Part shown: positions 1 through 64,000 of the stretch, one piece after another | Position numbering within the stretch: the stretch's first letter is position 1 | Layout: each line of letters starts with the position of its first letter | Assembly (NCBI GenBank): GCA_037384945.1 | Contig: JARRNM010000024.1 | Location: 5,297 to 69,296, forward strand | Origin: Deltaproteobacteria bacterium | GTDB taxonomy: Bacteria > Desulfobacterota > Syntrophobacteria > BM002 | DNA: 64,000 nt | Direction of reading: 5' to 3' | The notes under the pieces: generated by a model | Databases searched by the model: none | Told to the model about the DNA's origin: nothing | Seen by the model: only the letters and a program-made list of their open reading frames with translations | Made by a program: the position numbers and the translations under genes

Positions 1-232
1 TAGCAAAAGTGCCTAACAGGTCCGTTGTCAGTAGTCCGTAGCCCGCTGCAAAAACCCCTTGAAACCGTTCAAGTCGTAAAAGGCGTAGAAATCGTAGAAG
101 TCGTCAATTAGAAAATTAGTAAATTCGTTAGACTTGTGAATGGTAAATGGTAAACAATTTGACCAATTCTCTAATTTCCTAATTCTCTAATTAACTACCC
201 GCCCGCTGCAAGCTTTGTCCCAATCTCACCCC
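1..232. repeat. intergenic word-chain repeat region
   Basis: GGTCCGTTGTCAGTAGTCCG, GAAACCGTTCAAGTCGTAAAAGGCGTAGAAATCGTAGAAGTCGT, GGTAAATGGTAAAC, AATTCTCTAATTTCCTAATTCTCTAATT and CCCGCTGCA. Confidence 0.85.
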
Positions 233-493
233 TCAGACCTTTAGCCTCGGCTCGGGAGTTATGACCTTGCCACATTCACTGCAATGTGGTCTTTTTAGCT
301 GTAAATCCCCTTTGGTGACCCACTGATATTTTCCACCACATCCGGGTGCCCCTCTGGAGCCCTCCATGTCCAGCTGATCCTTGAGATTGTCCACGCAGTC
401 CAGACAATAGATGACCTCCCCGGGTTGATCAAAGGACTGACTTATGCCTCGCTGGCAGACTGCAATTATTTGTTCAGCAACTTCTTCCTCCAT
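233..493 (-). CDS. small Cys-rich zinc-ribbon-like protein (hypothetical)
   Basis: 86-aa ORF with two CxxC pairs (CLDC, CSEC). It starts 13 nt downstream of the co-oriented phosphatase ORF. Confidence 0.4.
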   Translation of the reverse strand: MEEEVAEQIIAVCQRGISQSFDQPGEVIYCLDCVDNLKDQLDMEGSRGAPGCGGKYQWVTKGDLQLKRPHCSECGKVITPEPRLKV

Positions 494-505
494 AGTCGCA
501 CTCCT

Positions 506-1141
506 TCATTTCAAGACTTGCAGAAGTTTATCGGCCATTTCCGCAGAGGCTGCCACCACGTTGGGCCCCCGGCCGGTGGGAAAGGTCAGGGGATCCTCTC
601 CCTGCCACACCCTATCTCCTATCATCACGGTGCCACCCGCCTCAAAAGTCAGGAGGAAGCCGATGGCCCGCCTGCGACCGGGGCGGCCCGGGGAAACGGC
701 CGCTGCCGCCCTATTGGTGGCCGGAGCAGAACCGTCCACTGCCGAGCATCTGGACAGGCTCAAGTCAAAACCGGCCATGTGCAGTCGTTTGGACCAGGCT
801 TCATTAACTGATGGAGTTACCAGAACCTTAGCGGTCAGGGTACCTGCTACCACCGGTGCAGGCTTTCCCCATTCCATTTGATGCCAGCAACCGGAGTCCC
901 TCACCGCCCAGTAAAATTCACGTCGGGCCGGGAAGTGGATCAATGCAGCCCGGTACAACCCCTGACTGAACCAGGCCCCCATGACCGCGTAATCAACTGA
1001 ACCTCTCGTGTAGTTGAGCGTGCCGTCGATGGGATCCACAATTACCAGCGGTCGGTCTTCTCCAAATGCAGGAAACAATCGGATGGTGTCCGTCTCCTCC
1101 TCGGTGTCCACGGCCACCTGCGGAAAGGCTTCATGGAGCAA
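506..1141 (-). CDS. inositol monophosphatase / CysQ-family phosphatase, N-terminally short
   Basis: Contains the VDPIDGTLNY motif with an acidic EEE stretch upstream. The start is TTG, and the in-frame upstream stretch is open for only 18 codons, so roughly 35-50 N-terminal residues expected for the family are missing. Confidence 0.7.
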   Translation of the reverse strand: MLHEAFPQVAVDTEEETDTIRLFPAFGEDRPLVIVDPIDGTLNYTRGSVDYAVMGAWFSQGLYRAALIHFPARREFYWAVRDSGCWHQMEWGKPAPVVAGTLTAKVLVTPSVNEAWSKRLHMAGFDLSLSRCSAVDGSAPATNRAAAAVSPGRPGRRRAIGFLLTFEAGGTVMIGDRVWQGEDPLTFPTGRGPNVVAASAEMADKLLQVLK

Positions 1142-1451
1142 GTATAAAATGACATCTTGGGCGGCTAGGTCGACTGCTGTGAGTGCCGATGCTTAAGGAT
1201 TTGAATAGTATTTTATAGTATGATGCTAGATTACACCCAGAAGACGGATTGATAACTAGCCCTCAAGAAGGTCTGCCAGTCGAAAGACTTCAATGAACTG
1301 TTTGCCTCGAGTTTCACTGGCGGCTCCTTTTTACAGGTCGGCGCAAGATGATGGGGACAAGCACTTGCTAATAGCGGCCACCATCACCACGGCGGAGAAC
1401 ATATGGACCTTTTATTTTTTCTCGATGTAAGGAGCGAGTCTTATTTCCAGA

Positions 1452-1706
1452 TCATCCCAGAGGCTTAAAGGTCGAATTTAAAAATTCTTTCATTTCAGCT
1501 TGAGCTGCCGATCCCAGTCTCTCCAGTTCCTTCAGTTTGTTCTTTATTTCTTCCTGCTGGGCATCGAGTTCTTTGAGATGTTCATAAAAGTCCCTGGTCT
1601 TCTCTTTTTCAAGTGCGTTTACCTGGATTCTGCATGCCTCTATTTTTCTGTTGAGATCATTTAACCTGTTTTCCATTTCCAGCCGATAGTCACTTTCGTC
1701 TGTCAT
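1452..1706 (-). CDS. small coiled-coil protein (hypothetical)
   Basis: 84-aa ORF, charged with heptad-like composition. It resembles the ORFs at 15365 and 49917. Confidence 0.5.
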   Translation of the reverse strand: MTDESDYRLEMENRLNDLNRKIEACRIQVNALEKEKTRDFYEHLKELDAQQEEIKNKLKELERLGSAAQAEMKEFLNSTFKPLG

Positions 1707-1861
1707 GGTTTCCTCCTATTATTGTAAGCAATTCATTTGCCTTACTCCATCACTTCATCATTCCATTACTACAGCTGACTGGAGCGCGAAGGATAGAATT
1801 CCTAAACCCACTCAGGGGCAGCTCAAAGTCAAGTCCTCTGGTCCCGGATCCTTTATTCATC

Positions 1862-2980
1862 TTAATCAACTTTTAGTGAGAGTAACTGCAACATATCCTT
1901 TAAGGACACCACGCCTACCAACTGATCATCTTCGACCACAACCAGCCTGCTCCCTCCAGTTCGACGCATGAGGGAAAGCGCCCTTATGGCATCGTCATCA
2001 GGCTTCACAGTGGTATCTGGTGTACATTCCAGGGCAAGCTCCCTTACTGTTACGTCGCTCCATTGCTCTCTTGGGACTTCTTTCACCTGGTTGGTTGTGA
2101 TGCACCCTATGACCCGGTCAGAATTGACCACAGGAAACATTTTGAAGTGATACTTGTAAACGTAGTCTTCCACGAAGTCTTTTAAGGTGGTAGTGGGCTG
2201 CACCGTCACCGGGTTGGGGTTCATGAAACGTTGTACCTTTTCACCCTCGAGAGCCGCACGCGTTACCAGTTGCCTGTAAGACATTTTCGCCGCTGACCTG
2301 AGGAACAGACCGATCAAGAACCACCACATCCCCCCAATAAAATTTCCCCGGAAGACATTGAGAAGACCGAGTAGGATCAAAAGAATGCCGAATCCCGAGC
2401 CAATTTGAGCTGCAATTCTCGTGGCCCAGCGAACGTTCCTTTTCCAGTGCCAGAGAGCTGCGCGGAGCACTCGTCCACCATCCAGCGGAAAGGCGGGCAG
2501 CAGATTGAAACCCGCCAGGAGCGCATTGATCGCTGCCAGGTATATCACCACCCCATTTACCGGATCGCCCCAGCCGATTGTTTTGCCTAAGATGGACACC
2601 CCGTAGAAGACACCAGCGATGGCGATGCTGGAGAGGGGGCCCACACCGGCCATGAGCAATTCTACTTTGGGATTGGGAGGTTCATCTTCCATTTCGGCCA
2701 CGCCGCCGAAAATGAAAAGGGTGATCCCTTTCATGGGCATCCCGTATTTTCTGGCAACCAGCGAGTGAGAGAATTCGTGCACAATAATTGAGATGAACAG
2801 CCCGACTGCCGCAATAATTCCCATCCCCCAGTAGACTTGAATGGAGAGGTTTTTGTAGTAAAAGGGGAAAAGACCCGTTGATAGTGACCAGGCGATGAGC
2901 ACCGCGATAATAATCCAGCTAAGGTCAATTCGAACCTCAAAGCCTAGTAACTTGAATAAATTGATTCTTTTACCAAACAT
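1862..2980 (-). CDS. site-2 protease family (peptidase M50) with C-terminal CBS pair
   Basis: HEFSHSL (HExxH) motif in a multi-TM N-terminal half, a later LLPAFPLDGG motif, and a CBS-like C-terminal ~120 aa. Confidence 0.9.
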   Translation of the reverse strand: MFGKRINLFKLLGFEVRIDLSWIIIAVLIAWSLSTGLFPFYYKNLSIQVYWGMGIIAAVGLFISIIVHEFSHSLVARKYGMPMKGITLFIFGGVAEMEDEPPNPKVELLMAGVGPLSSIAIAGVFYGVSILGKTIGWGDPVNGVVIYLAAINALLAGFNLLPAFPLDGGRVLRAALWHWKRNVRWATRIAAQIGSGFGILLILLGLLNVFRGNFIGGMWWFLIGLFLRSAAKMSYRQLVTRAALEGEKVQRFMNPNPVTVQPTTTLKDFVEDYVYKYHFKMFPVVNSDRVIGCITTNQVKEVPREQWSDVTVRELALECTPDTTVKPDDDAIRALSLMRRTGGSRLVVVEDDQLVGVVSLKDMLQLLSLKVD

Positions 2981-3100
2981 TGTTCATTTCTCTCTTGCAA
3001 CCTGTAGAGGGAGATAGAACTTTCTTATATACGGTAATCAGTAAATACCATTACCCTCCACTCCAGCAGAAAGAGATCCCCTATTAGATTCTCCCTTTAT

Positions 3101-3379
3101 TTACAAATATATGTCAGATCCTATAAATGCAAATAAGGTAAAGGGTGTATTCAGACAAAATCGAGTAAAGTAAATTCTAACTCTCTGCCAATTCCCTCTC
3201 TTTAATCCCTTAGACAACCTGCTGCTGCATTTTCGGAAGTCTGGTTTCGGCTCTACGGGAAAATCTTCAGGATGTTCCAGTTCTTGGTAAGATTTTAGTA
3301 GGTTGGGAAATTCCTCTTGGGAGGGTTCCCTGATCTCTCTGAGATATTCTGGGGGGAGTTGTCTTGCACCCTCTTCCAT
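3101..3379 (-). CDS. hypothetical protein (weak call)
   Basis: 92-aa ORF in an AT-rich gap between lpdA and the M50 gene. No recognisable motif. Confidence 0.25.
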   Translation of the reverse strand: MEEGARQLPPEYLREIREPSQEEFPNLLKSYQELEHPEDFPVEPKPDFRKCSSRLSKGLKRGNWQRVRIYFTRFCLNTPFTLFAFIGSDIYL

Positions 3380-3430
3380 TACAGAGCGGTGCGGTCTTTA
3401 AGGGCAATATCCTCTAGCCGAGGAGCAGGC

Positions 3431-4879
3431 TCAATCCTCTGAACCAATCTCCTCTTCTTTGGGCAGAATGTGAGTTGAACTGCCGAGGAAGGCACCAGCA
3501 GCCTCCTCCTCGGTTTCCGAGAGAGTTGGATGGGGATGAATGCTCAGGGCAAGGTCTTCAGCCAATGCACCCATTTCCACAGCCAAGACCCCTTCCGAGA
3601 TCATTTCTCCGGCTTCTCGGCCCACAATACCCATGCCGAGCACACGTTCCGTTTCAGCATCGACGATGATCTTGGTCATGCCGCTGGACACCCCCATGGA
3701 AGCGGCGCGCCCTGAGGCAACCCAGGGAAAGCGAGATATCCTGACAGAGCGGTTTTCTTTGCGGGCGTTGTCTTCCGTCAGACCACACCAGGCGATTTGC
3801 GGATCGGTATAGACCACCGCCGGAATCGCTCTGACATCAAATGCCGAGGGTTTGCCTGCTATTACCTCGGCCGCCACCTTTCCCTCGTACATGGCCTTGT
3901 GGGCCAACATGACCCCGCCGACCACATCACCTATGGCATAGAGGTTCTTCTGGGCGGTTCGCTGCTGCTGGTCAACCAGCACAAAACCGCGTTCGTCCAC
4001 CTCGACTTTGGTATTCTCCAGGCCAAGATCTTCGGAATTTGGTCGCCGCCCGATGGCTACCAGTAGGCGGTCGAAAGTCTGTGTCGTACCGTCCGCGTCT
4101 CCTTCCAGAGTGACTTTCACTCCGGCACCATCTTCTTCGACACCTGTTACCTTGCTGTTGAAATATATGGTCTCGAAAAGACCTTCCAGCCGTTTTGCCA
4201 AGTTCTCTACAAGATCTCGATCCGCTCCGGGCATGATTCCATCCGTCATCTCTATGAGGGTGACCCTGCTGCCTAAGGAGGCGTAAACGGATCCCAACTC
4301 CACGCCAACGTAGCCGCCGCCAACCACTAAAAGTCTCTCGGGTATTTCCTCCAATGTGAGAGCTCCGCCGGAATCCATGATTCTGCCACCTGGCTTGAAC
4401 TCAGTTCCCGGTAAAGGTATTGGACGGGACCCGGTAGCAATAACGGCGTGTTTGAAGCTAATGTGGCTCACATCGCTCTCGGTGTCAAAGAGGCGGACGT
4501 GGTGGGGGTCTTCAAATCCGGCCCTGGCCTGGATGTATTCGACTTTGCGCTTTTTGCTCAACTGAGCGAGCCCTTTGGCCAGTTTGTCCACCACCTGATC
4601 CTTCCACTCACGGAGACGGAGGAGATCCACCTGGGGCTGGTTGAAGTCCAACCCCATTTTTTCGGCACCTTTGACGTCGTGGAGTAATTCGGATACATAG
4701 AGCAAGGCTTTTGAGGGAATACATCCGCGAAAAAGACAAACTCCGCCGGCTCTGGGCTCCATGTCCACTATGGTCACTTCCAAACCCAGATCGGCTGCAC
4801 GGAATGCTGCGGCATACCCCCCGGGGCCCCCGCCGATTACCAGAACCTCAGTTTCCTGGGTGAACTCTCCCATTACCAT
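3431..4879 (-). CDS. lpdA: dihydrolipoyl dehydrogenase (E3)
   Basis: GGGPGGY FAD-binding motif, redox disulfide GGVCLFRGCIPSK, and a second GGGYVGVE NAD-binding motif. Last gene of the 2-oxoacid dehydrogenase operon. Confidence 0.95.
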   Translation of the reverse strand: MVMGEFTQETEVLVIGGGPGGYAAAFRAADLGLEVTIVDMEPRAGGVCLFRGCIPSKALLYVSELLHDVKGAEKMGLDFNQPQVDLLRLREWKDQVVDKLAKGLAQLSKKRKVEYIQARAGFEDPHHVRLFDTESDVSHISFKHAVIATGSRPIPLPGTEFKPGGRIMDSGGALTLEEIPERLLVVGGGYVGVELGSVYASLGSRVTLIEMTDGIMPGADRDLVENLAKRLEGLFETIYFNSKVTGVEEDGAGVKVTLEGDADGTTQTFDRLLVAIGRRPNSEDLGLENTKVEVDERGFVLVDQQQRTAQKNLYAIGDVVGGVMLAHKAMYEGKVAAEVIAGKPSAFDVRAIPAVVYTDPQIAWCGLTEDNARKENRSVRISRFPWVASGRAASMGVSSGMTKIIVDAETERVLGMGIVGREAGEMISEGVLAVEMGALAEDLALSIHPHPTLSETEEEAAGAFLGSSTHILPKEEEIGSED

Positions 4880-4922
4880 ATGTTTCTCTCCCTCTTTCCA
4901 GATTACTTACCAAGTAATTGAC

Positions 4923-5334
4923 CACACAGAGCACAAAGGTCACAAAGGATAAACGATAGAGATCGTTAAAGTCGTTAAAGTCGTTGAAGTCGTTAAAGTC
5001 GTTGAAGTCGTTGAAGTCGTTGAAGTCGTTGAAGTCGTAAACGGTAAACGGTAAACCGTTGAAACTATTCCTTTCTCAGGTCTAAACTTTGAACTTGGAA
5101 CTTTGAACTTGGAACTTGAATCCTCCGACCTCCGACCTCTGACCTCCGACCTCTGACCTCCGTCCTCTGTCCTCCCGCGTCTGTCCTCTGTCCTCTCACC
5201 TCGTCTCGCTCGACATCCCGTCTCGTCTTACTCCATGCTCTATGCCCTATGCCTATGTCACAACGGACCACGGACCACGGACAACTGACACTCAACGGTT
5301 TCTACGATTTCAACGATTTCAACGGCTGTATCGT
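4923..5334. repeat. intergenic word-chain repeat region between E2 and lpdA
   Basis: About ten different tandem word modules in series (see finding 1). Confidence 0.95.
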
Positions 5335-6654
5335 TTACATATGCATCATGAGTTTCTCCGGGCTCTCCAGGACCTCGATGATTACATTGAGGAAGCGAGC
5401 TGCATCAGCTCCATCAGCTATCCGGTGGTCGAAACCAACACAGAGGGGAAGCATCAATCTCGGCACTACCTGGCAATTGTCCAGATCCCCCTGAATAACC
5501 GGTTGAAGTCGTGCCTGAGCGACGCCGAGAATGGCTACCTGGGGATAGTTAACAATAGGAGTGAAGCCGGTACCTCCCAGGGGGCCGACATTGGTTATGG
5601 TAAAGGTACCCCCGGCGAGCTCTTGGCGCTCCACCTCACCCTCACGAGTCCGCTCCGCCAGTTCATACAACTCGAGTGCAAGTTCGGTGATACTCTTCCG
5701 GTCCACATCCCTGACGACCGGAACTATCAGGCCCCGTTCAGTGTCAACCGCCACTCCTATGTGGTAGTAATTTTTGAGAATAATCTCTCCCTTCTTAACA
5801 TCCAGGCTGGCATTGAAACGGGGATGCTCCTTCAGGGCAGCAACAGCGGCTTTAAGAATAAACATGGTAAGGGTGAGCTTTCCGCCCTGCGTTTCGATTT
5901 CACTCTGATGCTTGCGTCGAAATACCTCCAGTTCACTGACGTCCGCCACATCCTCATGGGTGACGTGGGGAATTTGAGACCACGCCAGAGTCATACGGTT
6001 TGCTGTGGCTCTCCTGATGGAACGCAAAGGCTTTCTCTCTATAGGCCCCCAACTGCTGAAGTCTGGAAGCGGCGGCGGCGCAAGCTGAACCGGCCGTGAA
6101 ACCTCCGGCTGTTCAATCTCTTTTTCGGGAGCTTTTTCCTCCTCGACTTTCGTCGCCTTTGCCTGAGAGTAAGACCGCACGTCCTCAGCAGTGACCTGTC
6201 CTTGGGGTCCGCTGGGGGTCACCTGGCGCAGGTCTACTCCCAATTCACGAGCCAATCGCCGGGTGGAAGGAGCGGCGGGCACCGGTTCCTCTTTTCCCTC
6301 ATCAACCTTAGGCCTGGGCTCCTTCTTTTCTTCCGCAGCCTTTTCCTCAACCTTTCTCTTTTCTTTTTTTACTTTCCCTTTCTCTTTTTTCCCCGCGGCG
6401 ACCTCAGCTTCTTCTCCCTTCTCCAGGAAGGTCATAAGCACTTGGCCCACTTTCACCACGTCTCCCACTTTAACTGGAATGCTCTGGACGACACCGTCCA
6501 CCGGTGAGGGGATCTCAGTGGCCGCCTTGTCCGTTTCCACCACAAGGATCGCTTGACCGTCCTCGACCTGGTCTCCTTCGGAAACCAGAATTTCGACAAT
6601 CTCCGCTTCGTGGATACCCTCTCCTGGATCTGGCATCTTGAATTCCTTCGGCAT
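5335..6654 (-). CDS. dihydrolipoamide acyltransferase (E2)
   Basis: N-terminal lipoyl domain (VETDKA), a Lys/Glu/Pro-rich linker, a subunit-binding segment (PSTRRLARELGVDL), and the catalytic DHRIADGA motif. Confidence 0.95.
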   Translation of the reverse strand: MPKEFKMPDPGEGIHEAEIVEILVSEGDQVEDGQAILVVETDKAATEIPSPVDGVVQSIPVKVGDVVKVGQVLMTFLEKGEEAEVAAGKKEKGKVKKEKRKVEEKAAEEKKEPRPKVDEGKEEPVPAAPSTRRLARELGVDLRQVTPSGPQGQVTAEDVRSYSQAKATKVEEEKAPEKEIEQPEVSRPVQLAPPPLPDFSSWGPIERKPLRSIRRATANRMTLAWSQIPHVTHEDVADVSELEVFRRKHQSEIETQGGKLTLTMFILKAAVAALKEHPRFNASLDVKKGEIILKNYYHIGVAVDTERGLIVPVVRDVDRKSITELALELYELAERTREGEVERQELAGGTFTITNVGPLGGTGFTPIVNYPQVAILGVAQARLQPVIQGDLDNCQVVPRLMLPLCVGFDHRIADGADAARFLNVIIEVLESPEKLMMHM

Positions 6655-6704
6655 GGCAACTTCTCCTCTTCTGATGCTAAATGCGATGCTTGTGATTTTT
6701 CAAG

Positions 6705-6986
6705 CCACAGAGCTCACCAAGTCCCCGTCAATTCGTCGATTAGTCAACTCGTCAAATGGTTCAATGGTCAAAGAGTTAATTCGCCACTGAAGCTATTCAG
6801 AACCGTTTGACCTTTGGGCATGTTAACGATTTGGCTTCCTGCCTGTTACCTCGGCGCTCTAATCCCCGTCTCGCTCGTCTCGCCCGACATCTCGTCTCGT
6901 ATTACTCCATGCTCTATGCCTTCCCCACAACGGACCACCCCAGTGGAATGGACTTCGTATTCCACGGGGCAGGAGGACAACTGACA
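6705..6986 (+). repeat. composite word-chain element between E1 beta and E2
   Basis: Collinear with the reverse complement of 31224-31447. Confidence 0.9.
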
Positions 6987-6994
6987 ATCCCTGA

Positions 6995-7981
6995 TTAAGC
7001 AACAAACTTGAGCGTCTTTCTCGCTGCCAGCAGAATTCTATGCACCCCGGGCAGATAATCATTCTCCCTTTGAAAGAGGGGAATAATGACATCGAATCCC
7101 GTAACCCTGGCAATGGGTGCCTCCAGGTAGAGAAAAGACTTTTCCACCAGGCGGGACGCCACTTCCGCTCCGGGGCCAAAACTTCGATGTGCTTCGTGAA
7201 CGATTACTGCGCGACCGGTTTTTTGCACCGACTGGTTCAACAATTTGTCGTCCAGCGGCGATATAGTGAGCAGGTCGATGACTTCCGGTTCGACTCCGTC
7301 ACTCTTTTTCAGTTCTTCCGCAGCCTTTATGGTGGGCCGCATCATGGCCCCATAGGAGATCATGGTCAGATCCTTGCCTTCCTGAACGACTTCGGCCTTG
7401 CCCAGGGGAATGGTTTCTTCTTCATCGGGAACCTCTTCCCGGAAGGCGCGGTAGATGGCTTTGGGTTCATAGAATATTACCGGGTCCGGGTCGCGGATGG
7501 CGCTCACCAGCAAGGCCCGTGCATTGCGCGGCGAGGAGGGAATGACCGTTTTGAGCCCGGGGGTGTGAGCATAGTACGCCTCTTTGCTCTCGGAGTGATG
7601 TTCCAGCGCTCTCACCCCCCCACCATAAGGAGCACGCAATACCATGGGTACGTGAAAGCGCCCACCGGAGCGACCTCTCAAGCGAACGGCGTGATTTTCC
7701 ATCTGGTGGAGGCACATGTAGCTAAAGCCGGAAAATTGAATTTCACAAACCGGTCGAAGGCCGTAGACCGCCATACCTATGCTAACGGCGCAAATTGCCG
7801 ACTCGGCAAGGGGAGTATCCATAACCCGCTCTTTGCCGAACTTCTCTATAAGTCCATCAGTAACTCGAAAAACGCCCCCATCCACTCCCACATCCTCGCC
7901 CAAGACGATCACCCCATCATCCTGCTCCATTTCTTGGTGCAGGGCGAGGTTGATTGCTTGAATCATGGTCAATGCAGCCAT
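6995..7981 (-). CDS. 2-oxoacid dehydrogenase E1 component beta subunit
   Basis: Transketolase-like pyrimidine-binding and C-terminal domains. I chose the internal ATG (MAALTMIQAINLAL), which lies 4 nt after the E1 alpha stop; the longer ORF to 8077 overlaps E1 alpha. Confidence 0.9.
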   Translation of the reverse strand: MAALTMIQAINLALHQEMEQDDGVIVLGEDVGVDGGVFRVTDGLIEKFGKERVMDTPLAESAICAVSIGMAVYGLRPVCEIQFSGFSYMCLHQMENHAVRLRGRSGGRFHVPMVLRAPYGGGVRALEHHSESKEAYYAHTPGLKTVIPSSPRNARALLVSAIRDPDPVIFYEPKAIYRAFREEVPDEEETIPLGKAEVVQEGKDLTMISYGAMMRPTIKAAEELKKSDGVEPEVIDLLTISPLDDKLLNQSVQKTGRAVIVHEAHRSFGPGAEVASRLVEKSFLYLEAPIARVTGFDVIIPLFQRENDYLPGVHRILLAARKTLKFVA

Positions 7982-7985
7982 CGGT

Positions 7986-9083
7986 CTACTCCTTTTCTTC
8001 CTTTTCTGCCAATTCCAGGCTGAGTTCTTCTCGTTGTTCCTCGAGGTAGGGCGGTAATTCTTCGAAAACGTTGTCAAACATGAGCAAGGGATCCCCGAGC
8101 TCCTTTTGTTTTTTCTCGTAGCCTGTCACTGCTTCCTTGATCTCCTGCTTGATCTCTTCCTCCAGGGAATCGATCTCTTTTGCCGAAAGCAGGTCTCTGT
8201 CAATCAGGTATTTCTGAAATCGGCTGAGGGGGTCTCGTTTGGACCATTCTTCTAACTCTTCCTCCTTCCGGTAGCGTTTCGGATCGTCTGCTGTGGTGTG
8301 CATGGTCATCCTGTAAGTCACGCATTCAATCATGCTGGGCCCTCCTCCCGATCGACCCCTTTCCACACATTCCTTTGCCGCGGCATAAACTGCGAGTATA
8401 TCGTTTCCATCCACCTGCATTCCGGGAATGCCGTAGGCAAGAGCCTTTTGCGCCAGGGTCTTGGAACGGCTTTGCTGGGCCCGCGGAATGGAGATGGCCC
8501 AGTGATTGTTTTGGCAGACAAAGATAGTGGGAGTCTGGAATACCCCGGCAAAATTCAGGGCTTCGTGGAAATCACCTTCCGAGGTGGCGCCATCGCCGAA
8601 GAAAACCATGGCCACATTCTTTTTTCCCCGGTATTTAATAGCATAGCCTAGTCCTACGGCATGGGGAATTTGGGTGCCAACGGGGATAGATACGGGCAGG
8701 TTGTTGATGCCTTCTGGAATAGTACCTCCCTCGTTGTACCCACCATAGGCAAGGAGGACACTTTCGAGGCTCTTGCCGCGCCATACCTCTGCAGCCATTT
8801 CCCGAAAGGAGGGAAGCAGCCAATCGTCGTCCTCCAGAGTTGCAGCAGCACCCAACTGGGAGGCCTCCTGCCCCTTGATGGGGGCGAAGGTCCCTATACG
8901 CCCCTGGCGCTGCAGGCTTAGCAAGCGCTCATCAAACCTTCGGCTCAGCAGCATTGATCGGTGTAGTTTGATCAAGAGCTCCTCCGGCATGTTCGGCTCG
9001 AGCTCTTCGTCTACTTGGCCATCTTCGCTCAAAATTGAAAGGTATTCGATCCGGCAGGGGATATCAACTTTTTCTCGTGGCAC
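7986..9083 (-). CDS. 2-oxoacid dehydrogenase E1 component alpha subunit (TPP-dependent)
   Basis: TPP-binding GDGATSEGDFHEALNFA motif, GTG start. Substrate (pyruvate, branched-chain or acetoin) cannot be determined. Confidence 0.9.
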   Translation of the reverse strand: MPREKVDIPCRIEYLSILSEDGQVDEELEPNMPEELLIKLHRSMLLSRRFDERLLSLQRQGRIGTFAPIKGQEASQLGAAATLEDDDWLLPSFREMAAEVWRGKSLESVLLAYGGYNEGGTIPEGINNLPVSIPVGTQIPHAVGLGYAIKYRGKKNVAMVFFGDGATSEGDFHEALNFAGVFQTPTIFVCQNNHWAISIPRAQQSRSKTLAQKALAYGIPGMQVDGNDILAVYAAAKECVERGRSGGGPSMIECVTYRMTMHTTADDPKRYRKEEELEEWSKRDPLSRFQKYLIDRDLLSAKEIDSLEEEIKQEIKEAVTGYEKKQKELGDPLLMFDNVFEELPPYLEEQREELSLELAEKEEKE

Positions 9084-9313
9084 AGGTTTTCTCCTTTTCT
9101 TGGGAATCGAACTTTACCGTTAATAAGCAAACTACAGCACCCGGAAGAAATGAATAGGGTGCTTTCCTTATTTTAACGGGGAAGCAAATGTAAATGCATA
9201 AGAAAATGAGGGAGATGGTTAAACAACTTAATAACTCCATGGTCTACCTTTGAATTTCCATACGGAGCTACGCTAATTTTGGGGAAATATTAATATGTTA
9301 ACAAGTTATTTAG

Positions 9314-11734
9314 TTATTCAACCATCTCCCCCAAAACCAGTTCAACGGCAGAGCCGGCCTCGAGATCGTAGGTTTTTTCCTTGAAACCAACCTTGATGGG
9401 CATCTCTGTGCTCTTCAAGGTACGCACCTGCAAGCGATCTGAGGTCACTTCCACCTCCAGAGCGTGGCCTCGGTAGCGAATATGCACGTGGAGTTTTGCC
9501 ATTTCCTCCGGCAAACACGGGTTAAACCAGAGTACGTTGTCACGGGGCTCGATACCGGTATAACAGTGGGTAATCAGGTCAACAGTGCCCGCCATGGCTC
9601 CCAGGTGGATACCTTCCGGCGTCGTTCCCCCCTGAATATCCTCAATGTCGCTTTTCAAGGCCTCGCAAAAGAATTTCCAGGAACGAATCCGGTCCGAGCG
9701 AGCAAGGACCCATGAATGTACTACCCGACTGAGGGTGGAACCGTGTGAGGTTCTCCTTAGGTAATAATCTATATTCTTGGGTATAGTCTTGTACTCGAAA
9801 GAATACCCCAGCTGATTAAAGAGCTTTTGCAGTTTCTCCGATGAGAAGAGATAGAAGAGCATGAGCACATCTGCCTGCTTTGAGGCTTTGTAGCCGTTAG
9901 GGGTATCGTCTTCCGCCTCCAGGACGCGATCCAACCTTTGGATATCTTTATATTTCCGGCGATAGCCTTGCCAGTCAAACTCCTCGAGTTTGTCGTAGCC
10001 TTCAAATTGACTGATGATACCTTCACCATGGAACACCAAACGCATTTTCCTGCTTATTTCTCGCCATTTCTCAATTTCCTCCTGACGGAGGTCGATGCTT
10101 TCGAGGAGTTCCCTGGAACGCTCCTCCGGCAAGATTCCGGGTATCTCCAGGGCACGGTTGAACACCCACACTGCCATGAGGTTGGTGTAAGCATTGTTGT
10201 TCAGGCCCGGTTGTTCCCCTTGCGGGTAACCGTCATGGTATTCGTCCGGGCCCATAACCCTCAAGATTTCGTAACGATCCATCTCAGAGTTGTAGGTTGC
10301 TATGCTGGCCCAGAAACGGGCTATCTCCAAAATCATCTCCGCTCCATAGAAGGAGAGGAATTCCATGTCCCCGGTAACCTCGTAGTAATGCCAGACATTG
10401 TAGGCAATGGCTGAATTCACGTGGCGTTGCAGGTGAGAGTTGTCAGGGAGCCATCGTCCAGATTTAGGATTGAGATGAACTTCCTGGGTTTCTTCCCGGC
10501 CGTTGCTGCCGCTTTGCCAGGGAAACATGGCGCCAGAATATCCAGCCTTTTTGGCAGCAAGGCGAGCCCGGTCTAGGCGGCGAAAGCGGTACATAAGTAA
10601 TGATCGGGTGATTTCCGGAAGACGGAGGTTCAACATGGGGAAAACAAACAGCTCGTCCCAAAAGACGTGGCCGCGGTAAGCCTCACCGTGCCAGCCCCGG
10701 GAGGGCACTCCCACGTCAAGGTCCATGGTATGGGTGGACGTTGTCTGGAGCAAGTGAAAGATGTAGAGGCGGAGGATAATTTCGGTGCGGTCGCTTTCCT
10801 CCGGCCTCCTGTGAACAAAATCTACCTCGAAGCGACGCCAAAGATGCTCCCAGGACCGGGCGTGGCTCTCCAGCAGCCCCTCGAAGGAGCCGGCGCGGGC
10901 CACAGCGTTGTGTGCTTCTAGGCCGCCCTCGGAGATGGCTTTGTCCCGGGAGGTGAAAAAGGTAACTATTTTTTCGATGCGGACCTGGGCGCCCTTTTCT
11001 AGGTGAACGAGAAATTCCTGGAAGATGCGTCCGGGCTCCTTAAGACAGCTTTTTAATCGCTGATGAGGTTGACCGTGCAGAAACACTCTCGTCCGGGCGC
11101 CCTGGGCAATGGTTAATTTTGACTGCTTGGTCAGCACTTTTAGATAAATGGTTTCCTCGTCCACTTCTTCGGTTATCAGGGGTTCCAGGTGGTTGCTGTT
11201 CAGCTCCTTGTAGCGGTCCACGCCTTGATTTGTCACCAGGCCGTCCAGTCCGGAGCGGATTTCCAGTTCCCCCGACCAGTTTTCCGCTGTTAGCCGCATT
11301 TCCAGGGCAGCGAGATGCTTGTCGGCCATATGGACCAACCGCCGCTCCTCTACGTTGGTCTGTCTCCCCTGGTGGTCACGAAAACTGATGGTTCTGAGGA
11401 GGATACCACGGCGCAAGTCCAGTTCCTGGCGATAGGAGAGAATCTCCACCTCCTTAAGGGAAAACCAGTCGGATCCAGGTAGTCGAAAGGTAAGGGGTAA
11501 CCAGTTGGGCATATTTACCAGATCCTCGTTTTCAATGACCCGCCCGGCGATTTCCGTGTCCAGCCGGTTATAACCACCGGCAAGGTAGGTACCTGGATAG
11601 TGCACTCCATCCGCCACGGTTTCAGTTCCGGCTCCTCTGGTGGCGAAGTAACCATTGCCCAGGGTGCACAAGGCCTCTCGCAGCCCTTCCTCTCGAGGAT
11701 TGAATCCATGGTATACTAGCGACCACCGGCTCAT
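9314..11734 (-). CDS. glycoside hydrolase family 65 phosphorylase (trehalose/kojibiose/maltose-type)
   Basis: 806 aa. The N-terminus LGNGYFATRGA and the overall architecture are typical of GH65. Its start overlaps the stop of the upstream beta-PGM/T6PP gene by 4 nt (ATGA). Confidence 0.9.
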   Translation of the reverse strand: MSRWSLVYHGFNPREEGLREALCTLGNGYFATRGAGTETVADGVHYPGTYLAGGYNRLDTEIAGRVIENEDLVNMPNWLPLTFRLPGSDWFSLKEVEILSYRQELDLRRGILLRTISFRDHQGRQTNVEERRLVHMADKHLAALEMRLTAENWSGELEIRSGLDGLVTNQGVDRYKELNSNHLEPLITEEVDEETIYLKVLTKQSKLTIAQGARTRVFLHGQPHQRLKSCLKEPGRIFQEFLVHLEKGAQVRIEKIVTFFTSRDKAISEGGLEAHNAVARAGSFEGLLESHARSWEHLWRRFEVDFVHRRPEESDRTEIILRLYIFHLLQTTSTHTMDLDVGVPSRGWHGEAYRGHVFWDELFVFPMLNLRLPEITRSLLMYRFRRLDRARLAAKKAGYSGAMFPWQSGSNGREETQEVHLNPKSGRWLPDNSHLQRHVNSAIAYNVWHYYEVTGDMEFLSFYGAEMILEIARFWASIATYNSEMDRYEILRVMGPDEYHDGYPQGEQPGLNNNAYTNLMAVWVFNRALEIPGILPEERSRELLESIDLRQEEIEKWREISRKMRLVFHGEGIISQFEGYDKLEEFDWQGYRRKYKDIQRLDRVLEAEDDTPNGYKASKQADVLMLFYLFSSEKLQKLFNQLGYSFEYKTIPKNIDYYLRRTSHGSTLSRVVHSWVLARSDRIRSWKFFCEALKSDIEDIQGGTTPEGIHLGAMAGTVDLITHCYTGIEPRDNVLWFNPCLPEEMAKLHVHIRYRGHALEVEVTSDRLQVRTLKSTEMPIKVGFKEKTYDLEAGSAVELVLGEMVE

Positions 11735-13297
11735 TGCTCTTCTCCCTTCACCCTAGAGGCAAGTTTTTGCAGAAACTCACCAACCTCGTGCGGATCTGCC
11801 AGCTGGTATTGAGCTTCGGTTTTGGGGGAACCTTTCGCCACCAAAATGGTGATGCCCCGGTCCTTGAGCGCTCTGAAACCGTCTTCATCGGTGGTGTCAT
11901 CGCCGATGTAGAAGGGCAGAACATTGGCTTGATTGAGCTCCAGCTCGTCCAGCAGCCAGAGGAGGGCTTTTCCCTTGTGCCAATCGAGGTTGGGCTGCAG
12001 TTCAAAGACCTTCTTTCCCGAGGACTTATGCAAATCCGGACAGTTCTCCAGCACCCGGTCAACAGCGGCTTCCACCCGGCCGATGTTGTCTTCGGCCACC
12101 TTGCGGTAGTGGGCGGCAATGGAAAACTTCTTTCGTTCCACCAGAGCACCGGGAATGCTCTGCAGCTGGCTCTGCAGCCCTTGCTCGGCTCGATCCAGAA
12201 CTGGAAGAAATTCTGCGGCTTTCTGGGCTTCCTTACGCTCACCACCAGGACCGGCTATATCGAAACCATGGCTGCCGGCGTAGTAGATGGAGTCGATGTC
12301 CACCAGTTGTCGCACATCCTTTAAGTCCCTGCCACTTATGATCCCTACGGTGCAGTACTTGGCTAATTGTTTTACGGTATGGCGCATCTCTTTGGAGAGG
12401 ACCGCCAGTTCAGGGCTACTCACAATTGGGGTCAAGGTGCCGTCGTAATCAAGAAAAACTGCCATCCTTTTGTTTTTAGCCCTCCGTCTAATTTCAGCCA
12501 TTTGTTCCAGAGGAGAGGGCAAAGATGATGTCTCGCTGTTGGACTGAGCCGCCACTTTGATTTCCGCCAGGTCCTTCACTACCACGTGTGCGCCGCTTTC
12601 TTTCAAGGCTGCGGTTTGCTCCTCTCTGTCCACGCCGATAACGCAAGCAAACTCTCCCCTCTTACCAGCTTCGACGCCGGCGATGGCGTCCTCGACCACA
12701 ATAGCACGGTTGGGGTTTACTCCGAGTCTGCGAGCGGCTTCGAGGAACATATCGGGAGCGGGCTTTCCTGGGAGATTAAGCTCGGCGAGATCCACTCCGT
12801 CAACTTTGGCCTCGAACAGGTGAGTGAGCTTTGCCGCCTCCAATACGGCAGCACAATTCTTACTGGAGGAGGCCACGGCCGTCTTGAGATTGTTGCGGCG
12901 GAGGGCATGAATCAGATCAACGGTGGATTGGAAAACAGGAGCCCCGTTTAAGTAGATCATTGAACAGTTCATTCTTGCGGTTGCCCAGACCGCAGATGGT
13001 TTCCTTTCCTGGGTCGTCGTCGGGGTCACCGTAGGGAATGTTTATGGAGCGAGCTTGCAGAAAACTCTCAACCCCATCATAGCGAGGCTTGCCGTCCACG
13101 TAGCGGCGGTAGTCTTCAGTGCGGTCGAAGGGTTGGTAGGACCTGCCTTCTCGTTCACCCCGTTCCTTCAGATATTCGTCGAACATCTGTTTCCAGGCGT
13201 CGGCATGCACTTCAGCGGTTTTGGTAACCACGCCATCCAGATCGAAGATTACTGCGTCGTAAGTGGAAGGATTGATGGTGAAGCCCGGAGTCGTCAT
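11731..13297 (-). pseudogene. beta-phosphoglucomutase (HAD) fused to trehalose-6-phosphate phosphatase, interrupted by a +1 frameshift
   Basis: ORF 12917..13297 carries FDLDGVV and ends inside the HAD cap. ORF 11731..13029 continues the same domain in another frame (KTAVASSS, VEDAIAGVEAGK), followed by a TPP domain (FLDYDGTLTPI). Confidence 0.8.
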
Positions 13298-13312
13298 GCA
13301 AATGCTCCTCTC

Positions 13313-13499
13313 TTAGCCCGGATGTTTCATGAATGACTTGCTGCGACCGTGGATATGGCCGTCCTTCCGTGCGTCCTCGGGTGTCGCACCCTGCGACGTA
13401 CCGTTCAGGTACGGTTCGGGTCCGACACCCTGCGGTTGCCCGGTGGCACTCCCATCTTCACAGTCTCGCGACAGCAATTCATGAAACATCCGGTGCTAG
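13313..13499 (+). repeat. copy A of a ~180-nt structured element (candidate ncRNA or MITE)
   Basis: The termini pair over ~22 bp (CCGGATGTTTCATGAAT ... ATTCATGAAACATCCGG plus a TTAGC/GCTAG extension). There is an internal hairpin CGTACC-GTTCA-GGTACG and a conserved core CCCATCTTCACAGTCTCGCGAC. Confidence 0.7.
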
Positions 13500-13888
13500 G
13501 GGTTCAAGGCGGACATTAGTCCTCATTTACTCCTCAGTCATCACTGATAACCTGACTCTCATAATAAACTAAGAGTTTCATGAAACCACAGCAAGGTTTC
13601 TCTGCGAAATGGGGACAACACTGTATTTTCGTGGTTGTAAACGATTTATTTCGTCCTGTTGTTATGGCTAGAATTCCTGTTTTTCCCTTGGCCCGGAAAC
13701 AACCTGGAAAAATGAGGGTGGTAGCAAAAAGAAATACAGCCTAGGCTTTATGGACGAAGGAGGGTTTATCTGCTTTGCTAGGGCAAGCTTTTCAATTTAG
13801 GGAACTGTTGAGAGGAAAGTTGTCACGCCTGGCTAGAAATGAGAAATCGGAGATTTAGATAAAAGAGGTTGGGACACGAAAGGAAACC

Positions 13889-14275
13889 ATGGAGCCTCGT
13901 GAATTCGGTGATCCCCGAGTGAGATTCTGGCTGCTCAATGGCAGCGAAGAAGAAATTAAGGTAACCGAACCCAAACTGGACTATCCTCTCCCCCAAGGCT
14001 CTCGCTTGCTTATCGAGGTGGAGGAAACCCCGGTAGTGGACGTTCGCTTTCACTTCAACGCCAGAACCGAGCGACCCTACGAGCTGCATTTCCGTGTGAG
14101 AGAGGGTTTTGACTATCAAGAGCTTGAAGGGGAGGCTGAGCTGGTGGCTTACGGCTCACAAACAGACAAGGATTTACTTGAGGAACACTTTGCCAGAGTA
14201 CTAGACTATGGCAACACCAGGGTCACCATCGGCATGACTCGCGGCAGGGCCAGAGTCTATATCGAAACTGAATAG
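13889..14275 (+). CDS. hypothetical protein
   Basis: 128-aa ORF with ATG start and non-repetitive composition. No recognisable motif. Confidence 0.45.
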   Translation: MEPREFGDPRVRFWLLNGSEEEIKVTEPKLDYPLPQGSRLLIEVEETPVVDVRFHFNARTERPYELHFRVREGFDYQELEGEAELVAYGSQTDKDLLEEHFARVLDYGNTRVTIGMTRGRARVYIETE

Positions 14276-14365
14276 CTGGACGAGAGTGGCAAAAGCCAGT
14301 GAGCATGAGTGCTGGCACCTTTATCCGCGGCCGGATTGTGCTCGGATGAAGAAGCTGGGGACTGA

Positions 14366-14791
14366 TCAAGACGAGGTGGAATGACGGACACCAGGTTTGT
14401 CGACAATTTGCACGGTGCTCGCCTGTGGCCCTTTGTCGCCCATAGTTTCCACGTATCTCACCCCGGTGCCGATTTCCAATCGGTCGAAGTCATCAGCGAG
14501 CACACTGTTTCGGTGGAAATAAAGGACTCGGCCATCAACAGTTTTTAGAAAACCGTAATCCTTCTCAGGGAACAGCTTGTCAACCAAGGCCACCCTTTGA
14601 ACGCTCAAATAAATCCCCACCCGGTAGGGACTACCGCTACGCTGGTGTTCCTGCGAGCTTTCCACCGTCACCCTGATGCTGATTATATAAGTGCAGAGCC
14701 GCTCAAGCTTGCCTACCTTTCTGCGGATTAGCTCTTCTGTGGCGGCCGTCTTTTGCACATCCCGATAGGTAATTTCCAAGGGGATTTGCAT
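14366..14791 (-). CDS. HPF/RaiA-like N-terminal domain fused to a cold-shock-like domain (short variant)
   Basis: The N-terminus MQIPLEITYRDV...YRVGIYLSV is HPF/RaiA-like. The C-terminus LFPEKDYGFLKTVDGRVLYFHRNSVL...GDKGPQAS is CSD-like. Confidence 0.7.
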   Translation of the reverse strand: MQIPLEITYRDVQKTAATEELIRRKVGKLERLCTYIISIRVTVESSQEHQRSGSPYRVGIYLSVQRVALVDKLFPEKDYGFLKTVDGRVLYFHRNSVLADDFDRLEIGTGVRYVETMGDKGPQASTVQIVDKPGVRHSTSS

Positions 14792-15137
14792 GACTCAGAT
14801 CACCTCTCCATTCTCTCTGTCCTGCAGCTAAACTTCTGCATATCTTATAGAATTAGACTACTAGTGGGAAGATGAATAAGGAATGAGGTAATTCATGTAT
14901 TCCGCTAAAGGCAAGACTGTAGGTTCCCCGCCCATTTTCCGTCCCGGACGTGACAGGATTGGGGATAGGGAGGTTATGTGCTAATACTCCATCTCACCGC
15001 TGCCATATACAGGCAAGACCTGATTTGTTTCCCCCCTCGCTAGCTCCTATGATAAGTAATTGTTCGGCTGTGGTGGTGACTTCTTGGGCCAGGCATCGAG
15101 ATGTTGCCGCACATTTTCAGAGGGAGTTAGTGCAGTC

Positions 15138-15347
15138 ATGACTGATCAACCAATGAGAACTACCTCAGAACTGAGATGTCCTTTTCTGGACTGCAGGAGC
15201 GAAGAAATTGCCAGCGTGGGATATGAGAACTCCGCCACCTCATCAAACAAGTCGGGAGAGCGTTTCGATGAACGCATATTCCAATGCCAGAAATGTGAGA
15301 GGAAGTTTCTCTATCTTGGGGATTTATCATTGAGCAGTAACCGCTAA
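15138..15347 (+). CDS. small zinc-ribbon-like protein (hypothetical)
   Basis: CPFLDC and CQKC pairs. ATG at 15138 is preceded by AGGGAG. The longer ORF from 15060 is less likely. Confidence 0.4.
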   Translation: MTDQPMRTTSELRCPFLDCRSEEIASVGYENSATSSNKSGERFDERIFQCQKCERKFLYLGDLSLSSNR

Positions 15348-15364
15348 TAAGAAGGAGAATAACC

Positions 15365-15655
15365 ATGGATAAAAAGGAAGCATACAGGGAGAAACTTGAG
15401 GCACAAATGAGAGAATGGAGTGCCAAAATCGATCTATTGAAGGCCAGGGCTGATAAAGTGGAGGCCGAGAGCAAAATTGAATACAAAGACCGGATTGAGG
15501 ACATCCGACAGAGGAAGGCAGCCTTACAGACAAAACTCAAGGAGTTACGGAATGCCAGCGATGACGCCTGGAAGGATATCAGGGCAGGTACGGAAAAAGC
15601 GGCAGACGGTCTCAGGGAGGCCCTGCAGAGTGCCTTCTCCAAGTTTAAGCAGTAA
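15365..15655 (+). CDS. small coiled-coil protein (paralog family)
   Basis: 96 aa, with an AAGGAG Shine-Dalgarno 8 nt upstream. It shares EAxxREWSAKIDxLK-type sequence with ORF 49917. Confidence 0.6.
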   Translation: MDKKEAYREKLEAQMREWSAKIDLLKARADKVEAESKIEYKDRIEDIRQRKAALQTKLKELRNASDDAWKDIRAGTEKAADGLREALQSAFSKFKQ

Positions 15656-15660
15656 AAGGG

Positions 15661-17198
15661 TTGCCGGCTTTACAGCTCACAACTACTAAGGTTTCATTGT
15701 TCGCGGTAATGGATTTTAATGGTATGAACAGAGCTCATTTTTCCAGTTCTCAGTTGTTCTCTGTGCTCACGGGCGAGAAGAAACTCCTTTTGGTATTGGT
15801 GATCGTCCTTTCTCTGCAAGCAGCCATTTCTATGGTACAACCTTGGCCGCTCCAGGTAATTTTTGATAATGTCATTTTGCACGAGCCTCCCAGTCCTCTT
15901 TTAGCCGGACTCGCCAGTCCCTGGTGGGATGTCGTTTCTGGCAACCTTCTCCCTCTCATGGTGTTTTTGCTCATGGCGGTGGCCTTGCTCAACGGAGCCG
16001 CTTTATATCTGCAGAACGCTTATCTCACCCGGCTCATCCAGCGGGTGGTGCACCGGCTGCGCGTCCGTCTCTTTTCCCACATAATCGATCTTCCCGTGTC
16101 GTATTTCGATAAGGTAGGCGCAGGGGAAATCGTTTCCAGAGTTGTCTCTGATACGGCAAACGTTCAGTCTGCTCTGGAAGCTCTTCCACCAATGTGGCCC
16201 TCTCTGCCGGAGTTGCCATAATGGTTTTCATCGGCGTGTTTCGCATCCGGGCAGGACAGATCACCCCTGGAGAGCTCCTGGTATTTATGAGCTATCTGAG
16301 GAGCATGTTCAAACCGGTTAGGGAAGTAACCAAATATTTCAATAAGATCGCCAAAGCCTTGGCCTCTAACGAACGGATAGAGGAAGTAATGGAGGTTACA
16401 CCTTGCGATCTGGGTGTCTGCGAAGTCGCCGGAGCTTCTCCCATGCCGCCATTTCATAAGGAAATGGTTTTCGAGAAGGTTTCCTTTGAATATGAGCCTG
16501 GAGTAAAGGTCCTCGAAGGTCTCAGCTTTCGGATTAAGCAGGGCCAAAAGGTAGCGATCATCGGAGATTCAGGGTCAGGAAAATCCACTCTCCTGAGCCT
16601 GATTCCCAGGTTTTTCGATCCTACGGATGGTAGAATTCTCATGGACGGACAAGATATTCGCTTTCACTCCCTCAAGACGTTACGGGAGCAAATTGCAGTT
16701 GTTCCCCAAGAGCAGATCATCTTCCACACAACCGTGCGGGAAAACATCGCCTTGGGCAAACCGGGTACCGAGGTAAGAGAGGAGGAAATCAGAGAGGCGG
16801 CGGCGAAGGCCAATGCCCATGAATTCATTGTCAACCTGCCGGAGGGCTATGAAACCGAGTTGGGGATCGGCAACACCCATCTTTCCGGGGGACAGGCCAA
16901 ACGGATACTGGTTGCCAGGGCCCTTCTCAGAGACGGTCCGGTTGTCCTCCTCGACGAACCCACGGCCGGGCTCGATCCCTCCTCGGAAACAAAGGTCATG
17001 GAGGCTTTCGATCGCTTGATGGAACAAAGGACTATCATTGTGGTCACCCACCATCTCCCCCTGATTACCAATGCGGACCTGATTGTTGTCTTGAAAAACG
17101 GCACTGCGGCGGAGCAGGGTGATCATCAATCCCTGGTCGAAGAAGGGGAGATCTATTATCACTTCTGGCAAGAGCAGATGGCACAGCTATACGGTTAA
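15661..17198 (+). pseudogene. ABC exporter (fused TMD-NBD, MsbA-like) with internal deletion and frame change
   Basis: ORF1 holds TM1-TM2 and ICL1 (SYFDKVGAGEIVSRVVSDTANVQ). ORF2 starts at the TM6 region (GQITPGELLVFMSYL), followed by an intact NBD (GDSGSGKST, LSGGQ, LLDEPT). Confidence 0.75.
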
Positions 17199-17237
17199 AG
17201 ATATTTTTCGGAGCCACAGATGAATGACTGAATTGTC

Positions 17238-18980
17238 TCATGTTACCGTCTTGCGGCTCTGTAGTATGGCATCAATATTATTCTCCGCCCAGTTATCAAC
17301 CCTTCTTTCATTTTCCACGTAGCCGATGATTGCCTCGGAAAGACGCTTGCCGCCGTCTAGAGCCCTGACGATCTTGTCTGCTGCGGCCTTGGGCTTGACC
17401 GGATCAACAAAGATCACCCCGTCGTCTTCTCCAAATCCCCTCTCCTTCAGGACCCGTGAAGCACCGCTTGTGCTCAGCACCAGCATGCCTCTTTCTTCAG
17501 GTCTCTTGTATTTTTGCGAGAGGATGTATTCAAAGGCCACAAGGTTCATGCCGTCCTCCAGAGGGGTGACGAGCATGAGTTTAATCTCTTTCATGAAGCG
17601 GTAGTTCTGGGGGGGCGGAATTCCTTGGTTCAGGTGAACAAGGGGCTTTCCTTCGAGGCTATTGTTGAGCTTGCTGATCTCTTGGGAGAGAATGTCGTTC
17701 AAACGTTGGTAGTCGGGGTTGTCCATCCTGCTGGGAGCGGTGACCTGGTAGAAGCAGGCATCCTTGCCTTTGGCCCTGATTTTAGCGAGGGCGTGCTGGA
17801 AGATGGCGCCCCTTTCCAGCAGCCCTTTAGTGTAGTCGCACCGCTCCAGTCCGCCGAAGATATACTTACCATCCAATCGATTGCGGCGGATGGTCTGGTG
17901 GAGCTCCTCGCCGTTCACCTTATGCTCCAGGGTCTTTCCTTCAGAGACCTCGGAGAGGATCCTGTCCACATCAAGGCCGATGGGAAAGGCGCCGACTGTG
18001 GTCACCTGACCCTGGTAAATAATTTCATAAAAGTGATTTTTCACCCGTATCTCCACGGGAAACCATTCCTGCAGGGCCTCCAGGTAGTTGTCGCAGTACT
18101 CCTTGGTATGAAATCCGATGAAGTCATTGGCAAGCATGCCCCAGGTGAGCTTTTGCAGGGCCCCTTCAATGGTTTCGGCGAAGGGATCATAGACTTGCAT
18201 TTTGACACGGTTTCTCTTGTCCTCCCGGATGAGCCCCTGAATTTCATGGATGTTGAAAAAGGGCGTGTGCATGAACTGCCCTATGTGTATCCTCCGTCTT
18301 TCTTCATGGGAGAGCCCTTCTTCCATGAGCAACGCCCTGAGAGTCTCCGAAGTCTGCATCAGATGATAGTCCTGGTTCCAGACGACCACGTCCTCTTCTC
18401 TTTTCCAGAACTCCTTGCTCTTGTTGAGCTCATCGATGACGGTATTGGCAAAAGTGACCCCGCTGCTGGTGTACTGAATAAAGTCATTTTTTTCAAAATA
18501 TGGTCTGGCGAAACCGGTGGCCTTTTTGTAAAAAAGCGGGGCCCGGGTGAGGTGCATGAGTGGCCAGAGGAAGCCGTTGGCGAACTTGTTGTAGTAGCTG
18601 TGCATGTGCCTGGTGTCAAAGAAGACAAATCTCAGGTGAAAGTCATAGTCCCGGTATTTGAAGTGCATCCTGGTGTCCGGCTCTATTTCGATCTGAGGAA
18701 AATCAACAGGTGAATGGCCCTCTCGAGTCATTCGCTTGAACAAGGGGGCAAAGTGACCGCGGGCCACATCTATATCTCGATTCCCCATGGAGGCGCCGAG
18801 CCAGGTAGGGCTCCAGCTTCCAGGTTTCAGCAGGCTGGACATGGCCTGTACCAGACCGCCGGCGCCGAACTTCGGGGGATTTGGTTTTCTGTCCTCTTTC
18901 AAGCATGATTCTGCTTCATCGAGGAAGCCTTGTGAAAAACTAAAGGGTCCCCGGTTGGAGACGATGACAAGGTCGCTCAT
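17238..18980 (-). CDS. otsA: alpha,alpha-trehalose-phosphate synthase (GT20)
   Basis: MSDLVIVSNRGPFSF N-terminus and GT20-like sequence throughout. I start it at ATG 18980; the 63-aa extension to 19169 is encoded by repeat DNA. Confidence 0.9.
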   Translation of the reverse strand: MSDLVIVSNRGPFSFSQGFLDEAESCLKEDRKPNPPKFGAGGLVQAMSSLLKPGSWSPTWLGASMGNRDIDVARGHFAPLFKRMTREGHSPVDFPQIEIEPDTRMHFKYRDYDFHLRFVFFDTRHMHSYYNKFANGFLWPLMHLTRAPLFYKKATGFARPYFEKNDFIQYTSSGVTFANTVIDELNKSKEFWKREEDVVVWNQDYHLMQTSETLRALLMEEGLSHEERRRIHIGQFMHTPFFNIHEIQGLIREDKRNRVKMQVYDPFAETIEGALQKLTWGMLANDFIGFHTKEYCDNYLEALQEWFPVEIRVKNHFYEIIYQGQVTTVGAFPIGLDVDRILSEVSEGKTLEHKVNGEELHQTIRRNRLDGKYIFGGLERCDYTKGLLERGAIFQHALAKIRAKGKDACFYQVTAPSRMDNPDYQRLNDILSQEISKLNNSLEGKPLVHLNQGIPPPQNYRFMKEIKLMLVTPLEDGMNLVAFEYILSQKYKRPEERGMLVLSTSGASRVLKERGFGEDDGVIFVDPVKPKAAADKIVRALDGGKRLSEAIIGYVENERRVDNWAENNIDAILQSRKTVT

Positions 18981-19055
18981 ACCAAACTCCTGTGTTAGCT
19001 TTTGCGGTTCAATCTCCTGACACCCGAAACGTATCCCACATCCATCCAGGTGGAC

Positions 19056-19345
19056 ACCACAAAGATCACAAAGAACACAAAGTAGTACCAAAAACCTAGT
19101 TTGATATCTTTGTGCACTTCGTGTTTTGAGCGGAACGAAGGATCTCGAGATTCTTCGTCGCCCCGCCATTAGCGGGACTCCTCAGAATGACAACCGAAAA
19201 GCAAGTTTCCGGAGGACACTAATTAGAGAATTGGAAAATTAGGAAATTGGTAAAACCGTGAACGGTAAACGGTGAAACCTAATACAACTGGTTGTCTAAT
19301 TCCCTAATGTCCTAATTTCCTAATTCTCTAATTCTCAACCCGCTA
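19056..19345. repeat. intergenic word-chain repeat region
   Basis: CACAAAG words, a 60-nt dispersed repeat (19133-19193), AATTAGAGAATT / CCTAATTTCCTAATTCTCTAATT words in inverted arrangement, and GGTAAAC words. Confidence 0.85.
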
Positions 19346-19603
19346 GCTGTAAAAGTCGCTATGGATATTATCAGCGAAGACCGGCAGAATATATACCCTC
19401 AACCCTGTAAAACATGAAAGTCAGTCCCGTATTCTCATGTATGTGATCTAAGACTTTTGCATACTACAGTCTCATCAGCTGCTATTTGCAGGATTTACCC
19501 TATTTACTCAGGTCCCAGTTTCCGAGCATACATAATAGGACACGTTTGAAAAAAATCCTTATATGCATTGGCACCTCGAAGGCGAAGAAGGACCGTGTCA
19601 ATC

Positions 19604-20731
19604 ATGGCTCAAACATCCTTCAAGATAGAGAAGGCCGAGGGGGCAGAGCCGGTAGTGCATCTTTACGGCCGCCTCGACCGCGAGGTCGTGGGTCCTCTGT
19701 GGACTACCGTGGTGAGGTCTCTCGAGGAAGAAAGTCCCAGGCAGATTGTCTTCGACTTCCAGGAAGTAACCGGCATCGATACGGCGGGTGCAGCCTTGCT
19801 GCAGAGGATGGAGACCTTTTGTGCCAAGCGGGGTATTGCTTTTTTTCGTGAGAACGTGCCAAGGGAGGTGGACGAGTATTTTCAGTACATCAAGGAACAT
19901 TCCTCTGAGACCTTGTATAGTCAGCCTGCCCCCAGCTCCGGTTCCATATCCCGTCTCGGTCAATGGACTGTGGACAAGATCAGCGCGATGGGCGCTTTCG
20001 TGGAATTCATCGGTGACGTAACCTGGGCATCAATCTCACTTCTTAGCCGTTCATCAAGATCGCGGCTACACGAGCTGTGGTACCATCTAGAGACAGTCGG
20101 CGCCCAAGCCATGTCTCTCGTTATAGCTCTGAGCGGCCTCATGGGAATGGTGATTGCCTTTCAGAGCGCCAGCAGTATGAAACAGTTTGGTATCAGTATC
20201 TTTCTGGCCGACGCGGTGGTTATCGGGGTTACTCGAGAAATGGCCCCGCTTATGGTCGGGGTTGTCCTGGCCGGTCGCTCCGGAGCGGCATTCGCCGCTG
20301 AAATCGGCACCATGAAAATCAATGAAGAACTGGATGCACTGGCGGTCATGGATTTCGATCTCACCACTTTCCTTGTATTGCCCCGAGTCCTGGCTCTGGC
20401 ACTGGCAGGCCCACTTCTCACCATGCTTGCCAACGCCGCAGGCATTTTTGGCGGTTTCCTCACGGCTGTTCTCTTTCTCAATCTTCCCGGTTTCGGCTTT
20501 ATCAAGGAAGTGAACTTCGCTCTCACACCTGTTCAACTCTACACTGGTATGATCAAAGGGTTTTCCTTTGGCCTGCTCATCGGCCTTATCGGTTGTTTCT
20601 GCGGACTGAGAACCGGAGTGGCCCCGGAGAGCGTGGCCAAACAAACCACCACTTCGGTGGTGGGTGGTATTTTCATCATAATTCTGGCCGACGCGTTTTT
20701 CAGTGGCATCTTCAATGTCTATGGATGGTAA
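19604..20731 (+). CDS. mlaE: MlaE-family ABC permease with N-terminal STAS (MlaB-like) domain
   Basis: N-terminal ~100 aa is STAS-like (VHLYGRLD...FDFQEVTGIDTAGAALL), followed by an MlaE-like multi-TM permease. Confidence 0.9.
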   Translation: MAQTSFKIEKAEGAEPVVHLYGRLDREVVGPLWTTVVRSLEEESPRQIVFDFQEVTGIDTAGAALLQRMETFCAKRGIAFFRENVPREVDEYFQYIKEHSSETLYSQPAPSSGSISRLGQWTVDKISAMGAFVEFIGDVTWASISLLSRSSRSRLHELWYHLETVGAQAMSLVIALSGLMGMVIAFQSASSMKQFGISIFLADAVVIGVTREMAPLMVGVVLAGRSGAAFAAEIGTMKINEELDALAVMDFDLTTFLVLPRVLALALAGPLLTMLANAAGIFGGFLTAVLFLNLPGFGFIKEVNFALTPVQLYTGMIKGFSFGLLIGLIGCFCGLRTGVAPESVAKQTTTSVVGGIFIIILADAFFSGIFNVYGW

Positions 20732-20736
20732 TCACC

Positions 20737-21531
20737 ATGAACGGCGACCAAGACAATCCCATTATCACCGTCGAAAAGCTGATGGTGGGTTACGGAGGCA
20801 ATACTGTGCTTGAAGAGGTGAGTTTCTCCGTGAGTCGGGGGGAAGTCTTCACTGTTCTTGGACCGAGCGGCTGCGGCAAGACGACGCTTCTCAAGGCGAT
20901 GACCGGGTTGCTTCCCGTTGTGAATGGAAAAGTTAGCATTGCCGGCGAGGAGATCGGCCTGGGTCATGGGAAAGACGCGCTGAGACGTCTTCGAAGCCGC
21001 ATTGGGGTGCTCTTCCAGTCCGGGGCGCTTTTCGGCTCCCTGACCCTCTGGGACAACGTTATGCTTCCCCTGGTGGAGTTCACCGATCTTCCGCCGGAAC
21101 TCATGGACACGGTCGTCCAGTTGAAGCTGGACCTGGTAAAACTGGGCAAAGACGGAAACAGGATGCCTGCCGAGTTGAGCGGCGGCATGAAGAGGAGGGC
21201 CGGCCTGGCCAGGGCCATGGCACTCGATCCCCAAGTGTTGTTCTGCGATGAACCAACAAGTGGTCTGGATCCTCCCACGGCTGTCGAGATCGACGACCTG
21301 TTGCTGGAGCTCAAAACCGCGCTGGGAGTTACTGTGGTACTGGTAGCCCACGAGTTGAGCACCGTGGAAAATGTCTCAGACCGCTGCATTATGTTGGACG
21401 GTGAGGCCAAAACGATCATCGCCAAGGGTACAGTAGAATCATTGAAGAGGGAAAATAAAGATCCCCGGGTGCAAGCCTTTTTCAACAGGAAGGTTAAAAG
21501 CAAACACTTGGAACTAGGACAACCGGAGTGA
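20737..21531 (+). CDS. mlaF: MlaF-like ABC ATPase
   Basis: Walker A GPSGCGKTT, signature LSGGMKRR, Walker B LFCDEPTSGLD. ATG lies 6 nt after the mlaE stop. Confidence 0.9.
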   Translation: MNGDQDNPIITVEKLMVGYGGNTVLEEVSFSVSRGEVFTVLGPSGCGKTTLLKAMTGLLPVVNGKVSIAGEEIGLGHGKDALRRLRSRIGVLFQSGALFGSLTLWDNVMLPLVEFTDLPPELMDTVVQLKLDLVKLGKDGNRMPAELSGGMKRRAGLARAMALDPQVLFCDEPTSGLDPPTAVEIDDLLLELKTALGVTVVLVAHELSTVENVSDRCIMLDGEAKTIIAKGTVESLKRENKDPRVQAFFNRKVKSKHLELGQPE

Positions 21532-22436
21532 GCAGAAACGTAAGTCGATTCAAGCTGGGGTTTTTCGTCCTGATTTGTACAGCCCTAGCGTTAGGGAGCC
21601 TTGTCTGGGTAGGAGTGGGCCAGTTTTTCCAGCCTGGCAATACCTATGTCACTTTTTTCGATTCATCCGTGGGAGGGCTATCCCGTGGTGCTGAAGTTTC
21701 GTACCTGGGCATAAAAGTAGGAAGGGTGGTTTCATACGGTATTGCGCCGGACAGGGAGCTTATTCGGGTAGTGCTGGAGTTGAATCCGGATTTCAAGGTT
21801 GACAGTTCTCTGGCCATAAGTTTGGCGCAGCGAGGCATCACCGGGCAACGCTATCTGGAGATCGGCAAAGCCCCTGCCCACATAGATCAGATAACACCTA
21901 AGGTGACATTTCCGGTCCAGTATCCGGTCATCCCTTCACGACCAGGTGAACTTGCCACCATAGAACAATCGTTAAAACAGCTATACCAAAAGATTGAAGG
22001 AGTGGACTTCGAGGCCCTGGCAGGGGCCTGGACTCAAGCGGCCCGAGATGCTGACGCAGTTCTGGCAGACCAGGATATCCGGGAAACTCTGAAAAATGCT
22101 CAAAAGATTTCCCAAGATCTGAAGAGAATCATGGGCTCTGTGGGGGAAGAGGCCGTACAGGAAGATTTGAAAAATTCTCTCAGCGACCTCACCCGAACCC
22201 TGGCGGCCACGCAGAAGGCCAGCGAAGCCCTGGCGAGAGAGTTAGGGGCAATTCCCCATGGAAGCCTGGCAAAGCTCACCAAGGATATGGATCAGACCGT
22301 GGAAGCCAGCCAGGAAACTCTCTTCCACTTGAGGCAGCTTATCACAGAACTGAAAGAGCTGGCAGAAACCCTGCGACAACAGCCCGGGAAAATCCTGACT
22401 GAACCACAGGAGCCCGAGCCCTTCGGGAGGCAATGA
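21528..22436 (+). CDS. mlaD: MlaD / MCE-domain substrate-binding protein
   Basis: N-terminal TM followed by an MCE fold (GLSRGAEVSYLGIKVGRV) and a coiled-coil C-terminus. The start overlaps the mlaF stop. Confidence 0.85.
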   Translation: MSRNVSRFKLGFFVLICTALALGSLVWVGVGQFFQPGNTYVTFFDSSVGGLSRGAEVSYLGIKVGRVVSYGIAPDRELIRVVLELNPDFKVDSSLAISLAQRGITGQRYLEIGKAPAHIDQITPKVTFPVQYPVIPSRPGELATIEQSLKQLYQKIEGVDFEALAGAWTQAARDADAVLADQDIRETLKNAQKISQDLKRIMGSVGEEAVQEDLKNSLSDLTRTLAATQKASEALARELGAIPHGSLAKLTKDMDQTVEASQETLFHLRQLITELKELAETLRQQPGKILTEPQEPEPFGRQ

Positions 22437-23053
22437 TGAGCCGGTTTTGGATATTCCTTGTGTTGATTATCATTCCGGTCACCGGGTGCTCTTCTCTGCT
22501 CCTACCCACGTCGCCCCCACCGGTTTATTACCGATTAGAATACAAGTCCGTGAAGGTGGAATGTGCCAAATCGTTCACCGGGGGATTACGGATCTGGGAT
22601 TTCATCACCTCGAGCCCCTTCGATCAGAGCGATATGGTGGTCATTGACCATGGGCAACAGGTAAGCTTCTCCGGTTCATTCCAGTGGATAACCTCCCCAG
22701 GTACCATGGTTGCCGAGAGCTTGCTGCGGGATTTGAATGAAACCTCTCTGTTTCCCCAGGTGGTCAGCGGGGACAGTCCGATAGATGTCCCTCTTGCCTT
22801 GACCGGCCATGTATTCACCTTCGCCTGGGTGAGACAAGGTTCCACTGCCCGTGCCATGTTACAGGTGGAAGTCAGCCTCTCCTCGACCGGAGCTGAGAAC
22901 CGGTTAATCTTTCGCCGTACCTATGAACTCAAGAGCGCGCCTTTTGCAGAGGACACGGCAGACGCTTTTGCCAGGGCTATGAGTGGAATCGTTAGCCAAT
23001 TTTCTCAACAGCTGCAAAGCGACCTCTGCCTTTTAGGGGATGTGGTTAAATAG
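22433..23053 (+). CDS. ABC-transport auxiliary lipoprotein (PqiC/YmbA-like)
   Basis: Lipobox IIPVTGCSS. It overlaps the mlaD stop (ATGATGA) and has the position and size typical of the Mla/Pqi accessory lipoprotein. Confidence 0.7.
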   Translation: MMSRFWIFLVLIIIPVTGCSSLLLPTSPPPVYYRLEYKSVKVECAKSFTGGLRIWDFITSSPFDQSDMVVIDHGQQVSFSGSFQWITSPGTMVAESLLRDLNETSLFPQVVSGDSPIDVPLALTGHVFTFAWVRQGSTARAMLQVEVSLSSTGAENRLIFRRTYELKSAPFAEDTADAFARAMSGIVSQFSQQLQSDLCLLGDVVK

Positions 23054-23074
23054 TGTTCATCCGGAAACTCCCTG

Positions 23075-23220
23075 ATGTCATTCTGAGCCCTTCACTGTGT
23101 TCAGAACAGGCTCCGCGAAGAAACAGACAATTTGTCATCCCGAGGCCCGCCCAGGCGGGACGAAGGGTCTCGAGATTCTTCGTCGTCCCGCCCTTAGCGG
23201 GACTCCTCAGAATGGCAACC
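23075..23220. repeat. imperfect palindrome containing the GTCATTCTGAG / CTCAGAATG repeat family
   Basis: TGTCATTCTGAGC (23085) pairs with CCTCAGAATGGCA (23205). The 3' 60 nt is ~90% identical to 19133-19193. Confidence 0.8.
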
Positions 23221-23478
23221 GAGAAACACGCTTTCGGATGGACACTAAATAACTGAACGGAGCGTCAAAAATGGATGTGTATCCCCCATCAAAAGATGAT
23301 CCGAGATAGGGGTGGGCTTTACGCCCACCCGATGGGCGGATTTCAACACGTTTCCGAGCGGGAATAAATTCCGCCCCTGCGACAAGATTCAAAAAAGTAT
23401 GCACAATAATCATGACCTTGTATTTAAATAGCTTTAGTATCTTGTTGAGGCCGGGTTTGCTTGCGGTTAGAGTAAGGT

Positions 23479-24105
23479 ATGAGAGACAATCCCCACAAGC
23501 ATCGTTTTTCCATGCTTCGCACCTACACGCTGGCCGATTTATTCACCCTGATCAACGCGGGCTGCGGTACGGTGGCCATATTCCTCTGTCTGAACTATGC
23601 AACCGAAAACGAAAAACGGTTCTTTTGGATCTCTTTTATCCTTATTCCCGCCGCACTCATCTGTGATAGCCTGGACGGTTACGTGGCCCGCCGCACCGGC
23701 CGTCGGTCTTTAATCGGTGCTGATCTCGACTCCCTCGCCGATATCGTATCCTTCGGTGTGGCCCCGGCGGTTATGGGTTTTTCTCTGGGCTTGCGGGGCG
23801 TCTGGGATATGCTGATTCTTACCTATTTTGTTGTTTGCGGAATCAGCCGCCTCGCACGCTTCAATGTCACCGCCGCCGATACAGCGGAGCCGTCTGGAAA
23901 GGTAAAATACTATGAAGGAACGCCCATCCCCAGCAGCATCATTATCGTAATACTCTTGGGAATTGCTTTTGCATCGAACCATACCGGGCCCGAGATATGG
24001 TTCGGGGCCGTGCGCCTGGGATCAATGACCTTTCATCCATTTACCCTGATCTATGGCCTAAGCGGAAGTGCTATGATCGCCACCTTCAAGGTTCCGAAAC
24101 TCTGA
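23479..24105 (+). CDS. pssA: CDP-alcohol phosphatidyltransferase (phosphatidylserine synthase-type)
   Basis: DSLDGYVARRTGRRSLIGADLDSLAD matches the DGx2ARx8Gx3Dx3D motif. Multi-TM protein. Confidence 0.85.
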   Translation: MRDNPHKHRFSMLRTYTLADLFTLINAGCGTVAIFLCLNYATENEKRFFWISFILIPAALICDSLDGYVARRTGRRSLIGADLDSLADIVSFGVAPAVMGFSLGLRGVWDMLILTYFVVCGISRLARFNVTAADTAEPSGKVKYYEGTPIPSSIIIVILLGIAFASNHTGPEIWFGAVRLGSMTFHPFTLIYGLSGSAMIATFKVPKL

Positions 24106-24346
24106 ATTTCTTCATGACTAACACTCTTTATTACTCCAGCTACCCCTTTGTGGCAGTGGTCAATCTCCAGGGTGAATCGGCGAATGGAGCTAAGTAGTTA
24201 GGCCTCCTCTGAAAATACAGGCAAGACCCCATAGGATTTGTCCCGGAAGTCTGTTTAGATTTAACTCTCCAAATTATTTTCTCATCAACAAAAGGCCAAT
24301 CTCATTATCTTGCTAAAAGATGACGGGAGGACAAGGGGGTAAACAA

Positions 24347-24784
24347 ATGACACAACCAAAGGCAGCACAGGGCGACACCGTAAGGGTTCACTATGAGGGT
24401 TTTCTGGATGACGGCGATCTTTTCGGGTCTTCCCGGGAAAGTGGACCCCTTGAGTTTACCATCGGGGAGAGGACGCTTATTCCCGTATTTGAAAATGCTG
24501 TGGTAGGGATGGAAGAAGGAGGTACCAAGACCGTTTCCGTAGCACCGGAAGATGCTTTTGGTGAGCGCAGAGAAGAACTTGTACGCACTATCGACAAGGA
24601 TCAATTACCATCTCATATCGATCCCGAAATAGGTAAAGTTCTCGAGATTCGCGCCGAGGAGGGAGAAAACGTCCGTGCTCAAATTACCGATGTCACCGAA
24701 GACAGCTTGACCATCGACGCAAATCACCCACTGGCGGGGAAAAAAGTTACTTTCGAGATTGAACTGGTTGAGATCGAAAAATAA
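24347..24784 (+). CDS. slyD: FKBP-type peptidyl-prolyl isomerase (SlyD-like)
   Basis: GDTVRVHYEGFLDDG ... LIPVFENAVVGMEEG ... ANHPLAGK motifs. Confidence 0.85.
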   Translation: MTQPKAAQGDTVRVHYEGFLDDGDLFGSSRESGPLEFTIGERTLIPVFENAVVGMEEGGTKTVSVAPEDAFGERREELVRTIDKDQLPSHIDPEIGKVLEIRAEEGENVRAQITDVTEDSLTIDANHPLAGKKVTFEIELVEIEK

Positions 24785-24938
24785 TTGCAATCAAAACAAT
24801 GAAAGCAACTAAAGCCCTGAACCCTAAAGCCTGACCTGAAAGCTCTCCACTGCCGGGCTGTCGGGATAATCGTTAAAAAAGATGCGGGGCGGGCAACAAA
24901 CCTGCCTCCGATGTTTTTGAGTGAGGGCAGGGAAAGCC

Positions 24939-25394
24939 ATGATCAGTCTTGATATCGACTGGGCCAGAGTCCTAGACCACCTTTACCATCTCGTCATCGC
25001 CTACATATTGGCCCTTCCTATTGGCTGGGATAGAGAGACGAGCAGGAGGCGCTTCGGTCTCCGAACTTTTCCTCTTGTGGCTTTGGCAGCATGCGGTTTC
25101 ATGCTCACCGGCATACACGTCTTGGAAAGCACTGAAGCGGAAGGCAGGGTCATACAAGGAATCATTACCGGCATCGGTTTTATCGGAGGTGGGGCCATTC
25201 TCAAAGGGCAGTCAACCGTCAAGGGCACAGCAACTGCAGCCAGTATCTGGAACACCGGCGCTATTGGCATAGCAGTGGCCTATAACAGATTTGAGATAGC
25301 TGCTGTATTGAGCTTGTTGAATTTCCTTACCCTGCGTTTGGTGGGAGAAGTGAAAGAGAAAGTCAGCTCTCACTATGAAGATAAATCGACCTAA
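24939..25394 (+). CDS. MgtC/SapB family membrane protein
   Basis: GWDRE..R.FGLRTF and GIGFIGGGAILK motifs. Confidence 0.8.
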   Translation: MISLDIDWARVLDHLYHLVIAYILALPIGWDRETSRRRFGLRTFPLVALAACGFMLTGIHVLESTEAEGRVIQGIITGIGFIGGGAILKGQSTVKGTATAASIWNTGAIGIAVAYNRFEIAAVLSLLNFLTLRLVGEVKEKVSSHYEDKST

Positions 25395-25404
25395 AGCTTC
25401 TCGC

Positions 25405-25962
25405 TCAGGGAGAAATGGACTGGGCAGGATTGGCAGGTCCAAAGAGCCAGAAGAGCAAGATAATGATAAAGGCCTGGATCAGCCAGCCTATGATACAAAC
25501 CCCCACAGCACGGAAGGTGCTCCGATAATCGAGGGCCTGGCGCACTGCGACAATCATTGCCACCAGCATCCACACACTCGCAACCAAGAAGATTGGCCTC
25601 GTCACGCCGGGAATTATTGCCAATATCCTGATCAGGCCGGGGGAGCTCGAAAAACCGATGGTTCGCAAAAGTTCTCCGTAGGTGGCACTGGTCTGCGGTT
25701 CAGGCAGCAGCCTGGTGCCGATGAAGTAGGTCAGGAAGGCCCAGATATACCAGCCAAAAAGAGCACTCACTGTTCCCAGTACAAGACCCCCCAGTCCGGC
25801 CAGCTTTATACTACCCAGGCCGGCGGCCAGACTGGAGATAACCACAACCGCCGTGGCCTGTGGTAGTGCCCCGGTATCGGCTTCAACCTCTTCATACAGG
25901 GCCACATCCAGTTTGGCGGCACGCATGATCCTCTGCCAGAAATATGTCATCTTACCCTCCAC
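25405..25962 (-). CDS. Yip1-domain membrane protein
   Basis: N-terminal segment YEEVEAD, then 5 TM segments. Convergent with the MgtC gene, 10 nt apart. An alternative start is at 25950. Confidence 0.65.
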   Translation of the reverse strand: MEGKMTYFWQRIMRAAKLDVALYEEVEADTGALPQATAVVVISSLAAGLGSIKLAGLGGLVLGTVSALFGWYIWAFLTYFIGTRLLPEPQTSATYGELLRTIGFSSSPGLIRILAIIPGVTRPIFLVASVWMLVAMIVAVRQALDYRSTFRAVGVCIIGWLIQAFIIILLFWLFGPANPAQSISP

Positions 25963-26125
25963 CGGGTTCTCTCCTTTGCTTTAGCCTTAGTCGCAGAACA
26001 GCAAGGAGTCTCTATAAGCCTTTACTAATATCCGCATAATTTGAATAGGGGAAATAATGTATTTTCAAACCTTTCCATCTATATATCTCATATAGCCGCT
26101 CTAGTCTAAATAACTCGTCCAGTCC

Positions 26126-26265
26126 TGCAGGCACGGTGACCTGCCCTACGAATTATTGGTATATCTCAATGTTTTTTTCTGTAGGGCGGGGCACTGCCCC
26201 GCCCTCCGGTCGTAGTTTTCCGTCAAGGACGTTATGGAAGGCAGGCACGGTGGCGTGTCCAGGTA
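26126..26265. repeat. cluster of GC-rich hairpin repeats
   Basis: GCAGGCACGGTGACCTGCCCTACG, GTAGGGCGGGGCACTGCCCCGCCC, and a degenerate GGCAGGCACGGTGGCGTG. Confidence 0.8.
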
Positions 26266-26374
26266 GGATCGGTCCCTTCTTTTTGCAAATTACCCAATTA
26301 ACCCCGTTTAAAAAGATTTGGTCAATGATTAAAATATAATATAGTACAAATAGTTATGAAGGAAGTGATTTGAA

Positions 26375-26668
26375 GTGACGAAAGACAACAGAAAATATCC
26401 ACGTTTCAATGTTAAATGGCCGGTAATAGTAAAGCATGGTACAAAAATCTTTGGCGGACAATTGCGAGTTATGAGCGCAAATGGTGGATTTATCCGATGC
26501 GAAGAGCGACTTGAATCGAACACAATCATTCATTTAACCATAAATGTTCCAGAAAGTACTACGCTTGAAGTAGACGCTAAAGTGGTTTCTAGTGCACACT
26601 CCCACCCAGATGACCAAAAATACCCGTATTCCATAGGTGTGCAATTCGAGAAAGGGAGATCATCCTAA
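26375..26668 (+). CDS. PilZ domain protein
   Basis: RKYPRF...(RxxxR-like) and a DxSxxG-like MSANGGF segment. 97 aa, GTG start after AAGGAAG. Confidence 0.7.
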   Translation: MTKDNRKYPRFNVKWPVIVKHGTKIFGGQLRVMSANGGFIRCEERLESNTIIHLTINVPESTTLEVDAKVVSSAHSHPDDQKYPYSIGVQFEKGRSS

Positions 26669-26682
26669 ATAACCAATTTTGG

Positions 26683-27060
26683 CGGGAAGGCACGGACTTC
26701 GGCGAGCTCAGTCGAGCCGTGGCCTGCCCGCCATCGCGAGCCTGCTCGCTCAGGCGAGGCGGGCGGGGGGATTTTGCTGCCCACTGTTCGCTGTTAGCCG
26801 TCAGGGTGGCCGACTCTACTTCCTAAATCCCAAATCTTTACCCTGTGGAATCCCCCGTAGGGGGTCCGCCGGAGGTGGAATTCCACAGGGCAGGTCCGCA
26901 ATCCACAATCAACATTCTGTCCTCTGTCGTTTGTCCTCTAACCCCGTCTCGCCCGTCTCGCTCGACGTCTCGTCTCGTTTTACTCCATACCCTATGCCCA
27001 GTGACAGCGAAGCGCAGTGACCCAATGAGGCCGGAGGCAAGTGACGCGAAGCACTAGCTA
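26683..27060. repeat. intergenic word-chain repeat region
   Basis: A long GC hairpin (GGCGGGAAGGCACGG...CCGTGGCCTGCCCGCC), then TGTCCTC, CGTCTCG, TTACTCCATACCCTATGCCC and GTGAC(A/G)CGAAGC words. Confidence 0.85.
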
Positions 27061-27446
27061 CCCCCCGTCCTCAACAGAGCCCCCATTAACGATAAATTCA
27101 GACTTTTTTACCTAAAAAATCAGATTTTCTCCGATTGACGCAGATGACGGATGAATGATTAAATTCGAGAGAGCACCTTCAAGATTCTTTCTCTACGATT
27201 GGTAAAAGACAAAGACTATAGGAGGGCATCGGACTAACGCAGGACTGCCTTCTTGATGGATCTGTTTAATTTCCTTTGCTCCGGTGGCACATATCCCTCA
27301 CGGCCTTTACTCAACGAAAGGCAACAGTTTAAATCTGATTGCCAACTTCAGAGTGGGCTGCTTGATATGCTCGCGGGTGTTCATCTCTTTGCTTTTGGAG
27401 AGTCTCGCCAGAGTCCCAGTAATTTTGCGCTTAGAAGGACGGCTCC

Positions 27447-27893
27447 GTGGAAAATTGGCCTAAAAAGATCTGCCACTACTTTTATAGGGAAGAGTGCCCC
27501 CACCAGTTCGTCATAGCCAGGTCGATTTTGATCCCCCAACTACTGGGTCATGCAGAGTTAGAGAGAGTAAGGAAAGTTTGCCGGACCTGCGAAAAGTGTA
27601 GTGGTGAGAGAAGAACCAGCCGGCGAATAAAGAGGCCTCTCAGGGCTACGGTTGACAATGGAATGATAAAAAACATTGAAGGTACCATAGGAGATATAAG
27701 TTCCACCGGTGCGCTCATCAATTTAAACGATTGTCCGCACTTCAAGGTCGGAGAATTTGTAGATGTAAAAATATATTACGATGTGCTACCTGGGCAAACA
27801 AAGCAAGTACTGAGAAACCAGAGCTGTATCATCATGAGGATAGCTGAACAGGGCCATCATCTAGCAGTCATGTTTTTAAAGGAGAATAAATGA
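27447..27893 (+). CDS. PilZ domain protein with Cys-rich N-terminal extension
   Basis: RRIKRPLR ... GDISSTGALI PilZ motifs. The N-terminal part has CxxxxxxxC and CRTCEKC clusters. Confidence 0.7.
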   Translation: MENWPKKICHYFYREECPHQFVIARSILIPQLLGHAELERVRKVCRTCEKCSGERRTSRRIKRPLRATVDNGMIKNIEGTIGDISSTGALINLNDCPHFKVGEFVDVKIYYDVLPGQTKQVLRNQSCIIMRIAEQGHHLAVMFLKENK

Positions 27894-27896
27894 TGC

Positions 27897-28365
27897 GTAG
27901 GGCGGGCGACCCTGCCCGCCATCTGAGTAAACCACAGAGCACACGGAGAACACAGAGAAAAGACAAAAGATTACATTGATATCTTTGTGAACTTTGTGCC
28001 CTTTGTGGTTCTCTCTCTGCTGGCACGTAGCGGCAGGCACGGTGGCCTGCCCTACGAGTCACCGGTCACTTTGTGACCTTCGTGGTTTTTGGTACCGGTT
28101 GTCTGCCAGCTACCCGCCGCAATCCTTTTGAGCAATGAAGCGACTCCTTGTCTTGAACTTCCTTGCTCCCGGCCCCATTAGCTGCTGGCCCCAGCGGATG
28201 GGGCTTTTTTTGTAGGGGCAGGCATGTTGGCCTGCCCTATCTCAGAGGCCAGAAGTCGGATGTCGGAGATCAGTCTGACCTCTAATCTTTGCCTGCTGCC
28301 CGCTGCCCGCTGTTTTTCGTGGTTGACAGGAAACAGAAACCTCTTGCCCACTGCCATACCGATCA
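27897..28365. repeat. intergenic word-chain / hairpin repeat region
   Basis: GTAGGGCGGGCGACCCTGCCCGCC, CACAGAG/CACGGAG words, inverted CACAAAG words, GTAGCGGCAGGCACGGTGGCCTGCCCTAC, GTCGGA words and CTGCCCGCTG words. Confidence 0.85.
28188..28211 (+). terminator. Rho-independent terminator-like hairpin
   Basis: GCCCCA-GCGGA-TGGGGC stem-loop followed directly by T7. Confidence 0.6.
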
Positions 28366-28479
28366 CTGGATATTTCCGCGAACTCTAGCTATCCTAGAAA
28401 GACAGGACAGCGCCGCAGGTTGCGCCTACAGGACCGGACTACGCATTCACTGAATCTAAACCTTGGGAGATTCGTCATT

Positions 28480-30918
28480 ATGCCGGCCAAAAAGGACAAA
28501 AAGAAGACAGAGACAGAAGTTCCAAATCAAACAAAGAAAGGCAAGAGCGAGGCAAAAAGGCAAAAGGATAAAAATCCCTCCGAACCCGCTGCCCCCATTC
28601 AGTACACTGAAAAAGTTTTTCCCATTGTGGGCATAGGTGCATCTGCCGGGGGGCTGAAAGCCCTGGAGAAGTTCTTTGACCACATGCCGCCGCAGGAAAA
28701 CATCTCTTTTGTGGTCGTGCAACACCTGGATCCGAAACATGAAAGCCTGATGCCCGGGCTGCTGGAAAAGCACACTGAGATGAAGATCTCGACTGCGAAC
28801 AGCGGGCAAAAGATCGAACCCAATCACCTCTACATAAGACCGCCGGGCAGGGACGTGGTTGTCAAAAACCGCACCCTTTATCTGCAGGAGCCCAGCGAGG
28901 GGAGAGGGATCCAGCTGACAATCGATATCTTCTTTCGCTCTCTGGCCGAAGACCTCGGTGAACTGGCCATCTGCATCATCCTGTCGGGCGCCGGCAGCGA
29001 CGGGACCCTGGGTCTCAAATCCATCAAGGGAGAAGGCGGCATGGCGATGGTACAGGAGGAAAAACAGGCGGAATACAATGGAATGCCCCTTAGCGCCATC
29101 AACACCGGCCTGGTAGATTACATACTTCCGGTGGAGAAAATGCCCGGGCAACTCATTACCTACATTCGGCATCTCTCCGAGGTACCTGAAAGGATCGGGT
29201 CCGATGAGGAGAAAACCGAGCAAAGTGTCAACCGAATCCTGACCTCCGTGCGGTTGGCTACCGGACACGATTTCAAGAATTATAAGAGAGGCACCATCCA
29301 CCGGCGGGTTGCGCGGCGCATGGCGGTGCAGCAGATCGGTGAAATCAGTCATTACGCCCAGTACCTGCGGCAAAACCCGGCTGAAATACACGAGCTCTTC
29401 AAAGACCTCCTTATTAATGTGACCAACTTTTTCCGGGATCCTGCAGCCTTCGAGGTTCTGGAGAGAGAAGCACTACCCGAGCTGCTCGAACAAAAGGAAA
29501 AAAAGGAAGAGGAACCCGGCACCCCCCTGCGTATCTGGGTCCCGGGATGCGGCACGGGTGAAGAGGCTTACTCCCTGGCCATGCTCCTGGTCGAGGCCAT
29601 GGAAAGGCAGGTCGACCGGCAGATACGGGAGATGGTTGTCTTTGCCGTGCACGATCTTACCAGGGACCCGCCTTTCTCCCGCCTCGACCTGGTAAGCTGC
29701 AGAAACGTGCTGATCTACATGAATACACCTTTGCAAAAGAAAATAATTCCCCTCTTTCACTATGCTCTCCGGGAAGGTGGTATTCTCTTTCTGGGCTCCT
29801 CAGAAGGAGTTGGAGAGTACACTCAATTATTCGAATTAATAGACCAAAAGCACAGAATTTATCGCAACAAAAAGACGGAGGACCAACACGCTCTCCTTGA
29901 ACAGCTGATCGGTCGAGCCGGCCCGGAGCTCGGCGAGCCGGCAAGAGGTGCAAGAGGGCAGCCAGCCCGAGACGCCAGACAGTCGGAGCTTAATATCCGC
30001 AGGCTGGTAGAGCAGTCCATCATAAGAAAATACGCACCTCCTAGCGTGCTTGTAGACGGTAAATTTCAGATTCTCTACTTTCACGGCGACACCAGCAAAT
30101 ACCTCAAACCACCCCGGGGGGAGCCCAGCTTTGATCTATTGCGAATGGCCACCGAAGGCCTGCATTACACACTGGACAAAGCACTGCTTGAGGTAAAGAG
30201 AGGCAAGAAGCCCCTGACCCTGGAGAATTTGAAAATTCGCGACAACCTTGCATTTTTGACCGTGGACATAGTCTTGACGCCTCTGTTCGAGACCAGGGGC
30301 GGATCCGATCTGATCCTGATTAGCTTCGAAGACAAAACACCTCCGCACGAGATAAGAAGCGAAGAAGACCGAGCAGCAAAAGCAGAGGACTTCGACTCAC
30401 GCTTAACTACAATGCAGAACGAACTTGACGCCACCAGGCAGAAGCTGCAAGCTACCATTGAAGGGCTGCAATCCACCAACGAAGAGCTGGAAACGGTGAA
30501 CGAAGAGTTCCAGCGGAAGAACCTCGAGCTGATAAGGGCCGAAGACGACATGCGCAATCTCTTTCATGCCACTGGAATTGCCACCATTTACCTGAACGAT
30601 GAGCTGCAGATCGTGCGGTTTACTCAGGCTGCAACCACAATATTCAACCTGCGTGAGCAGGATGTGGGCCGCCCTGTTTCCGATATCACCGGCCAGTTCG
30701 ACGCCGGTATCTTGTCCGAAGCGGCAAAGAACGTACTGAAATCCCTGGAAAAGAAAGAATGGGATGTGCCCGGCCAGGACGATCGCTGCTTCTCCGTCCG
30801 CATGCTCCCTTACCGGACAACAGACAACGTCATCGCCGGCGTGGTGATAACCATCATGGAGGTGACCGAAGCCAGAAAGGTGGAGCAGCGGGCGGAAAAG
30901 GCCAAAGCATCCTTCTGA
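28480..30918 (+). CDS. CheB-type methylesterase / CheR-type methyltransferase / coiled-coil / PAS fusion protein
   Basis: CheB-like FPIVGIGASAGGLKAL ... SGAGSDGT. CheR N-domain plus FFRDPAAF and VPGCGTGEEAYSLAMLL. A C-terminal PAS. The SAM-binding domain looks internally shortened. Confidence 0.85.
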   Translation: MPAKKDKKKTETEVPNQTKKGKSEAKRQKDKNPSEPAAPIQYTEKVFPIVGIGASAGGLKALEKFFDHMPPQENISFVVVQHLDPKHESLMPGLLEKHTEMKISTANSGQKIEPNHLYIRPPGRDVVVKNRTLYLQEPSEGRGIQLTIDIFFRSLAEDLGELAICIILSGAGSDGTLGLKSIKGEGGMAMVQEEKQAEYNGMPLSAINTGLVDYILPVEKMPGQLITYIRHLSEVPERIGSDEEKTEQSVNRILTSVRLATGHDFKNYKRGTIHRRVARRMAVQQIGEISHYAQYLRQNPAEIHELFKDLLINVTNFFRDPAAFEVLEREALPELLEQKEKKEEEPGTPLRIWVPGCGTGEEAYSLAMLLVEAMERQVDRQIREMVVFAVHDLTRDPPFSRLDLVSCRNVLIYMNTPLQKKIIPLFHYALREGGILFLGSSEGVGEYTQLFELIDQKHRIYRNKKTEDQHALLEQLIGRAGPELGEPARGARGQPARDARQSELNIRRLVEQSIIRKYAPPSVLVDGKFQILYFHGDTSKYLKPPRGEPSFDLLRMATEGLHYTLDKALLEVKRGKKPLTLENLKIRDNLAFLTVDIVLTPLFETRGGSDLILISFEDKTPPHEIRSEEDRAAKAEDFDSRLTTMQNELDATRQKLQATIEGLQSTNEELETVNEEFQRKNLELIRAEDDMRNLFHATGIATIYLNDELQIVRFTQAATTIFNLREQDVGRPVSDITGQFDAGILSEAAKNVLKSLEKKEWDVPGQDDRCFSVRMLPYRTTDNVIAGVVITIMEVTEARKVEQRAEKAKASF

Positions 30919-30929
30919 AGAAAAAGGAC

Positions 30930-31166
30930 ATGAAGAATGCAGAGCTTTACCAAGTGGGCAAGGGTGAATGGAACATCCCTGAACTGCGAAGCCTTTTGGA
31001 CAGAGTAGTCGAGTCCGGCAAAACCGTAAAAGGTTATAAATTGGAAGCCGAGTTCCCAGGTCTGGGACACAAGGTGCTGCTCCTTGACGCGAATCCCATA
31101 GAGGCAAAGGACGAGCGGCCCGAGATGATTCTGGTCATTATGAGGGAGATTAAGGAACAGGGGTAG
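30930..31166 (+). CDS. stand-alone PAS-like fragment (hypothetical)
   Basis: 78 aa. W.IPELRSLL...GYKLEAEFPGLGHKVLLLDANPI resembles the PAS module usually found at the C-terminal end of CheB/CheR fusions. It starts 12 nt after the upstream stop. Confidence 0.4.
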   Translation: MKNAELYQVGKGEWNIPELRSLLDRVVESGKTVKGYKLEAEFPGLGHKVLLLDANPIEAKDERPEMILVIMREIKEQG

Positions 31167-31450
31167 GTCGGCGGGGAGGGTCGCCCGCCCTACAGTAGGG
31201 CAGCCCACCGTGCCTGCCGCTGAGTCAGTTGTCCTTGATCAGTGGTCCGTTGCAGAAAAACAGCGAGACGAGCGAGACGAGAATCAGAGGTCGGAGGTCG
31301 GAAGTCAGAGATCAAATCGTCAACTAGTCGAATGGTCAAATAGTTCTGAATGGCCTCAGCGGCAATCTAATGGTTTGACTATTCAATCATTTGACCATTT
31401 GACTAATCGACCAATTGACTTCTCTGTGGTCTCCGTGGGCTCTGTGGTTT
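31164..31450 (-). repeat. composite word-chain element, inverted copy of 6705-6986
   Basis: In reverse complement it is collinear with 6705-6986: CCACAGAG, GTCAATTNGTCGATTAGTCAA, ATGGTCAAA, ATTNGCCNCTGANGNNATTCAGAAC..TTTGACC, CGTCTCGCTCGTCTCGC, CAACGGACCAC, GGACAACTGAC. Confidence 0.85.
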
Positions 31451-31479
31451 AAATAATCAACACCACAGGGAGGATAGTA

Positions 31480-33594
31480 ATGTCTAAATTAGACAAAGAA
31501 AAATTTGTCGATCTTCGGGAAAGGGCGGAGCGGGTCCTGACCGAATCTCCTGGAGGGCTCCAAAAGATACCCACAGATGTGCAGGAGCTTATCCATGAGC
31601 TGCAAGTTAGAAGTGTCGAGCTGGAAATACAGAATGAACAGCTCAGGGAAACCCAGCTTGAGCTCCAGCAGTCGCATGACCGGTATGTCGAACTCTATGA
31701 CTTCGCCCCGGTTGGATATCTCACCATGGACAGCAATGGATTTATTGTCCAGGCCAACCTGGCTGTTTGCGCTTTGTTAAAAACACAAAGAAACGTATTG
31801 TTGACTCAGCCATTCAACGATTATGTGAAAGCTTCTCAGCGGAATGAATTTGAAAACCATCTCAGTCTGGTGAGCGCAACCTTGAGCAAACAAACCTGCG
31901 AACTCGAGCTAGTGGCCAGTAATCGCTCGGAGGTCGACGTTGAGATGCTAACGGTTCCCATTGACAGCCCGGATGATGACCATGCACTGTGGTACCGGGC
32001 AATCTTAACCGATATCGGTGAACGGAAGAGAAGGGATGAAGCCTTGCAACAGGCTTATGAAGAACTGGATCTGCGCGTGGAAGAGCGTACCAGAGAACTG
32101 GTGACGATGAATGAGCAGCTGAAAGGGGTCATAAGAAAGCGGGAGCAACTGGCACAGAACCTCCAGTTAGAAGTGGAAGAACGCAAGAAAATAGAGGGAG
32201 TCCTGCGAGAAAGCGAAGAACTTTTCCGGCGCACCTTTGATGAAGCGCCAATCGGTGCGGCGATTATTTCAACGGACTTTCGATTTAAAAGGGTCAACTC
32301 TGCATTGTGCTCCATCACGGGTTATTCTCAAGAAGAACTCGAGTCTCTCAGCTTTATGGATATCACTCATCCTGAGGATAGAGCGGATAGCGGATAACCT
32401 GAAAATGGCCCAAAAACTTGCCTCCGGTGAACTCCGCGATTATCAAGTGGAGAAGCGATACATACAAAAAGAAGGCAAAATTGTCTGGGTGCGTGCCTCC
32501 ATCGAAGTGATGCGAGATGAAGCAGGAGAGCCGATTTATTACCTGCCAATGACGGAGGACATCACAGAAAAGAAAAAGGTAGAGATTAAATTACGTGAAA
32601 GCGAGGAGAAGTACCGCCTGCTGATCCAGAATTTGCCGGGGGTTGTCTACAAGGGACAGAGAGATTGGTCGGTGGAATTCTTTGATGAAAAGGCTGAAAG
32701 GTTTACAGGGTACAAAGTGGAGGAATTTTGTTCCGGCCGGAAAAAATGGTCCGACCTGATCCTGGAAGAGGACTTCGACAGAGCCAAGGAACCACTCGTC
32801 AGGGCTCTTAGGACGGACAGATCCTTCCGGAAAAAATGGTCCGACCTGATCCCGGAAGAGGACTTCGACAGAGCCAAGGAACCATTCGTCAGGGCTCTTA
32901 GGACGGACAGATCCTTTGTCAGGGAATACCGAATAAGATGCAAGGATGGACAAATTTGTTGGGTGCAGGACCGGGGAACCATAGTGTGCGATGAAAAGGG
33001 AGAGATCCTTTCTGTGAACGGCGTTCCAAACTAAGGGTTGATTCAATGAGATATGGGGAAGTATCCAGCAAGATCTCTCCTGAGCTTGAGGCACTAAGTA
33101 GGAATCTCGAGGATGCCATAGAACAGACCCAATCTTTGATATTCAGGCTCAGCCCGCCGGTTCTTTACCAGGTTGGCTTGAGTGAGGCGCTGGAGTACCT
33201 GACCGAGTTGATGGAAACAAGTTATGGTATCCCCATCGCAGTAAGTTCTGAGTTAAACTCTCTGCTGCTGCCTGAAGATGAATCCGTCCTGCTCTTTCGA
33301 GCGGTGCAGGAACTGCTGATAAACATCGTCAAGCACGCTGGAGCCAGCAGATCCAGCGTAACTCTGAAAAGAAGTGATAATCAGGTGCAGGTTGAGGTTC
33401 AGGACGACGGGGTGGGTTTCGATACACGCCTATTATCAGCGCAAGGATCAGTGAAAAAGGGGTTTGGTCTGCTCAATATCCGGGAACGTTTGCACAATCT
33501 CGGTGGACATATGGAGGTTCAATCCTCACCTGGTGGCGGCACCAAGGTTAGCATCACAGCACCGTTGCCAACCGAGACTGGCAATACTCAATAA
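31480..33594 (+). pseudogene. multi-PAS NarL-type (HisKA_3) sensor histidine kinase with multiple lesions
   Basis: Three ORF pieces (31480-32397, 32237-33034, 33046-33594). There is a 7-bp tandem duplication frameshift, a 90-bp tandem duplication, and the H-box is missing ahead of an intact HATPase_c (GVGFD, GFGLLNIRERL). Confidence 0.8.
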
Positions 33595-33607
33595 GCTCAG
33601 GTGGATT

Positions 33608-34261
33608 GTGACAATTAAGATATTTATCGCAGACGATCACAGGATTTTGCGTGAGGGTTTGCGCTCCATGATCGAAATGATAAGCAAGATACAAGTGGTG
33701 GGCGAGGCGGGTAATGGCCGTGAAGCCGTGCGGCTGGCCACGGAGAGGAGGCCGGACGTGGTAATTATGGACGTAAACATGCCAGATTTGAACGGCATTG
33801 AAGCCACGCGGCTGCTGCTTAAAGAGCTGCCCGCTGTGAAAGTGATCGGGCTGTCCATGTACTCTGATAAGCGTTTTGTGGCAGGGATGCTCAAGGCCGG
33901 AGCTTCCGGATACCTGTTGAAGGCCGGCGCCTTTGAGGAACTTGCCACTGCCGTGCAGACCGTTATGGCGGGAGATATTTACCTGAGTCCGAGAGTCACA
34001 GGGGTCGTGATAGAGGATTATGTCGGCCATTTGACGCAAGAAAAATCAGCTCTGACCGAAACGTTGAGTCCAAGGGAGCGCGAGATCCTCCAACTGCTCG
34101 CTGAAGGTAAGTCAAGCAAGGATATTGCCTCTCTCCTGAACGTGAGCGAAAAGACAGTGCACACCCACCGGCAGCATATAATGGAAAAGTTGAATCTGCA
34201 CTCCATTGCCGAACTCACCAAGTATGCCATCAGAGAGGGGATCACCACGGCGGAAAACTAG
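33608..34261 (+). CDS. NarL/LuxR-family response regulator
   Basis: Receiver domain (IFIADDH ... VVIMDVNMPDLNG) plus a LuxR helix-turn-helix (LSPREREILQLLAEGKSSKDIA). GTG start at 33608. Confidence 0.9.
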   Translation: MTIKIFIADDHRILREGLRSMIEMISKIQVVGEAGNGREAVRLATERRPDVVIMDVNMPDLNGIEATRLLLKELPAVKVIGLSMYSDKRFVAGMLKAGASGYLLKAGAFEELATAVQTVMAGDIYLSPRVTGVVIEDYVGHLTQEKSALTETLSPREREILQLLAEGKSSKDIASLLNVSEKTVHTHRQHIMEKLNLHSIAELTKYAIREGITTAEN

Positions 34262-34770
34262 TCAGGTCAAGGCGACACGGTGACAGGGAGACACGGAGAC
34301 GCGGCGATTAGAGATCAGCTGGCAGATTCCAGCGTGCAGCTTGCAGGGCAGGCCACTGTGCCTGCCGCTACATGTCAGTTGTCCGTGGTCAGTGGTCCGT
34401 TGCCACAAAGCGATTATGAATCGTGTTTTTAGATTGAAACCACGCCGGGATGGCGGGGACAGTGCCCCGCCCTACGGCACAAATCCCAAATCCCAAGCAC
34501 CAAATCCCAAACAAATTCTAAATCACAATTCTCCAATGTTCAAAACAGTGTCGTAGAAACCGCAGAAGTCGTAGAAATCGTATAAGTCGTCAATTCAGCT
34601 CACAGGAAGCTTGTCATCTGATCTCTGACTTCCGACCTCCGACCTCTGATCCTCGTCTCGCCCGTCTCGCCCGACCTCCCGTCTCGCCTTACTCCATGCC
34701 CTATGCCCAGTCCCCCATCTCATTTAAAAATCAGCATTTCTGAACCGACAAATCAGACTCCCTCCTATTG
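34262..34770. repeat. intergenic word-chain repeat region
   Basis: GACACGG words, two GC hairpins, AAATCCCAAATCCCAAGCACCAAATCCCAAAC, GTCGTAGAAA words, CCGACCTC words, CGTCTCGCC words and TTACTCCATGCCCTATGCCC. Confidence 0.9.
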
Positions 34771-34914
34771 TGTCACCTCTGGTTCTCATCGATAATGAAT
34801 CCATGCAATACATCCTGAATGGCCCTGGAGTACACGGAATAAGTCCCGCACAATCCTGCTGAGTTTGCTGGCTTTGACAAACTCAGAGAACTTAAAAAAG
34901 GGGTTTCGGCATCC

Positions 34915-35271
34915 ATGGAGATTAAAGTTCAAAAGCTGAGCGGCAAAGCGTTTGTTCAGCTCAGCGGCATCCTGAACGGCAGTACCGCCTGTGAGATAGA
35001 GCAAGTGCTTCAGTCGTTAGCAGAAGGTGGTGGCACCACATTGATCCTTGATTTCAGTGGAGTGGGCGAGGTTGAGCATTTCGGGGCTGTTATCTTTGCC
35101 AAGGTCTTGCGAAGTCAGGGCAACCGGTTTGGCAGTATCACCCTCGCCGGTCTACGACCACCAGCCGAAACAGTTTTCAAACGTTTCGGGCTGAAGTTTT
35201 CTCAAGGGAACGTAGAGCATTCATCAGGGGGAACAACACCGGGGGAGTTCCCTTCGTGGCAAACATTTTGA
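34915..35271 (+). CDS. STAS-domain protein (anti-sigma-factor antagonist-like)
   Basis: LILDFSGVGEVEHFGAVIF resembles the SpoIIAA/RsbV core, but His sits where the phosphorylatable Ser is usually found. Confidence 0.7.
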   Translation: MEIKVQKLSGKAFVQLSGILNGSTACEIEQVLQSLAEGGGTTLILDFSGVGEVEHFGAVIFAKVLRSQGNRFGSITLAGLRPPAETVFKRFGLKFSQGNVEHSSGGTTPGEFPSWQTF

Positions 35272-35618
35272 TCGTAGACAGCTACCATGCCGTAAACTTG
35301 CTCTATCAAGAGGTGCTGAAGGAACACGGCCACAATGTTTTCCCGGCTACCTCCGGAAAGGAAGCGCTTCTTGTTGCCCTAGATAGAACCATAGATATAG
35401 CGGTGGTAGAGGATAGGCTGCCTGACTTCAGTGCGGACGAAGTATTCATCAGATTGAAACTGCTTCAGCCTCATGTGCGGGGCATACTCAGCGTTTCGAG
35501 TATTTTCGGCTCCACCCCAGACGGGGAAAGGTGGGATGGATTAATCGGCAAGAGCTCCGATTACACCTTACTGAGAGCAGAGGTCGATAGACTGGCCGGG
35601 CTGGGGAATGCCACCTAA
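35256..35618 (+). CDS. receiver-like (pseudo-receiver) domain protein
   Basis: ILIVDSY ... DIAVVEDRLPD ... GILSVSS ... GKS. The fold markers are present but the acceptor position aligns with Glu. GTG start overlaps the STAS gene by 16 nt. Confidence 0.6.
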   Translation: MANILIVDSYHAVNLLYQEVLKEHGHNVFPATSGKEALLVALDRTIDIAVVEDRLPDFSADEVFIRLKLLQPHVRGILSVSSIFGSTPDGERWDGLIGKSSDYTLLRAEVDRLAGLGNAT

Positions 35619-35778
35619 AGTGGGCGTCCTGCAAGGCGCATTTTGGGATTCCTGCTCCTTGATCAGAGCAGTAGATGAGCTCCGCCGGAATACTTTTCAG
35701 GGGGATTACAGCCGAAGGAAATGATTTTGCTGAGTTGATAGGCACGTCACTAGTAGATAGATAAGGAGGGAACGCATC

Positions 35779-36018
35779 ATGCCAAGAACCAGTCCGAATC
35801 AAGATGTGAATGAGATGACCGACTCCTTGATGATAGATTTGTTCAAGAAAATAATACTTGAAGCGAAACTGGATCTACAGGAGTTAAGCGGGAGCTGGGA
35901 AGAAGCCAGTGAATTCCTGCGGATTCATTTCGGTAAATTGAGCCGGGTGATGATGAACAACCAGGGTACCCTGCACCGATTGTACCAGGATTCCATTACT
36001 GAACTGAGAAAGGCATAA
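35779..36018 (+). CDS. hypothetical small helical protein
   Basis: 79-aa ORF preceded by AAGGAGGG. First gene of a tight 3-gene set. Confidence 0.45.
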   Translation: MPRTSPNQDVNEMTDSLMIDLFKKIILEAKLDLQELSGSWEEASEFLRIHFGKLSRVMMNNQGTLHRLYQDSITELRKA

Positions 36019-36025
36019 GCCACTC

Positions 36026-36325
36026 ATGGATTTGAGAAAACCCGAGCCGGTGAATCTACCAGGAAAGAAACACACTGAATGCCCATTCTATGATTGCTGT
36101 CTTGACCAAGCAGCCCAGGGCTGGTGGGATTGGTGGAGCTGTGGAAACTGCAGGAATTATCTTTTGAACGAGGTTGAGAAACGACTGCAATATATTGGTC
36201 AGGACTATGGTTATTTGTTTCAAATTTACCCGGAATTAAAGGATAAATACGAGCGTTTTTTGCAGAGGTTCAGGTACCAGGTGAAGGAGATTTCAGCAGC
36301 AGACTGCCGCACCGTTGGTTGTTGA
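36026..36325 (+). CDS. hypothetical Cys/Trp-rich protein
   Basis: 99 aa with HTECPFYDCC ... WWDWWSCGNC, a putative metal-binding cluster. Starts 8 nt after the previous stop. Confidence 0.5.
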   Translation: MDLRKPEPVNLPGKKHTECPFYDCCLDQAAQGWWDWWSCGNCRNYLLNEVEKRLQYIGQDYGYLFQIYPELKDKYERFLQRFRYQVKEISAADCRTVGC

Positions 36326-36342
36326 GTAATGGAGAGTGCCTC

Positions 36343-36645
36343 ATGGTCAGACAGCTTCACAAATATCTGATCGAGCGGCTAACCGCAAGGGGTTTCGCCA
36401 TCGAGCACGTACCAGGTGTGGTGAGAAATGTGCTGCACCTAATTGGTGACGGCGGGGTGTTTACGACTGAGATGGTCAACCAGCAGCTCGAGTTACTGGG
36501 GTGGGGTGCAGACGCGCTTGATGAGACCAGCTTTCAACTCATTGTCTGCATTCTCGAAAGCCAGTTTGACTATAAGGTCAGCCACTACAGCATCAACCAA
36601 GAAAAAAAGGGAGCGGAAGAAGGCCCAAAAACCTATATGATGTGA
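36343..36645 (+). CDS. hypothetical protein
   Basis: 100 aa from the ATG preceded by GGAGAG. The ORF track starts it at TTG 36319. Confidence 0.45.
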   Translation: MVRQLHKYLIERLTARGFAIEHVPGVVRNVLHLIGDGGVFTTEMVNQQLELLGWGADALDETSFQLIVCILESQFDYKVSHYSINQEKKGAEEGPKTYMM

Positions 36646-36914
36646 ATGCAGGTCATGATACGCCGGGAACTGCCCAAGGTGGCCAGCCTTCCCGAAATAG
36701 GGGTTTATGACCAGACAGATTCCGAACTTTTCAAAAGAATACGCTTGGTTGAGGGGCTCTCACCGTTTCTCCGCGGTCATTAAGTCCTGTAGTGGCATCA
36801 GTTGCCTTTTGTGGCAGGCGTGTGAGAAGGACAACCGATTTTTCAGGTGCCTGGGTTGACTTTGTGGCTATTCGAAAGCCCTGTGTCCTAGGGAATCGAA
36901 CATGAGGGGTTGCC

Positions 36915-37328
36915 ATGTTGGACTGTTGTTCGGTATCAGAGGAAGAGTTAAAGAGATATTTAGCAGTCGGGACGATGATTTACGAAGATGAGAGCAGGTT
37001 TGGCGAAGCATGTGAACTGTATGGGCCAGATATCCCATTGGCATTTCTTGTAACTTTACTTAGGAAAAAGTACGAAAGCTGGAAGCAAATTGCTGATGAA
37101 TTGCAATATGGTAGAAACAGCTCTTTTCTAGCATTGGACAGTGACTATATGTACAAGTTAAAAACAGCTTGTTATTTGATTGAGAGAATCGGTTTCCTAG
37201 CCTTCAAGCCCATATGCGATTCTATAAATATTGAAACTGCAACAGCTTTGTTTATAGGTATTACGAGAAATGGTTATACAGATTGGCAGGAGGCAATCTC
37301 TGTTTTACGTAATTCTGATTTTTTCTGA
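36915..37328 (+). CDS. hypothetical protein in AT-rich islet
   Basis: 137-aa ORF. Base composition is visibly more AT-rich than the surrounding genes. Confidence 0.45.
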   Translation: MLDCCSVSEEELKRYLAVGTMIYEDESRFGEACELYGPDIPLAFLVTLLRKKYESWKQIADELQYGRNSSFLALDSDYMYKLKTACYLIERIGFLAFKPICDSINIETATALFIGITRNGYTDWQEAISVLRNSDFF

Positions 37329-37399
37329 AAAGGGAAATAACTATAAACTATAGTAAGCCGTTCCAGTATTTACCCTGTTACTTGCATCATCAGAGGACA

Positions 37400-37600
37400 G
37401 GGTGAAAATCCCGAAGTCCAAATTTCAAATTACAAACAAATTCAAAATTTCAATTCTTCGATTTTCAAAATATTCATACTTGCATTCAATATTGGTTTTG
37501 AATTTTGCATTTAGGTAATTGAAATTTGTGTGGGATTTGGTGCTTGGGAATTGGGATTCATGCCGACTAGGGTAGGCCACCGCTCCTGCCGTGAGCCGAC
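37400..37600. repeat. intergenic word-chain repeat region
   Basis: AAATTTCAAAT/AATTCAAAA words in inverted arrangement, the reverse complement of the CCCAAATCCCAAGCACC module, and a degenerate GC hairpin. Confidence 0.8.
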
Positions 37601-37639
37601 CTGAGACGATCTACCCAGAATGAACCCTTAGGGGAAGAA

Positions 37640-38248
37640 ATGAAATTAACCACCCAGGGGAATTCGCGAGTCTATCAGTTCAAGATAGTGCTGGATGGAA
37701 TTAAGCCTTTGATATGGAGACGAATACAGGTCCCGGGAAAATACTCATTCTGGGACCTGCACGTGGCCGTCCAAGATGCAATGGGTTGGCAGGACTATCA
37801 CCTCCATAGATTCGAAATCCCTGACCCGCTGTCGGGAGTGAGAACAACCATAGTGAGCTTTCCGACTGAGGCGTCCAAAGGGAACAGTAAATTTTTATCA
37901 GGATGGAAGGTTAAGATGGGCCATTATTTTACCATGGCAAACAATAAGGCGTGGTACGCCTATGACTATCTCTACGACAATTGGAATCACAGATTAACCC
38001 TAGAAGGGATATTCCCGAGAGAAGAGGGGACCGGGTATCCCCTTTGCCTGGACGGCAGGCGAGCCTCCCCTCCGGAAGACTGTGGCGGGGTGCAAGGGTA
38101 TTACAGGCTTCTAGGAAACATCAACAGACAAGATCAAAAGCACAAATCAAGATTGGCCGGCGGAGCCTACGACCCGGAAGCGTTAAACATTGATGAAATC
38201 TACTTTGACAACCCCGCAAGGCGGCTAGATCTCTCCTTCAATAGATAG
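37640..38248 (+). CDS. pRiA4b ORF-3-like family protein
   Basis: YQFKIVLDGIKPLIWRRIQVPGKYSFWDLHVAVQDAMGWQDYHLHRFEI is the hallmark N-terminal signature of this family. Confidence 0.8.
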   Translation: MKLTTQGNSRVYQFKIVLDGIKPLIWRRIQVPGKYSFWDLHVAVQDAMGWQDYHLHRFEIPDPLSGVRTTIVSFPTEASKGNSKFLSGWKVKMGHYFTMANNKAWYAYDYLYDNWNHRLTLEGIFPREEGTGYPLCLDGRRASPPEDCGGVQGYYRLLGNINRQDQKHKSRLAGGAYDPEALNIDEIYFDNPARRLDLSFNR

Positions 38249-38305
38249 AATACAGTTAATGGAGGATAAACTTCCAACTCTCAAGGCAGAATGGTTCAAA
38301 GGAGC

Positions 38306-38342
38306 CTAACTTACTTAACTTACTTAAATTACTTAACTTACC
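38306..38342. repeat. short tandem word repeat
   Basis: AACTTACTTAACTTACTTAAATTACTTAACTTACC. Confidence 0.8.
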
Positions 38343-38392
38343 CCTTGCCCCCGCAGTCAGTCCTGGGGGGTAGGGGAAACCAGCCGACACGC

Positions 38393-39631
38393 TCAATCAA
38401 GGCGCATCTGTGTTTTGTCATCCTCCTGGATTACCTTTGCGACTGCCTTTGTCTTTTCAGAGATCAACTCCCATTCAGCTTTTAACCGCCGCAGCAAATT
38501 GTTCCACCGGACGAGTTCGTCCTTTTTCGGGTCCGGCTTGTAGCCAAGAATCGATTGATAAAGGCGGACTAATCGGTCCGCAGAGGTTTGGCGGGAGAAA
38601 CGATCTGCTGTCTTCAAAGCCTCCTTTTGCCACTCTTTTGCCCGGGTCGCATCTTGGGTGAAACAGTGAAGAGCTTGGGCAAAGGATTGCGGGGAGGCGG
38701 TTTCTGCAAGCAAGCGTCCATTTTTCCCGTCTTGCACAACCTCCCGCGCTCCTGAGGCATCGAGAGCGATTACCGGTGTGCCGGCAGCCATGGCTTCCGT
38801 CAGGACCATCCCCTGGGTTTCAGACTTGGAGCTGAAGACGAAGAGGTCCATGGCCCTGTACACATCAGCCAGGTCTTGGCCGGTGACTATTCCCAACATA
38901 AGTAACTGCTCACTCAGGGATCTATCGGCGAAGATCCTTTGAATTTCCTTCTTGCTGGGGCCGCTGCCAGCCACGACGAAGAAAGCTTTGCGATTGCTCT
39001 CCAGGAATAGAGCTACCGATTCTGCCAGATATCTGAGGTTTTTTTCCGGTGCCAACCGCCCCAGATGGCCGATGACCAGGGCATCCTGGGGGATCCCGTG
39101 GGTTTGACGGATTTTCTCTCCCCGGCCTTTATTGAAAAACTGGATGTCTACCCCCGTGGGAATCTCTTCAATGACAGTTTCAACCCCTCGTTTACGAAGC
39201 AAACTGGCAACACTGAGGCTAGGTGCCACCACTCTGGTGCAATGATTGGCATACTCGGTGGAGAGTTGAATTACGAAGCGTCGCAGGGTTTCGGAATCCA
39301 AAGGAACGTAATGGGTATATTTTTCGTACAGGGTGTGATGGGTGAAGACCAGTGGCATGTCATGTGTCCGGGACGACCGGATGGCTGCATCTCAAATCAA
39401 ATAGGGATGGTGGCTGTGAATTACGTCCGGTGCGAACTGGTCTATTTTGTCATGGATTACAAATGGATGAGGAATGCGGAGTCCTATGGAGTCGATTTCC
39501 TCATGAAAAGTGGGAGCAATAACCAGAACCCTGTGACCTAGGCGGCACAGATCTTCCGCAAAGGTCGCAACCGAGCGCGCCACCCCACCCACGTGGGGAA
39601 GATAAGTATTGGTGAACATGCAGATATTCAT
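38393..39631 (-). pseudogene. GT4-family glycosyltransferase interrupted by an in-frame TGA
   Basis: ORFs 39392..39631 and 38393..39358 are in the same frame. The read-through gives HSHHPYLI*DAAIRSSRTHDMPLVFTHHT, continuous with GT4 N-domain consensus. Confidence 0.8.
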
Positions 39632-39694
39632 GGAAGCAAGTCCTCGCTAACCACTGAGCACACAGCCTACGGCCCGGAGGGAAGACCGCAAGGA

Positions 39695-39862
39695 TAAAAT
39701 CCCAAATCCCAAGCACCAATTCCTAGGGTTTCAGGTTTAAGCGTTCAGGTTTCAGGGTTTAAATTTAGTCTTTGTGTTGTTTCTTTCTGACACCTGAAAC
39801 CTGACACCTGACACCTCAATTTGAAATCCGAATTCTCAAATCTCAAATTTCACATCTCACCT
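39695..39862. repeat. intergenic word-chain repeat region
   Basis: AAATCCCAAATCCCAAGCACC module, GGTTTCAGG words with inverted CCTGAAACC/CCTGACAC words, and AAATCCGAATTCTCAAATCTCAAATTTCAC. Confidence 0.85.
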
Positions 39863-39864
39863 CG

Positions 39865-42127
39865 CTACAACGGTTGCAGCGGATAGGATCCGCTAGTACC
39901 CGTAATCGTTTGCGCTTGGTACCCCGGCACCTTGATCTCCACCTCCGGTGATTCATCATACCAGGAGACCTCCAGCTGCAGCTCCGGTATATCTCCCTCC
40001 AGGCGCAGAGTTACACTCACCCGACCGTAGGGTGTGAGGGTCGGTCCAAACCGGAGTTGTTCTGCCGATTCCAACCATTCGGGAAAAACTCCAGATGCCA
40101 ATATGAGCCTGTCTGCCTCCTCGCGGACGAAGAGGTTGCGCATCATCATCACCCACTCCGCAGCGGCCCAGCCGTGCTGCCCGTCACCCATACAGCCTCC
40201 TCCGGTGATGGGGTGGATCGCCTCCGGCCACTGGCCGGTTGACGATGCCAGTGCCGCGACGCTCTCTATCAGTCTTTTGTAGCGAGAGTCGTTGCATCTG
40301 AGCAGCGATTGGGCGATGGACAAAGTCAGATATGGATTGATCCCCGAATGGATCATGTCCTGGAAGAAGCCACCGGAGTGGAAACACTGCTCCATGAGAA
40401 AATCGATGGTGTTTATAATTCTCGCCTCATCAGGCTTGGTAAGCTGCAGGGGGTAATCTGCTACCAGCGAACCGACGGCAGCAGCGTCCAAGCGGCGGTT
40501 TGGTGATGCGGGGATGCCTCCACGGCTTCTTGGTTGTGGAATCGCCTGAATGCTGGCAAACAGAGTATTTTCGAAATCGGAGGCAAGAGCTTCTATTTCT
40601 TCTTTCTTTGCTGATGAATGGAATATGCCGGCAAGGCGAGCAGCGCCTCTGAGACCGGCAATAGCCCAGAAATCATCCCAGTAGTAGTAATCGTTGGGGC
40701 CAAAGTGTTCAGCGCTGAAACCAGCAGGGAGAAGACCAGGGTGCTGCGCACTTTTTTCCCTGGGAACCCTTTTCTTCCTGATCCAATTTACCCCCTTGAG
40801 AAGGGCTTTCATCCAGCCGTCATCGAGGTTGCGCCTGCTCAGTCGCTGAAATCTGTCAAAGATCCACAGCACCTGTCCGTTTGAATCCCACTCGCCTTTC
40901 TGGGACTGAAAATAGCCGGAACGCTTTTGTCTGGAGAGAAAGCCGGTCAGCAAGCGGTGGCATCTCTCGGTTAATCCTAGTGCCAGGAGCCCATTGATCA
41001 TAAGGCAACCGTCCCGAAACCAGAAACGTTTATAGGTGTAAGGACCGGGAACCGGGTCAGCGGCCGAGAGGAGTACCAGGGTGCTCACCGCTGCCTCAAA
41101 GAGGAATTGCATCTTGGCATCCGGTATATTCAAGGTCGCGGTTTCGGCCAGACAGCCCGCCCAGGTCTGTCGCGGTCCGCGAATAGTTTCGCTTTTTGGT
41201 TGAATCTCCGGGCTCAGGGGTATGCTGATTTCGATCTTTTTATCATGGTTGTCGGTCAAGGGAAAAAGAGCGGCAGCGGTGGCCATGCCCACGGCACAAT
41301 CGACTTGCAGGTCTGATTCAGACTGGTACAGCTTGTGGATAACGTCGCCTTCGTCATAGTTGGAGAATAACATGCGCTCGGGACGCTCGCTCATCTTTAA
41401 CAACCTTTCTTTATTTACCAGCAATCCGGGGTGTTGTTCCACAAAGGCAATCTCCTCGATAAATTGAATCCCTTCCGGATTGTAAGGGCGGATTGAAACG
41501 GCGAGCCATCCCTCATCCTGCGACCTGCCCGTGATCTTTAGGGTCAGGTGCGGGGTGAGCCCTGAAAATTCGACTGCTGCAGCAGACTCCAGTTTCTGGT
41601 TATGCAGGTGACAGAGGGTTCTAACCAGAAGATTTGGTGATAATTCCAGCTGCTGCTCCACCTCCGGTAGTCGAGAGGGAAACAACCTTTTCCCATTGTT
41701 GGAGATAATCCAGAAGTCAAGGGACCAGCCGTCATAGAAAGGCGTAACTAACCCACGGGGATCGACAATTGGGTAGACAGGCAAGTCAGGCTGGCCAACG
41801 GCAGTCCAATTTCGGTGCGTCAGGTTAACGCAGGTTAACGTGACTAAAAGAAAAAGCCCTGGGAATAAAGGAGGGGTCGAAGGGATTGAACTGTTTTTCC
41901 ACCCAGTAAGGCCATAACCAATCGAGGTTGTTCTGTATTGCCTTGGTATTGATCAGCCCTCGGGCGTGAAAGATAATTCCGGCCCGCAATAATTCCATGG
42001 GCTCCTGCACCTCCGAAGGCTGGGCAAATCTACGCAATCGGGCCAGGAGAGAAACCGGGTCAATGACGCCGTAGGAACGGGCGGCCCGTTTGAGCAGAAA
42101 TTTCCATGGTATCCAGCGGGTGATCAT
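39865..42127 (-). pseudogene. GH15-like (alpha/alpha)6-barrel glycoside hydrolase split by a 10-bp tandem duplication
   Basis: ORFs 41825..42127 and 39865..41784. Removing one CAGGTTAACG copy restores ...FSHVNLTHRNWTAVGQPDLPVYPIVDPRG. The catalytic-domain-like sequence YKRFWFRDG is present. Confidence 0.8.
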
Positions 42128-42327
42128 AGTTCAAATCCGTTAGTCAAATCGTTGAAACCGTTCAAGTCGTAAAAGTCGTAGAAATCGTTCAAGTCGTAGA
42201 AATCGTAGAAATCGTCTATTTAGCTCACAGCTCACAGGGGCAAAACTGCCGAATAACGAATAACTAATAAGGGATAACGACACTGCGAGCTGCCAGTTGC
42301 CAGCAGCGAGCTGTCTTCCGTCGGCTG
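42128..42327. repeat. intergenic word-chain repeat region
   Basis: GAAACCGTTCAAGTCGTAAAAGTCGTAGAAATCGT (near-identical to nt 60-95), AGCTCACAG words, AATAACGAATAAC words, GCTGCCAG words and TGTCCTC. Confidence 0.9.
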
Positions 42328-42804
42328 TCATCTGTCCTCTGACTCCCCACCCTCTTCAGGTGGAACTTGGATTGACAGCACCGGACAGGGGGCCATTCTT
42401 ATTACCTTTTCAGCCACAGAGCCGAAGAGAAAGCGTCGCCAGCCCGTAAGCCCATGAGTTGCAATCACAATAAGGTCTGCATTAACCTTATGGGCGGTGG
42501 TGACGATTTCATCAGCAGGGTTTCCAAGGACGACCATCTTGCGTGAAGTGATCTCAGCTGCAACCCTTCCCAGCGCAACTTTATCCAGCGATTCATTGGC
42601 CGTGGCTTCTATCTCCTTGAGATATGAAATGCCAACGGCCCCCGCAGGTGCGTCGTAGGCGGGTAAGAGCGGGACTGGGGGTATTGCGTGTACAAGAATA
42701 AGTTCGGCAGAGAAATGCAAAGCCAGTTCAGCAGCTGTACTTAAAGCCTCGTAGGATGCGTCACTGAAGTCGGTGGGCCAGAGAATCCTTCTCAAAGGCA
42801 ACAT
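42328..42804 (-). CDS. universal stress protein (UspA family)
   Basis: ILWPTDFSDAS ... IVIATHGLTGWRRFLFGSVAEKV. Confidence 0.85.
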   Translation of the reverse strand: MLPLRRILWPTDFSDASYEALSTAAELALHFSAELILVHAIPPVPLLPAYDAPAGAVGISYLKEIEATANESLDKVALGRVAAEITSRKMVVLGNPADEIVTTAHKVNADLIVIATHGLTGWRRFLFGSVAEKVIRMAPCPVLSIQVPPEEGGESEDR

Positions 42805-42905
42805 GTACTCACCTCCTTTATGGTCATCGGCAGGACGACCGCTCTTTAAAGGATGGAATGATTTTTGTGATTATCTAAGTGATCCTTGGTCAACATGTAA
42901 CCCTC

Positions 42906-43637
42906 TTAACTGCACATCTCCTGCAACCTGAGAGCGTCCTGGGCAGCATACCCCGCTTCGTCGTTGTCAAAATAGCAGAAAATTTCTTTGCCCTGTTTTG
43001 CCCAGGTGGAAAAGGCGGTTGCCCAGTCGGCAAGGACATTGGTGTCGTACTGACCCCGATATGCTTCGCCGGGTCCGTGCAGCCGGACATAGACAAAATC
43101 CGCCGTAACTTCTTTGGGAGAAAGCATGCCGGCCAGTTGATAGATGCAGAAAGCTGACCCGCGTTTCGCCATCATCTCGTAGGCACGTGCATCGAACCAG
43201 CTCAGGTCTCTAAACTCGAAGGCATAGCGATAGTCATGGGGCAACGAGTCCAGGAAGTTACTCAACCTTTGGGGATTGAAGCGCCAACGAGGGGGCAACT
43301 GAAAGAGGATAGGCCCTAATTTGTCCCCCAGCACTTCCACAGCTTCCAGTAAGGTGTGCAAGGGTTCACTCGAATCCTTTAGTTTTTTCATATGGGTGAT
43401 ATAACGGCTGGCCTTAACGGCGAAGATAAAGCCAGATGGGACACTGTTTCCCCAGGAGGTGAGGGTTTCTTTCTTGGGCAGTTGATAGAAGGAATTGTTT
43501 ATTTCCACGGTTTGGAAGTAGTCGGCATAATATCTGAGGAATTCCTTTTTGGCCATTTCATTTGGGTAAAAAGATCCTTGCCAATGGGAGTAATGCCAAC
43601 CGGAAGTACCAATGTGGATCCTTTTCGAGGATTTCAT
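42906..43637 (-). CDS. DUF72 family protein
   Basis: IHIGTSGWHYSHWQGSFYP and FEFRDLSW signatures. Confidence 0.85.
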   Translation of the reverse strand: MKSSKRIHIGTSGWHYSHWQGSFYPNEMAKKEFLRYYADYFQTVEINNSFYQLPKKETLTSWGNSVPSGFIFAVKASRYITHMKKLKDSSEPLHTLLEAVEVLGDKLGPILFQLPPRWRFNPQRLSNFLDSLPHDYRYAFEFRDLSWFDARAYEMMAKRGSAFCIYQLAGMLSPKEVTADFVYVRLHGPGEAYRGQYDTNVLADWATAFSTWAKQGKEIFCYFDNDEAGYAAQDALRLQEMCS

Positions 43638-43741
43638 CGTATTCCCGGAAACCTGATCTTTCCTCGCATAAAGATATTCCGAACAAAACGACTCAGGTTT
43701 TACTGGTAAGTATTGAGTATTCAGGTGTCAGGTTTTGCCCG

Positions 43742-44128
43742 CTATTTTGAGCGCTTATCCTTACGGGATAGGATTGTTCCCACCAATTTTACAATCTCAC
43801 GTAAGGTTGTCGAACCCTTTACCAGGAAGAAATCGGCCCCATATTGCAAGGCGGCATCCCGATATTCAGGAAAGTCATAACCTGTTAGGATCAAAATGAC
43901 AACATCAGGATATAATCTCTTGATTTCTTTCGTCAGTGCCAGACCGTTATCGTCACCCAAACTAATATCCATGAAAATGATCGCAGGGCGTGAGGAATTG
44001 ATCTCGTGAAATGCCTGCTTACCGTTTGCCGCCTCCCTAATGACCACAGAAGGAAATCGCGAGGCCAAACTGGAGCTCAGTTTGTTCCGGATCCTTGCGT
44101 CGTCTTCTACTATTAATACTCTAGGCAT
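43742..44128 (-). CDS. single-domain response regulator (CheY-like receiver)
   Basis: VLIVEDD ... IIFMDISLGDDNG ... ILTGY ... FLVKG. Confidence 0.85.
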   Translation of the reverse strand: MPRVLIVEDDARIRNKLSSSLASRFPSVVIREAANGKQAFHEINSSRPAIIFMDISLGDDNGLALTKEIKRLYPDVVILILTGYDFPEYRDAALQYGADFFLVKGSTTLREIVKLVGTILSRKDKRSK

Positions 44129-44467
44129 GCGGACCTCTTGACTTCGCCCAAGAGTATGTTACTGGTCACCGGGCTTTCTCAGGATTCACCCTTTAGTCTG
44201 TGTTTAAACTCTAGTGGAATGCCTAGAATCTTCATATGGGTTATAGACTGTATTTATTCACTTCGGCTGCGGCATTCTGGGATGTGGTCCTTGGGAGAGT
44301 CAATATGCCCATTGGGAAGTGAGAGAGATTTTCCTCTTGCTAATTAAATTTAGCTTACCTAAACTAGCAGAAATAGAAGGATAAGAAGCCTGAAAAAAGA
44401 GCAGTAAATAGTTGGATATGGAACAAGGCCTTCTACAGATTCCTTCAGAATATTTTGGAGAGATGAT

Positions 44468-45133
44468 ATGGAGGGGAAAAAAAGAATTGCCATTGCCGAG
44501 GACCACAGGATACTCAGGGAAGGACTAAAGTCTCTGCTGGCATCGCAGCCTGAAATCGAGGTGGTGGGTGAGGCTGAAGACGGCCTTGATGCCATCAGGC
44601 TGGCAAGAGATACCAAGCCCGATTTACTTTTGCTCGACCTCTCCATGCCGAGGCTTGACGGTTTGTCGGCTATGAGGGATATCAAAAAAATTTGTCCCGA
44701 GACGAAAATCCTGGCCTTGACCGTCCACACGGATGAGGAATACGTATTGGAAGCCTTTAACGCAGGAGCGGATGGCTATTGCTTAAAAGATGCCGGTCGC
44801 ATGGAATTGCTAATGGCCATCCAAAGTGTCTTCTCTGGGAACCCTTATTTCAGTCCCGGAATTGCCGATAAAGTGCTGGAGGGTTATCTGGAAGGGAGGC
44901 AAAAAATAAAGTCCACTTCCTCGTGGGAAACCATTACCCGGAGAGAGAGGGAGGTGCTCAAGCTCATTGGTGAGGGATATAAAAATAAGGACATTTCTAA
45001 CTTACTTTGTATCAGCGTGAAGACCGTAGAAAAACATAGGTCAAACATCATGAAGAAGTTGGATCTGCACAACGCAGCCGCCCTCACCGCTTATGCTATT
45101 GACAAGGGCTTGGTCATCAAGGAGGGTAGCTAA
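44468..45133 (+). CDS. NarL/LuxR-family response regulator
   Basis: IAIAEDH ... LLLLDLSMPRLDG receiver domain plus a LuxR helix-turn-helix (ITRREREVLKLIGEGYKNKDIS). Confidence 0.9.
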   Translation: MEGKKRIAIAEDHRILREGLKSLLASQPEIEVVGEAEDGLDAIRLARDTKPDLLLLDLSMPRLDGLSAMRDIKKICPETKILALTVHTDEEYVLEAFNAGADGYCLKDAGRMELLMAIQSVFSGNPYFSPGIADKVLEGYLEGRQKIKSTSSWETITRREREVLKLIGEGYKNKDISNLLCISVKTVEKHRSNIMKKLDLHNAAALTAYAIDKGLVIKEGS

Positions 45134-46235
45134 GAGATAGGGGCCATGAGGCCTTGACTACTGTTCCCTCTTCCCTCTTGGACCTGATCGTAAAAGAGCC
45201 ACCTAAAAATTCCGTTCGCTCTTTCATCCCGTCCAGACCCATGCCTGTCCCCGGTTCCCCCTGATGAAACAGAGTCGCCGCATCAAGTCCTATGCCGTTG
45301 TCCGCAATGGTCAGTTCCAACCTCTCTTCAGTACGCCGCAAAGAAACGCGCACGGTGTCCGCCTCACTGTGTTTGGCCGCATTGTTCAGAGCTTCCTGGA
45401 TAATTCTGTAGATGGCAATCTTCAGGGGAGCGGCCACTTCATCCTCTCTTACCTCTATATGCTTTTCGATCTTGATGGAGTCGTACAAACCCTCAAACTG
45501 ACGAAAAAACCAGTTGATGGTGGCCAGAATGCCCAGATCATCCAGAATCGACGGACGTAAGTTGCTGCTTATGCGCCGGGTCTCTTCGACTGTCTCTTGG
45601 GCCATGGACAAAACTTCTTTTAGCTGAATGGCTTGCTCATCGCTCACACTGTCGATCGCCTCCTCCAGAGCGTAAATGATGGCAGTGAGGCTCGCTCCGA
45701 TGCTATCGTGGAGTTCCCGGGCAATGAGTTCTCTCTCATCCTCTTGGGCTTCGATGAGCTTTGAGGAGAGAAGTCGCAGCTGCATTTCCGACTTTCTCAG
45801 CAAGGCCAAATTTTTTTCGCGATCGAGAGCGTAGCGAATGGAACGCTTGAGAACAGGGGCGGTTAACCGCTCTTTTTCCAGATAGTCGGCTGCGCCGTCC
45901 TCCATGGCTTTCATATCCAAATCGTGGTTGCCATAGGCACTAAGCAGGATCACTGGTGTAGTGGAGTCCTCCAGTCGTAGCCACCGCAGAAATTCCAAAC
46001 CGCTGTGCTCTCCCAGGCGGTAGTCAACCAAAATAACTTGATGTCTCCCAGACTTGACGACGTGCTGTGCCGCCTTATAAGTGGAGGCCCAGTGCAGTTC
46101 GAAATTTGCCCAGTCAATCTCGGACAAGAGATTTCGGATGATCACGTAGTCATCCTCGTCGTCATCGACCAAGAGGAGCTTGATCGGTTGATCGTGCATG
46201 CTGGTCTCCAATTGTCCAGAGCGGAGGTTCGACAA
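45117..46235 (-). CDS. hybrid receiver-HisKA_3-HATPase_c histidine kinase
   Basis: N-terminal receiver (LLLVDDDEDD ... ILVDYRLG), H-box ERELIARELHDSIG, and HATPase motifs (DNGIGLD, GMGLDGMKER). A possible alternative start is at 46199. Confidence 0.85.
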   Translation of the reverse strand: MSNLRSGQLETSMHDQPIKLLLVDDDEDDYVIIRNLLSEIDWANFELHWASTYKAAQHVVKSGRHQVILVDYRLGEHSGLEFLRWLRLEDSTTPVILLSAYGNHDLDMKAMEDGAADYLEKERLTAPVLKRSIRYALDREKNLALLRKSEMQLRLLSSKLIEAQEDERELIARELHDSIGASLTAIIYALEEAIDSVSDEQAIQLKEVLSMAQETVEETRRISSNLRPSILDDLGILATINWFFRQFEGLYDSIKIEKHIEVREDEVAAPLKIAIYRIIQEALNNAAKHSEADTVRVSLRRTEERLELTIADNGIGLDAATLFHQGEPGTGMGLDGMKERTEFLGGSFTIRSKREEGTVVKASWPLSLSYPP

Positions 46236-46833
46236 CCTTTTCCTTGTTCAAGATCGGGCAGATGTTGGACAGCAAGATCTTGCTTCCCAGGCGGCGGAAA
46301 TCACGCTCAATTCTCAAATCTTTTACTGCCTGTTTCTCTCTGTTGATTTTCTCTAGTACTAGGTAAGAGTCCTGGGATAGCAAAATCGCCCTCATTCACC
46401 TCGAAGATTAATTGGTTTTCCGTGTCCACAGGTAAAAGCTGCAAGATACGGTAAAAAGCCGTATTTGCCCCTCTAATCCGCAGATTGCCATCGAGGATGC
46501 AATGATCTTCCGCAGGTTCTCCAACAGAACCTCAGCTGAAGAAAAGTTTTGCATAAATTCCATGGGTTTTTTCGCCACAAGCTGGAGTTATGGCAGTAAT
46601 TGGAACCGTTCTTGTCAGCCGATCCGTGAGGCTTCAATGTTAGCGAAAGGTTGGAGATTGGTCAAGAAAGTTAGAGGTATCCACCCGGGCACAAGAGTCA
46701 ATCCGTGTGATTTACAGCAGTTCCCCCTGGTCTGTACAGGCTATGCCCCATTGATTAAAGGAAGTCTTTTGCTTACGCTATTGTAAACCTACGGGCCGCA
46801 GGCCCTCGGGGCAGGAGGCAGGGCCTGGATTCT

Positions 46834-49029
46834 TTGCTTGACTCCTTTGGAGACAGGTTGGTGAAAAGAGCTAATGACAACGGGATTCTCGTTGCGGGGA
46901 GGAACTGTTGGCGGATTGCTCCAGCGAATAGGGTGGCGTTTCTCATTGATGCTGCCTCATATTTTGCTGCTTTTATGTCAACAGTAGAACGAGCCAAAAA
47001 CTCCGTTCTTGTCGTGGGCTGGGATTTTGACAGCCGCATAAAGCTGAGGCACGATGAAAAACATCAGGATCGTTCAGGGGAATTGCTCCCCTTTCTCAAG
47101 GAAAAGATTTCCCGGAGAAAAGATCTAAATATTCACATCCTGGTGTGGGACTTCGCCATGATTTACGCCCTGGAAAGGGAGCTTTTTCCAGTAATAAAGT
47201 TAGACTGGCGAGTCCCAAGACGGTTGCATTTCCGTTTAGACGGAAATCATCCCATTGGTGCATCCCATCACCAGAAGATTGTCGTGGTGGATGATGCACT
47301 GGCCTTTGTTGGCGGGATCGATCTGGCAAAGTTCAGGTGGGACACTCCCAAGCACAGAGCGAAGGACCCCCGGCGGGTGGACCCCATGAGGAGGAGTTAT
47401 CCTCCCAGACATGAAGTGCAAATGGCGGTGGATGGCCTGGCAGCCGCTGCACTTGGTGACCTGGTGCGTGAAAGATGGTACCGCGCCACCGGTCGTCGAC
47501 TAGCGGTCCCCCAAAAAGAGCAAGAGGATCCGTGGCCACCAGACCTGCCAGTGGATATGGAAAATGTAAGGGTTGGAATTGCGCGCACAGAGGCAGCTCA
47601 CCAAGGAAGAGAAGAGATACGTGAGGTGGAAAACCTCTACTGCGAGGCAATTGCTGCAGCTCGTCGGTATATCTATATTGAAAACCAATATTTCACCTCA
47701 GTGAAAATTGGTAATGCTCTCGCCGCCCGGCTGCAAGAAAAAAACGGTCCTGAAGTGGTTCTGGTTCTGCCACGGCGCTGCCCCGGCTGGCTTGAAGAAT
47801 CCACCATGGGAGCGCTTCGTTCCCGACTTTTAAAACGGCTAAGGAAGCGCGACCCCCATGGGCGGCTACGGGTGTGTTATCCAACTGTGCCGGGACTCGA
47901 AGAAGAGCATATCATCGTTCATGCCAAACTCATGGTGGTGGATGACAGGCTGGTGCGTATCGGCTCGGCGAACATAAGCAATCGTTCCATGTGGTTGGAT
48001 TCTGAATGTGATCTTGCCATAGAGGCTTTGGAGGATGGTCGCACTGAAAAAGCCATTTCCAACTTTCGCAATCGACTTCTTGCCGAACACCTAGGAGTAT
48101 CAGCGGATGCTGTGGCTCATAGCCTGTCTGCCAGACCATCGCTTATAGGAGTGGTGGACAAGCTGGGCGGCTCGCAACGAACCTTGCTTCCCTTTGAAGT
48201 GGAAGAATCCGAGTGGAATGAAAAGGTGCTCCCTGCCAGCGCTGTATTCGATCCCGAACGTCCCATGGCTCCAGAAAAATTGCTCGAGGAGTTCATTCCC
48301 CAGGAGGTTCGCCAGTCGGGTAAGAGACGTCTTCTGCGGCTGGGACTCATCTTATTGGTGCTTCTGGGGTTCGCGGCCGCCTGGCGCTGGACACCACTGG
48401 GAGAGTGGCTCACCATAGAGAGAATTGCCGGGTGGATAGAGCACCTCCGCGGTAGTCCCGCGGCGCCTTTTATAATACTGGGAGGCTATATTGTCGGTAG
48501 CCTGATTCTGGTTCCCGTGGTTCTGATGATTCTGGCAACCGCTTTTGCCTTCGGGCCGCTAACTGGATCTGTCTATTCCCTGGTAGGATGTCTCCTGGCT
48601 GCGGTGCTCACCTATGCTCTGGGACGTATCCTTGGCCGAGACACAGTTCGCCGCTTGGGCGGCTCGCGGTTGAACCGGGTTAGCCGACTGCTTGCCGCTC
48701 ATGGCTTGGCCACCATGTTTACCGTGCGACTGTTACCAATAGCTCCCTACACAGTGGTGAACATCGTGGCCGGAGCTTCGCACATTCGTTTGCGGGATTT
48801 TGTTCTTGGAACCATTCTGGGAATGACACCGGGCATTGTCGCCATAAGCTTTTTCGAACACCAATTGCAGGTGGCTATTCGAGAGCCGGGAGCAAAAAGC
48901 TTCGCCTTCCTGGCTGTCCTGGTGGGTGCAATTGTCATTTTTGGCCTAGTGGCAAAAATGCGAGTCAGTGACAATAAGAGGTCAAAAAGGGATCCAACCC
49001 GAGTTGGCGAGAAAAATGCTCAAACTTGA
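46834..49029 (+). CDS. phospholipase D / cardiolipin synthase-like protein fused to a DedA/TVP38 membrane domain
   Basis: Two HKD motifs (HHQKIVVVDD...GGIDL and HAKLMVVDD...GSANISNRS), then ~230 aa of TVP38/DedA-like TM segments. The start is uncertain (TTG 46834 or GTG 46861). Confidence 0.85.
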   Translation: MLDSFGDRLVKRANDNGILVAGRNCWRIAPANRVAFLIDAASYFAAFMSTVERAKNSVLVVGWDFDSRIKLRHDEKHQDRSGELLPFLKEKISRRKDLNIHILVWDFAMIYALERELFPVIKLDWRVPRRLHFRLDGNHPIGASHHQKIVVVDDALAFVGGIDLAKFRWDTPKHRAKDPRRVDPMRRSYPPRHEVQMAVDGLAAAALGDLVRERWYRATGRRLAVPQKEQEDPWPPDLPVDMENVRVGIARTEAAHQGREEIREVENLYCEAIAAARRYIYIENQYFTSVKIGNALAARLQEKNGPEVVLVLPRRCPGWLEESTMGALRSRLLKRLRKRDPHGRLRVCYPTVPGLEEEHIIVHAKLMVVDDRLVRIGSANISNRSMWLDSECDLAIEALEDGRTEKAISNFRNRLLAEHLGVSADAVAHSLSARPSLIGVVDKLGGSQRTLLPFEVEESEWNEKVLPASAVFDPERPMAPEKLLEEFIPQEVRQSGKRRLLRLGLILLVLLGFAAAWRWTPLGEWLTIERIAGWIEHLRGSPAAPFIILGGYIVGSLILVPVVLMILATAFAFGPLTGSVYSLVGCLLAAVLTYALGRILGRDTVRRLGGSRLNRVSRLLAAHGLATMFTVRLLPIAPYTVVNIVAGASHIRLRDFVLGTILGMTPGIVAISFFEHQLQVAIREPGAKSFAFLAVLVGAIVIFGLVAKMRVSDNKRSKRDPTRVGEKNAQT

Positions 49030-49759
49030 TCACTACAGGGTGGCTGCACAAGAGGAGGTTCATCGTTTCTCTGCGGTTTCTTACAATATTCATCAATGCC
49101 TCGGTAGGGACGGTCGGCGTGATCCCGGACGAATTTCCCGGGTAATCCGCGAGCTTGACGCTCAGGTAATAGGGCTGCAAGAGGTCAACTCCAAGTCCGG
49201 CGGTAGACGAGAAGAGGCGCAGATGGACTATCTGGCTCAGGCCACGGGACTGAGAGCTGTGCCGGGCCCTACTGTACGGCGAGGGGATAGTCAATACGGC
49301 AACGTCCTTCTCACTCGCTACCCCGTCGCTGAGATTCGCCTTGTGGATCTGAGTGTCCCCGGCCGGGAGCCCCGCGGTGCCATTGATGCAAGGCTCGACA
49401 TCCAAGGTCGAGCTGTCCGTGTCATCGTAACCCACCTCGGGCTTACTGCATCTGAGCGGCGCAATCAAGTGGAATGTCTGAAGCACATCCTTCACGAGGA
49501 AAAGGATCAACCGCTGATTCTGCTCGGTGACACTAACGAGTGGTTCCCCCTGAGCAGCGCTATGCGCACCGTCCACCGATGTTTGGGAAAGACACCGGCA
49601 AAGCCAACCTTTCCCGCCTGGTTTCCTTTGCTACCCCTTGATCGAATCTGGGTCCGACCAAAGGGAGCACTGGAGGCGGTGCGGGTTTACAAGAGCCCAT
49701 TGGCCAAAGTCGCCTCTGATCACCTGCCGCTGAAAGTCAGTGTCGTCTTGGGTCATTAA
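49016..49759 (+). CDS. endonuclease/exonuclease/phosphatase (EEP) family protein
   Basis: SYNIHQCLG ... VIGLQEV ... LLGDTNEW ... SDHLPL. Overlaps the end of the PLD gene. Confidence 0.8.
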   Translation: MLKLDHYRVAAQEEVHRFSAVSYNIHQCLGRDGRRDPGRISRVIRELDAQVIGLQEVNSKSGGRREEAQMDYLAQATGLRAVPGPTVRRGDSQYGNVLLTRYPVAEIRLVDLSVPGREPRGAIDARLDIQGRAVRVIVTHLGLTASERRNQVECLKHILHEEKDQPLILLGDTNEWFPLSSAMRTVHRCLGKTPAKPTFPAWFPLLPLDRIWVRPKGALEAVRVYKSPLAKVASDHLPLKVSVVLGH

Positions 49760-49916
49760 AACGGCGATTACACCAAATGCTGCGGTTGTATCGAGTCACT
49801 AACCAGCTAAAATACAGCCTTTACCGGATTCGTGCTTTTGAACTCGCTCTTTATAATAAAAGTGTGGCGGTGGAGGTGGCAAAGGGCTAAAAAAGTACAG
49901 AATCTGGCTGAACTTT

Positions 49917-50231
49917 TTGAAGTCCGAGGAAAGCATAAGAGGGATGATAACCAAAGAGGAATACCAGGACAAGGTTGAAGCAGAAATTAGAGAGTGGAGT
50001 TCGAGGATCTACATCTTAAAGGTTGAAGTTGAGCGGCAGCAAGGGAAAGAAAAGCCAGAGCACAGAAGACGAATCGTGGAAATCCTCGACCAGATAGCAG
50101 AGTTAGAGGAGATGATCGAGGAACTGAAGAAGGCAACTGGTAAAAAGTGGATAGAGGTCAAGGATAGGGTGCAGGAGGCGCAGGCGGACCTGGAAGACTC
50201 GTTCAAGACAAGCATGCTGGAAATTATCTGA
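49917..50231 (+). CDS. small coiled-coil protein (paralog family)
   Basis: EEYQDKVEAEIREWSSRIYILK resembles ORF 15365. The start is either TTG 49917 or ATG 49944. Confidence 0.55.
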   Translation: MKSEESIRGMITKEEYQDKVEAEIREWSSRIYILKVEVERQQGKEKPEHRRRIVEILDQIAELEEMIEELKKATGKKWIEVKDRVQEAQADLEDSFKTSMLEII

Positions 50232-50239
50232 TAAGAATA

Positions 50240-50384
50240 GCGGATTTCGCCATTGGTTATCGGGTTCTATGGAGTTTCTCAGTAAATTTTCATTCCGCAG
50301 TATGTATGCCGCGATCGGCAAGCGTCGATCTGGGGGCACGCCCATCTTCATGGTCTCGCGACAGTAATTCACGAAATATCCGGG
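50240..50384 (+). repeat. copy B (degenerate) of the ~180-nt structured element
   Basis: The 3' part CACGCCCATCTTCATGGTCTCGCGACAGTAATTCACGAAATATCCGG matches copy A. The 5' arm GCGGATTTCGCCATT pairs only partially. Confidence 0.55.
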
Positions 50385-50433
50385 CTAAATGAACAATACC
50401 TTCGCACCTTGTTGGCGCCAAGGAGATTATCAC

Positions 50434-51567
50434 ATGACTAATAAACTAGAGAAGGTTGAAAAGATTGAGACCCCGGTGAAGCAAGGGAAAGAGGCCGAAT
50501 TAGCCGAGGTCCTCGAGGCCCATCATGGGGAACGCCACATTCTCGTGCTCCACGACTACCCTGATCCGGACGCCATTTCATCAGCCTTCGCCCATCAACT
50601 TATCTGTGGTCGCTATGATATTGAAAGTGATATCGTCTATGGTGGCAAGATCAGCCACCAGCAAAACAGGGCTCTGGTGAAGTTGCTGGGTATAGATCTA
50701 CACCGGTACCAAGAAGCGCTGAAGCTGGAAAGCTACGATGGAGCCGTTTTCGTGGACAATCAGGGGACTACTGCCGGGCGAATTATGGGAGCCTTGGACA
50801 AGGCTGGTGTGTCCCAGCTAATAGTGGTTGACCACCATGAATCACAGGAACTGCTTCAACCGGAGTTCGCTGACATCAGGAGAACCTACGGGGCCGCTGC
50901 TACCATATACGCTGAGTACTTGGAGCGCGGCTTGATTGAGATGGATAAGGGGAACAGAAATCATGTCATGCTTGCCACGGCTCTAACACATGGCATCCTT
51001 ACGGATACTGGCGGCTTTATCCGAGCTGATAGGGAGGATTTCCACGCTGCCGCCTTTTTGAGCTACTTTAAAGATGCGGACCTGCTGGAGCAGGTTATGA
51101 TTCAGGCTCGCTCAAGGCAAACCATGGAAATCATTCAGCGGGCCTTAGAAAACCGCCAGACTGCGGAAAACTTATCCCTGGCAGGGATCGGCTATTTGCG
51201 GGCTGAAGATCGCGATGCCATCCCTCAAGCGGCAGACTTCCTGTTAACCGAGGAAAACGTGCACACGGCTATAGTTTACGGCATTGTGACCGGCGAAGAT
51301 TGGGGGGAAACTTTGGTGGGCTCTATGCGAACCTCGAAAATTACCATGGATCCCGATGAGTTCATTAAAGAGGTCTTCGGCAAGGATGCCGCTGGACACT
51401 ACTTCGGTGGAGGCAAACTGTCAGCCGGAGGGTTCGAAATACCCATAGGGTTTCTGGCAGGAGGACATAACGACGATTATGAGGAGCTTAAGTGGCAGGC
51501 ATATGATGCCCAAATCAAGCAAAGGGTTTTCGCCAGGATTGGTATTGACCGAAACTCCGATGGGTAA
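50434..51567 (+). CDS. DHH-family phosphoesterase (NrnA-like)
   Basis: HDYPDPDAISSA, VVDHH, and DHHA1-like GGGKLSAGGF. ATG lies 8 nt after AGGAG. Confidence 0.8.
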   Translation: MTNKLEKVEKIETPVKQGKEAELAEVLEAHHGERHILVLHDYPDPDAISSAFAHQLICGRYDIESDIVYGGKISHQQNRALVKLLGIDLHRYQEALKLESYDGAVFVDNQGTTAGRIMGALDKAGVSQLIVVDHHESQELLQPEFADIRRTYGAAATIYAEYLERGLIEMDKGNRNHVMLATALTHGILTDTGGFIRADREDFHAAAFLSYFKDADLLEQVMIQARSRQTMEIIQRALENRQTAENLSLAGIGYLRAEDRDAIPQAADFLLTEENVHTAIVYGIVTGEDWGETLVGSMRTSKITMDPDEFIKEVFGKDAAGHYFGGGKLSAGGFEIPIGFLAGGHNDDYEELKWQAYDAQIKQRVFARIGIDRNSDG

Positions 51568-51791
51568 AAGGAGCATTGGTCATCACGAGCAAATTCTTTC
51601 TGCCTTTCTCTACGCTCCTGCGGTTCACCCCTTGATAAGTTGCTGGACTTGGACTACGATAGGACTCCGGATTCTGTGCAGCTGAATCCCACGAGGAGAA
51701 CTTGTTACAGTGGATATCGACTGCAGTTCAATTGAAGCCCATAAGGTTAATCTCTGCCTTTAGGAAGCCATGAGAGGAGGATAAGCCTCCG

Positions 51792-52430
51792 GTGCGGGTT
51801 TTCCAATTTTGTTCCAGTGCATCCTTAGAAAAACTCACTGGCCGTAAAGCAAACAATCTCGATGAACTACTCGAGCTGGTGAAGACCTGCTCGAGTTCGT
51901 CCATTTTCTACCACACTTTTTCCGCATTTAGAAAATTGAGAGAGGTCCAAACACCCTACACCAATGATTTCGCTGTGTGGATTGCGAGTCATCTGAAGGA
52001 AGAGGCCTTGGCGGAAAAACTATTGGCCATCGATCTGGCTGAATACAATACTATCGAAAACTTGCGGGCACGGATCGTCGAGCTTTTAGAAGTTACCCGA
52101 GGCGAGAATCCCTCATTATTTGAGAGGCCGGCAGCCGAGCCATTTTATCTCTACAGTTTGCTCAGATTCGTGTACCTCACTGACAAATTCGCTTATAATC
52201 TCTCATCTTTTAGAGAGTTGCTCGACACTATCAGTGTAGACTCTATCTATTATCACTTTATTGAGAGCAGATTGCAGACTCAACTTCATACGGATGACTT
52301 TTCCAGGTGGATGCAAGAAACCCTAGAATATAAAGAACTGGCAGAAAGAATTGGAAATATTGATATCAACATTTATACTCTAGAAGAATTGCGAGCGAGA
52401 ATCGGAGAGATAATTGACGAGTACTTGTGA
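51792..52430 (+). CDS. hypothetical protein upstream of treT (possibly DUF5752-like)
   Basis: 212-aa ORF with an internal two-fold repeat (…LAEYNTIENLRARIVELLE / …NIYTLEELRARIGEIIDE). The family assignment is from memory only. Confidence 0.45.
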   Translation: MRVFQFCSSASLEKLTGRKANNLDELLELVKTCSSSSIFYHTFSAFRKLREVQTPYTNDFAVWIASHLKEEALAEKLLAIDLAEYNTIENLRARIVELLEVTRGENPSLFERPAAEPFYLYSLLRFVYLTDKFAYNLSSFRELLDTISVDSIYYHFIESRLQTQLHTDDFSRWMQETLEYKELAERIGNIDINIYTLEELRARIGEIIDEYL

Positions 52431-52519
52431 TACCTGATTGGTCATTATGTCTTAAGATAAGATTCTGCAACAGTCTGATAACAAAGGCACGGTGCCTGTA
52501 AACCATCCTTAGGTCAAAG

Positions 52520-53752
52520 ATGAGCATACCCAAACTGTCAGACTATAAAGAGGTGGTTGGGAGAGATGTTGTCGGGGAGCTTTATACACTTGCTTCGCAC
52601 GTGGGAAACCGCTCTATCAAGATGGTCAATTCCACCGCTGTGGGCGGAGGGGTGGCTGAGATGCTCCATCGAGTGGTGCCGCTACTAAACGAATTGGGAA
52701 TAGAGACTAAATGGGAAGTGATCAAAGGCGGCGCCGATTTCTTTGACATCACTAAAGCATTTCACAATGCCTTGCAAGGAAAAGAAGGCCACTTCGAGGA
52801 AGGTGTCTTCGAAACGTATCTGGCCTATAATGAGATGAACTATCGGCAGATGAGCTTTGAAGAAGACCTCATTGTTATCCACGATCCGCAACCGGCCTCT
52901 TTAATAAAATGGCAGAATAAGAGAAAAAACAAATGGGTGTGGCGCTGTCACATTGATATGTCCCACCCGAACCGGCAAGTGTGGGATTTTCTCAGATCTT
53001 ATGTTGAGCTCTACGATGCGGCTATCTTTTCCTCGCCTCTTTTTTCACCACAGCTGAATATCCCCCAATATCGTTTCTATCCGGCAATTGACCCACTGGC
53101 AGACAAGAACAGAGAACTGGACGATGACTATGTCAACAGTGTAATGGAAAAGTATGAAATTCCCCGAGACAAGCCCATTGTTACGCAGATCTCGCGCTAC
53201 GACCCGTGGAAAGATCCGGTGGGTGTCATAGAGGCTTTCAAAATGGCGCGAAGACATGTGGACTGCCGGTTGTTACTGGTGGGTGACAAGGCCGCGGATG
53301 ATCCAGAGGCTGAAGAGATTCTCACCCAGGTAAAGGAGGCGGCGGGGGAGGATCCCGATATCAAAATTATCTTTCTCACTCACTCCATCCCCACCGAGAT
53401 CAATTCCTTTCAGCGTGCTTCGGACATAGTTTTACAGAAGTCCATCCGGGAAGGATTCGCCTTGACGGTGTCAGAGGCGCTGTGGAAATATCGCCCGGTG
53501 ATCGGGGGAGCCGTAGGGGGAATTCCTGCCCAGATCATCCATGGCTACACCGGCATGTTGGTCCATTCGGCCGAGGGTGCCAGCTTACAGATTCGTTCGC
53601 TGTTACAGCAACCGGAGCTAGCCAAGAGACTTGGGGAGAGCGGACATCAGCGGGTCAAAGACGAATTTCTCATCACCAAGTTGTTAAAACGATATCTTCT
53701 TCTTTTGCTGGCTCTAGACCATCCGGGAGAGACGACCGTCCTACTGGATTAG
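52520..53752 (+). CDS. treT: trehalose glycosyltransferring synthase (GT4)
   Basis: Long collinear similarity to archaeal TreT as I recall it: NSTAVGGGVAEMLH, FHNALQG, VIHDPQPA, WRCHID, QISRYDPWKD, FQRASDIVLQKSIREGF. Confidence 0.9.
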   Translation: MSIPKLSDYKEVVGRDVVGELYTLASHVGNRSIKMVNSTAVGGGVAEMLHRVVPLLNELGIETKWEVIKGGADFFDITKAFHNALQGKEGHFEEGVFETYLAYNEMNYRQMSFEEDLIVIHDPQPASLIKWQNKRKNKWVWRCHIDMSHPNRQVWDFLRSYVELYDAAIFSSPLFSPQLNIPQYRFYPAIDPLADKNRELDDDYVNSVMEKYEIPRDKPIVTQISRYDPWKDPVGVIEAFKMARRHVDCRLLLVGDKAADDPEAEEILTQVKEAAGEDPDIKIIFLTHSIPTEINSFQRASDIVLQKSIREGFALTVSEALWKYRPVIGGAVGGIPAQIIHGYTGMLVHSAEGASLQIRSLLQQPELAKRLGESGHQRVKDEFLITKLLKRYLLLLLALDHPGETTVLLD

Positions 53753-53837
53753 CCCAGGTAGTTGAGGACTTGCTTACTCACATCTTCTTCTAGAAAAAGC
53801 CTTGGAAGCACTCCCGTTTGCTTAGTAGTTTCAAAAC

Positions 53838-53870
53838 CCACCTGCTATGCAGGTGGTATAGTTTAGCTTT
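53838..53870 (+). terminator. terminator-like hairpin after treT
   Basis: CCACCTGC-TAT-GCAGGTGG followed by the T-rich TATAGTTTAGCTTTGCTT. Confidence 0.45.
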
Positions 53871-53923
53871 GCTTGTCAATTGATAATATCTGCATGGGTT
53901 TGAGGAATGACCAGCTGAGACAT

Positions 53924-54073
53924 AAATCCCCCTTTAGAGGCTGTCCGACAACGTCATTCTGAGGCGTGAGCCGAAGAATCTCGAAGGCGTAAGTACCTGA
54001 ATCGATGAGATTCGCTCAGAATGACAGCAGGAGGCGTTGAGTGAGTTGTCGGACAGCCTCTTTAGGGGGATTT
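53924..54073. repeat. 150-bp nested palindrome
   Basis: Outer arms AAATCCCCCTTTAGAGGCTGTCCGACAAC / GTTGTCGGACAGCCTCTTTAGGGGGATTT. Inner arms GTCATTCTGAGG / GCTCAGAATGAC. Confidence 0.85.
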
Positions 54074-54134
54074 TATAAGATAATTTGGTGGGTATTGAGA
54101 CCCGTGCTCCGTTGGCCTCCTAGACCATTTATCA

Positions 54135-54228
54135 TAGAGTTTTAGTCTTTACCCTATGCTCCATGCCCTATGTCATTTACACAACGGACAACTGACGACT
54201 GACAGCGAAGCGCTAGGGGGGTGGCGCG
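54135..54228. repeat. intergenic word-chain repeat region
   Basis: CCCTATGCTCCATGCCCTATG, ACAACGGACAACTGACGACTGACAGCGAAGCG. Confidence 0.8.
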
Positions 54229-54260
54229 TCTTGACCTGACGATGCCCTACATTCTGTGTT

Positions 54261-55523
54261 TTACTGATTCGTAGAACCTTCGAGAGTGCGTACTCTTACT
54301 TCCACTTTTTCGCGGAGTTGGGGATAGGCTGACGGGTTGGCGGCTAAAAACTGGCGGTAGTGGGTGAGAGCCTCTTCCTGTTGTCCCTGCTCTTCCAGCA
54401 TCCGGGCAAGATTGTAATGGGCTTCGGGGTTCTCCGGGTCATTTATCAGTACTCGCTCAAGTGTGCGGCGAGCCAGTTCTCCTCGACGAAGCCGTTCATA
54501 GACCAAAGCCAGGTTGACCTCGCTTTGGCTGTTGCCAGGATTCAACTGCAAGGCCTGCTCATAAGCGGCACGAGCTTTGACGAAATCCCTCAACCTGTAA
54601 TAGATGATGCCTAAATTGTTATAACTAGGATAGAAGCGAGGGTTTATACTGATGGCCTTCTCGTAATACTTAGCAGCCATTTTCAGCTGGCCCTCCTTTT
54701 CGTAACAAACACCGATATTATTGTAAATTTCGGCGCTCATGGGGTCGTATTTGAGCACTTTGTTGTAGGTTTCGATTGCCTTTTGCCACTTCATAGTTTT
54801 TTGATACCCCACCGCCTTTCGATACAAGGAAGAGGCGCCGGCCGTGGATTCCGCATAGAGATTGACCTGACCGCTCTTCCTGCTTCTGCCGGAGTTTGGC
54901 TGTGCTCCTTCACTAATCGTGATTGTTTTTAGCTTTTTGGTTGACTCCGGGGCGGCGAGGTGCTCAGGCTTGCTTTCCTCTGCTCTGTGGACCTTAGGCT
55001 GGCCCATCTTCTCTGGACGAAGAGGTTCTTTCTCACCTTTAACCTGTGCGGCCGAGTGTAGGCTAACCACGCCTACTTTTACCTTGTTGCGGGGCTGCAA
55101 TGGGGTCCGTTTGTTCACCGCTTCTTCTGGGGAAACCGCTTGTTCCTCAATAGCAACCTGAACAACTTTCGGCTTCACCGGGGTCCGCTCATCCTCCTTT
55201 GGCTCTTGTGCCTGCTGGAGCTCTGCGCCAGCATCACTCTTTGACAGCTCCCGTGGAGGGTGGATCTTCTCGAAAATAACCCGCTGTGGGACTGGGGTCT
55301 GAGCCTCCTCAGCCGCGTTCTTCCCACCTTTACTCAGAATCATCCCGTAAACAACTACACCGATGACGATGCCGGCAAGCAGCGCAATTAAAGCTAAAAG
55401 CATTAGAAGCCGCTTCTTATTCGCAGGCCTCTGACCAGCGAGTCTACGGGGGATCACCGGTGGTTGTTTGTGCCCTGCCCGCTGATCAGCCACTCTTTTC
55501 AGAGATTCGGAAATAAGGCTCAC
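54261..55523 (-). CDS. TPR-repeat protein with N-terminal membrane anchor (pilus cluster)
   Basis: A TM segment (LLMLLALIALLAGIVIGVVVYG), a Pro/Lys/Glu-rich linker, and ~6 TPR units (AIETYNKVLKYDP..., AAKYYEKAISINP...). GTG start. Confidence 0.8.
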   Translation of the reverse strand: MSLISESLKRVADQRAGHKQPPVIPRRLAGQRPANKKRLLMLLALIALLAGIVIGVVVYGMILSKGGKNAAEEAQTPVPQRVIFEKIHPPRELSKSDAGAELQQAQEPKEDERTPVKPKVVQVAIEEQAVSPEEAVNKRTPLQPRNKVKVGVVSLHSAAQVKGEKEPLRPEKMGQPKVHRAEESKPEHLAAPESTKKLKTITISEGAQPNSGRSRKSGQVNLYAESTAGASSLYRKAVGYQKTMKWQKAIETYNKVLKYDPMSAEIYNNIGVCYEKEGQLKMAAKYYEKAISINPRFYPSYNNLGIIYYRLRDFVKARAAYEQALQLNPGNSQSEVNLALVYERLRRGELARRTLERVLINDPENPEAHYNLARMLEEQGQQEEALTHYRQFLAANPSAYPQLREKVEVRVRTLEGSTNQ

Positions 55524-55798
55524 GCCTAACCTCCTTCAGAGGAAGCCGTTCAATCGTTCGGTTTCGGCGAACTCGTTCTAACCGTTCAAATGATTGAAAT
55601 CGTTAAAAATAAAGTAGCCAGTAGCCAGCAGTCAGTAGGTAAGAAAAAAGACTCTTGCCTCCATCTTCTGGATTCTGAATTCTCTGCGTTTTCCTAAATT
55701 CGAAATTCTAAGTCCGAAATTCAAAATTGTTTTCTGTCTTCTGTCCTCAGTCGTCTGTCCTCCGACCTCTGACTTCCGTTATCCCTGGTCTCCGTGGT
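55524..55798. repeat. intergenic word-chain repeat region inside pilus cluster
   Basis: CGTTCAA/CGTTGAA words, GTAGCCAGTAGCCAGCAGTCAGTAGG, TCTGGATTCTGAATTCTC, CGAAATTC words, TGTCCTC words and CCGACCTCTGAC. Confidence 0.85.
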
Positions 55799-57322
55799 TC
55801 AATCTTTGTTAGCTCCTTGGCCCTTCGAACTCTCCTTGTGCGTGGCAATCTGTCTGGCCCTCGGAAATTCGCTCTTTTGACTGAGCTTGCGGGCCATAAC
55901 CTGTGCCTCGCCTTTGTCTTTGTACTTGCCTACCAGAACCCTGTACCAGGTACCCATCTCACCCAAATCTATCCAGGCAACCCAGGCATCAAAGCCGCGA
56001 TTCTGCAGTTGCCGCATTCTCGTCGCTGCGATTTCCGGGTCTTGAAAGGATTCCACTTGTACGGTGTAGACATACGGCGGTTTGAGCAGGTACTGGGGAA
56101 ACCTTTCCTTAGCTGGTTTGATATCAGACCTTGCCAAGACAGCTGTCTTTGCCTCTTCTCTTCCATCTTCCACAACCGGGTGAGCTTTCGAATTGGCATC
56201 ACCTAGCAAACTCTCCAAAGAAGGATCTTTGTCCAGAGGTGAAGGGGAGGTCAAATTCCTTTTTTCGGTCCGGATCGGGCTTTTCATCACTGCCGGCTTT
56301 GGCTGTGGGATCTCAGCCCGGACAAATTGGCGCGAGTAGTTAAGGGGAGCGAAAGACTTCTGAGTAACGGTCCTGTTCACATAGGTTTTCAACATCTCCC
56401 TGATTGCGGGGACAAACACCAATGCGCTTGCTATTACCAGAACGGAAAAGGCGACTGCGACCTCTTTCCAATTGTGGCTGAACCTGAGCAGCGGACTGGA
56501 ACGGCTTCTTGGAAATCTGCCGTTCAGACTCTGCCTCCCCTCTATCACGTGAGTCTGCCTTATTTTGCGGCTTTCCCCCAGATAGGCGGCCAGCAAGGAG
56601 CGCTCGGCAATTATATTAATCAGCCTCGGCACTCCCTTGGAGAAACGGTAAATCTCACGGTGTGCCCTTTTGTCGAAAGAGGTGCTTCCCGCAGCTCTCG
56701 CCATATTCAGACGGTGCTGCAGGTACATTCTGGTTTCCCTCTTATCAAGAGGTCTCAGGTGGTAACGGAGAGAGATGCGCTGCTGCAGATGACGAAGCTC
56801 AAATCCCTCCAATTTGGCCGGCAGTTCCTCGCTCCCCACCAGAATTATCTGAATGAGTTTCTCCTTGTGGGTCTCTAAATTGGAAAGTAACCTCACCTGC
56901 TCTAGACATTCTGTGGAGAGATGCTGGGCCTCGTCGATTATCAAAACCGCTGTTCTTCCGGCAGCCAGAGTTTTCAGGAGAAAGCGATTGAGCACATCCA
57001 GTAACTCTTTTCTGGTGGCTCCAGCCGAGGGCAGTCCGAAGTCTTCCAAAATGGCCCTGAGCAGCTCCTCTTCGTTGAGCAAGGGATTCAGGATGAGGGA
57101 GGTAGCAACCTCGCGGGGATCGAGTCGCTCCAGCAGGGCCCGGCACAAAGTGGTCTTTCCGGTACCCGTATCTCCGCTGATCAGAACGAATCCCTCTTTT
57201 TGATGAATCCCGTAAAGAAGATGGTCCAGGGCCTCGCGGTGCTTTTCGCTGAAAAAGAGAAACTTGGGATCGGGGGTCAACCCGAATGGTTTCTCCCGGA
57301 GGCCAAAAAAATCCAGGTACAT
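55799..57322 (-). CDS. ExeA/GspA/MshM-like AAA ATPase with C-terminal SPOR domain
   Basis: MYLDFFGLREKPF N-terminus and Walker A GDTGTGKTT. The C-terminus YTVQVESFQDPEIAATRM...GTWYRVLVGKYKDKGEA is SPOR-like. Confidence 0.85.
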   Translation of the reverse strand: MYLDFFGLREKPFGLTPDPKFLFFSEKHREALDHLLYGIHQKEGFVLISGDTGTGKTTLCRALLERLDPREVATSLILNPLLNEEELLRAILEDFGLPSAGATRKELLDVLNRFLLKTLAAGRTAVLIIDEAQHLSTECLEQVRLLSNLETHKEKLIQIILVGSEELPAKLEGFELRHLQQRISLRYHLRPLDKRETRMYLQHRLNMARAAGSTSFDKRAHREIYRFSKGVPRLINIIAERSLLAAYLGESRKIRQTHVIEGRQSLNGRFPRSRSSPLLRFSHNWKEVAVAFSVLVIASALVFVPAIREMLKTYVNRTVTQKSFAPLNYSRQFVRAEIPQPKPAVMKSPIRTEKRNLTSPSPLDKDPSLESLLGDANSKAHPVVEDGREEAKTAVLARSDIKPAKERFPQYLLKPPYVYTVQVESFQDPEIAATRMRQLQNRGFDAWVAWIDLGEMGTWYRVLVGKYKDKGEAQVMARKLSQKSEFPRARQIATHKESSKGQGANKD

Positions 57323-57331
57323 AATCCTCTC

Positions 57332-58969
57332 TCATGGATTGAGGTAATCTATGGGCATGCGATCCTGCTGTTCAAGTAAATCTAATCGCCTGAGATCTTC
57401 GGACTTTATCTCCTCGATCCTCTTGCCGGTGAGCACCGTTGGGCTGATCAAGATTACCAGTTCCGTTTTCTCCGCGCTTTCCTCTCTGTAACCGAACAGA
57501 TAGCCGAAAACCGGTAGGTTCGTCAGGCAAGGGAGTCCCGTCCTTGTCGAGCTTTCCTGATCCTGAAGGAGCCCGGCAATGATGATGGTCTGCCCGTCTC
57601 GCACTTTGACCACTGTGTCGGCCTCCCGAATGCGAAGGAGGGGAAACTCGGTGCCGTCGGGAGCTGCAACTCTATCAAACTCGGCCGTTATGCTCGGGTG
57701 GATGTTCATAGTGATATAGCCGCCCCCGCCAATCTGGGGGGTTACATCCAGGATAACCCCCACGTCGATGGTGTTGGGCGTGAAAGACTGCAAGGTGCTC
57801 GTTTGCGCCTGGCTTATTTCCGAGGTAAAGTACACATCCTGTCTGGCCTCTTTGATAATGGCCGTCTGATTGTTCATGGTGGACACTTTGGGACTGGCCA
57901 AGGCTTTGACCTTGCCCTGGGTCTCCAGGGCTTTTACTAGATCAGAAAGGACAAAATCACCGTTTGCCAGCGGCCCGGTAGCACCCGCAACGAGCAGAGC
58001 ACCCGTTGCGCTAGTTGGCGTCCCCCCGCCGAATATGTTCCAACTGAGCGACAGCTGGCTGAGATCCAGGTTCAATAACTCCGTTTGGATGTTGTCCCAG
58101 CGGACGCCGGTCTCGAACTCCTTTCTCAGGGTCACTTCCAAGATACGGGCCTGGATGAGCACCTGGCGCTGGATTGAAACCTCCATCTGCTCCAAAAACC
58201 TTGCCACCTCTTGCAGCTTGTCCGGATAGTCCCGCACCTGAATGAGGCCGCTTATCTTGCTGATCACCAGCTGCCTGCCGTCTTTGCTGGACATGCTCGA
58301 TACCACGCCCGACTCCCGAGCCCGGAGCACTGCCGTGGGTTTCTCCTCCTGAAAGATGATTGCGGTCAAACCCTCCTGGAGTTCCGCCCAAAAGTCCATC
58401 TCGTCCTTGCCGCTGATACGAGTCTCACTGGCGCTGATCTGTTCACCACCGGCCCCTGCGCCCTGGGTGGCCACTACGGTCTTTTCCCCTTTACGGTTGG
58501 TGCTAATGTAATTTACCTGAAAGATCTTCGTCTCCAGTACCGGCTTGGAGATGCGGATTATACTACCCTCCCTGCGATAACTGAAGCCCAGCTGGCCGAG
58601 GATTGCCTCCAGTGCCTGCTCCAAGGTCACCCGATTGAGGTTTACCGTCACTGTACCAGTCACGTCTGGATCCACCACCAGATTTTCTCCGCTTTCCTGG
58701 GCGAGGGCAAGGAGTACATCTTGTATTTGTGCTTCCCGAACCCGGAGCGAGTAAACTTTGCCGGGACTGCCGATAGCTAGACGCGCCGGTTCTTCTTCTT
58801 GGAATTGGGGGACGGTCAGTTCCTCGAGTGAAGATTCAGGAGCCGGAAATGTCTCTGGTGGCCTTGCAGGTGCGGGTTCAGGCTGGCTGGCACACCCTGG
58901 TAATAAATAGACCACGGCGAGAATAGCAACCGCAAGTAAGCTTTTTATGCAAATCTTCCGGCTAATCAT
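57332..58969 (-). CDS. type IV pilus / type II secretion-family secretin (PilQ/MshL-like lipoprotein)
   Basis: Lipobox LLPGCAS and a secretin C-domain (VVKVRDGQTIIIAGLLQD ... LPVFGYLFGY ... ELVILISPTV). Confidence 0.9.
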   Translation of the reverse strand: MISRKICIKSLLAVAILAVVYLLPGCASQPEPAPARPPETFPAPESSLEELTVPQFQEEEPARLAIGSPGKVYSLRVREAQIQDVLLALAQESGENLVVDPDVTGTVTVNLNRVTLEQALEAILGQLGFSYRREGSIIRISKPVLETKIFQVNYISTNRKGEKTVVATQGAGAGGEQISASETRISGKDEMDFWAELQEGLTAIIFQEEKPTAVLRARESGVVSSMSSKDGRQLVISKISGLIQVRDYPDKLQEVARFLEQMEVSIQRQVLIQARILEVTLRKEFETGVRWDNIQTELLNLDLSQLSLSWNIFGGGTPTSATGALLVAGATGPLANGDFVLSDLVKALETQGKVKALASPKVSTMNNQTAIIKEARQDVYFTSEISQAQTSTLQSFTPNTIDVGVILDVTPQIGGGGYITMNIHPSITAEFDRVAAPDGTEFPLLRIREADTVVKVRDGQTIIIAGLLQDQESSTRTGLPCLTNLPVFGYLFGYREESAEKTELVILISPTVLTGKRIEEIKSEDLRRLDLLEQQDRMPIDYLNP

Positions 58970-58989
58970 TTTCCTCCCATCGTAGCTGG

Positions 58990-59077
58990 AATCCTGGAGT
59001 GTTGGAATAATGGAATATTGGGTACAGTTTCCAAGTTTCCATCATTCCACCATTCCATCATTCCCTACTCCCCAGGG
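58990..59077. repeat. short word-chain repeat
   Basis: GGAATAATGGAATATTGG inverted against CCATCATTCCACCATTCCATCATTCC. Confidence 0.75.
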
Positions 59078-59608
59078 TCACCTCTTTCTAGCGCCCTCTA
59101 CCGTTACTTTCGTTTTCGGCTGAGGTACCTCGAGCAAACGCTCGCCACTGGCTCCGTTAAGGACTACATGATCCAGGGTAATACTGGAGATCGTTTCTCC
59201 GCCAATTTCATCCCCCACGGCATAAATCCTATCGTCGATAACTGCCAAGCGCTTCGATCCACTGACCAAAACGGTGGAAAGTTTATATTGCGGTCCCTTC
59301 GTTTCACCCTCTTGTTTAGGTCTAGCCACCTTCTGTGGAGTTGTCGCAGTCTCTTCGGCCGCCTGATATGGGGAGTAAAAGGGATCACGGCCCCAGCCAC
59401 CAGGAACCACTTCCTCCGGTTCTTCCTCTATCTCTTGTTTCTCTTGCTTACCGCTTTGGGCCAAAGTCACCAACATCTTATCCAGCGGCGCGCCTGGCTG
59501 GACCTCCTCACGCTTAGGCCCAAATAACCAGACAATTCCCCAGAGGGAAAGAACCACACCCACCACGCAGTAAACAAAAATCTTATTTGGCGGTTTCGTC
59601 AGGTCCAT
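59078..59608 (-). CDS. PilP/GspC-like pilus assembly protein (hypothetical)
   Basis: N-terminal TM, an RDPF motif, and a C-terminus KRLAVIDDRIYAVGDEIGGETISSITLDHVVL typical of PilP/GspB/MshK-type proteins. Confidence 0.55.
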   Translation of the reverse strand: MDLTKPPNKIFVYCVVGVVLSLWGIVWLFGPKREEVQPGAPLDKMLVTLAQSGKQEKQEIEEEPEEVVPGGWGRDPFYSPYQAAEETATTPQKVARPKQEGETKGPQYKLSTVLVSGSKRLAVIDDRIYAVGDEIGGETISSITLDHVVLNGASGERLLEVPQPKTKVTVEGARKR

Positions 59609-59793
59609 TAAAATCGTTCTATCGTTCGCTTCCAGCGAACTCGTCCAAATCGGAAGAGCTCAAGCTGACAGCAGTCAGTGGCCAGTCCTTAATTTCGAAA
59701 TTTGAAATTTGCACTTCGCAATCTTCTTCTCTATGCTCCATGCCCTATGCCCCATGCGGCGAACGGGGTGGGCTACAACGGACCACGGACTCC
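59609..59793. repeat. intergenic word-chain repeat region inside pilus cluster
   Basis: CGTTC words, CAGTCAGTGGCCAGTCC, AATTTCGAAATTTGAAATTTGC, CTATGCTCCATGCCCTATGCCCCATGC and ACAACGGACCACGGAC. Confidence 0.85.
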
Positions 59794-60351
59794 TTAACTT
59801 CTCACCACAATCTCCAGCTGGAGCTGAATTTGCAGATTTTGTGGACGCTCCCTGCCTCGTTCAACTCTCAACTGGGCAACCTTCACGTAAAACGGCTGTT
59901 TTTCGAGGGAGCTGATGAATTCACCCAGCTGCTCGTAACGTCCTCGAATTCCGAGATTAAGCACAAGTTGCCGAAATTCTCCCATTTTGCCGCCCTGAGT
60001 CCGCAGAGCGGTGTCTCTTTCCGGTCGAAGATTTTCAATCTGAAGGCCCTGAGTTTTAGCCTGTCTACTCACCTCGTTGATTATCTCCGCAGGTTCAGCC
60101 TTGTAGGAAAGCGCCTTTTCCAGTTCAGCTACCTGCTGTCTCTTGTTGAGCAAATTTGCATTCAGGGAGTTGAATTCCACGAGCTTAGGTCCGATGCTCG
60201 TAGTCTGCTGATTTAACTCTTCAAGCTCATTTTGAAGTTTGCGGAGCTTTTTCGACTGAGGCTCCAGCAGAAATTGGTTGACACAAAAGACAATCGCTAC
60301 CAAGCCAACCACAGCGGTGATTATCTTTTCTCTGGTATTTAGTTCACGCAT
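59794..60351 (-). CDS. pilO: PilO-like pilus assembly protein
   Basis: N-terminal TM, a coiled coil, and a C-terminal ferredoxin-like part (LNLGIRGRYEQLGEFISSLEKQPFYVKV). Confidence 0.65.
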   Translation of the reverse strand: MRELNTREKIITAVVGLVAIVFCVNQFLLEPQSKKLRKLQNELEELNQQTTSIGPKLVEFNSLNANLLNKRQQVAELEKALSYKAEPAEIINEVSRQAKTQGLQIENLRPERDTALRTQGGKMGEFRQLVLNLGIRGRYEQLGEFISSLEKQPFYVKVAQLRVERGRERPQNLQIQLQLEIVVRS

Positions 60352-60732
60352 TCTACTCTCCGAGCCTGTCAGTAGTCGGTCGTCCGTTGTTAAAGCCGTT
60401 CTATCATCAGGCTTCGCCGGATTGGTTCAAATCGTGAAAAATCTTAAGATCATCATCATGTTCAATTTTTCCGTGGGGCGGGGCACCGTACCCGTCTTAA
60501 GACTCTTTAGTGAAAAGCTCTCTGTCGGCCGGCACGGTGGCCGGCCCTACTCCTGAATTCTGGATTCTGACTCTTTACTCCTTGCTCTCTGCCCTATGCT
60601 CTATGCTCTATACTTACCGCAATCCGAAATTTACGTCCGGCTTCTGACCTCTGTCTCCTTTACCTTATGGCTGGCGCCCTGAGCCTTGTGCCCCTAGTTC
60701 CATGCCCCATGCCTAACCACGGACAATTGACT
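60352..60732. repeat. intergenic word-chain repeat region inside pilus cluster
   Basis: GTCAGTAGTCGGTCGTCCGTTG, two GC hairpins (GGGGCGGGGCACCG..., GTCGGCCGGCACGGTGGCCGGCCCTAC), CTGAATTCTGGATTCTGAC, CTATGCC words, and CCATGCCCCATGCC...CCACGGACAATTGAC. Confidence 0.9.
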
Positions 60733-62427
60733 TCACTTGAGAGTGCAGCCAATCTCGAAAGCCAATACTGCCGGCCTGGGGACTTTCTGATCTCCGGCCC
60801 TTGCGAGTTCCACATTGGAGAATATTTTTGTTTTTCCCAGCTCCTCCATAAAATTGGTGAGCATGGGAAAAGCTTCTTCCTTCTCTCCATAAATCAGACC
60901 TTGCAGTTTAACCTCAAGTCCACTCCCCTCCTTTTCCTTGAAATCCATGTTTGTCATTGACATATTCTCGGGAATTTTCTGGCTGATGAGTCGCAAGGCT
61001 GCAGCCACCCGAGGAAGATGGAGATCCACCTTCGGCAGCTCTGCGAGCCTCGCATTGAGTTGACTGGTTTCTGCTTGCACTCGCTCGTGTTGTTGGAAAA
61101 TATATCTGTACTGCTCAAAGGTGCTCTTTTTGATATGCACCGCACTTTGAAGAGAGGCAACCTGCCTATGGCTTTGCCAGGCATACTGGCCCAGAGGGAA
61201 CAAAAACAGCAGCCCCAAAGTGGCATAGGCCACCGGTGCCCGCACACTCCACCTTTTTCTATGGGGTTGTAGATCAAGGGGGAGAAGGTTGAACCGCTCT
61301 GTTAAAGGCAGGGAAAGCCCTACTGCCACGGTGAATACCGGCCGAGTTGCCCCGTCCACTTCCGAGAATGCCGTGCTATCCTGGAAAATAATTGGCGCCA
61401 GGGGGTCCAGAAAACCCACCTTTAGGTCAAATCTGTCAGCAAAGAACGACTCGATGCCTTTCAGTTGAGCCGCCCCACCTGCCAGCAAAAGTCTGTTTAT
61501 GGTTTCACCCTGGAACTGAAAAGCATAGTAGTCAAAGGAACGGGAAATTTCTGTCTCTAGCTTCTCGAGCACCGGCCGAATCTTTACGGCCACTTGTGAG
61601 AGAGGTATTCCTTCGGCAGTCTTTCCCCGGTCTTCCACCGAAGGAATGCCGTGCTGCCGCTTGAGCGCTTCCGCCTGGGCAGTATTCAATTCAATCTCTT
61701 GCTCACCGGCGCGAATCATGCCCGTCAATGCCATGGTGAAGGCGTCACCAGAGGTTGGAACATACCGAGAAAACTGGAGTTCCCGCCCATAAAAGATGTT
61801 GATGCTGGTCTTGCGAGCTCCAAGGTCAAGGACCGCTGTGGCACCCTCTTCAGCCTCTCCCAGATTGGTGTTTCGCCATAATTGTTCAACAGCATGCGGC
61901 TCAGCCATCAGACCTAGAGGCTCCAAACCCGCTTGTTGGAGCACCTCAATGTGCTCCATGACCGCTTCTCTGGTCGCTGCCGCGACCAGCACTTCCTGTT
62001 TAGTTTGACCACCACTGTCATCCCTGGAGAGTACCTGGAAGGCGAGCATGGCATCTCCCAGGGAAAAGGGAAAAAGCTCCCCCGCCTGCCAGCGGATGGC
62101 CTCTTGAATTTCCTCTTCCGGGATCTTTGGCAGGCTCAGTCGGCGAGCTGCGACGCCCTTGCCGGCTAACCCCATCACCGCCTGTTTGGTTTTTATGCGG
62201 TTTTCCTGGAGCATCTCTTTTAATTGAGCCGCCAGCACTGAAACCTGAAAACCTCCAGGAGGAGTGGAAGCCGTGGCGTGGTGTACGAGATCCATGCCCC
62301 TTGGAGTGCTTCGTAACTCCACTATCTTGATGGTGTGAGTGCCCATATCGATGCCCAGGTGGCTTTTACGGGGACCCCTGATCTTTCCCAGAATATCGGG
62401 AGTTTTCATTTTAACTAGTTTTGCCAT
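60733..62427 (-). CDS. pilM: PilM-PilN fusion protein
   Basis: Actin-like ATPase N-terminal part (LGIDMGTHTIKIVEL ... LLLAGGAAQLKG), then FNLLPLDLQ plus a TM and a PilN-like C-terminal region. Confidence 0.85.
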   Translation of the reverse strand: MAKLVKMKTPDILGKIRGPRKSHLGIDMGTHTIKIVELRSTPRGMDLVHHATASTPPGGFQVSVLAAQLKEMLQENRIKTKQAVMGLAGKGVAARRLSLPKIPEEEIQEAIRWQAGELFPFSLGDAMLAFQVLSRDDSGGQTKQEVLVAAATREAVMEHIEVLQQAGLEPLGLMAEPHAVEQLWRNTNLGEAEEGATAVLDLGARKTSINIFYGRELQFSRYVPTSGDAFTMALTGMIRAGEQEIELNTAQAEALKRQHGIPSVEDRGKTAEGIPLSQVAVKIRPVLEKLETEISRSFDYYAFQFQGETINRLLLAGGAAQLKGIESFFADRFDLKVGFLDPLAPIIFQDSTAFSEVDGATRPVFTVAVGLSLPLTERFNLLPLDLQPHRKRWSVRAPVAYATLGLLFLFPLGQYAWQSHRQVASLQSAVHIKKSTFEQYRYIFQQHERVQAETSQLNARLAELPKVDLHLPRVAAALRLISQKIPENMSMTNMDFKEKEGSGLEVKLQGLIYGEKEEAFPMLTNFMEELGKTKIFSNVELARAGDQKVPRPAVLAFEIGCTLK

Positions 62428-62670
62428 GACTCCCCGACCGATGGATTAATGGAAGATTGGAATAATGGGAAATTGGGGAGCGAAACAGGTAACGGTTTTG
62501 CTGGACTTGGCCAGCTGCACCTGTCCCCAGTGTTCCAAAATTCCAGGCAGGCTTTCTCCCCACCCGCAAGATCAGTATATTTGTGTCAACCCAACTATTT
62601 AGGTTACTCATCATCGTTTAATGTTCCATCTGTTTCTGCAAAATATCCTATGCCCTATGCCCTGTGCGTC
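62428..62670. repeat. intergenic word-chain repeat region inside pilus cluster
   Basis: GGATTAATGGAAGATTGGAATAATGGGAAATTGGGG and CCTATGCCCTATGCCCTGTGC. Confidence 0.8.
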
Positions 62671-62949
62671 TCACAATAGTTTCGGCTGTCTCAAATCCTC
62701 TAACGCCCTCTCATAGGCGGCACGGTATCGGAAACCTTGTTGGAGGTATTTCCAGATGGCACGAACCTTATCCACTTCACGAGCCGGATAAAAGCGAAAT
62801 GTCTTCTCGCCCCGTCGCTCTGTTTCCGGCTTAACAAAGGCTTTCTGCTCCAGGTAATAGAGCTTCTGGCGAGGGATCCCAACCTCATGTACCACTTCCG
62901 ATGTTGTCTTCATGATAAACGCCCAACCATGAGAAAGATTTGTAGCCAT
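62671..62949 (-). CDS. MerR-family HTH regulator
   Basis: TTSEVVHEVGIPRQKLYYLEQKAFVKP...FRFYPAREVDKV. ATG 62949 is preceded by GGAAAGAG. The longer ORF to 63045 runs into element copy C. Confidence 0.7.
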   Translation of the reverse strand: MATNLSHGWAFIMKTTSEVVHEVGIPRQKLYYLEQKAFVKPETERRGEKTFRFYPAREVDKVRAIWKYLQQGFRYRAAYERALEDLRQPKLL

Positions 62950-62962
62950 TGACTCTTTCCGT

Positions 62963-63622
62963 CTAACCCACATTTTTCGCGAAACGGCGTCGCGAGACTG
63001 TAAAGATGGGCGTACCACCGGGCAACCACAGGGGGTTGGATCCAAGACGTACTTGAATAGTACGTCGCAGGAGCCGACACCCGAGGACGACCGTAAGGAC
63101 AGCTATATCTGCAGTAGCAACAGGCGATTCGTGAAATATGTGGGTTAAGTTCAAATAGTCAGGACAAGAAACTTCTGAACCTTCACACCCCTCGCCCTGC
63201 TCACGACAGAATCTCGAGCGGAGAACTCGCGTTGCCTCTCCATAAGTGCCGGTGGAGATAACGCTGACACACATGTAAGTGCCGCCCTCCACCTCGCAGT
63301 TGCCATAAGAACAATAGGAGTCTGAGGCTATGGTGAAAGTCCCGCTGCCAAGAGTCTTCTCCGCTTCAATTGAGTTCCAGCAGCGAAGGTCACTGAGGTA
63401 TTTGCCAGCCCAATTAATTCCCGCCTCTGCCACATAAAAGGCGCTGGTTGATTGAGCCGTAATCGGCACTGACTTTTGCTTGCTGGCCATCATACTTACC
63501 ATGGAGTAACCAATGGCAGACAGTACCAGCATGACGAAGACTACAACCAGCACCGAAAAGCCTCTCTGACCCCTCAGTAGCCCCAGTAGCCCATTTGTCT
63601 CTTGCTCACAGGTTTGTTTCAT
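62963..63622 (-). CDS. PilX-like minor (pseudo)pilin; C-terminal ~61 codons read through element copy C
   Basis: QRGFSVLVVVFVMLVLSAIGYSM ... SAFYVAEAGINWA matches the PilX N-terminal domain. The stop TAG sits at the last bases of the element. Confidence 0.6.
   Translation of the reverse strand: MKQTCEQETNGLLGLLRGQRGFSVLVVVFVMLVLSAIGYSMVSMMASKQKSVPITAQSTSAFYVAEAGINWAGKYLSDLRCWNSIEAEKTLGSGTFTIASDSYCSYGNCEVEGGTYMCVSVISTGTYGEATRVLRSRFCREQGEGCEGSEVSCPDYLNLTHIFHESPVATADIAVLTVVLGCRLLRRTIQVRLGSNPLWLPGGTPIFTVSRRRFAKNVG
62964..63147 (-). repeat. copy C of the ~180-nt structured element (inverted relative to copy A)
   Basis: Termini TAACCCACATTTTTCGCGAA / TTCGTGAAATATGTGGGTTA pair. Hairpin GACGTACT-TGAAT-AGTACGTC. 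Core GTCGCGAGACTGTAAAGATGGG is the reverse complement of the copy A core. Confidence 0.7.
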
Positions 63623-63649
63623 TTACCTAAGCCTCCTGAAAGGGGCGTC

Positions 63650-63840
63650 CGTTGTTTGTCGTCTGCTGTCCGTTGTGTAAATGGCATAGAGCATAGGGCA
63701 TGGAGCATGGAGTAAATACAAAATCCTTCACTCTATGCTCTATGCCTCGCCAAATCCGCGATCCGAAATCCGAAATTCTGTCCTCTGCCAGCTGCCCGCT
63801 GCTTCCTGCCAGCTCGCAGTTCCCTTGCGCCTTGTGCCCT
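63650..63840. repeat. intergenic word-chain repeat region
   Basis: GTCCGTTGT words, inverted then direct CTATGCC words, AAATCCGAAATCCGAAATTC, TGTCCTC, and CTGCCCGCTG / CTGCCAGCT words. Confidence 0.85.
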
Positions 63841-64000
63841 TTATGAAACATTCCTCATATGCACCTTCGTCCTCATTGAAACGCTTCCACCCTCCGGTGA
63901 ACTCAGCGTCAGCTCCAAGGTCACGACCGTTGTCCCACTGACCGCACTGGTCACATATATGCTATACCAATAGTTATTAAACGACCCACCTGACGGAAAA
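63841..64000 (-). CDS. partial CDS (C-terminus only), possibly a minor pilin
   Basis: The minus-strand frame is open from the window edge to TAA at 63841-63843 (…NNYWYSIYVTSAVSGTTVVTLELTLSSPEGGSVSMRTKVHMRNVS). The function is guessed from context only. Confidence 0.3.
   Translation of the reverse strand, partial: FPSGGSFNNYWYSIYVTSAVSGTTVVTLELTLSSPEGGSVSMRTKVHMRNVS

Follow-up and report, generated by a model that had tools for sequence, protein, structure and literature searches.

Word arrays of the STRR (short tandemly repeated repetitive) type have been known for decades, mostly from cyanobacteria and a few sulfur oxidisers, with no accepted origin or function. The classical STRR consensus heptamers of cyanobacteria are CCCCAGT, TTGGTCA, and CAACAGT, and the tandem heptameric repeats of Nostoc reportedly contain embedded small dispersed repeats.

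LSSRs are simple sequence repeats with units of 5–11 nt (Mrazek 2007, as summarised in PMC4679880). Direct TAACTGA repeats, described from marine Beggiatoaceae, some Cyanobacteria, and Bacteroidetes, consist of a single word, whose two to six copies mostly share one orientation and lie a few nucleotides before start codons (PMC4679880). The multicopy intergenic hepta- and octanucleotide elements of Geobacter metallireducens, with the consensus words GGACCGG, GTTGCTYN, TCTCCGTS, and MTYCTGA, occupy tens of sites with three to five tandem units, often as opposite-strand pairs (PMC2700814). The BIMEs and REP sequences of enterobacteria and pseudomonads are mosaic extragenic elements drawing on a small motif set (PMC3116915).

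Here we analyzed a chain of short tandem arrays in a 64,000-nt stretch of DNA (the window), of which a crude ORF call leaves about 25% as non-coding. The DNA belongs to an uncultured deltaproteobacterial MAG of Desulfobacterota type, neither a cyanobacterium nor a sulfur oxidiser; its nearest genomes and an identical protein are labelled "Deltaproteobacteria bacterium", and its next-nearest relatives are Desulfobacterales and Syntrophobacteria. The literature search turned up no description of such chains from Desulfobacterales. On balance, the chain is probably one copy of a lineage-wide set of non-coding mosaic simple-sequence elements, shaped by slippage and recombination and passive within its operon.

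Composition of the E2–lpdA spacer

The chain fills the spacer between two genes of a minus-strand E1a-E1b-E2-E3 operon for pyruvate dehydrogenase (window positions 4880–5334, 455 nt). The upstream gene encodes the E2 dihydrolipoamide acyltransferase (5335–6654, minus strand, stop codon TAA at 5335–5337; Pfam 2-oxoacid_dh, Biotin_lipoyl, and E3_binding), and the downstream gene of the operon is lpdA, encoding the E3 dihydrolipoamide dehydrogenase (3431–4879, minus strand; Pfam Pyr_redox_2 and Pyr_redox_dim), an identical copy of which is encoded on five metagenome contigs. These Pfam assignments agree with the identities given to both genes by a sequence-only reading of this DNA. Short-period tandem arrays occupy about two-thirds to three-quarters of the spacer, which contains the biggest tandem block of the window (4962–5325, 364 nt, 75% covered; the runner-up has 80 nt).

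The sequence-only reading had described the gap as a chain of differing short tandem-repeat modules, which TRF and the sequence itself support, and all ten modules that it listed were located at the coordinates it gave. Since both genes lie on the minus strand, the direction in which the modules were read is antisense, beginning at the start of lpdA and ending at the stop of E2. The further claim that the gap has essentially no unique sequence is overstated, as two stretches are non-repetitive. The first is the lpdA leader (4880–4922, minus strand), with a Shine-Dalgarno sequence, GAGGGAG, at 4887–4893 and a small palindrome, ATTACTTACCAAGTAAT, at 4902–4918; the leader is unchanged across all assemblies compared, and a Shine-Dalgarno sequence is found at the matching place in the relatives L303, L305, and L306. 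The second is a short spacer without any TRF array (5059–5084).

The modules are given here on the plus strand, in order of increasing position. Just 5′ of lpdA lie the I words CACAGAG, CACAAAGGT, and CACAAAGGA (4923–4948), which have a 9-nt period, read CCTTTGTG... on the sense strand, and occupy the equivalent position in L305 and L303; TRF placed the same family at 19058–19082, 27933–28007, and 31421–31448 of the window. The A array (4962–5042) is a hypervariable VNTR of the 9-mer GTCGTT(A/G)AA, with eight full units and a variant, situated 83–163 nt upstream of the lpdA ATG (TRF: TCGTTGAAG ×8.4, 4963–5038, 95% matches). All 13 occurrences of its word in the window are intergenic. It is followed by the B array (5037–5058; GTAAACG ×2.9, TRF 5037–5056), which is invariant between assemblies, and, beyond the short non-repetitive spacer, by the C array (5085–5120), in which the 14-mer AACTTTGAACTTGG occurs 2.4 times, equal to 4.9 copies of the 7-mer AACTTKG (TRF 5085–5117, 100% matches).

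The D/E array (5121–5202) comprises about 12 heptamer units (TRF: CCTCYGA ×11.6, 5122–5202) and is also invariant between assemblies. CCTCCGA and TGTCCTC had been taken for separate families; they are in fact parts of this one array, in which a gradient of single-base variants runs from CCTCCGA/CCTCTGA to CCTCCGT/CCTCTGT in a single 7-nt register. The D/E words also occur at 31284–31310 (as the reverse complement), 34623–34649, and 55733–55779. Next comes the F-K-G core (5200–5257), CGTCTCG..CGACATCCCGTCTCG – TTACTCCATGC – (YCTATGC)n, the most widely dispersed unit, within which TRF called ATGCCCT ×3.4 (5235–5257); the CGTCTCG "words" previously counted as a module amount to just two separated copies. 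The H-L unit (5259–5290), (ACGGACC)×3 ACAACTGACA, reads GTCAGTTGTCCGTGGTCCGTGGTCCGTTG on the sense strand (TRF: ACAACGG ×4.4, 5260–5290). Last is the polymorphic A2 array (5292–5333), 3.7 copies of the 9-mer TTTCAACGA (TRF unit TCAACGATT ×3.7, 5292–5324). Its word is that of the A family in reverse complement, so that the A and A2 arrays make an inverted repeat, with arms at 4991–5032 and 5292–5333 (42 nt, 81% complementary); an outer 12-nt inverted pair (4950–4961 and 5326–5337) also brackets the core.

Like STRR arrays, these are intergenic tandem heptamers of a few word families, dispersed in the genome, with different families adjoining each other. The STRR-style likeness proposed from the sequence alone stands as to kind; it fails as to membership, as the three classical STRR heptamers are never tandem in the window and TAACTGA has no tandem copies there either (three single copies). 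Unlike in STRR arrays, moreover, the host is a deltaproteobacterial MAG rather than a (filamentous) cyanobacterium, 9-mers and 14-mers join the heptamers, module order is partly conserved, and inversion and replacement at the strain level are documented.

The unit sizes, dominated by 7 and 9 nt, the arrays longer than chance, the variable copy number, and slippage as the presumed driver are all shared with LSSRs as summarised in PMC4679880. Units of 1–11 nt are indeed repeated beyond chance here (9-mer ×8.4, 7-mer ×11.6), and tandem arrays cover 1.4% of the window compared with ~0 in shuffles under a strict criterion of periods 5–16. In that summary, however, LSSRs are a statistical class of single arrays and not chains in which many families draw on one vocabulary and keep a common order. 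The TAACTGA repeats are likewise intergenic heptamer direct repeats with a patchy phylogenetic spread suggesting transfer, and several words here have the CTGA core (CCTCTGA, CAACTGA, and CTGACAC), but the present system uses many words and shows no orientation or start-codon preference. The best reading of the chain is that it resembles STRR/LSSR arrays and associates with REP-like hairpins.

Copy number and turnover of the chain

Five further metagenome contigs from five samples of the same population carry a spacer that is identical except for how many units its two 9-mer arrays have. The source samples are JGI 3300056879, 3300056896, 3300057003, 3300057004, and 3300057030. The gaps of the six assemblies measure 455, 464, 482, 491, 491, and 518 nt, and their A arrays have 9, 10, 12, 12, 13, and 16 units, with both the unit number and the C/T pattern varying; contig L213 also has one extra A2-array unit. 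Every length difference is a multiple of 9, in line with the length polymorphism that had been predicted. The heptamer modules show zero variation within the population, and the E1b-E2 spacer and the region downstream of lpdA are identical in all six assemblies. Hypervariable repeat number, a trait of phase-variable contingency SSRs, is thus present (9–16 units), counted in six short-read assemblies that may partly mis-resolve a long 9-mer array (80–143 nt). An imperfect array at 42146–42215 has the same length in four contigs, and its constancy beside the variable A array fits slippage scaling with repeat purity.

The spacer is not an assembly artefact, as the five other contigs match its repeats at every base, 9-mer copy number excepted. 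Tandem repeats are prone to mis-assembly, and Logan contigs break at an array; the reading of the repeats as an assembly or sequencing artefact, or of the region as coding for an unrecognised small protein or structured RNA, is nonetheless highly improbable. A 76-aa ORF on the minus strand (5065–5295), lying in a purine-rich stretch, was rejected because it crosses frame-shifting heptamer arrays and is not conserved in the gap of any relative, and stops occur in all frames of both strands. As for RNA, Rfam gave no match at the gathering threshold in the whole window or at E ≤ 1 in 4800–7100, and no stable fold was found on either strand of the gap (z-scores −0.41 and −0.71).

Across relatives, the chain turns over. 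The orthologous E2–lpdA gaps measure 231 nt (94% E2 identity), 274 nt (88%), ~221 nt (84%), and 416 nt (82%), and each is a different chain written in the same vocabulary, so that the word arrays are found at the equivalent gap of close relatives as well as throughout the window. The sequence-only reading thus survives both refutation tests that it had proposed. At 58 and 54% E2 identity, the gap is only 17 and 32 nt; the ancestral junction was short. In L001 and L306 the K-G unit occupies the corresponding position, and its word is kept there in relatives whose E2 is 82–84% identical. Relative L305 has an unexpanded GTCAGTCCTCCGTTG where the window has GTCAGTTGTCCGTGGTCCGTGGTCCGTTG, which, together with the variant gradient of the D/E array, suggests that arrays may be born in situ.

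A second locus, the gap between a response regulator and a STAS gene (34262–34914), also changes between strains: where the flanks are identical, the central chain differs, its 9-mer segment being inverted and a boundary hairpin lying at the opposite end.

Dispersed words and their order

Beyond what had been read from the spacer, its modules proved to be dispersed, partly collinear units common to other loci. The spacer words recur at 12 or more other intergenic sites of the window, with their order partly kept and facing either way, so the spacer is not purely a local slippage product. An exact count of tandem 7-mer grammar was too strict, as neighboring units usually differ by one base, and degenerate family patterns were used instead. 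The F-K-G core has 47-nt matches at 6874–6920 (94%), 26954–26999 (89%), and 34663–34708 (91%), which makes four loci with the spacer. The K-G word has 13 matches in the window, compared with 0.03 expected, and the 29-nt H-L pattern has three, compared with 0. H-L comes after K-G at five loci, among them 54149–54204, 59729–59790, and 63668–63715, and D/E/F lie ahead of K on the same strand. Outside the window, the exact 18-nt K-G word matches at least 120 metagenome contigs from many environments, in ~98 distinct contexts, and words are also present on phage-like contigs.

The neighboring E1beta-E2 spacer (6655–6994) holds a paralogous chain in the same orientation (plus strand), with an F-K-G core (6867–6920), an H-L unit, and TTGACCA-type and CTCTGTGG words. 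Its H-L unit is interrupted by a hairpin (~6941–6990), which recalls the small dispersed repeats of Nostoc. This hairpin was considered as a mobile mini-element and rejected, as it has a single copy in all sequence data searched. Core identities to paralogues (89–94%) and to the orthologue (~86%, counted by hand) are too close to separate concerted evolution from common descent.

That each element might be a discrete non-autonomous unit of the MITE/REPIN type, inserted as a whole and mobilised in trans by a transposase, with the inverted 9-mer arrays as terminal inverted repeats, has several observations in its favor. The core is bracketed by the inverted arms and the outer pair described above, dispersed copies are 89–96% identical in both orientations, presence and absence vary between lineages, and arrays often occur as inverted pairs. 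REP-like GC-rich hairpins also accompany other chains of the window, with GGCAGGCCACYGTGCCTGCC found eight times (0.02 expected). Nine of the 11 chains in the window lie on one strand, which is the expectation for single-strand transposition of the HUH/RAYT type; this bias also weighs against the passive reading favored below, as it may reflect a strand-specific mechanism tied to replication. However, no full-length copy ever recurs, the copies being different mosaics of sub-units, and the would-be terminal repeats are made of tandem 9-mer words that also stand alone at 42146–42215 and 34550–34590. Comparison with L303, L305, and L306 gave no target-site duplication or clean empty site, the relatives carrying other chains, and no transposase or RAYT was found among the 36 window ORFs scanned. 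We regard such an element as quite unlikely.

The chains share with BIMEs, for which an influence on mRNA stability has been proposed, a location between operon genes, both orientations, and, elsewhere in the window, the company of REP-like hairpins. The blocks of BIMEs are palindromic units and not tandem heptamer arrays, however, and no palindromic REP unit was found within 4880–5334. The G. metallireducens elements come from a host of the former Deltaproteobacteria, and dispersed sites of three to five tandem units are present here as well. Of their words, MTYCTGA fits CCTCTGA and CTTCTGA and TCTCCGTS is close to CCTCCGT, a likeness at the level of words, and GGACCGG is never tandem in the window. 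Those elements are separate short sites rather than long chains, are read as regulator binding sites, and come with no data on polymorphism or turnover.

It is possible, though we think it unlikely, that the arrays are cis-regulatory platforms in which each word is a multivalent site for a DNA or RNA binder (a global regulator, a nucleoid protein, or a CsrA/S1/Csp-type protein) and the 9-mer VNTR tunes or phase-varies E3 expression. The words are almost exclusively intergenic and exactly conserved across many lineages, the variable A array lies close upstream of the lpdA start, and GGA/GGAGG motifs abound on the purine-rich sense strand. Precedents point the same way: the G. metallireducens arrays, MTYCTGA (which resembles CCTCTGA) among them, are annotated as putative global regulator sites (PMC2700814), the Beggiatoaceae TAACTGA repeats were proposed to be sites of a post-transcriptional regulator (PMC4679880), and deletion of heptamer repeats altered promoter activity in Nostoc reporters (bioRxiv 10.1101/2022.06.06.494920). 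Orientation and distance to genes are inconsistent, however. In co-directional gaps the K-G unit is sense 17 times and antisense 20 times, showing no strand preference relative to genes, and lies in 10 convergent gaps, which need no promoter, and four divergent ones, at a median distance of ~240 nt from the downstream start. Moreover, chains at the same locus are replaced or inverted between near-identical strains and differ in every relative, which is hard to reconcile with locus-specific regulation of a housekeeping operon. The heptamer modules are constant within the population, and no candidate word-binding protein was identified.

Rho utilisation was also considered for the D-E-F-K-G block, whose plus strand has 46% C and 15% G, and rejected, as sense and antisense placements of the C-rich strand are about equally common.

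Probable passive mosaic elements and their significance

The reading that we favor is that of passive mosaic elements, each a chain of short tandem arrays of 7–9 nt words drawn from a limited common vocabulary. Replication slippage would alter the unit number of the purest arrays, and exchange among dispersed chains with words in common, whether through recombination, gene conversion, inversion, or copy-and-paste, would replace, invert, and reshuffle whole modules. Against this reading, neither an intermediate of recombination or transposition nor an enzyme associated with the chains was found. In the E2–lpdA junction, ancestrally tight, a chain would have inserted or grown. Consensus scans for sigma-70-type sites, the sole basis for both statements, gave no minus-strand promoter or intrinsic terminator in the gap and suggest that the chain is most likely co-transcribed in the operon mRNA, with lpdA presumably translated from its own Shine-Dalgarno sequence. 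The chain would then be a tolerated, near-neutral or selfish passenger and not a dedicated regulator, although the coupling of E2 and E3 or the stability of the mRNA may be affected as a side effect.

The conservation of the K-G word exceeds what is expected of purely neutral simple sequence and counts against the passenger reading. Because the exact word occurs in so many contigs and at the orthologous spot of relatives, this conservation points to constraint, for example by a binding protein, or else to the word being copied often, either horizontally or within genomes. A more speculative reading, to which we give little weight, is that vocabulary and word order reflect a dedicated system new to science, either word-specific nucleic-acid-binding proteins or an enzyme that adds or copies repeats from a template, that writes and maintains an intergenic "code" in a large group of sediment Desulfobacterota-like bacteria, with the chains as functional landmarks of chromosome or transcript rather than junk. 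Some words, such as (CCTCYGA)n, would in that case also be used by the phages of those bacteria.

These observations extend the word-array phenomenon to an uncultured deltaproteobacterial lineage and add testable features to it, namely a limited vocabulary, a partly conserved order, and exact words in more than 100 contigs from many sediments and on phage-like contigs. Change is very fast, in 9-nt steps within one population and by inversion or replacement between identically flanked strains, and the chains can serve as high-resolution strain markers. They also break short-read assemblies and inflate intergenic DNA. In keeping with the favored reading, tandem duplication is active elsewhere in the genome, where a 10-bp duplication frameshifts a gene and a 90-bp one is in frame; the same process can let the chains frameshift genes. 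If a protein or enzyme does recognise the words, it would define an additional level at which the genomes of abundant sediment bacteria are organised.

Array structure of the E2-lpdA spacer

The word chain, a series of short tandem-repeat modules, lies in the 455-nt spacer (4880-5334) between the genes for E2 dihydrolipoamide acyltransferase (5335-6654, minus strand) and lpdA/E3 dihydrolipoamide dehydrogenase (3431-4879, minus strand), which together with E1beta (6995-c.7981) and E1alpha (7986-9083) make up one E1a-E1b-E2-E3 operon. The sequence-only reading had named both minus-strand neighbors correctly, and inspection found all of its modules where it had placed them, although it had listed them in an order antisense to the genes. 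Its description of the gap as having essentially no unique sequence was too strong, as about one quarter to one third is non-repetitive (the lpdA Shine-Dalgarno leader at 4880-4922 and a stretch at 5059-5084), and the CCTCCGA and TGTCCTC words that it had separated form a single array in one 7-nt register, with one-base variants in a gradient.

Within the gap, Tandem Repeats Finder delimited a 9-mer array (8.4 copies, 4963-5038, 95% matches), GTAAACG (2.9 copies), a perfect 14-mer (2.4 copies), the heptamer array (11.6 copies, 5122-5202), ATGCCCT (3.4 copies), ACAACGG (4.4 copies), and a second 9-mer array (3.7 copies, 5292-5324). By a strict criterion, short-period tandem DNA makes up 1.4% of the window versus ~0 in shuffles, and 4962-5325 is by far the largest such block. 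Inverted 9-mer arrays flank the chain (4991-5032 versus 5292-5333, 42 nt, 81% complementary). On the plus strand, pyrimidines make up 76% of the D-E-F-K-G block, which comprises the heptamer array and the F-K-G core (5200-5257); this richness is independent of transcription direction.

The E2 protein is identical to the NCBI record of a 'Deltaproteobacteria bacterium' MAG. The closest species representative, L001, is also a 'Deltaproteobacteria bacterium' MAG (84% E2 identity), followed by Desulfobacterales MAGs (53-58%) and cultured Syntrophobacteria-type strains (~61-64%). The remaining window genes are ordinary chromosomal ones (trehalose metabolism, Mla transport, chemotaxis, two-component systems, type IV pilus/secretin); a crude ORF call assigns only ~75% of the window to coding sequence.

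Turnover within the population and between relatives

Five more contigs, from five JGI samples, were retrieved by exact-protein look-up. They match the window base for base in the E2-lpdA spacer, the E1b-E2 spacer, and downstream of lpdA, except in two 9-mer arrays, so that the repeats, 9-mer copy number aside, are not the assembly artefact that the sequence-only reading had considered. The main 9-mer array has 9, 10, 12, 12, 13, or 16 units across the six assemblies, with differing C/T unit patterns, counts that are not fully safe because this array (80-143 nt) approaches short-read and k-mer length. That limit cannot account for the change in the 33-42-nt inverted array beside the E2 stop, where one contig (L213) has one extra unit. 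The length polymorphism predicted earlier was thus found (gaps of 455, 464, 482, 491, 491, and 518 nt), in multiples of 9 because only 9-mer unit numbers vary; the heptamer and 14-mer modules show zero variation among the six assemblies. An imperfect 9/27-mer array (42146-42215) is constant in length in four contigs. Two Logan contigs (L208 and L209) end at this array, 57-100 nt past the Usp gene stop (window ~42128-42230); such arrays break short-read assemblies.

The gap matched no Rfam family, neither of its strands folded better than shuffles, and stops occur in every frame, the sole ORF being unconserved. We give almost no credence to explanations by artefact, coding sequence, or structured RNA.

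Chains also differ between strains and relatives. The response-regulator-STAS gap (34262-34914) illustrates the speed of change: in a further cluster of strains (L295, L297, L299-L302), from different samples, the flanks are 95-100% identical, but the central chain is different, with the 9-mer segment inverted and the boundary hairpin GGGCAGGCCACTGTGCCTGCCG at the other end. The E2-lpdA junction measures only 17 and 32 nt, with a ribosome-binding site only, in relatives with 58% and 54% E2 identity. Within the clade at ≥77% identity, the gap is long in every case and different in every case, and in close relatives (94-82%) it is likewise word-built, with distinct chains drawn from a shared vocabulary. 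It contains 9-mers, AGCTCA words, and an inverted pair of CACAGAG words at 94% (231 nt); 9-mers, an unexpanded word GTCAGTCCTCCGTTG, ~150 nt of other sequence, and then CCTTTGTG words at 88% (274 nt); and CACGAAGGT words, the K-G core, GAGGTCA words, ATTGCGA, CCAGGAGT, and an inverted pair of CTGACAC arrays at 82% (416 nt). The 84% relative has a gap of ~221 nt. The chain is thus a derived feature, specific to its lineage, that fills a junction which was tight ancestrally. Each lineage rebuilds it out of one vocabulary, and the H array (of the H-L unit, 5259-5290) seems to have arisen in situ.

Tandem duplications were also seen inside genes. A 10-bp duplication (CGTTAACCTG x2, 41821-41840) shifts the frame of a gene whose counterpart in metagenome contigs L204 and L205 is an uninterrupted 750-aa ORF; the difference stems either from genuine disruption or from assembly. 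A 90-bp duplication (32737-32916, 97% matches) doubles a 30-aa segment, in frame, in a PAS sensor-kinase ORF; this kinase is seemingly split in the window (31480-32397, 32237-33034, 33046-33594), and L298 has a 755-aa kinase call.

A dispersed vocabulary in the window and beyond

A BLAST search with the gap as query located its words at no fewer than 12 further intergenic places in the window, and the 9-mer family (13/13), TTACTCCATGC (4/4), and GACAACTGAC (5/5) are intergenic only. A 47-nt core (CGTCTCG...CGACATCCCGTCTCG-TTACTCCATGCYCTATGCC) recurs at 6874-6920 (94%; adjoining E1b-E2 spacer, same orientation), 26954-26999 (89%), and 34663-34708 (91%). The 18-nt K-G word is matched 13 times (0.03 expected) and the 29-nt H-L unit 3 times (0 expected). 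The module order 9-mers > CCTCYGA > TGTCCTC > CGTCTCG > TTACTCCATGC > (YCTATGC)n > (ACGGACC)n > GACAACTGAC is kept wholly or partly at ~10 loci, in both orientations.

Two REP-like GC-rich hairpin families, GGCAGGCCACYGTGCCTGCC (8 copies versus 0.02 expected) and GTCGCCCGCCCTACRG (6 versus 0.67), adjoin chains in other window gaps (26126-26259, 27895-28236, 31180-31218, 34347-34477, 37571-37590, 60471-60546). Another hairpin, CCCCGTGGAATACGAAGTCCATTCCACTGGGG on the sense strand (6941-6990), single-copy in all data compared, splits the H-L word of the E1beta-E2 chain. Inverted array pairs, in which an array is followed 16-40 nt downstream by its own reverse complement, are frequent (39727-39816, 59003-59064, 63684-63745, 27933-28007, 19221-19334) and are potential long hairpins with tandem-repeat arms. 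Nine of 11 chains have the same orientation on the plus strand whatever the gene direction (two-sided binomial p ~0.07), a possible hint of a strand bias linked to replication. A discrete MITE/REPIN-like mobile unit would fit the inverted arms, the neighboring hairpins, and this shared strand, but neither full-length copies nor target-site duplications were found, nor any transposase in the 36 window ORFs scanned, making such a unit quite improbable.

The three word patterns tested had no match in 79 control loci from other bacteria, whereas L001 has two of them. The control loci included three Desulfobacterales MAGs, in which CTGACAC, AGAATCC, and like words do occur. The K-G word was found in at least 120 metagenome stretches, where a few tens would be expected by chance (rough estimate). 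Against this caveat, among the matches listed, more YCTATGC units follow the word in 61%, another period 6-10 array lies within 200 nt in 52% (for random positions in those loci, 17%), and, in the arrangement known from the window, CYTCYGA, TGTCBTC, and CGTCTCG arrays precede the word on its own strand. The listed stretches derive from assemblies of sediment from estuarine, marsh, hypersaline, and freshwater sites (~98 distinct contexts), most with a GC content of 0.45-0.55. Only four IMG/VR viral contigs carry the K-G word. (CCTCYGA)x3 occurs in 77 IMG/VR stretches (L218-L294; 3-10 units), mostly as one array between genes, with many copies in some contigs. In GC-rich contigs these arrays often directly precede a start codon, and frequently they sit, in sense, after a stop codon and before the following ATG, without a purine-rich ribosome-binding site.

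The arrays might instead be binding sites with a regulatory role, as proposed for repeats in Geobacter (PMC2700814), Beggiatoaceae (PMC4679880), and Nostoc (bioRxiv 10.1101/2022.06.06.494920), and the conservation of the words would agree with this. However, they follow no positional logic and the chains are replaced rapidly, so we regard a regulatory role as rather unlikely. Across 88 distinct metagenome contexts, co-directional gaps hold the K-G unit 17 times in sense and 20 times in antisense orientation, and it also lies in 10 convergent and 4 divergent gaps; its G end frequently abuts a stop codon (median ~40 nt). The E2-lpdA gap contains no intrinsic terminator and, in a scan limited to sigma-70-type promoters, none on the minus strand.

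Known repeat systems and a proposed origin

The phenomenon is of the STRR/LSSR kind, in line with the STRR-like style noted from the sequence. The chains share some traits with Geobacter multicopy repeats and with BIMEs; at the sequence level, they belong neither to STRR nor to the TAACTGA repeats. We found no earlier description of such chains in Desulfobacterales-type bacteria in the literature. The joining of many families into one chain whose order is partly fixed, the wide sharing of exact words over environmental contigs, and the documented dynamics within a population and between strains all appear to be new. The persistence of exact words over so many lineages is the main puzzle if chains are as disposable as their turnover implies.

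We favor, with some reserve, the reading that the spacer represents one copy of a mosaic simple-sequence element spread throughout the lineage, shaped by slippage and module exchange and tolerated in the operon. Replication slippage would expand and contract the arrays, producing the variation observed. Given their dispersal, collinearity, and strain-level rearrangements, chains that share words may swap, invert, or replace modules by recombination or copying. At E2-lpdA, the chain would be a tolerated passenger in the operon transcript, with lpdA retaining its own ribosome-binding site.

Follow-up and report, generated by a model that had tools for sequence, protein, structure and literature searches.

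The 64,000-nucleotide stretch analysed here (hereafter the window) carries chains of short tandem words in its intergenic spacers. One chain of about 280 nt, in the spacer between the E1beta and E2 genes (A), appeared to recur in opposite orientation in the spacer upstream of a PAS gene (B). Is this a true repeat and, if so, of what kind, and how did its words come to stand in a preferred order? The eight words listed for the composite in a preliminary description are all found in both A and B, in the order and orientation that it gave. Alignment of A (6655-6994) with the reverse complement of B (31167-31479) covered ~200 nt at 73-75% identity, with an ungapped repeat match of 157 nt (6727-6883 against 31263-31419, 75% identity) and a blastn match of 197 nt (73%, E=2e-31). 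The Smith-Waterman score of the pair was 89, compared with 9.7+/-1.2 in dinucleotide shuffles (z=66) and with 12.8, 18.1 and 23.4 when B was permuted in 8-, 16- and 24-nt blocks (maximum 52); against such shuffled module strings the collinearity exceeds chance at z=11-31. None of the other pairs among the window's 153 spacer pairs scored as high, the runner-up reaching 52, and on the gene-proximal side the similarity reached beyond the limits first described, to about 6693 and 31459. Independently arisen microsatellites could in principle fall into the same order by coincidence, as individual arrays do behave as microsatellites (see the 9-nt array below) and the same words are abundant across the whole window. 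This reading is refuted by the block-permutation test, by a non-repetitive 110-nt core that keeps its register without indels in three copies, and by the non-random order statistics across 239 spacers, leaving it a negligible probability. A and B are thus paralogous, diverged copies of one composite repeat (Table 1).

Table 1. Features of the composite repeat and of related chains, with the basis of each assignment (positions in the window).
Feature	Position	Strand	Basis or remark
Fullest chain, E2-E3 spacer	4880..5334	-	word map
Gene-proximal segment of A, kept in all three lineages	6655..6725	-	alignable again with L200 and L122 from about 6721
P1 core, copy A	6726..6835	-	nhmmer E=2.8e-33; exactly 110 nt
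Decayed CCGACCTC/CTGACCTC heptamer array remnant	6836..6866	-	ungapped alignment with B's intact array 31284-31310
CGTCTCG(C/Y) array of A	6867..6899	-	word reading; joined with the next module, repeat family D3
TTACTCCATGCTCTATGCC module	6902..6920	-	in A and C, absent in B
ACGGACC/ACTGACA module of A (CAACGGACCAC ... GGACAACTGAC)	6928..6986	-	uninterrupted form in B
Partial chain TGTCC > CGTCT > TTACTCCATACCCTATGCC	26914..27005	+	89% to A over 64 nt (blastn)
Head-to-head doublet of REP-like GTAGGGC(R)GGC hairpins	31167..31221	.	B's gene-distal edge
B distal chain	31224..31310	+	word arrays, repeat match, three-way alignment
P1 core, copy B, palindrome intact	31311..31420	+	nhmmer E=1.8e-34
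B proximal chain	31421..31479	+	9-nt array TCTCTGTGG/TCTCCGTGG/GCTCTGTGG, then TTTAAATAATCA, ribosome-binding site
Further chain CGTWG > CAATTCAGCTCACAG > CCGAC > CGTCT > CTATG; ACGGA module upstream, inverted	34373..34707	.	word map; repeat I3
Second palindromic composite family P2 (AAATCCC.../...GGGATTT)	37399..37557	+	85% over 159 nt to L197:1721-1879, E=3e-45

The heart common to A and B is an imperfect palindrome of 110 nt, here called P1, which is built of 8-nt units and shows no indels between copies. In A, these units (GTCAATTN / NAATTGAC) flank the loop GCCRCTGARGCYATTCAGAAC; this core is 76.4% identical to that of B and 80.0% to that of a third copy, C, and ~12 of its 40 hairpin pairs are broken, with only one compensated. 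The B palindrome was recovered as an inverted repeat (I14) with 35-nt arms of 80% identity, and folding the three cores as DNA gave z -2.8 to -3.7. Copy C was found in a sister lineage, where it occupies a different spacer (E2-E3 of L197/L200/L201) and is accompanied by the same flanking modules in the same order. B and C share 91.8% identity, where neutral divergence of the two lineages would predict 86%; this amounts to 9 differences instead of ~15 expected in 110 nt, a marginal excess of conservation. Only three P1 loci were found in ~1.3 Mb of related sequence.

Around this core the copies differ by whole modules, as had been proposed: when A, B and C were aligned together they proved collinear, each module being either present or absent. 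The proposal that CCGACCTC words occur only in the second copy has to be corrected, since A holds a decayed remnant of that array in ungapped register with B's. The D3 family, to which the next two modules of A belong, has four copies in the window (5174, 6848, 26926 and 34635; 74-85% to the reference copy), and the 19-mer of the TTACTCCATGCTCTATGCC module was found in 67 metagenome contigs representing 53 non-redundant contexts. The ancestry of A is a mosaic, its CGTCT-CTATG block being 94% identical by blastn to the neighbouring spacer 1.3 kb away (5200-5246) and its core only 76-80% identical to those of B and C. A 32-nt hairpin (6938-6969) is inserted inside the ACGGACC/ACTGACA module of A; a hairpin related to this insert lies at about 26850-26895. 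The gene-proximal segment of A contains a CTCTGTGG word (6705-6712), the ribosome-binding site and the E2 start, together with a promoter-like TTGAAA-18-TAGCAT at 6703-6674 recognised by consensus match only. In B, the distal chain consists of an ACGGA module (31224-31253), a CGAGACG array (31263-31281) and a GAGGTCGG array (31284-31310). Directly after the proximal chain, whose junction CTCTGTGGTTTAAA is identical to that in the E1beta-E2 spacers of all lineages, the PAS gene starts at 31480; a search for its ortholog gave a best other match of only 41% identity. GTAGGGC(R)GGC heads number 10 in the window compared with a shuffle mean of 1.7, and the doublet beside B places two of them at 31183/31195.

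Related chains fill other gaps of the window. The fullest, in the E2-E3 spacer, begins with CACAG, eight copies of GTCGTTGAA, GGTAAAC, AACTTGG, CCGACCTC, TGTCCTC and CGTCTCG, and continues with TTACTCCATGC/CTATGCC, ACGGACC/ACTGACA and an inverted TCAACGATT array. Its 9-nt array has 8, 9, 11 or 12 copies among contigs of the same strain, a variation in steps of one unit. In the sister lineage the interior of this spacer (4950-5165) is replaced by the segment that bears copy C of P1. The claim that other gaps follow the same order stood in full for 4923-5334 and in part for 26683-27060; for 34262-34770 the order CCGAC > CGTCT > CTATG was confirmed, and the ACGGACC/ACTGACA module departs from it in both place and orientation. 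The last chain includes repeat I3 (55 nt, 95% to B). Paired arrays occur at 27931-28007 (CACAGAGAA x3 ... CTTTGTGAA x3), and the P2 family of Table 1 fills the E1beta-E2 spacer in the sister lineage. Word-chain spacers can also give rise to spurious ORFs, such as 26679-27020.

These arrays are a general property of the non-coding DNA. Detection relied on TRF, after a lag-7/8/9 self-similarity mask was dropped as too strict for missing most arrays; the 100 TRF rows included 38 of period 7, 11 of period 8 and 18 of period 9. Arrays covered 14.2% of non-coding and 1.1% of coding DNA, with 1875 nt observed in gaps compared with 14-87 nt in shuffled gaps, and the vocabulary runs to at least 15 families of words, whose periods are 7, 8 or 9 nt. 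They were found in 52% of convergent, 39% of tandem and 22% of divergent gaps. Module order was then compared across 239 non-redundant spacers with 2000 shuffles. Orientation was shared in a ratio of 110:37 (75%, null 50%), which 0 of 2000 shuffles reached, and order was consistent in 102 of 110 cases, a value reached by 9 of 2000. The chain CCGAC > TGTCC > CGTCT > CTATG > ACGGA was maintained ~42:2, with individual pairs at 8:0 (CCGAC>CTATG), 8:1 (CTATG>ACGGA), 5:0 (CCGAC>CGTCT) and 5:0 (CGTCT>CTATG). Around the independent 19-mer anchor, upstream families kept their place 12:0 across the 53 metagenome contexts. The 110 shared-module pairs divided into 63 collinear, 34 flipped and 13 misordered, where independence predicts 27.5/55/27.5.

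The census therefore bears out a modular dispersed composite with a grammar, to which the copy C elsewhere and the whole-module differences also testify. The grammar is a strong preference and not a rule, with exceptions in L022, at 55728-55780 and at 34373. The further statement that the chains are not independent microsatellites holds for their order, which is non-random; the arrays themselves also behave as microsatellites, as the 9-nt array demonstrates. Collinearity is equally expected from en-bloc copying followed by indels.

How such spacers evolve can be seen by comparing lineages. At the orthologous E1beta-E2 spacer, three lineages carry three fillings unrelated to one another; the aligned DNA of these lineages is ~87-95% identical to that of the window lineage (90% and 96% in the E3 gene). 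Four-fold-site identity to the window lineage is 78% for L122 and 86% for L200, so an orthologous interior should still align, and it does not. Break points of the fillings coincide precisely with the stop codon and with GGTG(A/T)GCTCTGTGG, giving a cassette-like replacement between the stop codon and the CTCTGTG array, and the replacements are of similar length (289 vs 249 nt, 252 vs 254 nt). In L122, other spacers contain matches to parts of the E2-E3 spacer of the window. Where an orthologous chain was retained, identity over ungapped columns was 86.8% compared with 86.0% at four-fold sites, besides indels of 7-8 nt; the gene-proximal segment of A, at 85.5% identity to L200, likewise changes at the neutral rate.

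A non-autonomous element of the MITE, REPIN or BOX type, moved by a transposase encoded elsewhere, might account for the composite or at least for its 110-nt core. The core is fixed at 110 nt in three copies at three loci, has long inverted arms and changes position between close relatives; REP-like GTAGGG hairpins, a hallmark of RAYT-mobilised repeats (PMC2817692), adjoin B; and a modular build in which internal units vary in number is known from BOX elements too (PMC3049150). However, the defined ends or target-site duplications for which the preliminary description proposed to test are lacking, as the flanks of A, B and C carry no duplicated bases and homology fades unequally into the neighbouring sequence of each. 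Inverted termini of the MITE kind are confined to the 110-nt core and do not bound the 280-nt composite. No clean empty site for the composite was found among relatives, the spacers having instead been exchanged for others of similar length, and three loci in ~1.3 Mb are few. Pfam searches found no transposase and no RAYT (IS200/IS605-like) among the proteins of the 64-kb window. Two other repeats in the same genomes are true MITEs, which have well-marked inverted ends and are present or absent almost cleanly from one lineage to the next. Movement of the core or composite by a transposase is hence unlikely; the composite is probably not a discrete transposon, and the word element should not be taken to mean one.

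Alternatively, the words might be read by the cell. Arrays could be binding sites for nucleoid-associated or regulatory proteins, with order the required architecture upstream of promoters or between operon genes. The identity of words across many contigs and, on a reading of published consensus sequences, in Geobacter metallireducens, where such arrays were proposed as IHF/HU sites (PMC2700814), would fit this, as would the nearly strict confinement of arrays to intergenic DNA, their non-random order and orientation, and the constant position of the CTCTGTG array beside a promoter-like or RBS-proximal segment kept in all lineages. Against it, interiors are replaced wholesale between 90-96% identical lineages while the flanking operon is unchanged, and substitution in retained chains, the proximal segment included, proceeds at the neutral rate. 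Arrays are also commonest in convergent gaps and rarest in divergent, promoter-only gaps, and their orientation relative to genes is skewed only about 2:1. The 19-mer anchor gave 17 vs 8 relative to flanking genes, suggestive and not significant alone, and a larger test gave 43 vs 21, a mild bias in which the purine-rich strand is usually the sense strand; gene calls at these metagenome loci, in the ~1.3 Mb of related sequence covered, are crude. A role of the arrays as ordered protein-binding sites thus seems doubtful to us.

A structured RNA, acting as a 5' UTR or as an inter-cistronic processing, stability or translation signal in a polycistronic mRNA, is a further candidate. A 2-oxoacid dehydrogenase operon contains A and the chain next to it, and a pilus operon contains others, which makes their transcription probable; the sense strand, usually purine-rich, carries repeated GGAGG-like motifs, and the B spacer folds well (z of -3.5 on one strand and -4.3 on the other). 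Yet the sense strand of A folds no better than its shuffles (z about 0), and across spacers folding is strand-symmetric (sense -1.81, antisense -1.62), the sense strand doing better in 7 of 14. The core hairpin lacks covariation (term +3.2; 1 compensated vs ~12 broken pairs), no Rfam match in the window reached the gathering score, and chains occur also in convergent gaps in both orientations. An RNA function is accordingly very improbable. By reading, integron attC sites, Rho-utilisation sites, -35-like TTGAC hexamer arrays and three-frame stop heptamers were also considered, and none was consistent across word families and orientations.

The explanation we favour, with roughly even confidence, is that A and B are a mosaic intergenic repeat belonging to a genome-wide selfish or neutral system that is spread by ectopic recombination and altered by slippage. 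The vocabulary of this system may well, at a similar level of confidence, be made up of tandem arrays with units of 7-9 nt and of palindromes of ~70-160 nt built from such arrays. Ectopic recombination or gene conversion would copy blocks of several modules from spacer to spacer, starting within arrays common to many spacers, for example the CTCTGTG array beside the downstream gene. Order and orientation would be inherited from the donor, and this inheritance would be the grammar. Single arrays would then gain or lose whole units through replication slippage, and point mutations would build up at the neutral rate, so that copies such as A decay. The repeats would persist where they are least harmful, that is in 3' flanks, in convergent gaps and in spacers within operons. 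We infer recombination as the copying mechanism, and the words probably lack a sequence-specific function; that the substitutions in A break the palindrome uncompensated was counted in favour of the neutral reading. Searches for a recombination intermediate or donor for A returned none, the nearest core copies being 76-80% identical.

Pure neutrality does not predict one aspect of the data. Identical long words turn up in numerous contigs whose G+C contents span 40-53%, one 19-mer in 53 contexts, and TCTCCGTSY and MTYCTGA arrays are described from G. metallireducens (PMC2700814); such recurrence needs either function or horizontal spread. Outside the related contigs, a scan of a genome collection with CGTCTCGCYCGTCTCGC, a GC-rich and generic pattern, gave 118 matches, nearly all of them chance matches in unrelated high-GC genomes; it also revealed similar chains in L022, a Syntrophobacterales MAG. 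Distant-mode searches of a plasmid collection with B and with 4880-5334 gave no match. Viral contigs yielded one match for the 19-mer anchor (L204) and one for the P1 core loop (L205), the latter set aside as it falls inside a coding region with no surrounding similarity. A bolder proposal holds that the chains form a shared intergenic cassette system of a broad sediment Desulfobacterota-like clade, a class not recognised before, with more than 15 words and array-palindromes under a syntax, dedicated recombination and protein-read arrays that retune the downstream gene. Entire spacers, reaching from the stop codon to the promoter-proximal array, would on this view pass between loci and between lineages. 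This strikes us as quite unlikely.

Several known repeat systems resemble parts of this architecture, and the proposed system would be akin to them. One is that of G. metallireducens (Aklujkar et al. 2009, PMC2700814), also a deltaproteobacterium, which has multicopy intergenic arrays of 7-9-mers in 3-5 tandem units; these arrays frequently form opposite-strand pairs whose spacing varies. Such pairing resembles the palindromic-array architecture seen here, and the arrays at 27931-28007 and 31421-31448 (TCTCTGTGG/TCTCCGTGG) were likened to those of G. metallireducens, in architecture and words, by reading. Compared with the published consensus by reading and not by alignment, its units TCTCCGTS[Y] resemble TCTCCGTGG/GCTCTGTGG and MTYCTGA resembles CTTCTGA/CCTCTGA. 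That study treats separate families, however, and reports no conserved family order, 110-nt core or cassette-like replacement between relatives. The STRR heptamers of heterocystous cyanobacteria and the TAACTGA repeats of Beggiatoaceae are likewise almost wholly intergenic and present at many loci, with a patchy distribution hinting at horizontal spread (PMC4679880). The chains described here share with STRR the tandem units of ~7 nt in intergenic DNA at many loci. They differ in that STRR and TAACTGA repeats use one or a few heptamers, whereas at least 15 families in preferred order plus palindromes occur here; in that TAACTGA repeats lie within a few nt of start codons, whereas our chains fill whole spacers and favour 3' flanks; and in host, cyanobacterial for STRR and here an uncultured sediment bacterium whose MAG is labelled Deltaproteobacteria bacterium. 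The unit sequences presumably also differ from those of STRR, the details of which were reportedly set out by Mazel et al. in 1990.

BIMEs, the mosaics that contain REP sequences, are extragenic combinations of a small motif set in stereotyped arrangements at gene 3' ends and inside operons (PMC2817692). REP-like GTAGGG hairpins do stand beside the chains here, but as neighbours and not as building blocks, and where BIMEs combine GT[AG]G-headed, GC-rich REP palindromes of 20-40 nt in alternating orientation with short linkers, our chains consist of tandem arrays that keep the same orientation in 75% of module pairs. BOX elements of Streptococcus pneumoniae and S. suis (PMC3049150) have a fixed boxA-boxB(n)-boxC order with variable number, measure 67-637 bp, are intergenic and vary between strains. 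Fixed order with variable internal modules is also what the A/B/C alignment and the order census reveal. BOX modules, however, are about 45-50 nt long, compared with arrays of 7-9 nt here, and BOX elements have terminal inverted repeats and target-site duplications, neither of which was found. Nor were conserved pairing termini like boxA/boxC present, the two ends of the chain differing (a CACAG array at one, an ACGGA array at the other).

REP/BIME, BOX, STRR and MITE repeats serve as markers for typing strains and can influence both the expression of operons and the plasticity of genomes, and small intergenic repeats are almost undescribed in uncultured sediment bacteria. About one-seventh of the non-coding DNA here consists of ordered word chains, which break short-read assemblies, create spurious ORFs and can mislead binning. 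Relatives with 90-96% nucleotide identity keep the operon syntenic, and what chiefly distinguishes them there is that whole spacers have been replaced. If the syntax reflects a mechanism, be it directed recombination or reading by a protein, it would represent a new way for regulation to evolve; if the chains are selfish DNA, they would still be a clear example of grammar by descent.

Short tandem words fill nearly every intergenic gap of the window, which stems from an uncultured bacterium; its proteins (among them MEJ2428222.1) carry the database label 'MAG: Deltaproteobacteria bacterium'. TRF returned 100 arrays (period 7 in 38 rows, 9 in 18, 8 in 11), covering 14.2% of the non-coding and 1.1% of the coding DNA, and array length in the gaps reached 1875 nt against 14-87 nt in shuffled gaps. 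With our own word-family patterns, 68 of 71 module calls were intergenic, the listed intergenic DNA being 17% of the window. Many arrays occur in inverted pairs and so form palindromes (AATTAGA/TCTAATT, CACAGAG/CTTTGTG, TGGAATA/TATTCCA, AAATCCC/GGGATTT). The spacers within a pilus operon of MSHA type (with secretin, PilO-like and PilM-like genes) are also filled by word chains, which there include a TGGAATAA/TTATTCCA array palindrome; the non-coding DNA is unusually long for within-operon spacers. Arrays were found in 16/31 convergent, 65/167 tandem and 6/27 divergent gaps, as expected of DNA tolerated where it is least harmful; a promoter association was rejected because arrays are rarest in divergent gaps. 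Their strand bias is only mild, the sense strand being G-rich in 43 gaps, C-rich in 21 and purine-rich in 46/65.

Coordinates of the features discussed (window positions unless a contig handle is given; L001 and L003, same strain; L197 and L200, sister lineage; L122, more distant lineage)
Feature	Position	Strand	Remark
E2 gene	5335-6654	minus	
Region A spacer	6655-6994		between E1beta and E2 genes, 2-oxoacid dehydrogenase operon
Core, copy A	6726-6835	minus	exactly 110 nt
E1beta gene	6995-8077	minus	
Region B spacer	31167-31479		between small ORF ending 31166 and PAS-domain gene starting 31480 (plus)
Core, copy B	31311-31420	plus	exactly 110 nt
Core, copy C	L197:3507-3615		E2-E3 spacer
Pilus-operon chains	58970-59077, 59609-59793, 60352-60732		
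~180-nt hairpin repeat	13312-13489	minus	
~180-nt hairpin repeat	62964-63149	plus	
~180-nt hairpin repeat	50332-50387	plus	partial
~180-nt hairpin repeat	L122:4690-4890		
~195-nt insertion	L200:7622-7887, L122 ~11690-11900		absent in window lineage (L003:4963-5033)
GTAGGGC(R)GGC heads	26139, 26181, 27897, 28045, 28230, 31183, 31195, 34343, 34465, 60540		
84-nt dispersed repeat	19130-19213, 23155-23238, 53953-54040		
GH65 glycoside hydrolase gene	9314-11734	minus	missing at L200:1531-1552 and in L122
S30AE/HPF-cold-shock fusion gene	14366-14791	minus	also L001:1700-2284
Overlapping ORFs	31480-32397, 32237-33034		overlap at PAS duplication
90-nt tandem duplication	32732-32911		within PAS-domain coding region
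ORFs within chains	26679-27020, 31210-31452	plus	
ORF within chains	31190-31339	minus	

The preliminary description had proposed a composite of ~280 bp occurring twice in opposite orientation, here copies A and B. Copy A lies in an operon of gene order E1alpha-E1beta-E2-E3. Each copy turns its CCACAGAG end towards the start codon of the gene that follows it, so that A and B are oriented alike with respect to their downstream genes. Their resemblance is real and far beyond chance. A repeat search of the window gave an ungapped match of 157 nt at 75% identity, and blastn 197 nt at 73% (E=2e-31). The local alignment score was 89, compared with 9.7+/-1.2 for dinucleotide-shuffled B. When B was permuted in blocks of 8, 16 or 24 nt, as a control for shuffled module strings, the scores were 12.8+/-2.5, 18.1+/-3.6 and 23.4+/-6.1, and the proposed collinearity thus goes beyond such strings. 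The pair ranks first among the 153 spacer pairs of the window (runner-up, 52). Inspection of both sequences confirmed that all the listed words are present in the same order, although the CCGACCTC words, thought to be confined to B, also persist in A, decayed but still in register with those of B. A 32-nt hairpin is inserted within the ACGGACC/ACTGACA module of A.

One part of the composite does not resemble a microsatellite: the core, an imperfect palindrome of 110 nt whose arms, built of 8-nt units in tandem (GTCAATTN and its complement), flank a conserved loop. A third copy, C, was found in a sister lineage; identities are 76.4% (A-B), 80.0% (A-C) and 91.8% (B-C). Both strands of B form a long hairpin, one as well as the other (fold z -3.5 and -4.3). 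In A, around 12 of 40 consensus pairs are broken, with one change compensatory, and the whole A spacer folds no better than shuffled sequence. The covariation term was unfavourable. The core is a palindrome at the DNA level, decaying in A. A known RNA was rejected for the chains, since the window has no Rfam match and folding is equal on the two strands (z -1.81 sense, -1.62 antisense; sense better in 7/14 spacers).

The anchor, shared-segment and census tests agree that module order, described earlier as a grammar, is non-random. The 19-mer TTACTCCATGCYCTATGCC was found in 67 metagenome contigs (53 non-redundant contexts, none overlapping the window; G+C mostly 40-53%). Within 200 nt of it, CCGAC, TGTCC, CGTCT and CGTWG are always upstream and share its orientation (12:0), and ACGGA lies downstream 4:1. 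Comparison of 240 non-redundant spacers, all against all, gave 110 pairs of shared segments, of which 63 were collinear (27.5 expected under independence), 34 differed in orientation (55 expected) and 13 had the same orientation but reversed order (27.5 expected). In a census of 239 spacers, modules shared orientation 110:37 (0/2000 shuffles as high) and order was consistent in 102/110 (9/2000 shuffles as high). Pairwise, CCGAC preceded CTATG 8:0 and CGTCT 5:0, CTATG preceded ACGGA 8:1, CGTCT preceded CTATG 5:0 and TGTCC preceded CGTCT 3:0; CCGAC and TGTCC were interchangeable (3:2). Exceptions are a metagenome locus (L022) with CTATG ahead of TGTCC/CGTCT, window 55728-55780 with TGTCC ahead of CCGAC, and an inverted ACGGA module at 34373. 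The counts of these tests may also be inflated by some residual orthology among the metagenome loci.

Exact-protein look-up recovered the same operon from three contig groups: the same strain (L001-L003, L203; E3 nucleotide identity to the window 99.9% for L203), a sister lineage (L197/L200/L201; 96.3%) and a more distant lineage (L122/L123; 90.3%). Copy A is identical in L001-L003 and has one substitution in L203, while in the adjacent spacer a 9-nt array, (AACGACTTC)n, has 8, 9, 11 or 12 copies among same-strain contigs. Over the three lineages the E1beta-E2 spacer has three unrelated fillings: A in the window; an AAATCCC/GGGATTT palindrome in L197/L200, 85% identical over 159 nt to window 37399-37557; and, in L122, a CACAAAG hairpin, a CCGAC array and half of that palindrome. 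Homology breaks off precisely at the stop codon of E1beta and restarts at GGTG(A/T)GCTCTGTGG, ~65 nt before the E2 start. Four-fold sites are 73-83% identical to those of L122 and 86.0% to those of L200, a level at which an orthologous interior would still align; it does not, and was therefore replaced. Five spacers in ~13 kb differ likewise between the window lineage and L200. Unlike A, copy C sits in the E2-E3 spacer, yet A, B and C align collinearly as ACGGA, [CTATG], CGTCT, [TGTCC], CCGAC, [CTGCC], core and proximal array (bracketed modules in only some copies). That part of the E2-E3 chain which is retained and orthologous is 86.8% identical (ungapped columns) versus 86.0% at four-fold sites and also differs by 7-8-nt indels; the promoter-proximal 67 nt are 85.5% identical. 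Judged by this divergence, the chains are not detectably constrained.

Gene content too varies around the trehalose/dehydrogenase cluster: a GH65 gene and the HAD domain of a trehalose phosphatase gene are in the window lineage and missing from sister lineages (gaps of 2389 nt and 976 nt). One gene fuses ribosome-hibernation (S30AE/HPF) and cold-shock domains; cold-shock proteins have been proposed to bind heptamer repeats in Beggiatoaceae (PMC4679880). Beside B, the PAS-domain coding region carries a 90-nt tandem duplication (96-97% identity), at which two ORFs overlap, possibly indicating a frameshift or split gene.

A classical transposon was rejected: the A/B/C flanks and the lineage comparison revealed no target-site duplications, sharp ends or clean empty sites, and the window proteins include no transposase. 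Such signatures would have been visible, as two other repeats in the same genomes show inverted ends and near-clean presence/absence. One is a ~180-nt hairpin with ends CTAGCCCGG...CCGGGCTAG, extremely stable as RNA (z=-9.3), without Rfam match, its copies ~77% identical and its arm changes looking compensatory. In the window and L122 it precedes the trehalose-phosphate phosphatase gene, and it is missing in L200 (4 nt vs 185 nt), and is thus MITE-like. The other, an insertion of ~195 nt that is also MITE-like, sits between the E3 and M50 peptidase genes of sister lineages and has CTCTAACGTTGTAAATCTGT...ACAGATTTACAACGTTAGAG as its inverted ends. The window also has ten REP-like GC-rich hairpins, all intergenic (shuffles mean 1.7), some in head-to-head doublets like REPINs, with no RAYT gene in the window, and an 84-nt dispersed repeat at gene ends (88% identity) with GC-rich hairpins and a GTCATTCTGAG/CTCAGAATGAC motif. 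The chains' designation as an element therefore holds for a modular dispersed repeat with an order, and fails in the transposon sense for lack of defined ends or duplications; they are best taken as a recombining mosaic.

The closest described cases are the 'multicopy nucleotide sequences' of Geobacter metallireducens, in which tandem 7-9-mers frequently stand in pairs on opposite strands and whose published unit consensus sequences read very much like the words here (PMC2700814), two sets of intergenic tandem heptamers, the STRR of cyanobacteria and the TAACTGA repeats (PMC4679880), BIMEs, few-motif mosaics at gene 3' ends (PMC2817692), and BOX elements, fixed in module order and variable in module number (PMC3049150). 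The chains behave as a mosaic modular repeat; membership of MITEs, BIMEs or BOX was rejected, as duplications, alternating REP units and pairing termini are missing. We found no description for this lineage in the literature covered, which lacked most subscription journals. Three features appear new: short-unit arrays of many kinds, together with array-palindromes, are strung along the spacers in a preferred order; the 110-nt core forms a family; and cassettes, from stop codon to proximal array, are replaced between close relatives.

Most likely, the chains make up a mosaic repeat system that is selfish or nearly neutral. Multi-module blocks would be copied from spacer to spacer by ectopic recombination or gene conversion, with exchanges anchored in arrays common to many spacers; slippage would afterwards alter unit numbers and point mutation erode the copies. 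Such copying would account for replacement instead of insertion, for break points at the CTCTGTG array, for inherited order and orientation, and for A being of mosaic descent: its core is only 76-80% identical to B and C, against 94% between its CGTCT-CTATG block and a spacer 1.3 kb away. Both this way of copying and the absence of function are our inferences. Protein binding to the arrays, or horizontal spread, is conceivable, given identical long words in many contigs and the similar words in G. metallireducens (PMC2700814). As for coding potential, the ORFs of 49-113 aa lying wholly within word chains are almost surely artefacts, which automatic annotation might mistake for genes.

Follow-up and report, generated by a model that had tools for sequence, protein, structure and literature searches.

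Gene-breaking lesions in one contig of a sediment bacterium are very probably local errors of assembly or scaffolding

Genomes rich in pseudogenes at an early stage of reductive evolution, such as those of Mycobacterium leprae, Sodalis glossinidius, host-restricted Salmonella, and Shigella, have lesions that are common to the lineage and consist mostly of 1-bp frameshifts, nonsense transitions, and IS insertions, against a background of substantial divergence. Deletion scars are also left by Ku/LigD end joining or illegitimate recombination, and the STRR heptamer repeats of filamentous cyanobacteria form short intergenic tandem arrays. In short-read assemblies, wrong repeat numbers are a common error and local errors, a class detected by ra2.py, are especially frequent in IDBA-UD scaffolds; one published example has 13 errors per 1.13 Mb (Chen et al. 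2020, Genome Res 30:315; PMC7111523).

The window, that is, the whole stretch of 64,000 nucleotides analyzed here and numbered from its first letter, is part of one 70,381-bp NCBI contig; the host is a Desulfobacterota-like sediment bacterium. The comparison set comprises about 30 contigs from at least 10 samples in JGI, ENA, and Logan assemblies, approximately 220 kb of sequence that is 98-100% identical to the window, with each site covered by 1 to 17 other near-identical contigs. A sequence-only reading had described five genes in the window as clearly broken, and all five are damaged in the deposited sequence where that reading placed the damage. The genes it suspected of internal shortening are also affected: the HPF-CSD gene lacks 159 bp, the CheB/CheR gene lacks 153 bp, and the inositol-monophosphatase-family (IMPase) gene is hit outside the range given for the damage. 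The extent of gene damage was understated, as 11 window-private lesions were counted and, beyond these, 86 bp of garbled sequence and a break in synteny. The features discussed below, including several that are not lesions, are as follows.

1189-1274, minus strand: garbled 86-bp patch with 26 substitutions, C>A, G>T, and T>A only, which makes stop codons
1302/1303, minus strand: 13-bp deletion in the IMPase gene, which together with the patch destroys the N-terminus
12944-12949 (break 12946/12947), minus strand: homopolymer shortened by 5 bp, from T8 in the references (six contigs agree) to T3 in the window
14598/14599, minus strand: blunt in-frame deletion of 159 bp in the HPF(S30AE)-CSD gene, whose product shrinks from 194 to 141 aa, microhomology 0
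16180/16181, plus strand: blunt deletion of 334 bp in the ABC exporter gene (intact product 611 aa), microhomology 0
27142-27219, unstranded: diverged segment of 78 bp where the references have 241 bp with a 47-aa Zn-ribbon-like ORF
28340/28341, unstranded: blunt 61-bp intergenic deletion upstream of the CheB-CheR-PAS gene, 1 bp microhomology, compared with two JGI contigs
29611/29612, plus strand: blunt 153-bp in-frame deletion in the CheR SAM-binding domain of CheB-CheR-PAS, microhomology 0, compared with two JGI contigs
30443-30489, plus strand: 21-bp coding repeat, 2.2 copies in the window and five more (105 bp) in contig L084
32382-32395, plus strand: 7-bp tandem duplication (AGCGGAT x2) in the PAS histidine kinase, frameshift
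32737-32916, plus strand: in-frame tandem repeat of 90 bp in the PAS kinase, rejected as a lesion
33025/33026, plus strand: blunt 160-bp deletion in the PAS kinase, 1 bp microhomology, just before or within the HisKA_3 region
37390/37391, unstranded: 50-bp intergenic deletion; contig L090, from the other NCBI MAG, has the same left breakpoint with 55 bp lost
39358-39482, minus strand: six clustered transversions private to the window (G>T, C>A, A>T) in the GT4 glycosyltransferase, among them a nonsense change at 39394
39482, minus strand: 61 bp replaced by 1 bp in the GT4 glycosyltransferase, right after the transversion cluster
41821-41840, minus strand: 10-bp tandem duplication (CAGGTTAACG x2) in a 750-aa hypothetical protein, frameshift, absent from contigs L089 and L090
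53925-54075, unstranded: hairpin repeat element of approximately 150 nt that holds the synteny break
63156/63157, minus strand: blunt deletion of 229 bp, by which a 155-aa gene loses its stop codon and AT-rich intergenic DNA is lost as well, compared with four JGI contigs

Undamaged forms of these genes exist in the other assemblies. Across 1189-1303, four JGI contigs and one NCBI MAG contig (L152) agree with one another while the window differs; the IMPase remnant (ORF 506-1141) has a Pfam Inositol_P match, and the gene is complete, with 274 aa, in L149, L150, and L153. The frameshifted fusion of beta-PGM (HAD) and trehalose-6-P phosphatase is present in the window as ORFs 12917-13297 and 11731-13029 and is uninterrupted at 523 aa in JGI and ENA contigs, with Pfam matches to Hydrolase and Trehalose_PPase. 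The HPF-CSD deletion junction was sought in 17 other contigs spanning 14598 and occurs in none of the 17. A JGI contig (L145) has its own 75-bp deletion in the HPF-CSD gene, which indicates that real deletion variants are present in the population at a low rate and counts against assembly error. The ABC exporter is split into ORFs 15661-16221 and 16194-17198 and is intact in nine of nine other spanning contigs. In the CheB-CheR-PAS protein, an 812-aa product in the window, the Pfam CheR match is broken into two stretches, and whole alleles of the PAS histidine kinase (755 aa) are found in three JGI contigs. The GT4 glycosyltransferase has its full length of 432 aa in all 15 of the listed members of a 17-member cluster. 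The intact 750-aa protein, previously labelled "GH15-like," matched no Pfam family. The deletion at 63156 creates a 219-aa read-through ORF (62963-63622) found in the NCBI contig only, and five other members of its cluster have 155 aa. At the synteny break, the context of the window switches from a TreT locus to a TPR/pilus locus within an 81-bp stretch of the hairpin element (53933-54013), and seven JGI contigs have different neighbours on each side.

All of the lesion genes are intact in the near-identical JGI, ENA, and Logan contigs; no other near-identical contig that covers the sites has any of the 11 lesions or the garbled patch, and 12 lesion-junction 30-mers have no occurrence in these contigs. 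Sharing with the roughly 30 contigs is limited to the left breakpoint of intergenic 37390. A junction search of the JGI collection returned no matches, in a collection from which near-identical samples are seemingly missing (best match 96%). The products of the lesion genes, including the 141-aa HPF-CSD, a 126-aa beta-PGM fragment, a 305-aa PAS fragment, the 812-aa CheB/CheR, and the 219-aa read-through, are singletons of the 70,381-bp contig. Only one comparable lesion in total was counted in the approximately 220 kb of other contigs versus 11 in 62 kb of the window (conditional binomial p = 5e-7), a lesion density far above chance. As in genomes at the start of reductive evolution, the interruptions fall in many accessory genes for sugar metabolism and signalling and spare the core genes; however, the lesions of the window are in one record of a 98-100% identical population and include no 1-4-bp indel and no IS element. 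Damage that had been ascribed to a decaying lineage is not common to the lineage, since the same genes are intact in other near-identical assemblies. The broken genes very likely stem from local errors in assembly or scaffolding.

The lesions differ in spectrum from natural mutation. At the eight deletions of 50-334 bp the junctions are blunt, with microhomology of 0, 0, 1, 0, 1, 0, 0, and 1 bp (chance expectation approximately 0.67 bp); the deleted segments were looked for elsewhere in the window and not found, and the 63 kb contain no window-private indels of 1-4 bp. Of the 59 substitutions private to the window, 37 belong to the classes G>T, C>A, A>T, and T>A and only 16 are transitions, versus 138 transitions among the 240 private substitutions of eight other contigs (Fisher p = 6e-10). 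In a first count, 40 of 60 private substitutions preceded a junction by at most 150 bp on its left side, and the 150 bp on the right side had none. Junctions that are blunt or have 0-1 bp of microhomology, at deletions tens to hundreds of bp long, resemble the scars of Ku/LigD end joining or illegitimate recombination, and the lesions could be read as real and recent, the product in one strain of the population of heavy DNA damage, homology-independent end joining (Ku/LigD-like or topoisomerase-mediated), and very early, rapid pseudogenization, in which bypass near the breaks would insert A opposite abasic sites and give clusters of G>T and A>T. The substitution classes do agree with those that A-rule bypass of apurinic sites should give, the substitutions are gathered beside junctions that are blunt as such scars may be, at least one allele in the window (27142-27219) has the look of natural divergence, and the 75-bp deletion in one JGI contig looks real. 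In addition, a blunt junction in a pure de Bruijn contig requires spanning reads, so that reads must cross the junctions if the contig came from such an assembly, which counts against assembly error. Nevertheless, end joining is a quite unlikely explanation: approximately 11 disruptive lesions stand against only a few dozen substitutions in 62 kb, and the process would have hit about one-fifth of the genes within approximately 0.05% divergence without any 1-4-bp indels, a rate far too high for the divergence. The 26 changes in 86 bp (30% substitution) are far above the known density of break-associated mutagenesis, the left-only asymmetry follows the orientation of the contig without biological rationale, the lesion alleles are seen in no other sample, and a second MAG, described below, has a blunt chimeric insertion of a gene fragment of the same type.

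The sequence-only reading had favored a lineage with elevated slippage or relaxed mismatch repair, in which the process that expands the 7-9-bp intergenic words also breaks accessory genes. Intergenic arrays of 7-9 bp are abundant and dense in the window, as STRR repeats are in their hosts, and one differs between contigs by whole 9-bp units, again in the manner of STRR repeats between strains; this array is polymorphic among the JGI contigs as well. Two lesions are perfect tandem duplications of 7 and 10 bp, and a third is a length change in a T8 run. However, the copy number of 65 of the 68 testable pre-existing tandem arrays equals that in the other assemblies, which argues against elevated slippage, as arrays should be its first targets; this stability, and a Desulfobacterota-like host, also separate the window from STRR repeats. 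Damage by tandem duplication thus holds for some lesions, while most are blunt deletions, 8 of the 11 lacking flanking direct repeats. The 90-bp duplication, which had been listed with those of 7 and 10 bp, was rejected as a lesion: JGI contig L089, with an intact 755-aa allele, aligns through both copies with cross-copy matches, so this in-frame repeat is ancestral. The sole homopolymer change is a loss of five in a run of eight, with no 1-bp homopolymer or microsatellite shifts, and transitions, whose excess typifies a loss of mismatch repair, are under-represented; the repair genes mutS, mutL, and uvrD lie outside the window. With blunt junctions, stable arrays, and lesions missing from 98-100% identical contigs, slippage is already largely refuted and is an extremely unlikely source of the lesions.

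The same reading had offered as an alternative a consensus built from error-prone reads or a mixed population, and it was right that the damage is an artefact but wrong in the detail. In favor of such a consensus, with random errors throughout, the 70-kb contig exceeds all short-read contigs of the population (at most 30 kb), and short-read polishing of a long-read draft could clear small errors and leave larger ones. However, identity to the other, short-read, assemblies is 99.9-100% between the lesions, and this, together with the lack of small indels, indicates that the window is not a noisy-read consensus. Clean deletions of 150-334 bp in unique coding sequence are not a usual long-read error, and the sister MAG with the same class of lesion has contigs of 3-14 kb only, making this source very unlikely.

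Faulty joining of otherwise accurate pieces fits the pattern, as judged from the sequence: all deletions are blunt and no longer than 334 bp, and the substitutions are gathered to the left of junctions. From these features we infer a mechanism in which accurate short contigs of roughly 0.6-12 kb would have been strung together with no gap characters between them. Real gaps between neighbours would have cost 50-334 bp and left blunt junctions; wrong estimates of short overlaps would have led to a loss of 5-13 bp or a duplication of 7-10 bp. Low-coverage, error-laden contig ends, if kept, would appear as transversion-rich patches just left of the joins, and one join may have been made through the 81-bp identical stretch of the repeated hairpin element, giving the synteny break. 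Read support would presumably be missing at the junctions. Scaffolders normally put Ns at gaps and the window has zero N characters, so an extra step is needed, in which gap estimates were negative, the sequence was split at Ns, or Ns were taken out; IDBA, when the estimated distance is negative, may append contigs without an overlap check.

A second NCBI MAG from the same population, GCA_037385085.1, has three private blunt lesions in 19 kb, at sites other than those of the window. These are a 96-bp deletion, a replacement of 89 bp by 1 bp, and, in the secretin gene, the exchange of 293 bp for an open PilZ-like piece, 277 bp long, from a different gene; the last is unambiguously a chimera. 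Variants at 1863 and 1883 are common to this MAG and the window and occur in no JGI contig, and the two may come from one pipeline. MAGs named Spart_* have the GenBank prefixes JARRKO and JARRQO, which adjoin that of the MAG, and a name of this type is listed in PMC11059160, in which the MAGs were built from IDBA-UD scaffolds. The adjacent prefixes suggest that the second MAG belongs to that project, and its likeness to the window, with the variants they have in common, would tie the window to the project as well. Like the errors described in PMC7111523, the lesions of the window include wrong repeat copy numbers and short duplicated overlaps at joins, in a consensus unsupported by other data, and the truncated or split ORFs reach public protein databases. 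Unlike those errors, the lesions have no N gaps and include transversion-only patches, which are not described there. At approximately one per 5 kb versus 13 per 1.13 Mb, they are also much denser than in the example of PMC7111523, which counts against assembly error.

Some differences between the window and the other contigs are of another kind. The 78-bp segment at 27142-27219 is homologous to the first approximately 80 bp of the reference segment in a gapped alignment and has mixed substitution types; from its sequence it is probably a natural allele rather than an error. Genuine strain polymorphism probably includes this allele and the 9-bp array at 4963-5038, and possibly the number of 21-bp repeats at 30443-30489, where the difference reflects either repeat collapse in assembly or natural copy-number variation. 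The intergenic arrays are mechanistically unconnected to the gene lesions, and the lesions, although real in the deposited record, are probably not present in the organism.

Every lesion listed by the sequence-only reading, which had called five genes clearly broken, is present in the window sequence. Four sites of damage are added here, one of them in the IMPase gene outside the range of that reading, and in coordinate order the inventory is as follows.

Lesions in the window
1189-1274 and between 1302 and 1303: IMPase gene, 86-bp garbled patch and 13-bp deletion (added)
Between 12946 and 12947: beta-PGM/T6PP fusion, T8 run minus 5 bp, frameshift
Between 14598 and 14599: HPF(S30AE)-CSD, in-frame loss of 159 bp
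Between 16180 and 16181: ABC exporter, loss of 334 bp
28340: loss of 61 bp (added)
Between 29611 and 29612: CheB-CheR-PAS protein, in-frame loss of 153 bp within the CheR domain
32382-32395: PAS kinase, 7-bp tandem duplication
33025: PAS kinase, loss of 160 bp
37390: loss of 50 bp (added)
39394: GT4 glycosyltransferase, nonsense substitution
39482: GT4 glycosyltransferase, 1 bp in place of 61 bp
41821-41840: 750-aa hypothetical protein, 10-bp tandem duplication
63156: loss of 229 bp, removing a stop codon and giving a 219-aa read-through ORF (added)

No Pfam family was found for the 750-aa hypothetical protein, so its earlier GH15-like label is tentative. Three tandem duplications had been counted as lesions; those of 7 and 10 bp are lesions, but the 90-bp repeat at 32737-32916 is an established in-frame repeat, because the intact 755-aa kinase of the near-identical JGI contig L089 carries it too. 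Every full-length member of the PAS kinase protein cluster is 755 aa long.

Exact-sequence matching places the window in one NCBI contig of 70,381 bp, and the G+C content of its 64 kb is about 51%. The undamaged and damaged genes together include a 2-oxoacid dehydrogenase complex, Mla lipid transport genes, PssA, the CheB-CheR-PAS protein, the PAS histidine kinase and its response regulator, the GT4 glycosyltransferase, and a type IV pilus/secretin cluster. Four trehalose routes lie inside 45 kb (9314-19169 and 52520-53752), namely a GH65 phosphorylase, the beta-PGM/T6PP fusion, OtsA (GT20), and TreT, and their gene content suggests heavy investment in compatible-solute turnover by a marsh-sediment bacterium. 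HPF/RaiA (Ribosomal_S30AE) and a cold-shock domain are fused as one 194-aa protein (window 14366-14791; 749-1289 of the JGI contig L145). The ORFs at 50389-51567 and 57332-58969 gave no exact match; the first is called as a 377-aa product in other contigs, with the difference probably lying in the choice of start codon. A scan of GTDB representative genomes with the GH65 protein gave a best identity of 65%, all matches being Desulfobacterota-type MAGs, and found no sister genome of the window among those representatives.

Near-identical assemblies are available for comparison from other sources. Matching of intact window proteins retrieved about 30 contigs from at least 10 samples (JGI metagenomes 3300056877 to 3300057030, ENA assemblies, and Logan assemblies of SRA runs), as well as one more NCBI MAG, GCA_037385085.1. 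These contigs share 98-100% identity with the window and jointly span 63.3 kb of the 64. All carry undamaged versions of the "broken" genes: the T6PP fusion (523 aa), HPF-CSD (194 aa), ABC exporter (611 aa), PAS kinase (755 aa), GT4 (432 aa), hypothetical protein (750 aa), and IMPase (274 aa). The window has 12 lesion-junction 30-mers, not one of which has a match in the comparison contigs, and the deleted segments were not found elsewhere in the window. Each lesion-bearing product is known only from the 70,381-bp NCBI contig, so the lesions are in the public record yet private to that record. Their presence on a deposited contig also speaks against lesions planted on purpose, a reading that is rejected. 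A search of the JGI metagenome collection with the 30-mer of the ABC-deletion junction also gave no match, but it carries little weight, since the nearest protein there is only 96% identical and the near-identical Ga0568xxx samples are apparently absent. Only one comparable lesion occurs in the non-redundant JGI, ENA, and Logan sequence (about 220 kb): in L145 (sample 3300056917), HPF-CSD has lost 75 bp at its start, start codon included, across a junction with 2 bp of microhomology. The remaining differences come down to a few indels of 1 bp and to tandem arrays that gain or lose whole units. The lesion rate is thus 11 per 62 kb in the window versus 1 per 220 kb in the other assemblies (p = 5e-7).

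The preferred explanation of the sequence-only reading was a slippage-prone lineage undergoing decay. Intergenic DNA across the window contains dense short tandem arrays of varied 7-9-bp words (79 TRF arrays; for example 4963-5324, 34274-34688, 39697-39859, 42146-42313, and 63684-63814). If slippage were elevated to the point of duplicating 7 or 10 bp in unique coding sequence, then the roughly 80 existing arrays should change first. Of 68 testable arrays, however, 65 match one or more other assemblies exactly, over both array and flanks. The other three comprise the pair of duplications listed as lesions and the 9-bp array at 4963-5038, and this last array varies by whole units among the JGI contigs too. 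The arrays are real and now and then polymorphic, and excess instability is absent from the window sequence. With stable arrays, blunt deletions, and private lesions, slippage and decay find no support. One coding repeat also differs between assemblies, by natural variation or by repeat collapse: a 21-bp (7-aa) repeat at 30443-30489, in the coiled-coil linker of the CheB-CheR-PAS protein, has 2.2 copies in the window and five more (105 bp) in the JGI contig L084.

The damage itself has an unusual spectrum. At the junctions of the eight deletions of at least 50 bp, the largest being 334 bp, microhomology is 0-1 bp, which is the level given by random joins. Indels of 1-4 bp are normally the commonest class, but comparison with the near-identical contigs found no window-private indel of this size, and between lesions the sequence is 99.9-100% identical. 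G>T, C>A, A>T, or T>A changes account for 37 of 59 typed window-private substitutions and transitions for only 16, versus 138 transitions among 240 private substitutions of eight other contigs (Fisher p = 6e-10). In the 86-bp patch at 1189-1274, all 26 changes are of the types C>A, G>T, and T>A; they introduce three stop codons, and five other contigs agree with one another against the window. Adenine mutagenesis of the DGR type is rejected for this patch, as the changes are on both strands' equivalents and the stops fall in a housekeeping-type gene. Six further such transversions, including the GT4 nonsense change, lie within 125 bp of the 39482 junction. In a first count of 60 private substitutions, 40 lie up to 150 bp to the left of a junction, read on the + strand, and the 150 bp to the right of the junctions contain none; this one-sided clustering tracks the orientation of the contig, not that of the genes.

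Blunt deletions, missing small indels, odd substitutions, and one-sided clustering are hard to reconcile with natural mutation. The lesions could be genuine if one salt-marsh Desulfobacterota strain had recently gone through a burst of DNA damage, with double-strand breaks and lost bases, which homology-independent end-joining and A-rule translesion synthesis then repaired. The transversion set may speak for such a burst, as it equals the expectation for A-rule bypass of abasic sites; channel bleed in two-colour sequencing chemistry is a partial match. We consider a burst of this kind very improbable.

The second NCBI MAG, GCA_037385085.1, belongs to the same population and has private blunt lesions of its own at other sites, at a rate (about 3 per 19 kb) close to that of the window.

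Lesions in GCA_037385085.1
750-aa gene: 96-bp deletion
176-aa pilus-cluster gene, opposite window 59240-59328 (JARRNL010000652.1): 1 bp in place of 89 bp
Secretin gene, opposite window 58186-58478 (same contig): 277 bp of unrelated sequence in place of 293 bp

The 277-bp secretin insert reads as a single open frame that carries a PilZ-like LNFSSGG motif; it is therefore a fragment of another gene, and the join is a plain chimera. At 37390 the left breakpoint is identical in both NCBI records, while 50 bp are lost in the window and 55 bp in the second MAG, as expected if a common contig end met a right-hand piece trimmed unequally. Two A>T variants, at 1863 and 1883, which shorten an M50 peptidase from 375 to 372 aa, are common to the window and the second MAG and are in no JGI contig; their sharing links the two records to the same subpopulation or read set. 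The GenBank prefix of the second MAG, JARRNL, adjoins JARRKO and JARRQO, which are prefixes of Spart_* MAGs. Spart_048 is listed in the supplement of PMC11059160, whose MAGs were assembled with IDBA-UD 1.1.3 from single libraries and as co-assemblies. In a homology-based scan for split genes at 80 loci of other MAGs from the suspected pipeline, the signal was swamped by conserved antisense shadow ORFs. Local assembly errors in MAGs have been reported to pass into databases as incomplete genes; such errors include repeat numbers that are wrong and joins with duplicated overlaps (PMC7111523).

The lesions are private to one record, non-biological in spectrum, and mirrored in a sister MAG, and from these sequence comparisons they are very probably an artefact of assembly. 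Accurate pieces of 0.6-12 kb would have been concatenated into the contig without gap characters. Where pieces did not abut, sequence would be dropped at the join; where overlaps were mis-estimated, a few bases would be lost or duplicated; and low-coverage, error-laden piece ends may have been kept. IDBA may append contigs without an overlap check if the estimated distance is negative. An artefact had been the fallback of the sequence-only reading, which was right in kind, but the cause would be bad joins and not noisy reads. Slippage and a consensus of noisy reads share the small probability that is left.

Several observations count against the artefact conclusion. The window is without any N, and one real-looking deletion is found in a JGI contig. 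The allele at 27142-27219 looks genuinely diverged, so the source strain cannot simply be equated with the JGI strains. This site is a presence/absence polymorphism relative to L084:14710-14950: the JGI contigs have a 47-aa Cys-rich (Zn-ribbon-like) ORF, and what remains in the window is 78 bp of diverged sequence from the upstream part of that segment, with no ORF. A switch of closest strain at the lesion junctions was also sought, but the window is near-identical to JGI contigs throughout, so a mosaic would be hard to see.

A further discontinuity coincides with a hairpin element of about 150 nt at 53925-54075 (DNA fold -46.6 kcal/mol, z = -10.4), with terminal inverted repeats TTTAGAGGCTGTCCGACAAC. 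It also occurs at L127:4110-4295 and in L129 (+ orientation, 4130-4280), with at least two genome copies, one having a 31-bp insert, and resembles elements of the MITE or REP type. On the left of the element, identity between the window and the JGI contig L127 is 100%, and L127 runs on into cytochrome and AFOR genes. On the right, the window follows the JGI contigs L129-L133, whose sequence leads in the other direction to MshE and a GAF kinase. The switch of context falls in 81 bp common to both, and the adjacency in the window is contradicted by seven JGI contigs. Either a misjoin through the repeat or a genuine recombination of one copy of the element with another would account for this break.

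If the burst of breakage were true, then about 1 in 5 genes would have been inactivated within about 0.05% divergence, and the window would show a free-living bacterium caught in catastrophic pseudogenisation by a route other than slippage. As a matter of data quality, one public MAG contig has about one gene-breaking error per 5 kb, and its truncated products have already entered public protein collections, where they form singleton clusters. To count pseudogenes or to infer "ongoing genome decay" from such a MAG would give a wrong result. A cheap and general check is to collect near-identical contigs from independent assemblies and then to compare junction microhomology, indel sizes, substitution spectrum, and tandem-array stability. 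Biologically, the lesions most likely mean nothing, and the trehalose, ABC-export, signalling, and glycosyltransferase genes are intact in the other assemblies of the population.

Follow-up and report, generated by a model that had tools for sequence, protein, structure and literature searches.

The repeats that we studied, present as two full-length copies and one relic in the window (the whole 64-kb stretch of DNA analysed here), are very probably examples of a non-coding 180-bp MITE with TA as insertion site, found in uncultured Syntrophobacteria. They bring together small size, lack of coding capacity, terminal inverted repeats (TIRs), a target duplication, dispersed copies and filled/empty polymorphism. 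The element is a new family of a well-known kind, and neither a new RNA gene nor a new class of elements; its partner transposase may well be of the IS630 type. It resembles a structured RNA because it is an imperfect palindrome over its full length, able to fold as DNA or as a read-through transcript. The original prediction had proposed either a structured RNA or a DNA element that needs hairpins, such as a MITE. The TIRs, the TA duplication and the empty sites uphold the second possibility, whereas the first fails for lack of any strand asymmetry.

Copies of the element in the window

The 22-nt core CCCATCTTYAYRGTCTCGCGAC, predicted to be shared by three copies named A, B and C, occurs exactly three times in the window and in none of 100 shuffles (Table 1). 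Copies A and C, which have a G+C content of 54-61%, are in inverted orientation with respect to each other and 77% identical over 178 nt. Copy A matches the family profile with 193.7 bits (nhmmer, model positions 1-178) and the covariance model with 189.5 bits (positions 1-180); the corresponding scores for C are 161.8 and 154.4 bits. Both had been correctly located and recognized as full copies of approximately 180 nt, although their true ends lie a few nucleotides inside the limits first proposed (13313-13499 and 62964-63147).

Copy B had rightly been described as degenerate. However, its homology with the element is restricted to 50330-50385 (model positions 125-180; nhmmer E = 2.5e-13), and the rest of the predicted interval 50240-50384 has no detectable similarity to it. 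The preserved part is directly followed by a TA (50386-50387) and matches the TIR with one mismatch. A possible decayed 5′ end was matched by neither nhmmer nor the covariance model; in the MFE fold of this copy, a weak closing helix of 12 bp is formed with TAGCGGATTTCG (50238-50249), and the fold is not more stable than that of shuffled sequences (z +0.44). Copy B is a decayed relic. Searching the window with the covariance model added no copy to those already known.

Table 1. Coordinates of the copies, their parts and neighbouring features in the window
Feature	Position	Strand	Remarks
Copy A, full length	13316-13496	+	181 nt; one extra T at 13494 relative to the consensus
Left TA of the target-site duplication of A	13314-13315	.	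Read from sequence
5′ TIR of A, GCCCGGATGTTTCATGAAT	13316-13334	+	Exact match to the family TIR consensus
3′ TIR of A, ATTCATGAAACATCCGGTGC	13477-13496	+	From sequence and family ends
Right TA of the target-site duplication of A	13497-13498	.	Read from sequence
Copy B, 3′-terminal 56 nt only	50330-50385	+	Model positions 125-180
Possible decayed 5′ end of B, TA + GCGGATTTCG	50238-50249	+	Weak, not significant
Copy C, full length, divergent variant	62966-63145	-	180 nt; 77% identical to A
TA at the 5′ side of C (minus-strand sense)	63146-63147	.	Read from sequence
TA at the 3′ side of C	62964-62965	.	With G62963, TAG stop of a read-through ORF
22-nt core in A, B and C	13451-13472; 50341-50362; 62989-63010	+; +; -
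HAD/beta-phosphoglucomutase + trehalose-phosphatase fusion gene	11731-13297	-	First gene of the operon, GH65 phosphorylase next
Tandem-repeat arrays (examples)	4971-5290; 26914-26998; 31224-31451; 34373-34726; 42148-42357; 55696-55794; 63650-63800

Distribution, length classes and conservation

A scan for the core motif over one genome per prokaryotic species retrieved 94 stretches, usually several per genome, all of them from MAGs labelled Syntrophobacterales, Syntrophobacteria, Deltaproteobacteria, Desulfobacterota or Desulfobacteraceae. The complete chromosomes CP070689, CP070692 and CP070843 carry the element. We then trained an HMM on 46 canonical copies; in 710 kb of retrieved loci it detected 134 non-overlapping copies or fragments, of which 76 are full length. 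When the seeded copies are left out, the density is approximately one copy per 20 kb. The element had no blastn match among PLSDB plasmids, and no viral contig in IMG/VR contained the core motif. We did not find an earlier description of this family in the literature, which is not proof that none exists.

The modal length is exactly 180 bp, shared by 43 of the 80 copies for which both ends could be located. These 180-bp copies read GCCCGGATRTTTCATGAAT ... ATTCATGAAAYATCCGGGC at their termini, and their TIRs, bounded by TA, are of the GCCCGGAT... type. Longer classes comprise copies of 190-191 bp, in which the palindrome CCCGCGGTACCGCGGG replaces a short stem segment, copies of 229 bp, which in five genomes have an identical 49-nt insert at one and the same position, and copies of 350-370 bp in which heptamer-repeat inserts are nested. 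Shorter copies of 70-142 bp are deletion derivatives that have lost internal sequence and retain both ends, and solo ends keep their termini as well. Conservation in eight copies that had not been selected via the core is highest in the TIRs (0.92-0.95), and that of the core (0.87) is close to that of the rest of the element. The invariance of the 22-nt core in the alignment is due to searching with it, and we rejected the core as a specially conserved functional site.

We also scanned metagenomes for the arm variant found in copy C. Among the matches listed, most were chance 16-mers and the only real one came from a locus orthologous to that of copy C: positions 151-246 of metagenome contig L126 correspond to window positions 62966-63145, with the same flanks, and hold a C-type 96-nt deletion derivative that is inverted relative to these flanks. 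Copy C may represent a mobile subfamily, or its arms may have been compensated in place.

Target site and mobility

The element is flanked by TA on its 5′ side in 69 of 80 copies and on its 3′ side in 69 of 80. Position -3 is Y in 66/80 and position +3 is R in 71/80, beyond which the flanks are random. Mobility is shown by filled and empty sites, independently of any parent IS. Each full copy was removed in silico and the joined flanks were searched, which yielded the filled/empty pairs L011/L092, L046/L021, L063/L037 and L084/L085; the comparison of orthologous segments added a fifth one, filled in L021 (5159-5526) and empty in L046. A single TA is present at the junction in four of these five empty sites. 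The fact that L021 and L046, which share approximately 97% identity, carry reciprocal insertions, each missing in the other, implies that movement is recent.

The extent of the duplication can be read from the terminal bases. The first and last bases of the element are complementary in 52 of 59 copies and base -3 equals the last element base in only 29 of 59, indicating that the G/C termini belong to the element and that the duplication is TA. The same two counts rule out a 4-bp YTAR duplication of the IS5-like kind. The first element base equals the +3 flank base in 41/59 copies, compared with approximately 30 expected, so that a 3-bp TAR duplication is possible. Whether the first base is G or A correlates with the +3 base (A goes with A in 10 of 12 cases), a correlation that a simple 2-bp TA duplication does not explain.

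Some junctions are less clear-cut. At some junctions the flanks adjacent to the insertion are more diverged than distal flanks. Directly 3′ of the insertion site in L011, positions 2291-2310 resemble the 5′ TIR of the element (GCCTGAATGTTTCGAC), and a TIR-like stretch is also present at the “empty” site of L092; this stretch differs more between the two genomes than the distal flank does. An older solo end may be present at the site, or a deletion may have produced the “empty” state. The copy at L021 5159-5526 is 368 bp long, contains a nested heptamer-repeat insert and is flanked by CC...GG(GA) instead of TA...TA, and its empty counterpart in L046 (around 4933-4938) has TA. On its right the flank is GGGA, complementary to TCCC on the left, as if copied across the hairpin. 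In approximately 11 of 50 copies, the element abuts an ORF in such a way that the duplicated TA and the first G or A of the element make a TAG or TAA stop; insertion into stop codons would regenerate a stop.

Folding and covariation

Whichever strand is taken, copy A forms a single long and imperfect hairpin (-97.6 kcal/mol, z -7.6, and -104.3 kcal/mol, z -8.8), and copy C reaches -73.2 kcal/mol (z -5.4). The whole element is an imperfect palindrome, giving a rod-like hairpin of approximately -70 to -100 kcal/mol from either strand. What had been described as a closing helix corresponds to the pair of 19-nt TIRs, with the duplicated TA outside. Direct reading of both copies bore out that the arms of this helix differ between A and C, each with a matching 3′ arm, and that the internal hairpin pairs CGTACC with GGTACG in A and CGTACT with AGTACG in C.

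The covariation noticed between these two copies persists across 46 copies from many genomes. In their alignment, which comprises a rod of 71 pairs, 92.7% of the cells are standard pairs and 32 of the 71 pairs are doubly changed, as compared with 13.1 ± 2.0 in column shuffles and with 7-13 pairs in a control where partners were slid by 1-3 columns. Clear alternative states are found at pairs 9/174 (AT 18, GC 14, AC 8, GT 3), 36/148 (GC 24, AT 14), 56/128 (GC 29, TA 10), 76/107 (TA 17, CG 13, CA 14), 78/105 (CG 36, TA 8) and 89/95 (CG 37, TA 8). The 19-nt TIRs (helix 1) are paired in 94.7% of cells, and about half of their departures from the consensus are compensated on the opposite arm. Compensation in the terminal arms is visible in many single copies, for example GTCCTCATG / CATGAGGAC in L023, CGTATA / TATACG in L045, GGTTG / CAACC in L012 and L021, and CCCACAT / ATGTGGG in copy C of the window. 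Parsimony on NJ trees counts at least 93 Watson-Crick type switches over 37 pairs, a rough figure because trees based on 180 nt are unreliable. Approximately 17 mismatched positions are retained in nearly all copies, implying that the arms are not simply being homogenised.

Part of this covariation is inherited within subfamilies, and part could come from both ends having to fit one transposase; neither explains the compensation in the internal stem. Compensation along the stem exceeds what plain TIR conservation explains. It could be caused by selection for a foldable single strand or for transposition competence, by selection on read-through RNA in both orientations, or by hairpin-templated (quasi-palindrome) correction. 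In going beyond the textbook picture, the compensatory changes along the whole stem suggest that the palindrome as such is maintained. We nevertheless consider it rather unlikely that this maintenance, beyond the transposase-binding ends, is an active one, an idea based on the recurrent double changes along the 85-bp stem, on the fixed set of mismatches and bulges that is kept, on the orthologous copy that is inverted in place and on the copy whose flanking dinucleotides have been changed in a complementary manner. Were it so, the element would be a TA-duplicating MITE with a hairpin-dependent step, in which single-strand folding would be needed to move or to be tolerated. Alternatively, the host would exploit the hairpins of read-through RNA, or hairpin-templated repair would make such MITEs “self-correcting”. 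The recurrent arm-to-arm compensation offers a tractable data set on the persistence of long palindromic MITEs.

RNA, protein or other kinds of mobile DNA

A multicopy family of structured non-coding RNAs (small RNA genes or cis-regulatory leaders), with the hairpin as functional fold, would account for the strong folding (z -5 to -9), for covariation that is real, and for the location of copy A directly upstream of a start codon and of B and C upstream of genes. An RNA transcribed from only one strand is expected to tolerate G·U and to avoid A·C. However, both strands of the element fold equally well, and when pairing was scored by geometry and in a strand-neutral way, with the 5′ half aligned to the reverse complement of the 3′ half, we counted 2,859 Watson-Crick cells, 233 G·T and 285 A·C, with four consensus positions for each kind of mismatch. 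This balance of G·T and A·C indicates that no strand is favoured. The copies have no preferred orientation relative to the flanking ORFs either: 13 are sense between co-directional genes (+,+), 16 antisense (-,-), 12 between divergent genes (-,+) and 9 between convergent genes (+,-), and some are placed inside ORF ends. Neither a sigma-70-like promoter nor an intrinsic-terminator motif was found in or beside A or C. No known RNA family was recognized: Rfam 15 gave zero matches in the whole window at gathering thresholds and only noise (E ≥ 0.87) for the element at E ≤ 10. Since the TA duplication and the filled/empty sites are, moreover, those of inserted DNA, an RNA family appears highly improbable. 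A small protein of 58-60 aa has practically no chance of being the product of these repeats, even if the consensus contains an open frame of 60 codons that has been annotated by gene callers more than 1,100 times and yields a 60-aa translation matching at least 1,140 clusters of “hypothetical proteins” (58-104 aa), without exception from the same clade. Variability by codon position (0.112, 0.076 and 0.110) has no third-position excess, insertions of 10, 11 and 49 nt break the frame in common variants, and amino-acid identity is not above nucleotide identity. We rejected the protein-coding reading on this absence of codon periodicity and on the common frame-breaking indels.

Among mobile DNAs, a single-strand hairpin element of the REPIN/RAYT or IS200/IS605 PATE-like kind, whose folded DNA hairpin would be recognised and moved by a Y1 (HUH) transposase, would account for the conservation of pairing rather than of sequence. 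The compensatory changes that recur along the whole stem would fit such an element, as would the inversion relative to the flanks at L126, the ortholog of the copy C locus, and the one copy with a complementary flank change (CC...GG). The REPIN/RAYT and IS200/IS605 families make no target duplication and lack true TIRs; they have subterminal hairpins instead, and an associated Y1 transposase. In our element, by contrast, TA...TA flanks 69 of 80 copies, empty sites have a single TA, true TIRs are present and the termini are the part most conserved in sequence; with no Y1 transposase among the scanned neighbours, we regard this origin as very unlikely. It is also unlikely that the element is a MITE served by a transposase of a family other than IS630 that targets TA-containing sites, for instance IS5 (IS427 or IS1031-like), with a duplication of 2-3 bp. 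The YTAR context of the flanks and the excess of first bases identical to the +3 base (41/59, including A with A in 10/12) would agree with an IS5-type partner, whereas the covarying terminal bases (52/59 complementary) favour a 2-bp TA, the 4-bp YTAR duplication is rejected, and the searched loci contain no transposase of any family that would decide the matter.

Proposed transposition mechanism and search for the transposase

For a TA-inserting MITE with an IS630-type partner, we propose that a transposase supplied in trans would bind the 19-nt TIRs and move the element by cut-and-paste. Integration takes place at TA, preferably within YTAR, and duplicates the TA. IS630/Tc1-mariner elements are known to insert at TA and to duplicate it (PMC2170065). 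The assignment to an IS630/Tc1-mariner-type transposase would follow from the TA duplication, a signature of such transposition that is not unique to IS630. The compensatory changes reflect a requirement for matched arms and not a strand-specific RNA function.

We found no autonomous IS with matching TIRs in the window or in the 8-kb neighbourhoods of the MITE copies (94 loci), and no obvious transposase in the window. The 16 ORFs located beside lone ends are ordinary genes according to Pfam, including those for PfkB kinase, DUF362, acyl-CoA dehydrogenase, SHMT, transketolase and a sigma-54 activator; none of these 16 encodes a DDE_3 or HTH_Tnp_Tc3 transposase, and no Y1_Tnp domain was detected among the scanned neighbour ORFs. 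TA-flanked inverted repeats with the termini of the element and spaced by 700-2500 bp were only the ends of separate MITE copies and enclosed no IS, and the IS-sized repeats revealed by all-against-all blastn of the loci were only orthologous segments. This absence of a partner is weak evidence, because only 8-kb neighbourhoods were covered and MAGs assemble IS elements poorly.

Two other features came to light during this search. L027 (548-2734) and L038 (877-3063) have perfect inverted repeats of at least 60 nt, approximately 2.2 kb apart, which consist of heptamer-type units and are unrelated to the MITE. In the window, positions 37640-38248 (+) encode a 202-aa plasmid pRiA4b ORF-3-like protein (PF07929, E = 3.5e-50), also unrelated to the element.

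Comparison with known repeats

Correia elements, like the element described here, have a TA target duplication. These repeats (CREE/NEMIS) of Neisseria and the ERIC repeats of Enterobacteriaceae are non-coding, approximately 105-157 bp long, TA-flanked and provided with TIRs; upon co-transcription they adopt long hairpin structures, and they frequently lie at the ends of genes (PMC3184786). Our element is likewise a small non-coding repeat with TIRs, TA flanks and a long hairpin. In contrast to both, it is longer, palindromic over its full length and found in another host clade, and it has no evident IHF site or promoter; its sequence seems unrelated to theirs, as judged without alignment. More generally, classic MITEs are smaller than 200 bp and have TIRs, target duplications, very stable RNA folds, ORF fusions and filled/empty sites, the stable folds and ORF fusions having been reported for Chunjie, Nezha, ERIC and Correia (PMC3184786).

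The Chunjie MITE of Geobacter uraniireducens measures 178-235 bp, has 21-bp TIRs and RNA folds of approximately -98 to -130 kcal/mol, is A+T-rich and flanked by 9-bp direct repeats, and overlaps protein genes in some of its copies (PMC3184786). The two elements have in common a deltaproteobacterial host, a similar size, a stable fold and overlap with genes. They differ in base composition (54-61% G+C in ours) and in target duplication, and a 2-bp TA instead of 9 bp implies a different transposase family. Nezha of cyanobacteria and RUP of pneumococcus have TIRs, short direct repeats and very stable structures, and their mobility was deduced from filled/empty sites; the partner IS of Nezha, with matching TIRs, is ISNpu3 (PMC3184786). 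Our element resembles them in its TIRs, its stable fold and the way in which its mobility was inferred. The partner IS of RUP is IS630-Spn1. Unlike Nezha and RUP, for which an IS partner has been identified, our element had none in the 8-kb loci. Finally, REPINs, which are REP doublets mobilised by RAYTs, are intergenic mobile DNA that is abundant, forms hairpins and keeps its pairing (PMC3116915). They have no target duplication and depend on RAYTs, whereas our element has a duplicated TA and TIRs conserved in sequence.

Genomic neighbours and consequences for annotation

Copy A sits between a divergent gene pair. The ATG of the HAD and trehalose-phosphatase fusion gene (13297, - strand) is 19 nt away from the first base of the copy, and the 18 nt in between hold the Shine-Dalgarno. 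Copy A lies in the 5′ leader or promoter region of the trehalose-related operon; if the promoter were located beyond the element, the leader would carry a hairpin of approximately 180 nt. Copy C is flanked by a PilX-like ORF and by a small MerR-like ORF, which itself precedes pilM/N-like genes. The upstream PilX-like ORF (63622 to 62963, - strand) reads through it and ends at a TAG made of the right-hand TA and the following G. The relic B is upstream of a DHH phosphoesterase gene. The copies may influence their neighbours through mRNA stability or translation, and a hairpin of -70 to -100 kcal/mol beside start or stop codons is predicted to be able to alter expression.

The at least 1,140 database clusters of “hypothetical proteins” mentioned above are translations of the element, and where an ORF reads through a copy, as the PilX-like one does at copy C, it acquires a spurious tail. 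A model of the family would clean up the annotation of Syntrophobacteria MAGs. At about one copy per 20-25 kb the element probably also breaks MAG assemblies, and several copies are found at contig ends. Since insertions differ between genomes that are 97% identical, they are useful strain markers.

Other differences between related sequences were observed on the way. Window positions 12945-12949 have AAA versus AAAAAAAA in the near-identical JGI contig L095, and this 5-nt difference splits the 523-aa HAD + trehalose-phosphatase gene into ORFs of 126 and 432 aa; either a homopolymer error in the assembly or a genuine frameshift may be the cause. L059 (1564-2102) and L072 (around 3823-3828) differ by an insertion or deletion of 538 nt in loci that are otherwise 92-96% identical. 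Many intergenic regions of the window are occupied by dense arrays of short tandem repeats with periods of 7, 9 and 14 nt, examples of which are included in Table 1. Their units, GACCTCC/GACCTCT, AAATCCC, CTCTATG/CCCTATG and GTCGTTGAA, occur in direct and inverted orientation across the window. These arrays resemble the STRR repeats of cyanobacteria, and similar heptamers are nested inside some MITE copies of other genomes.
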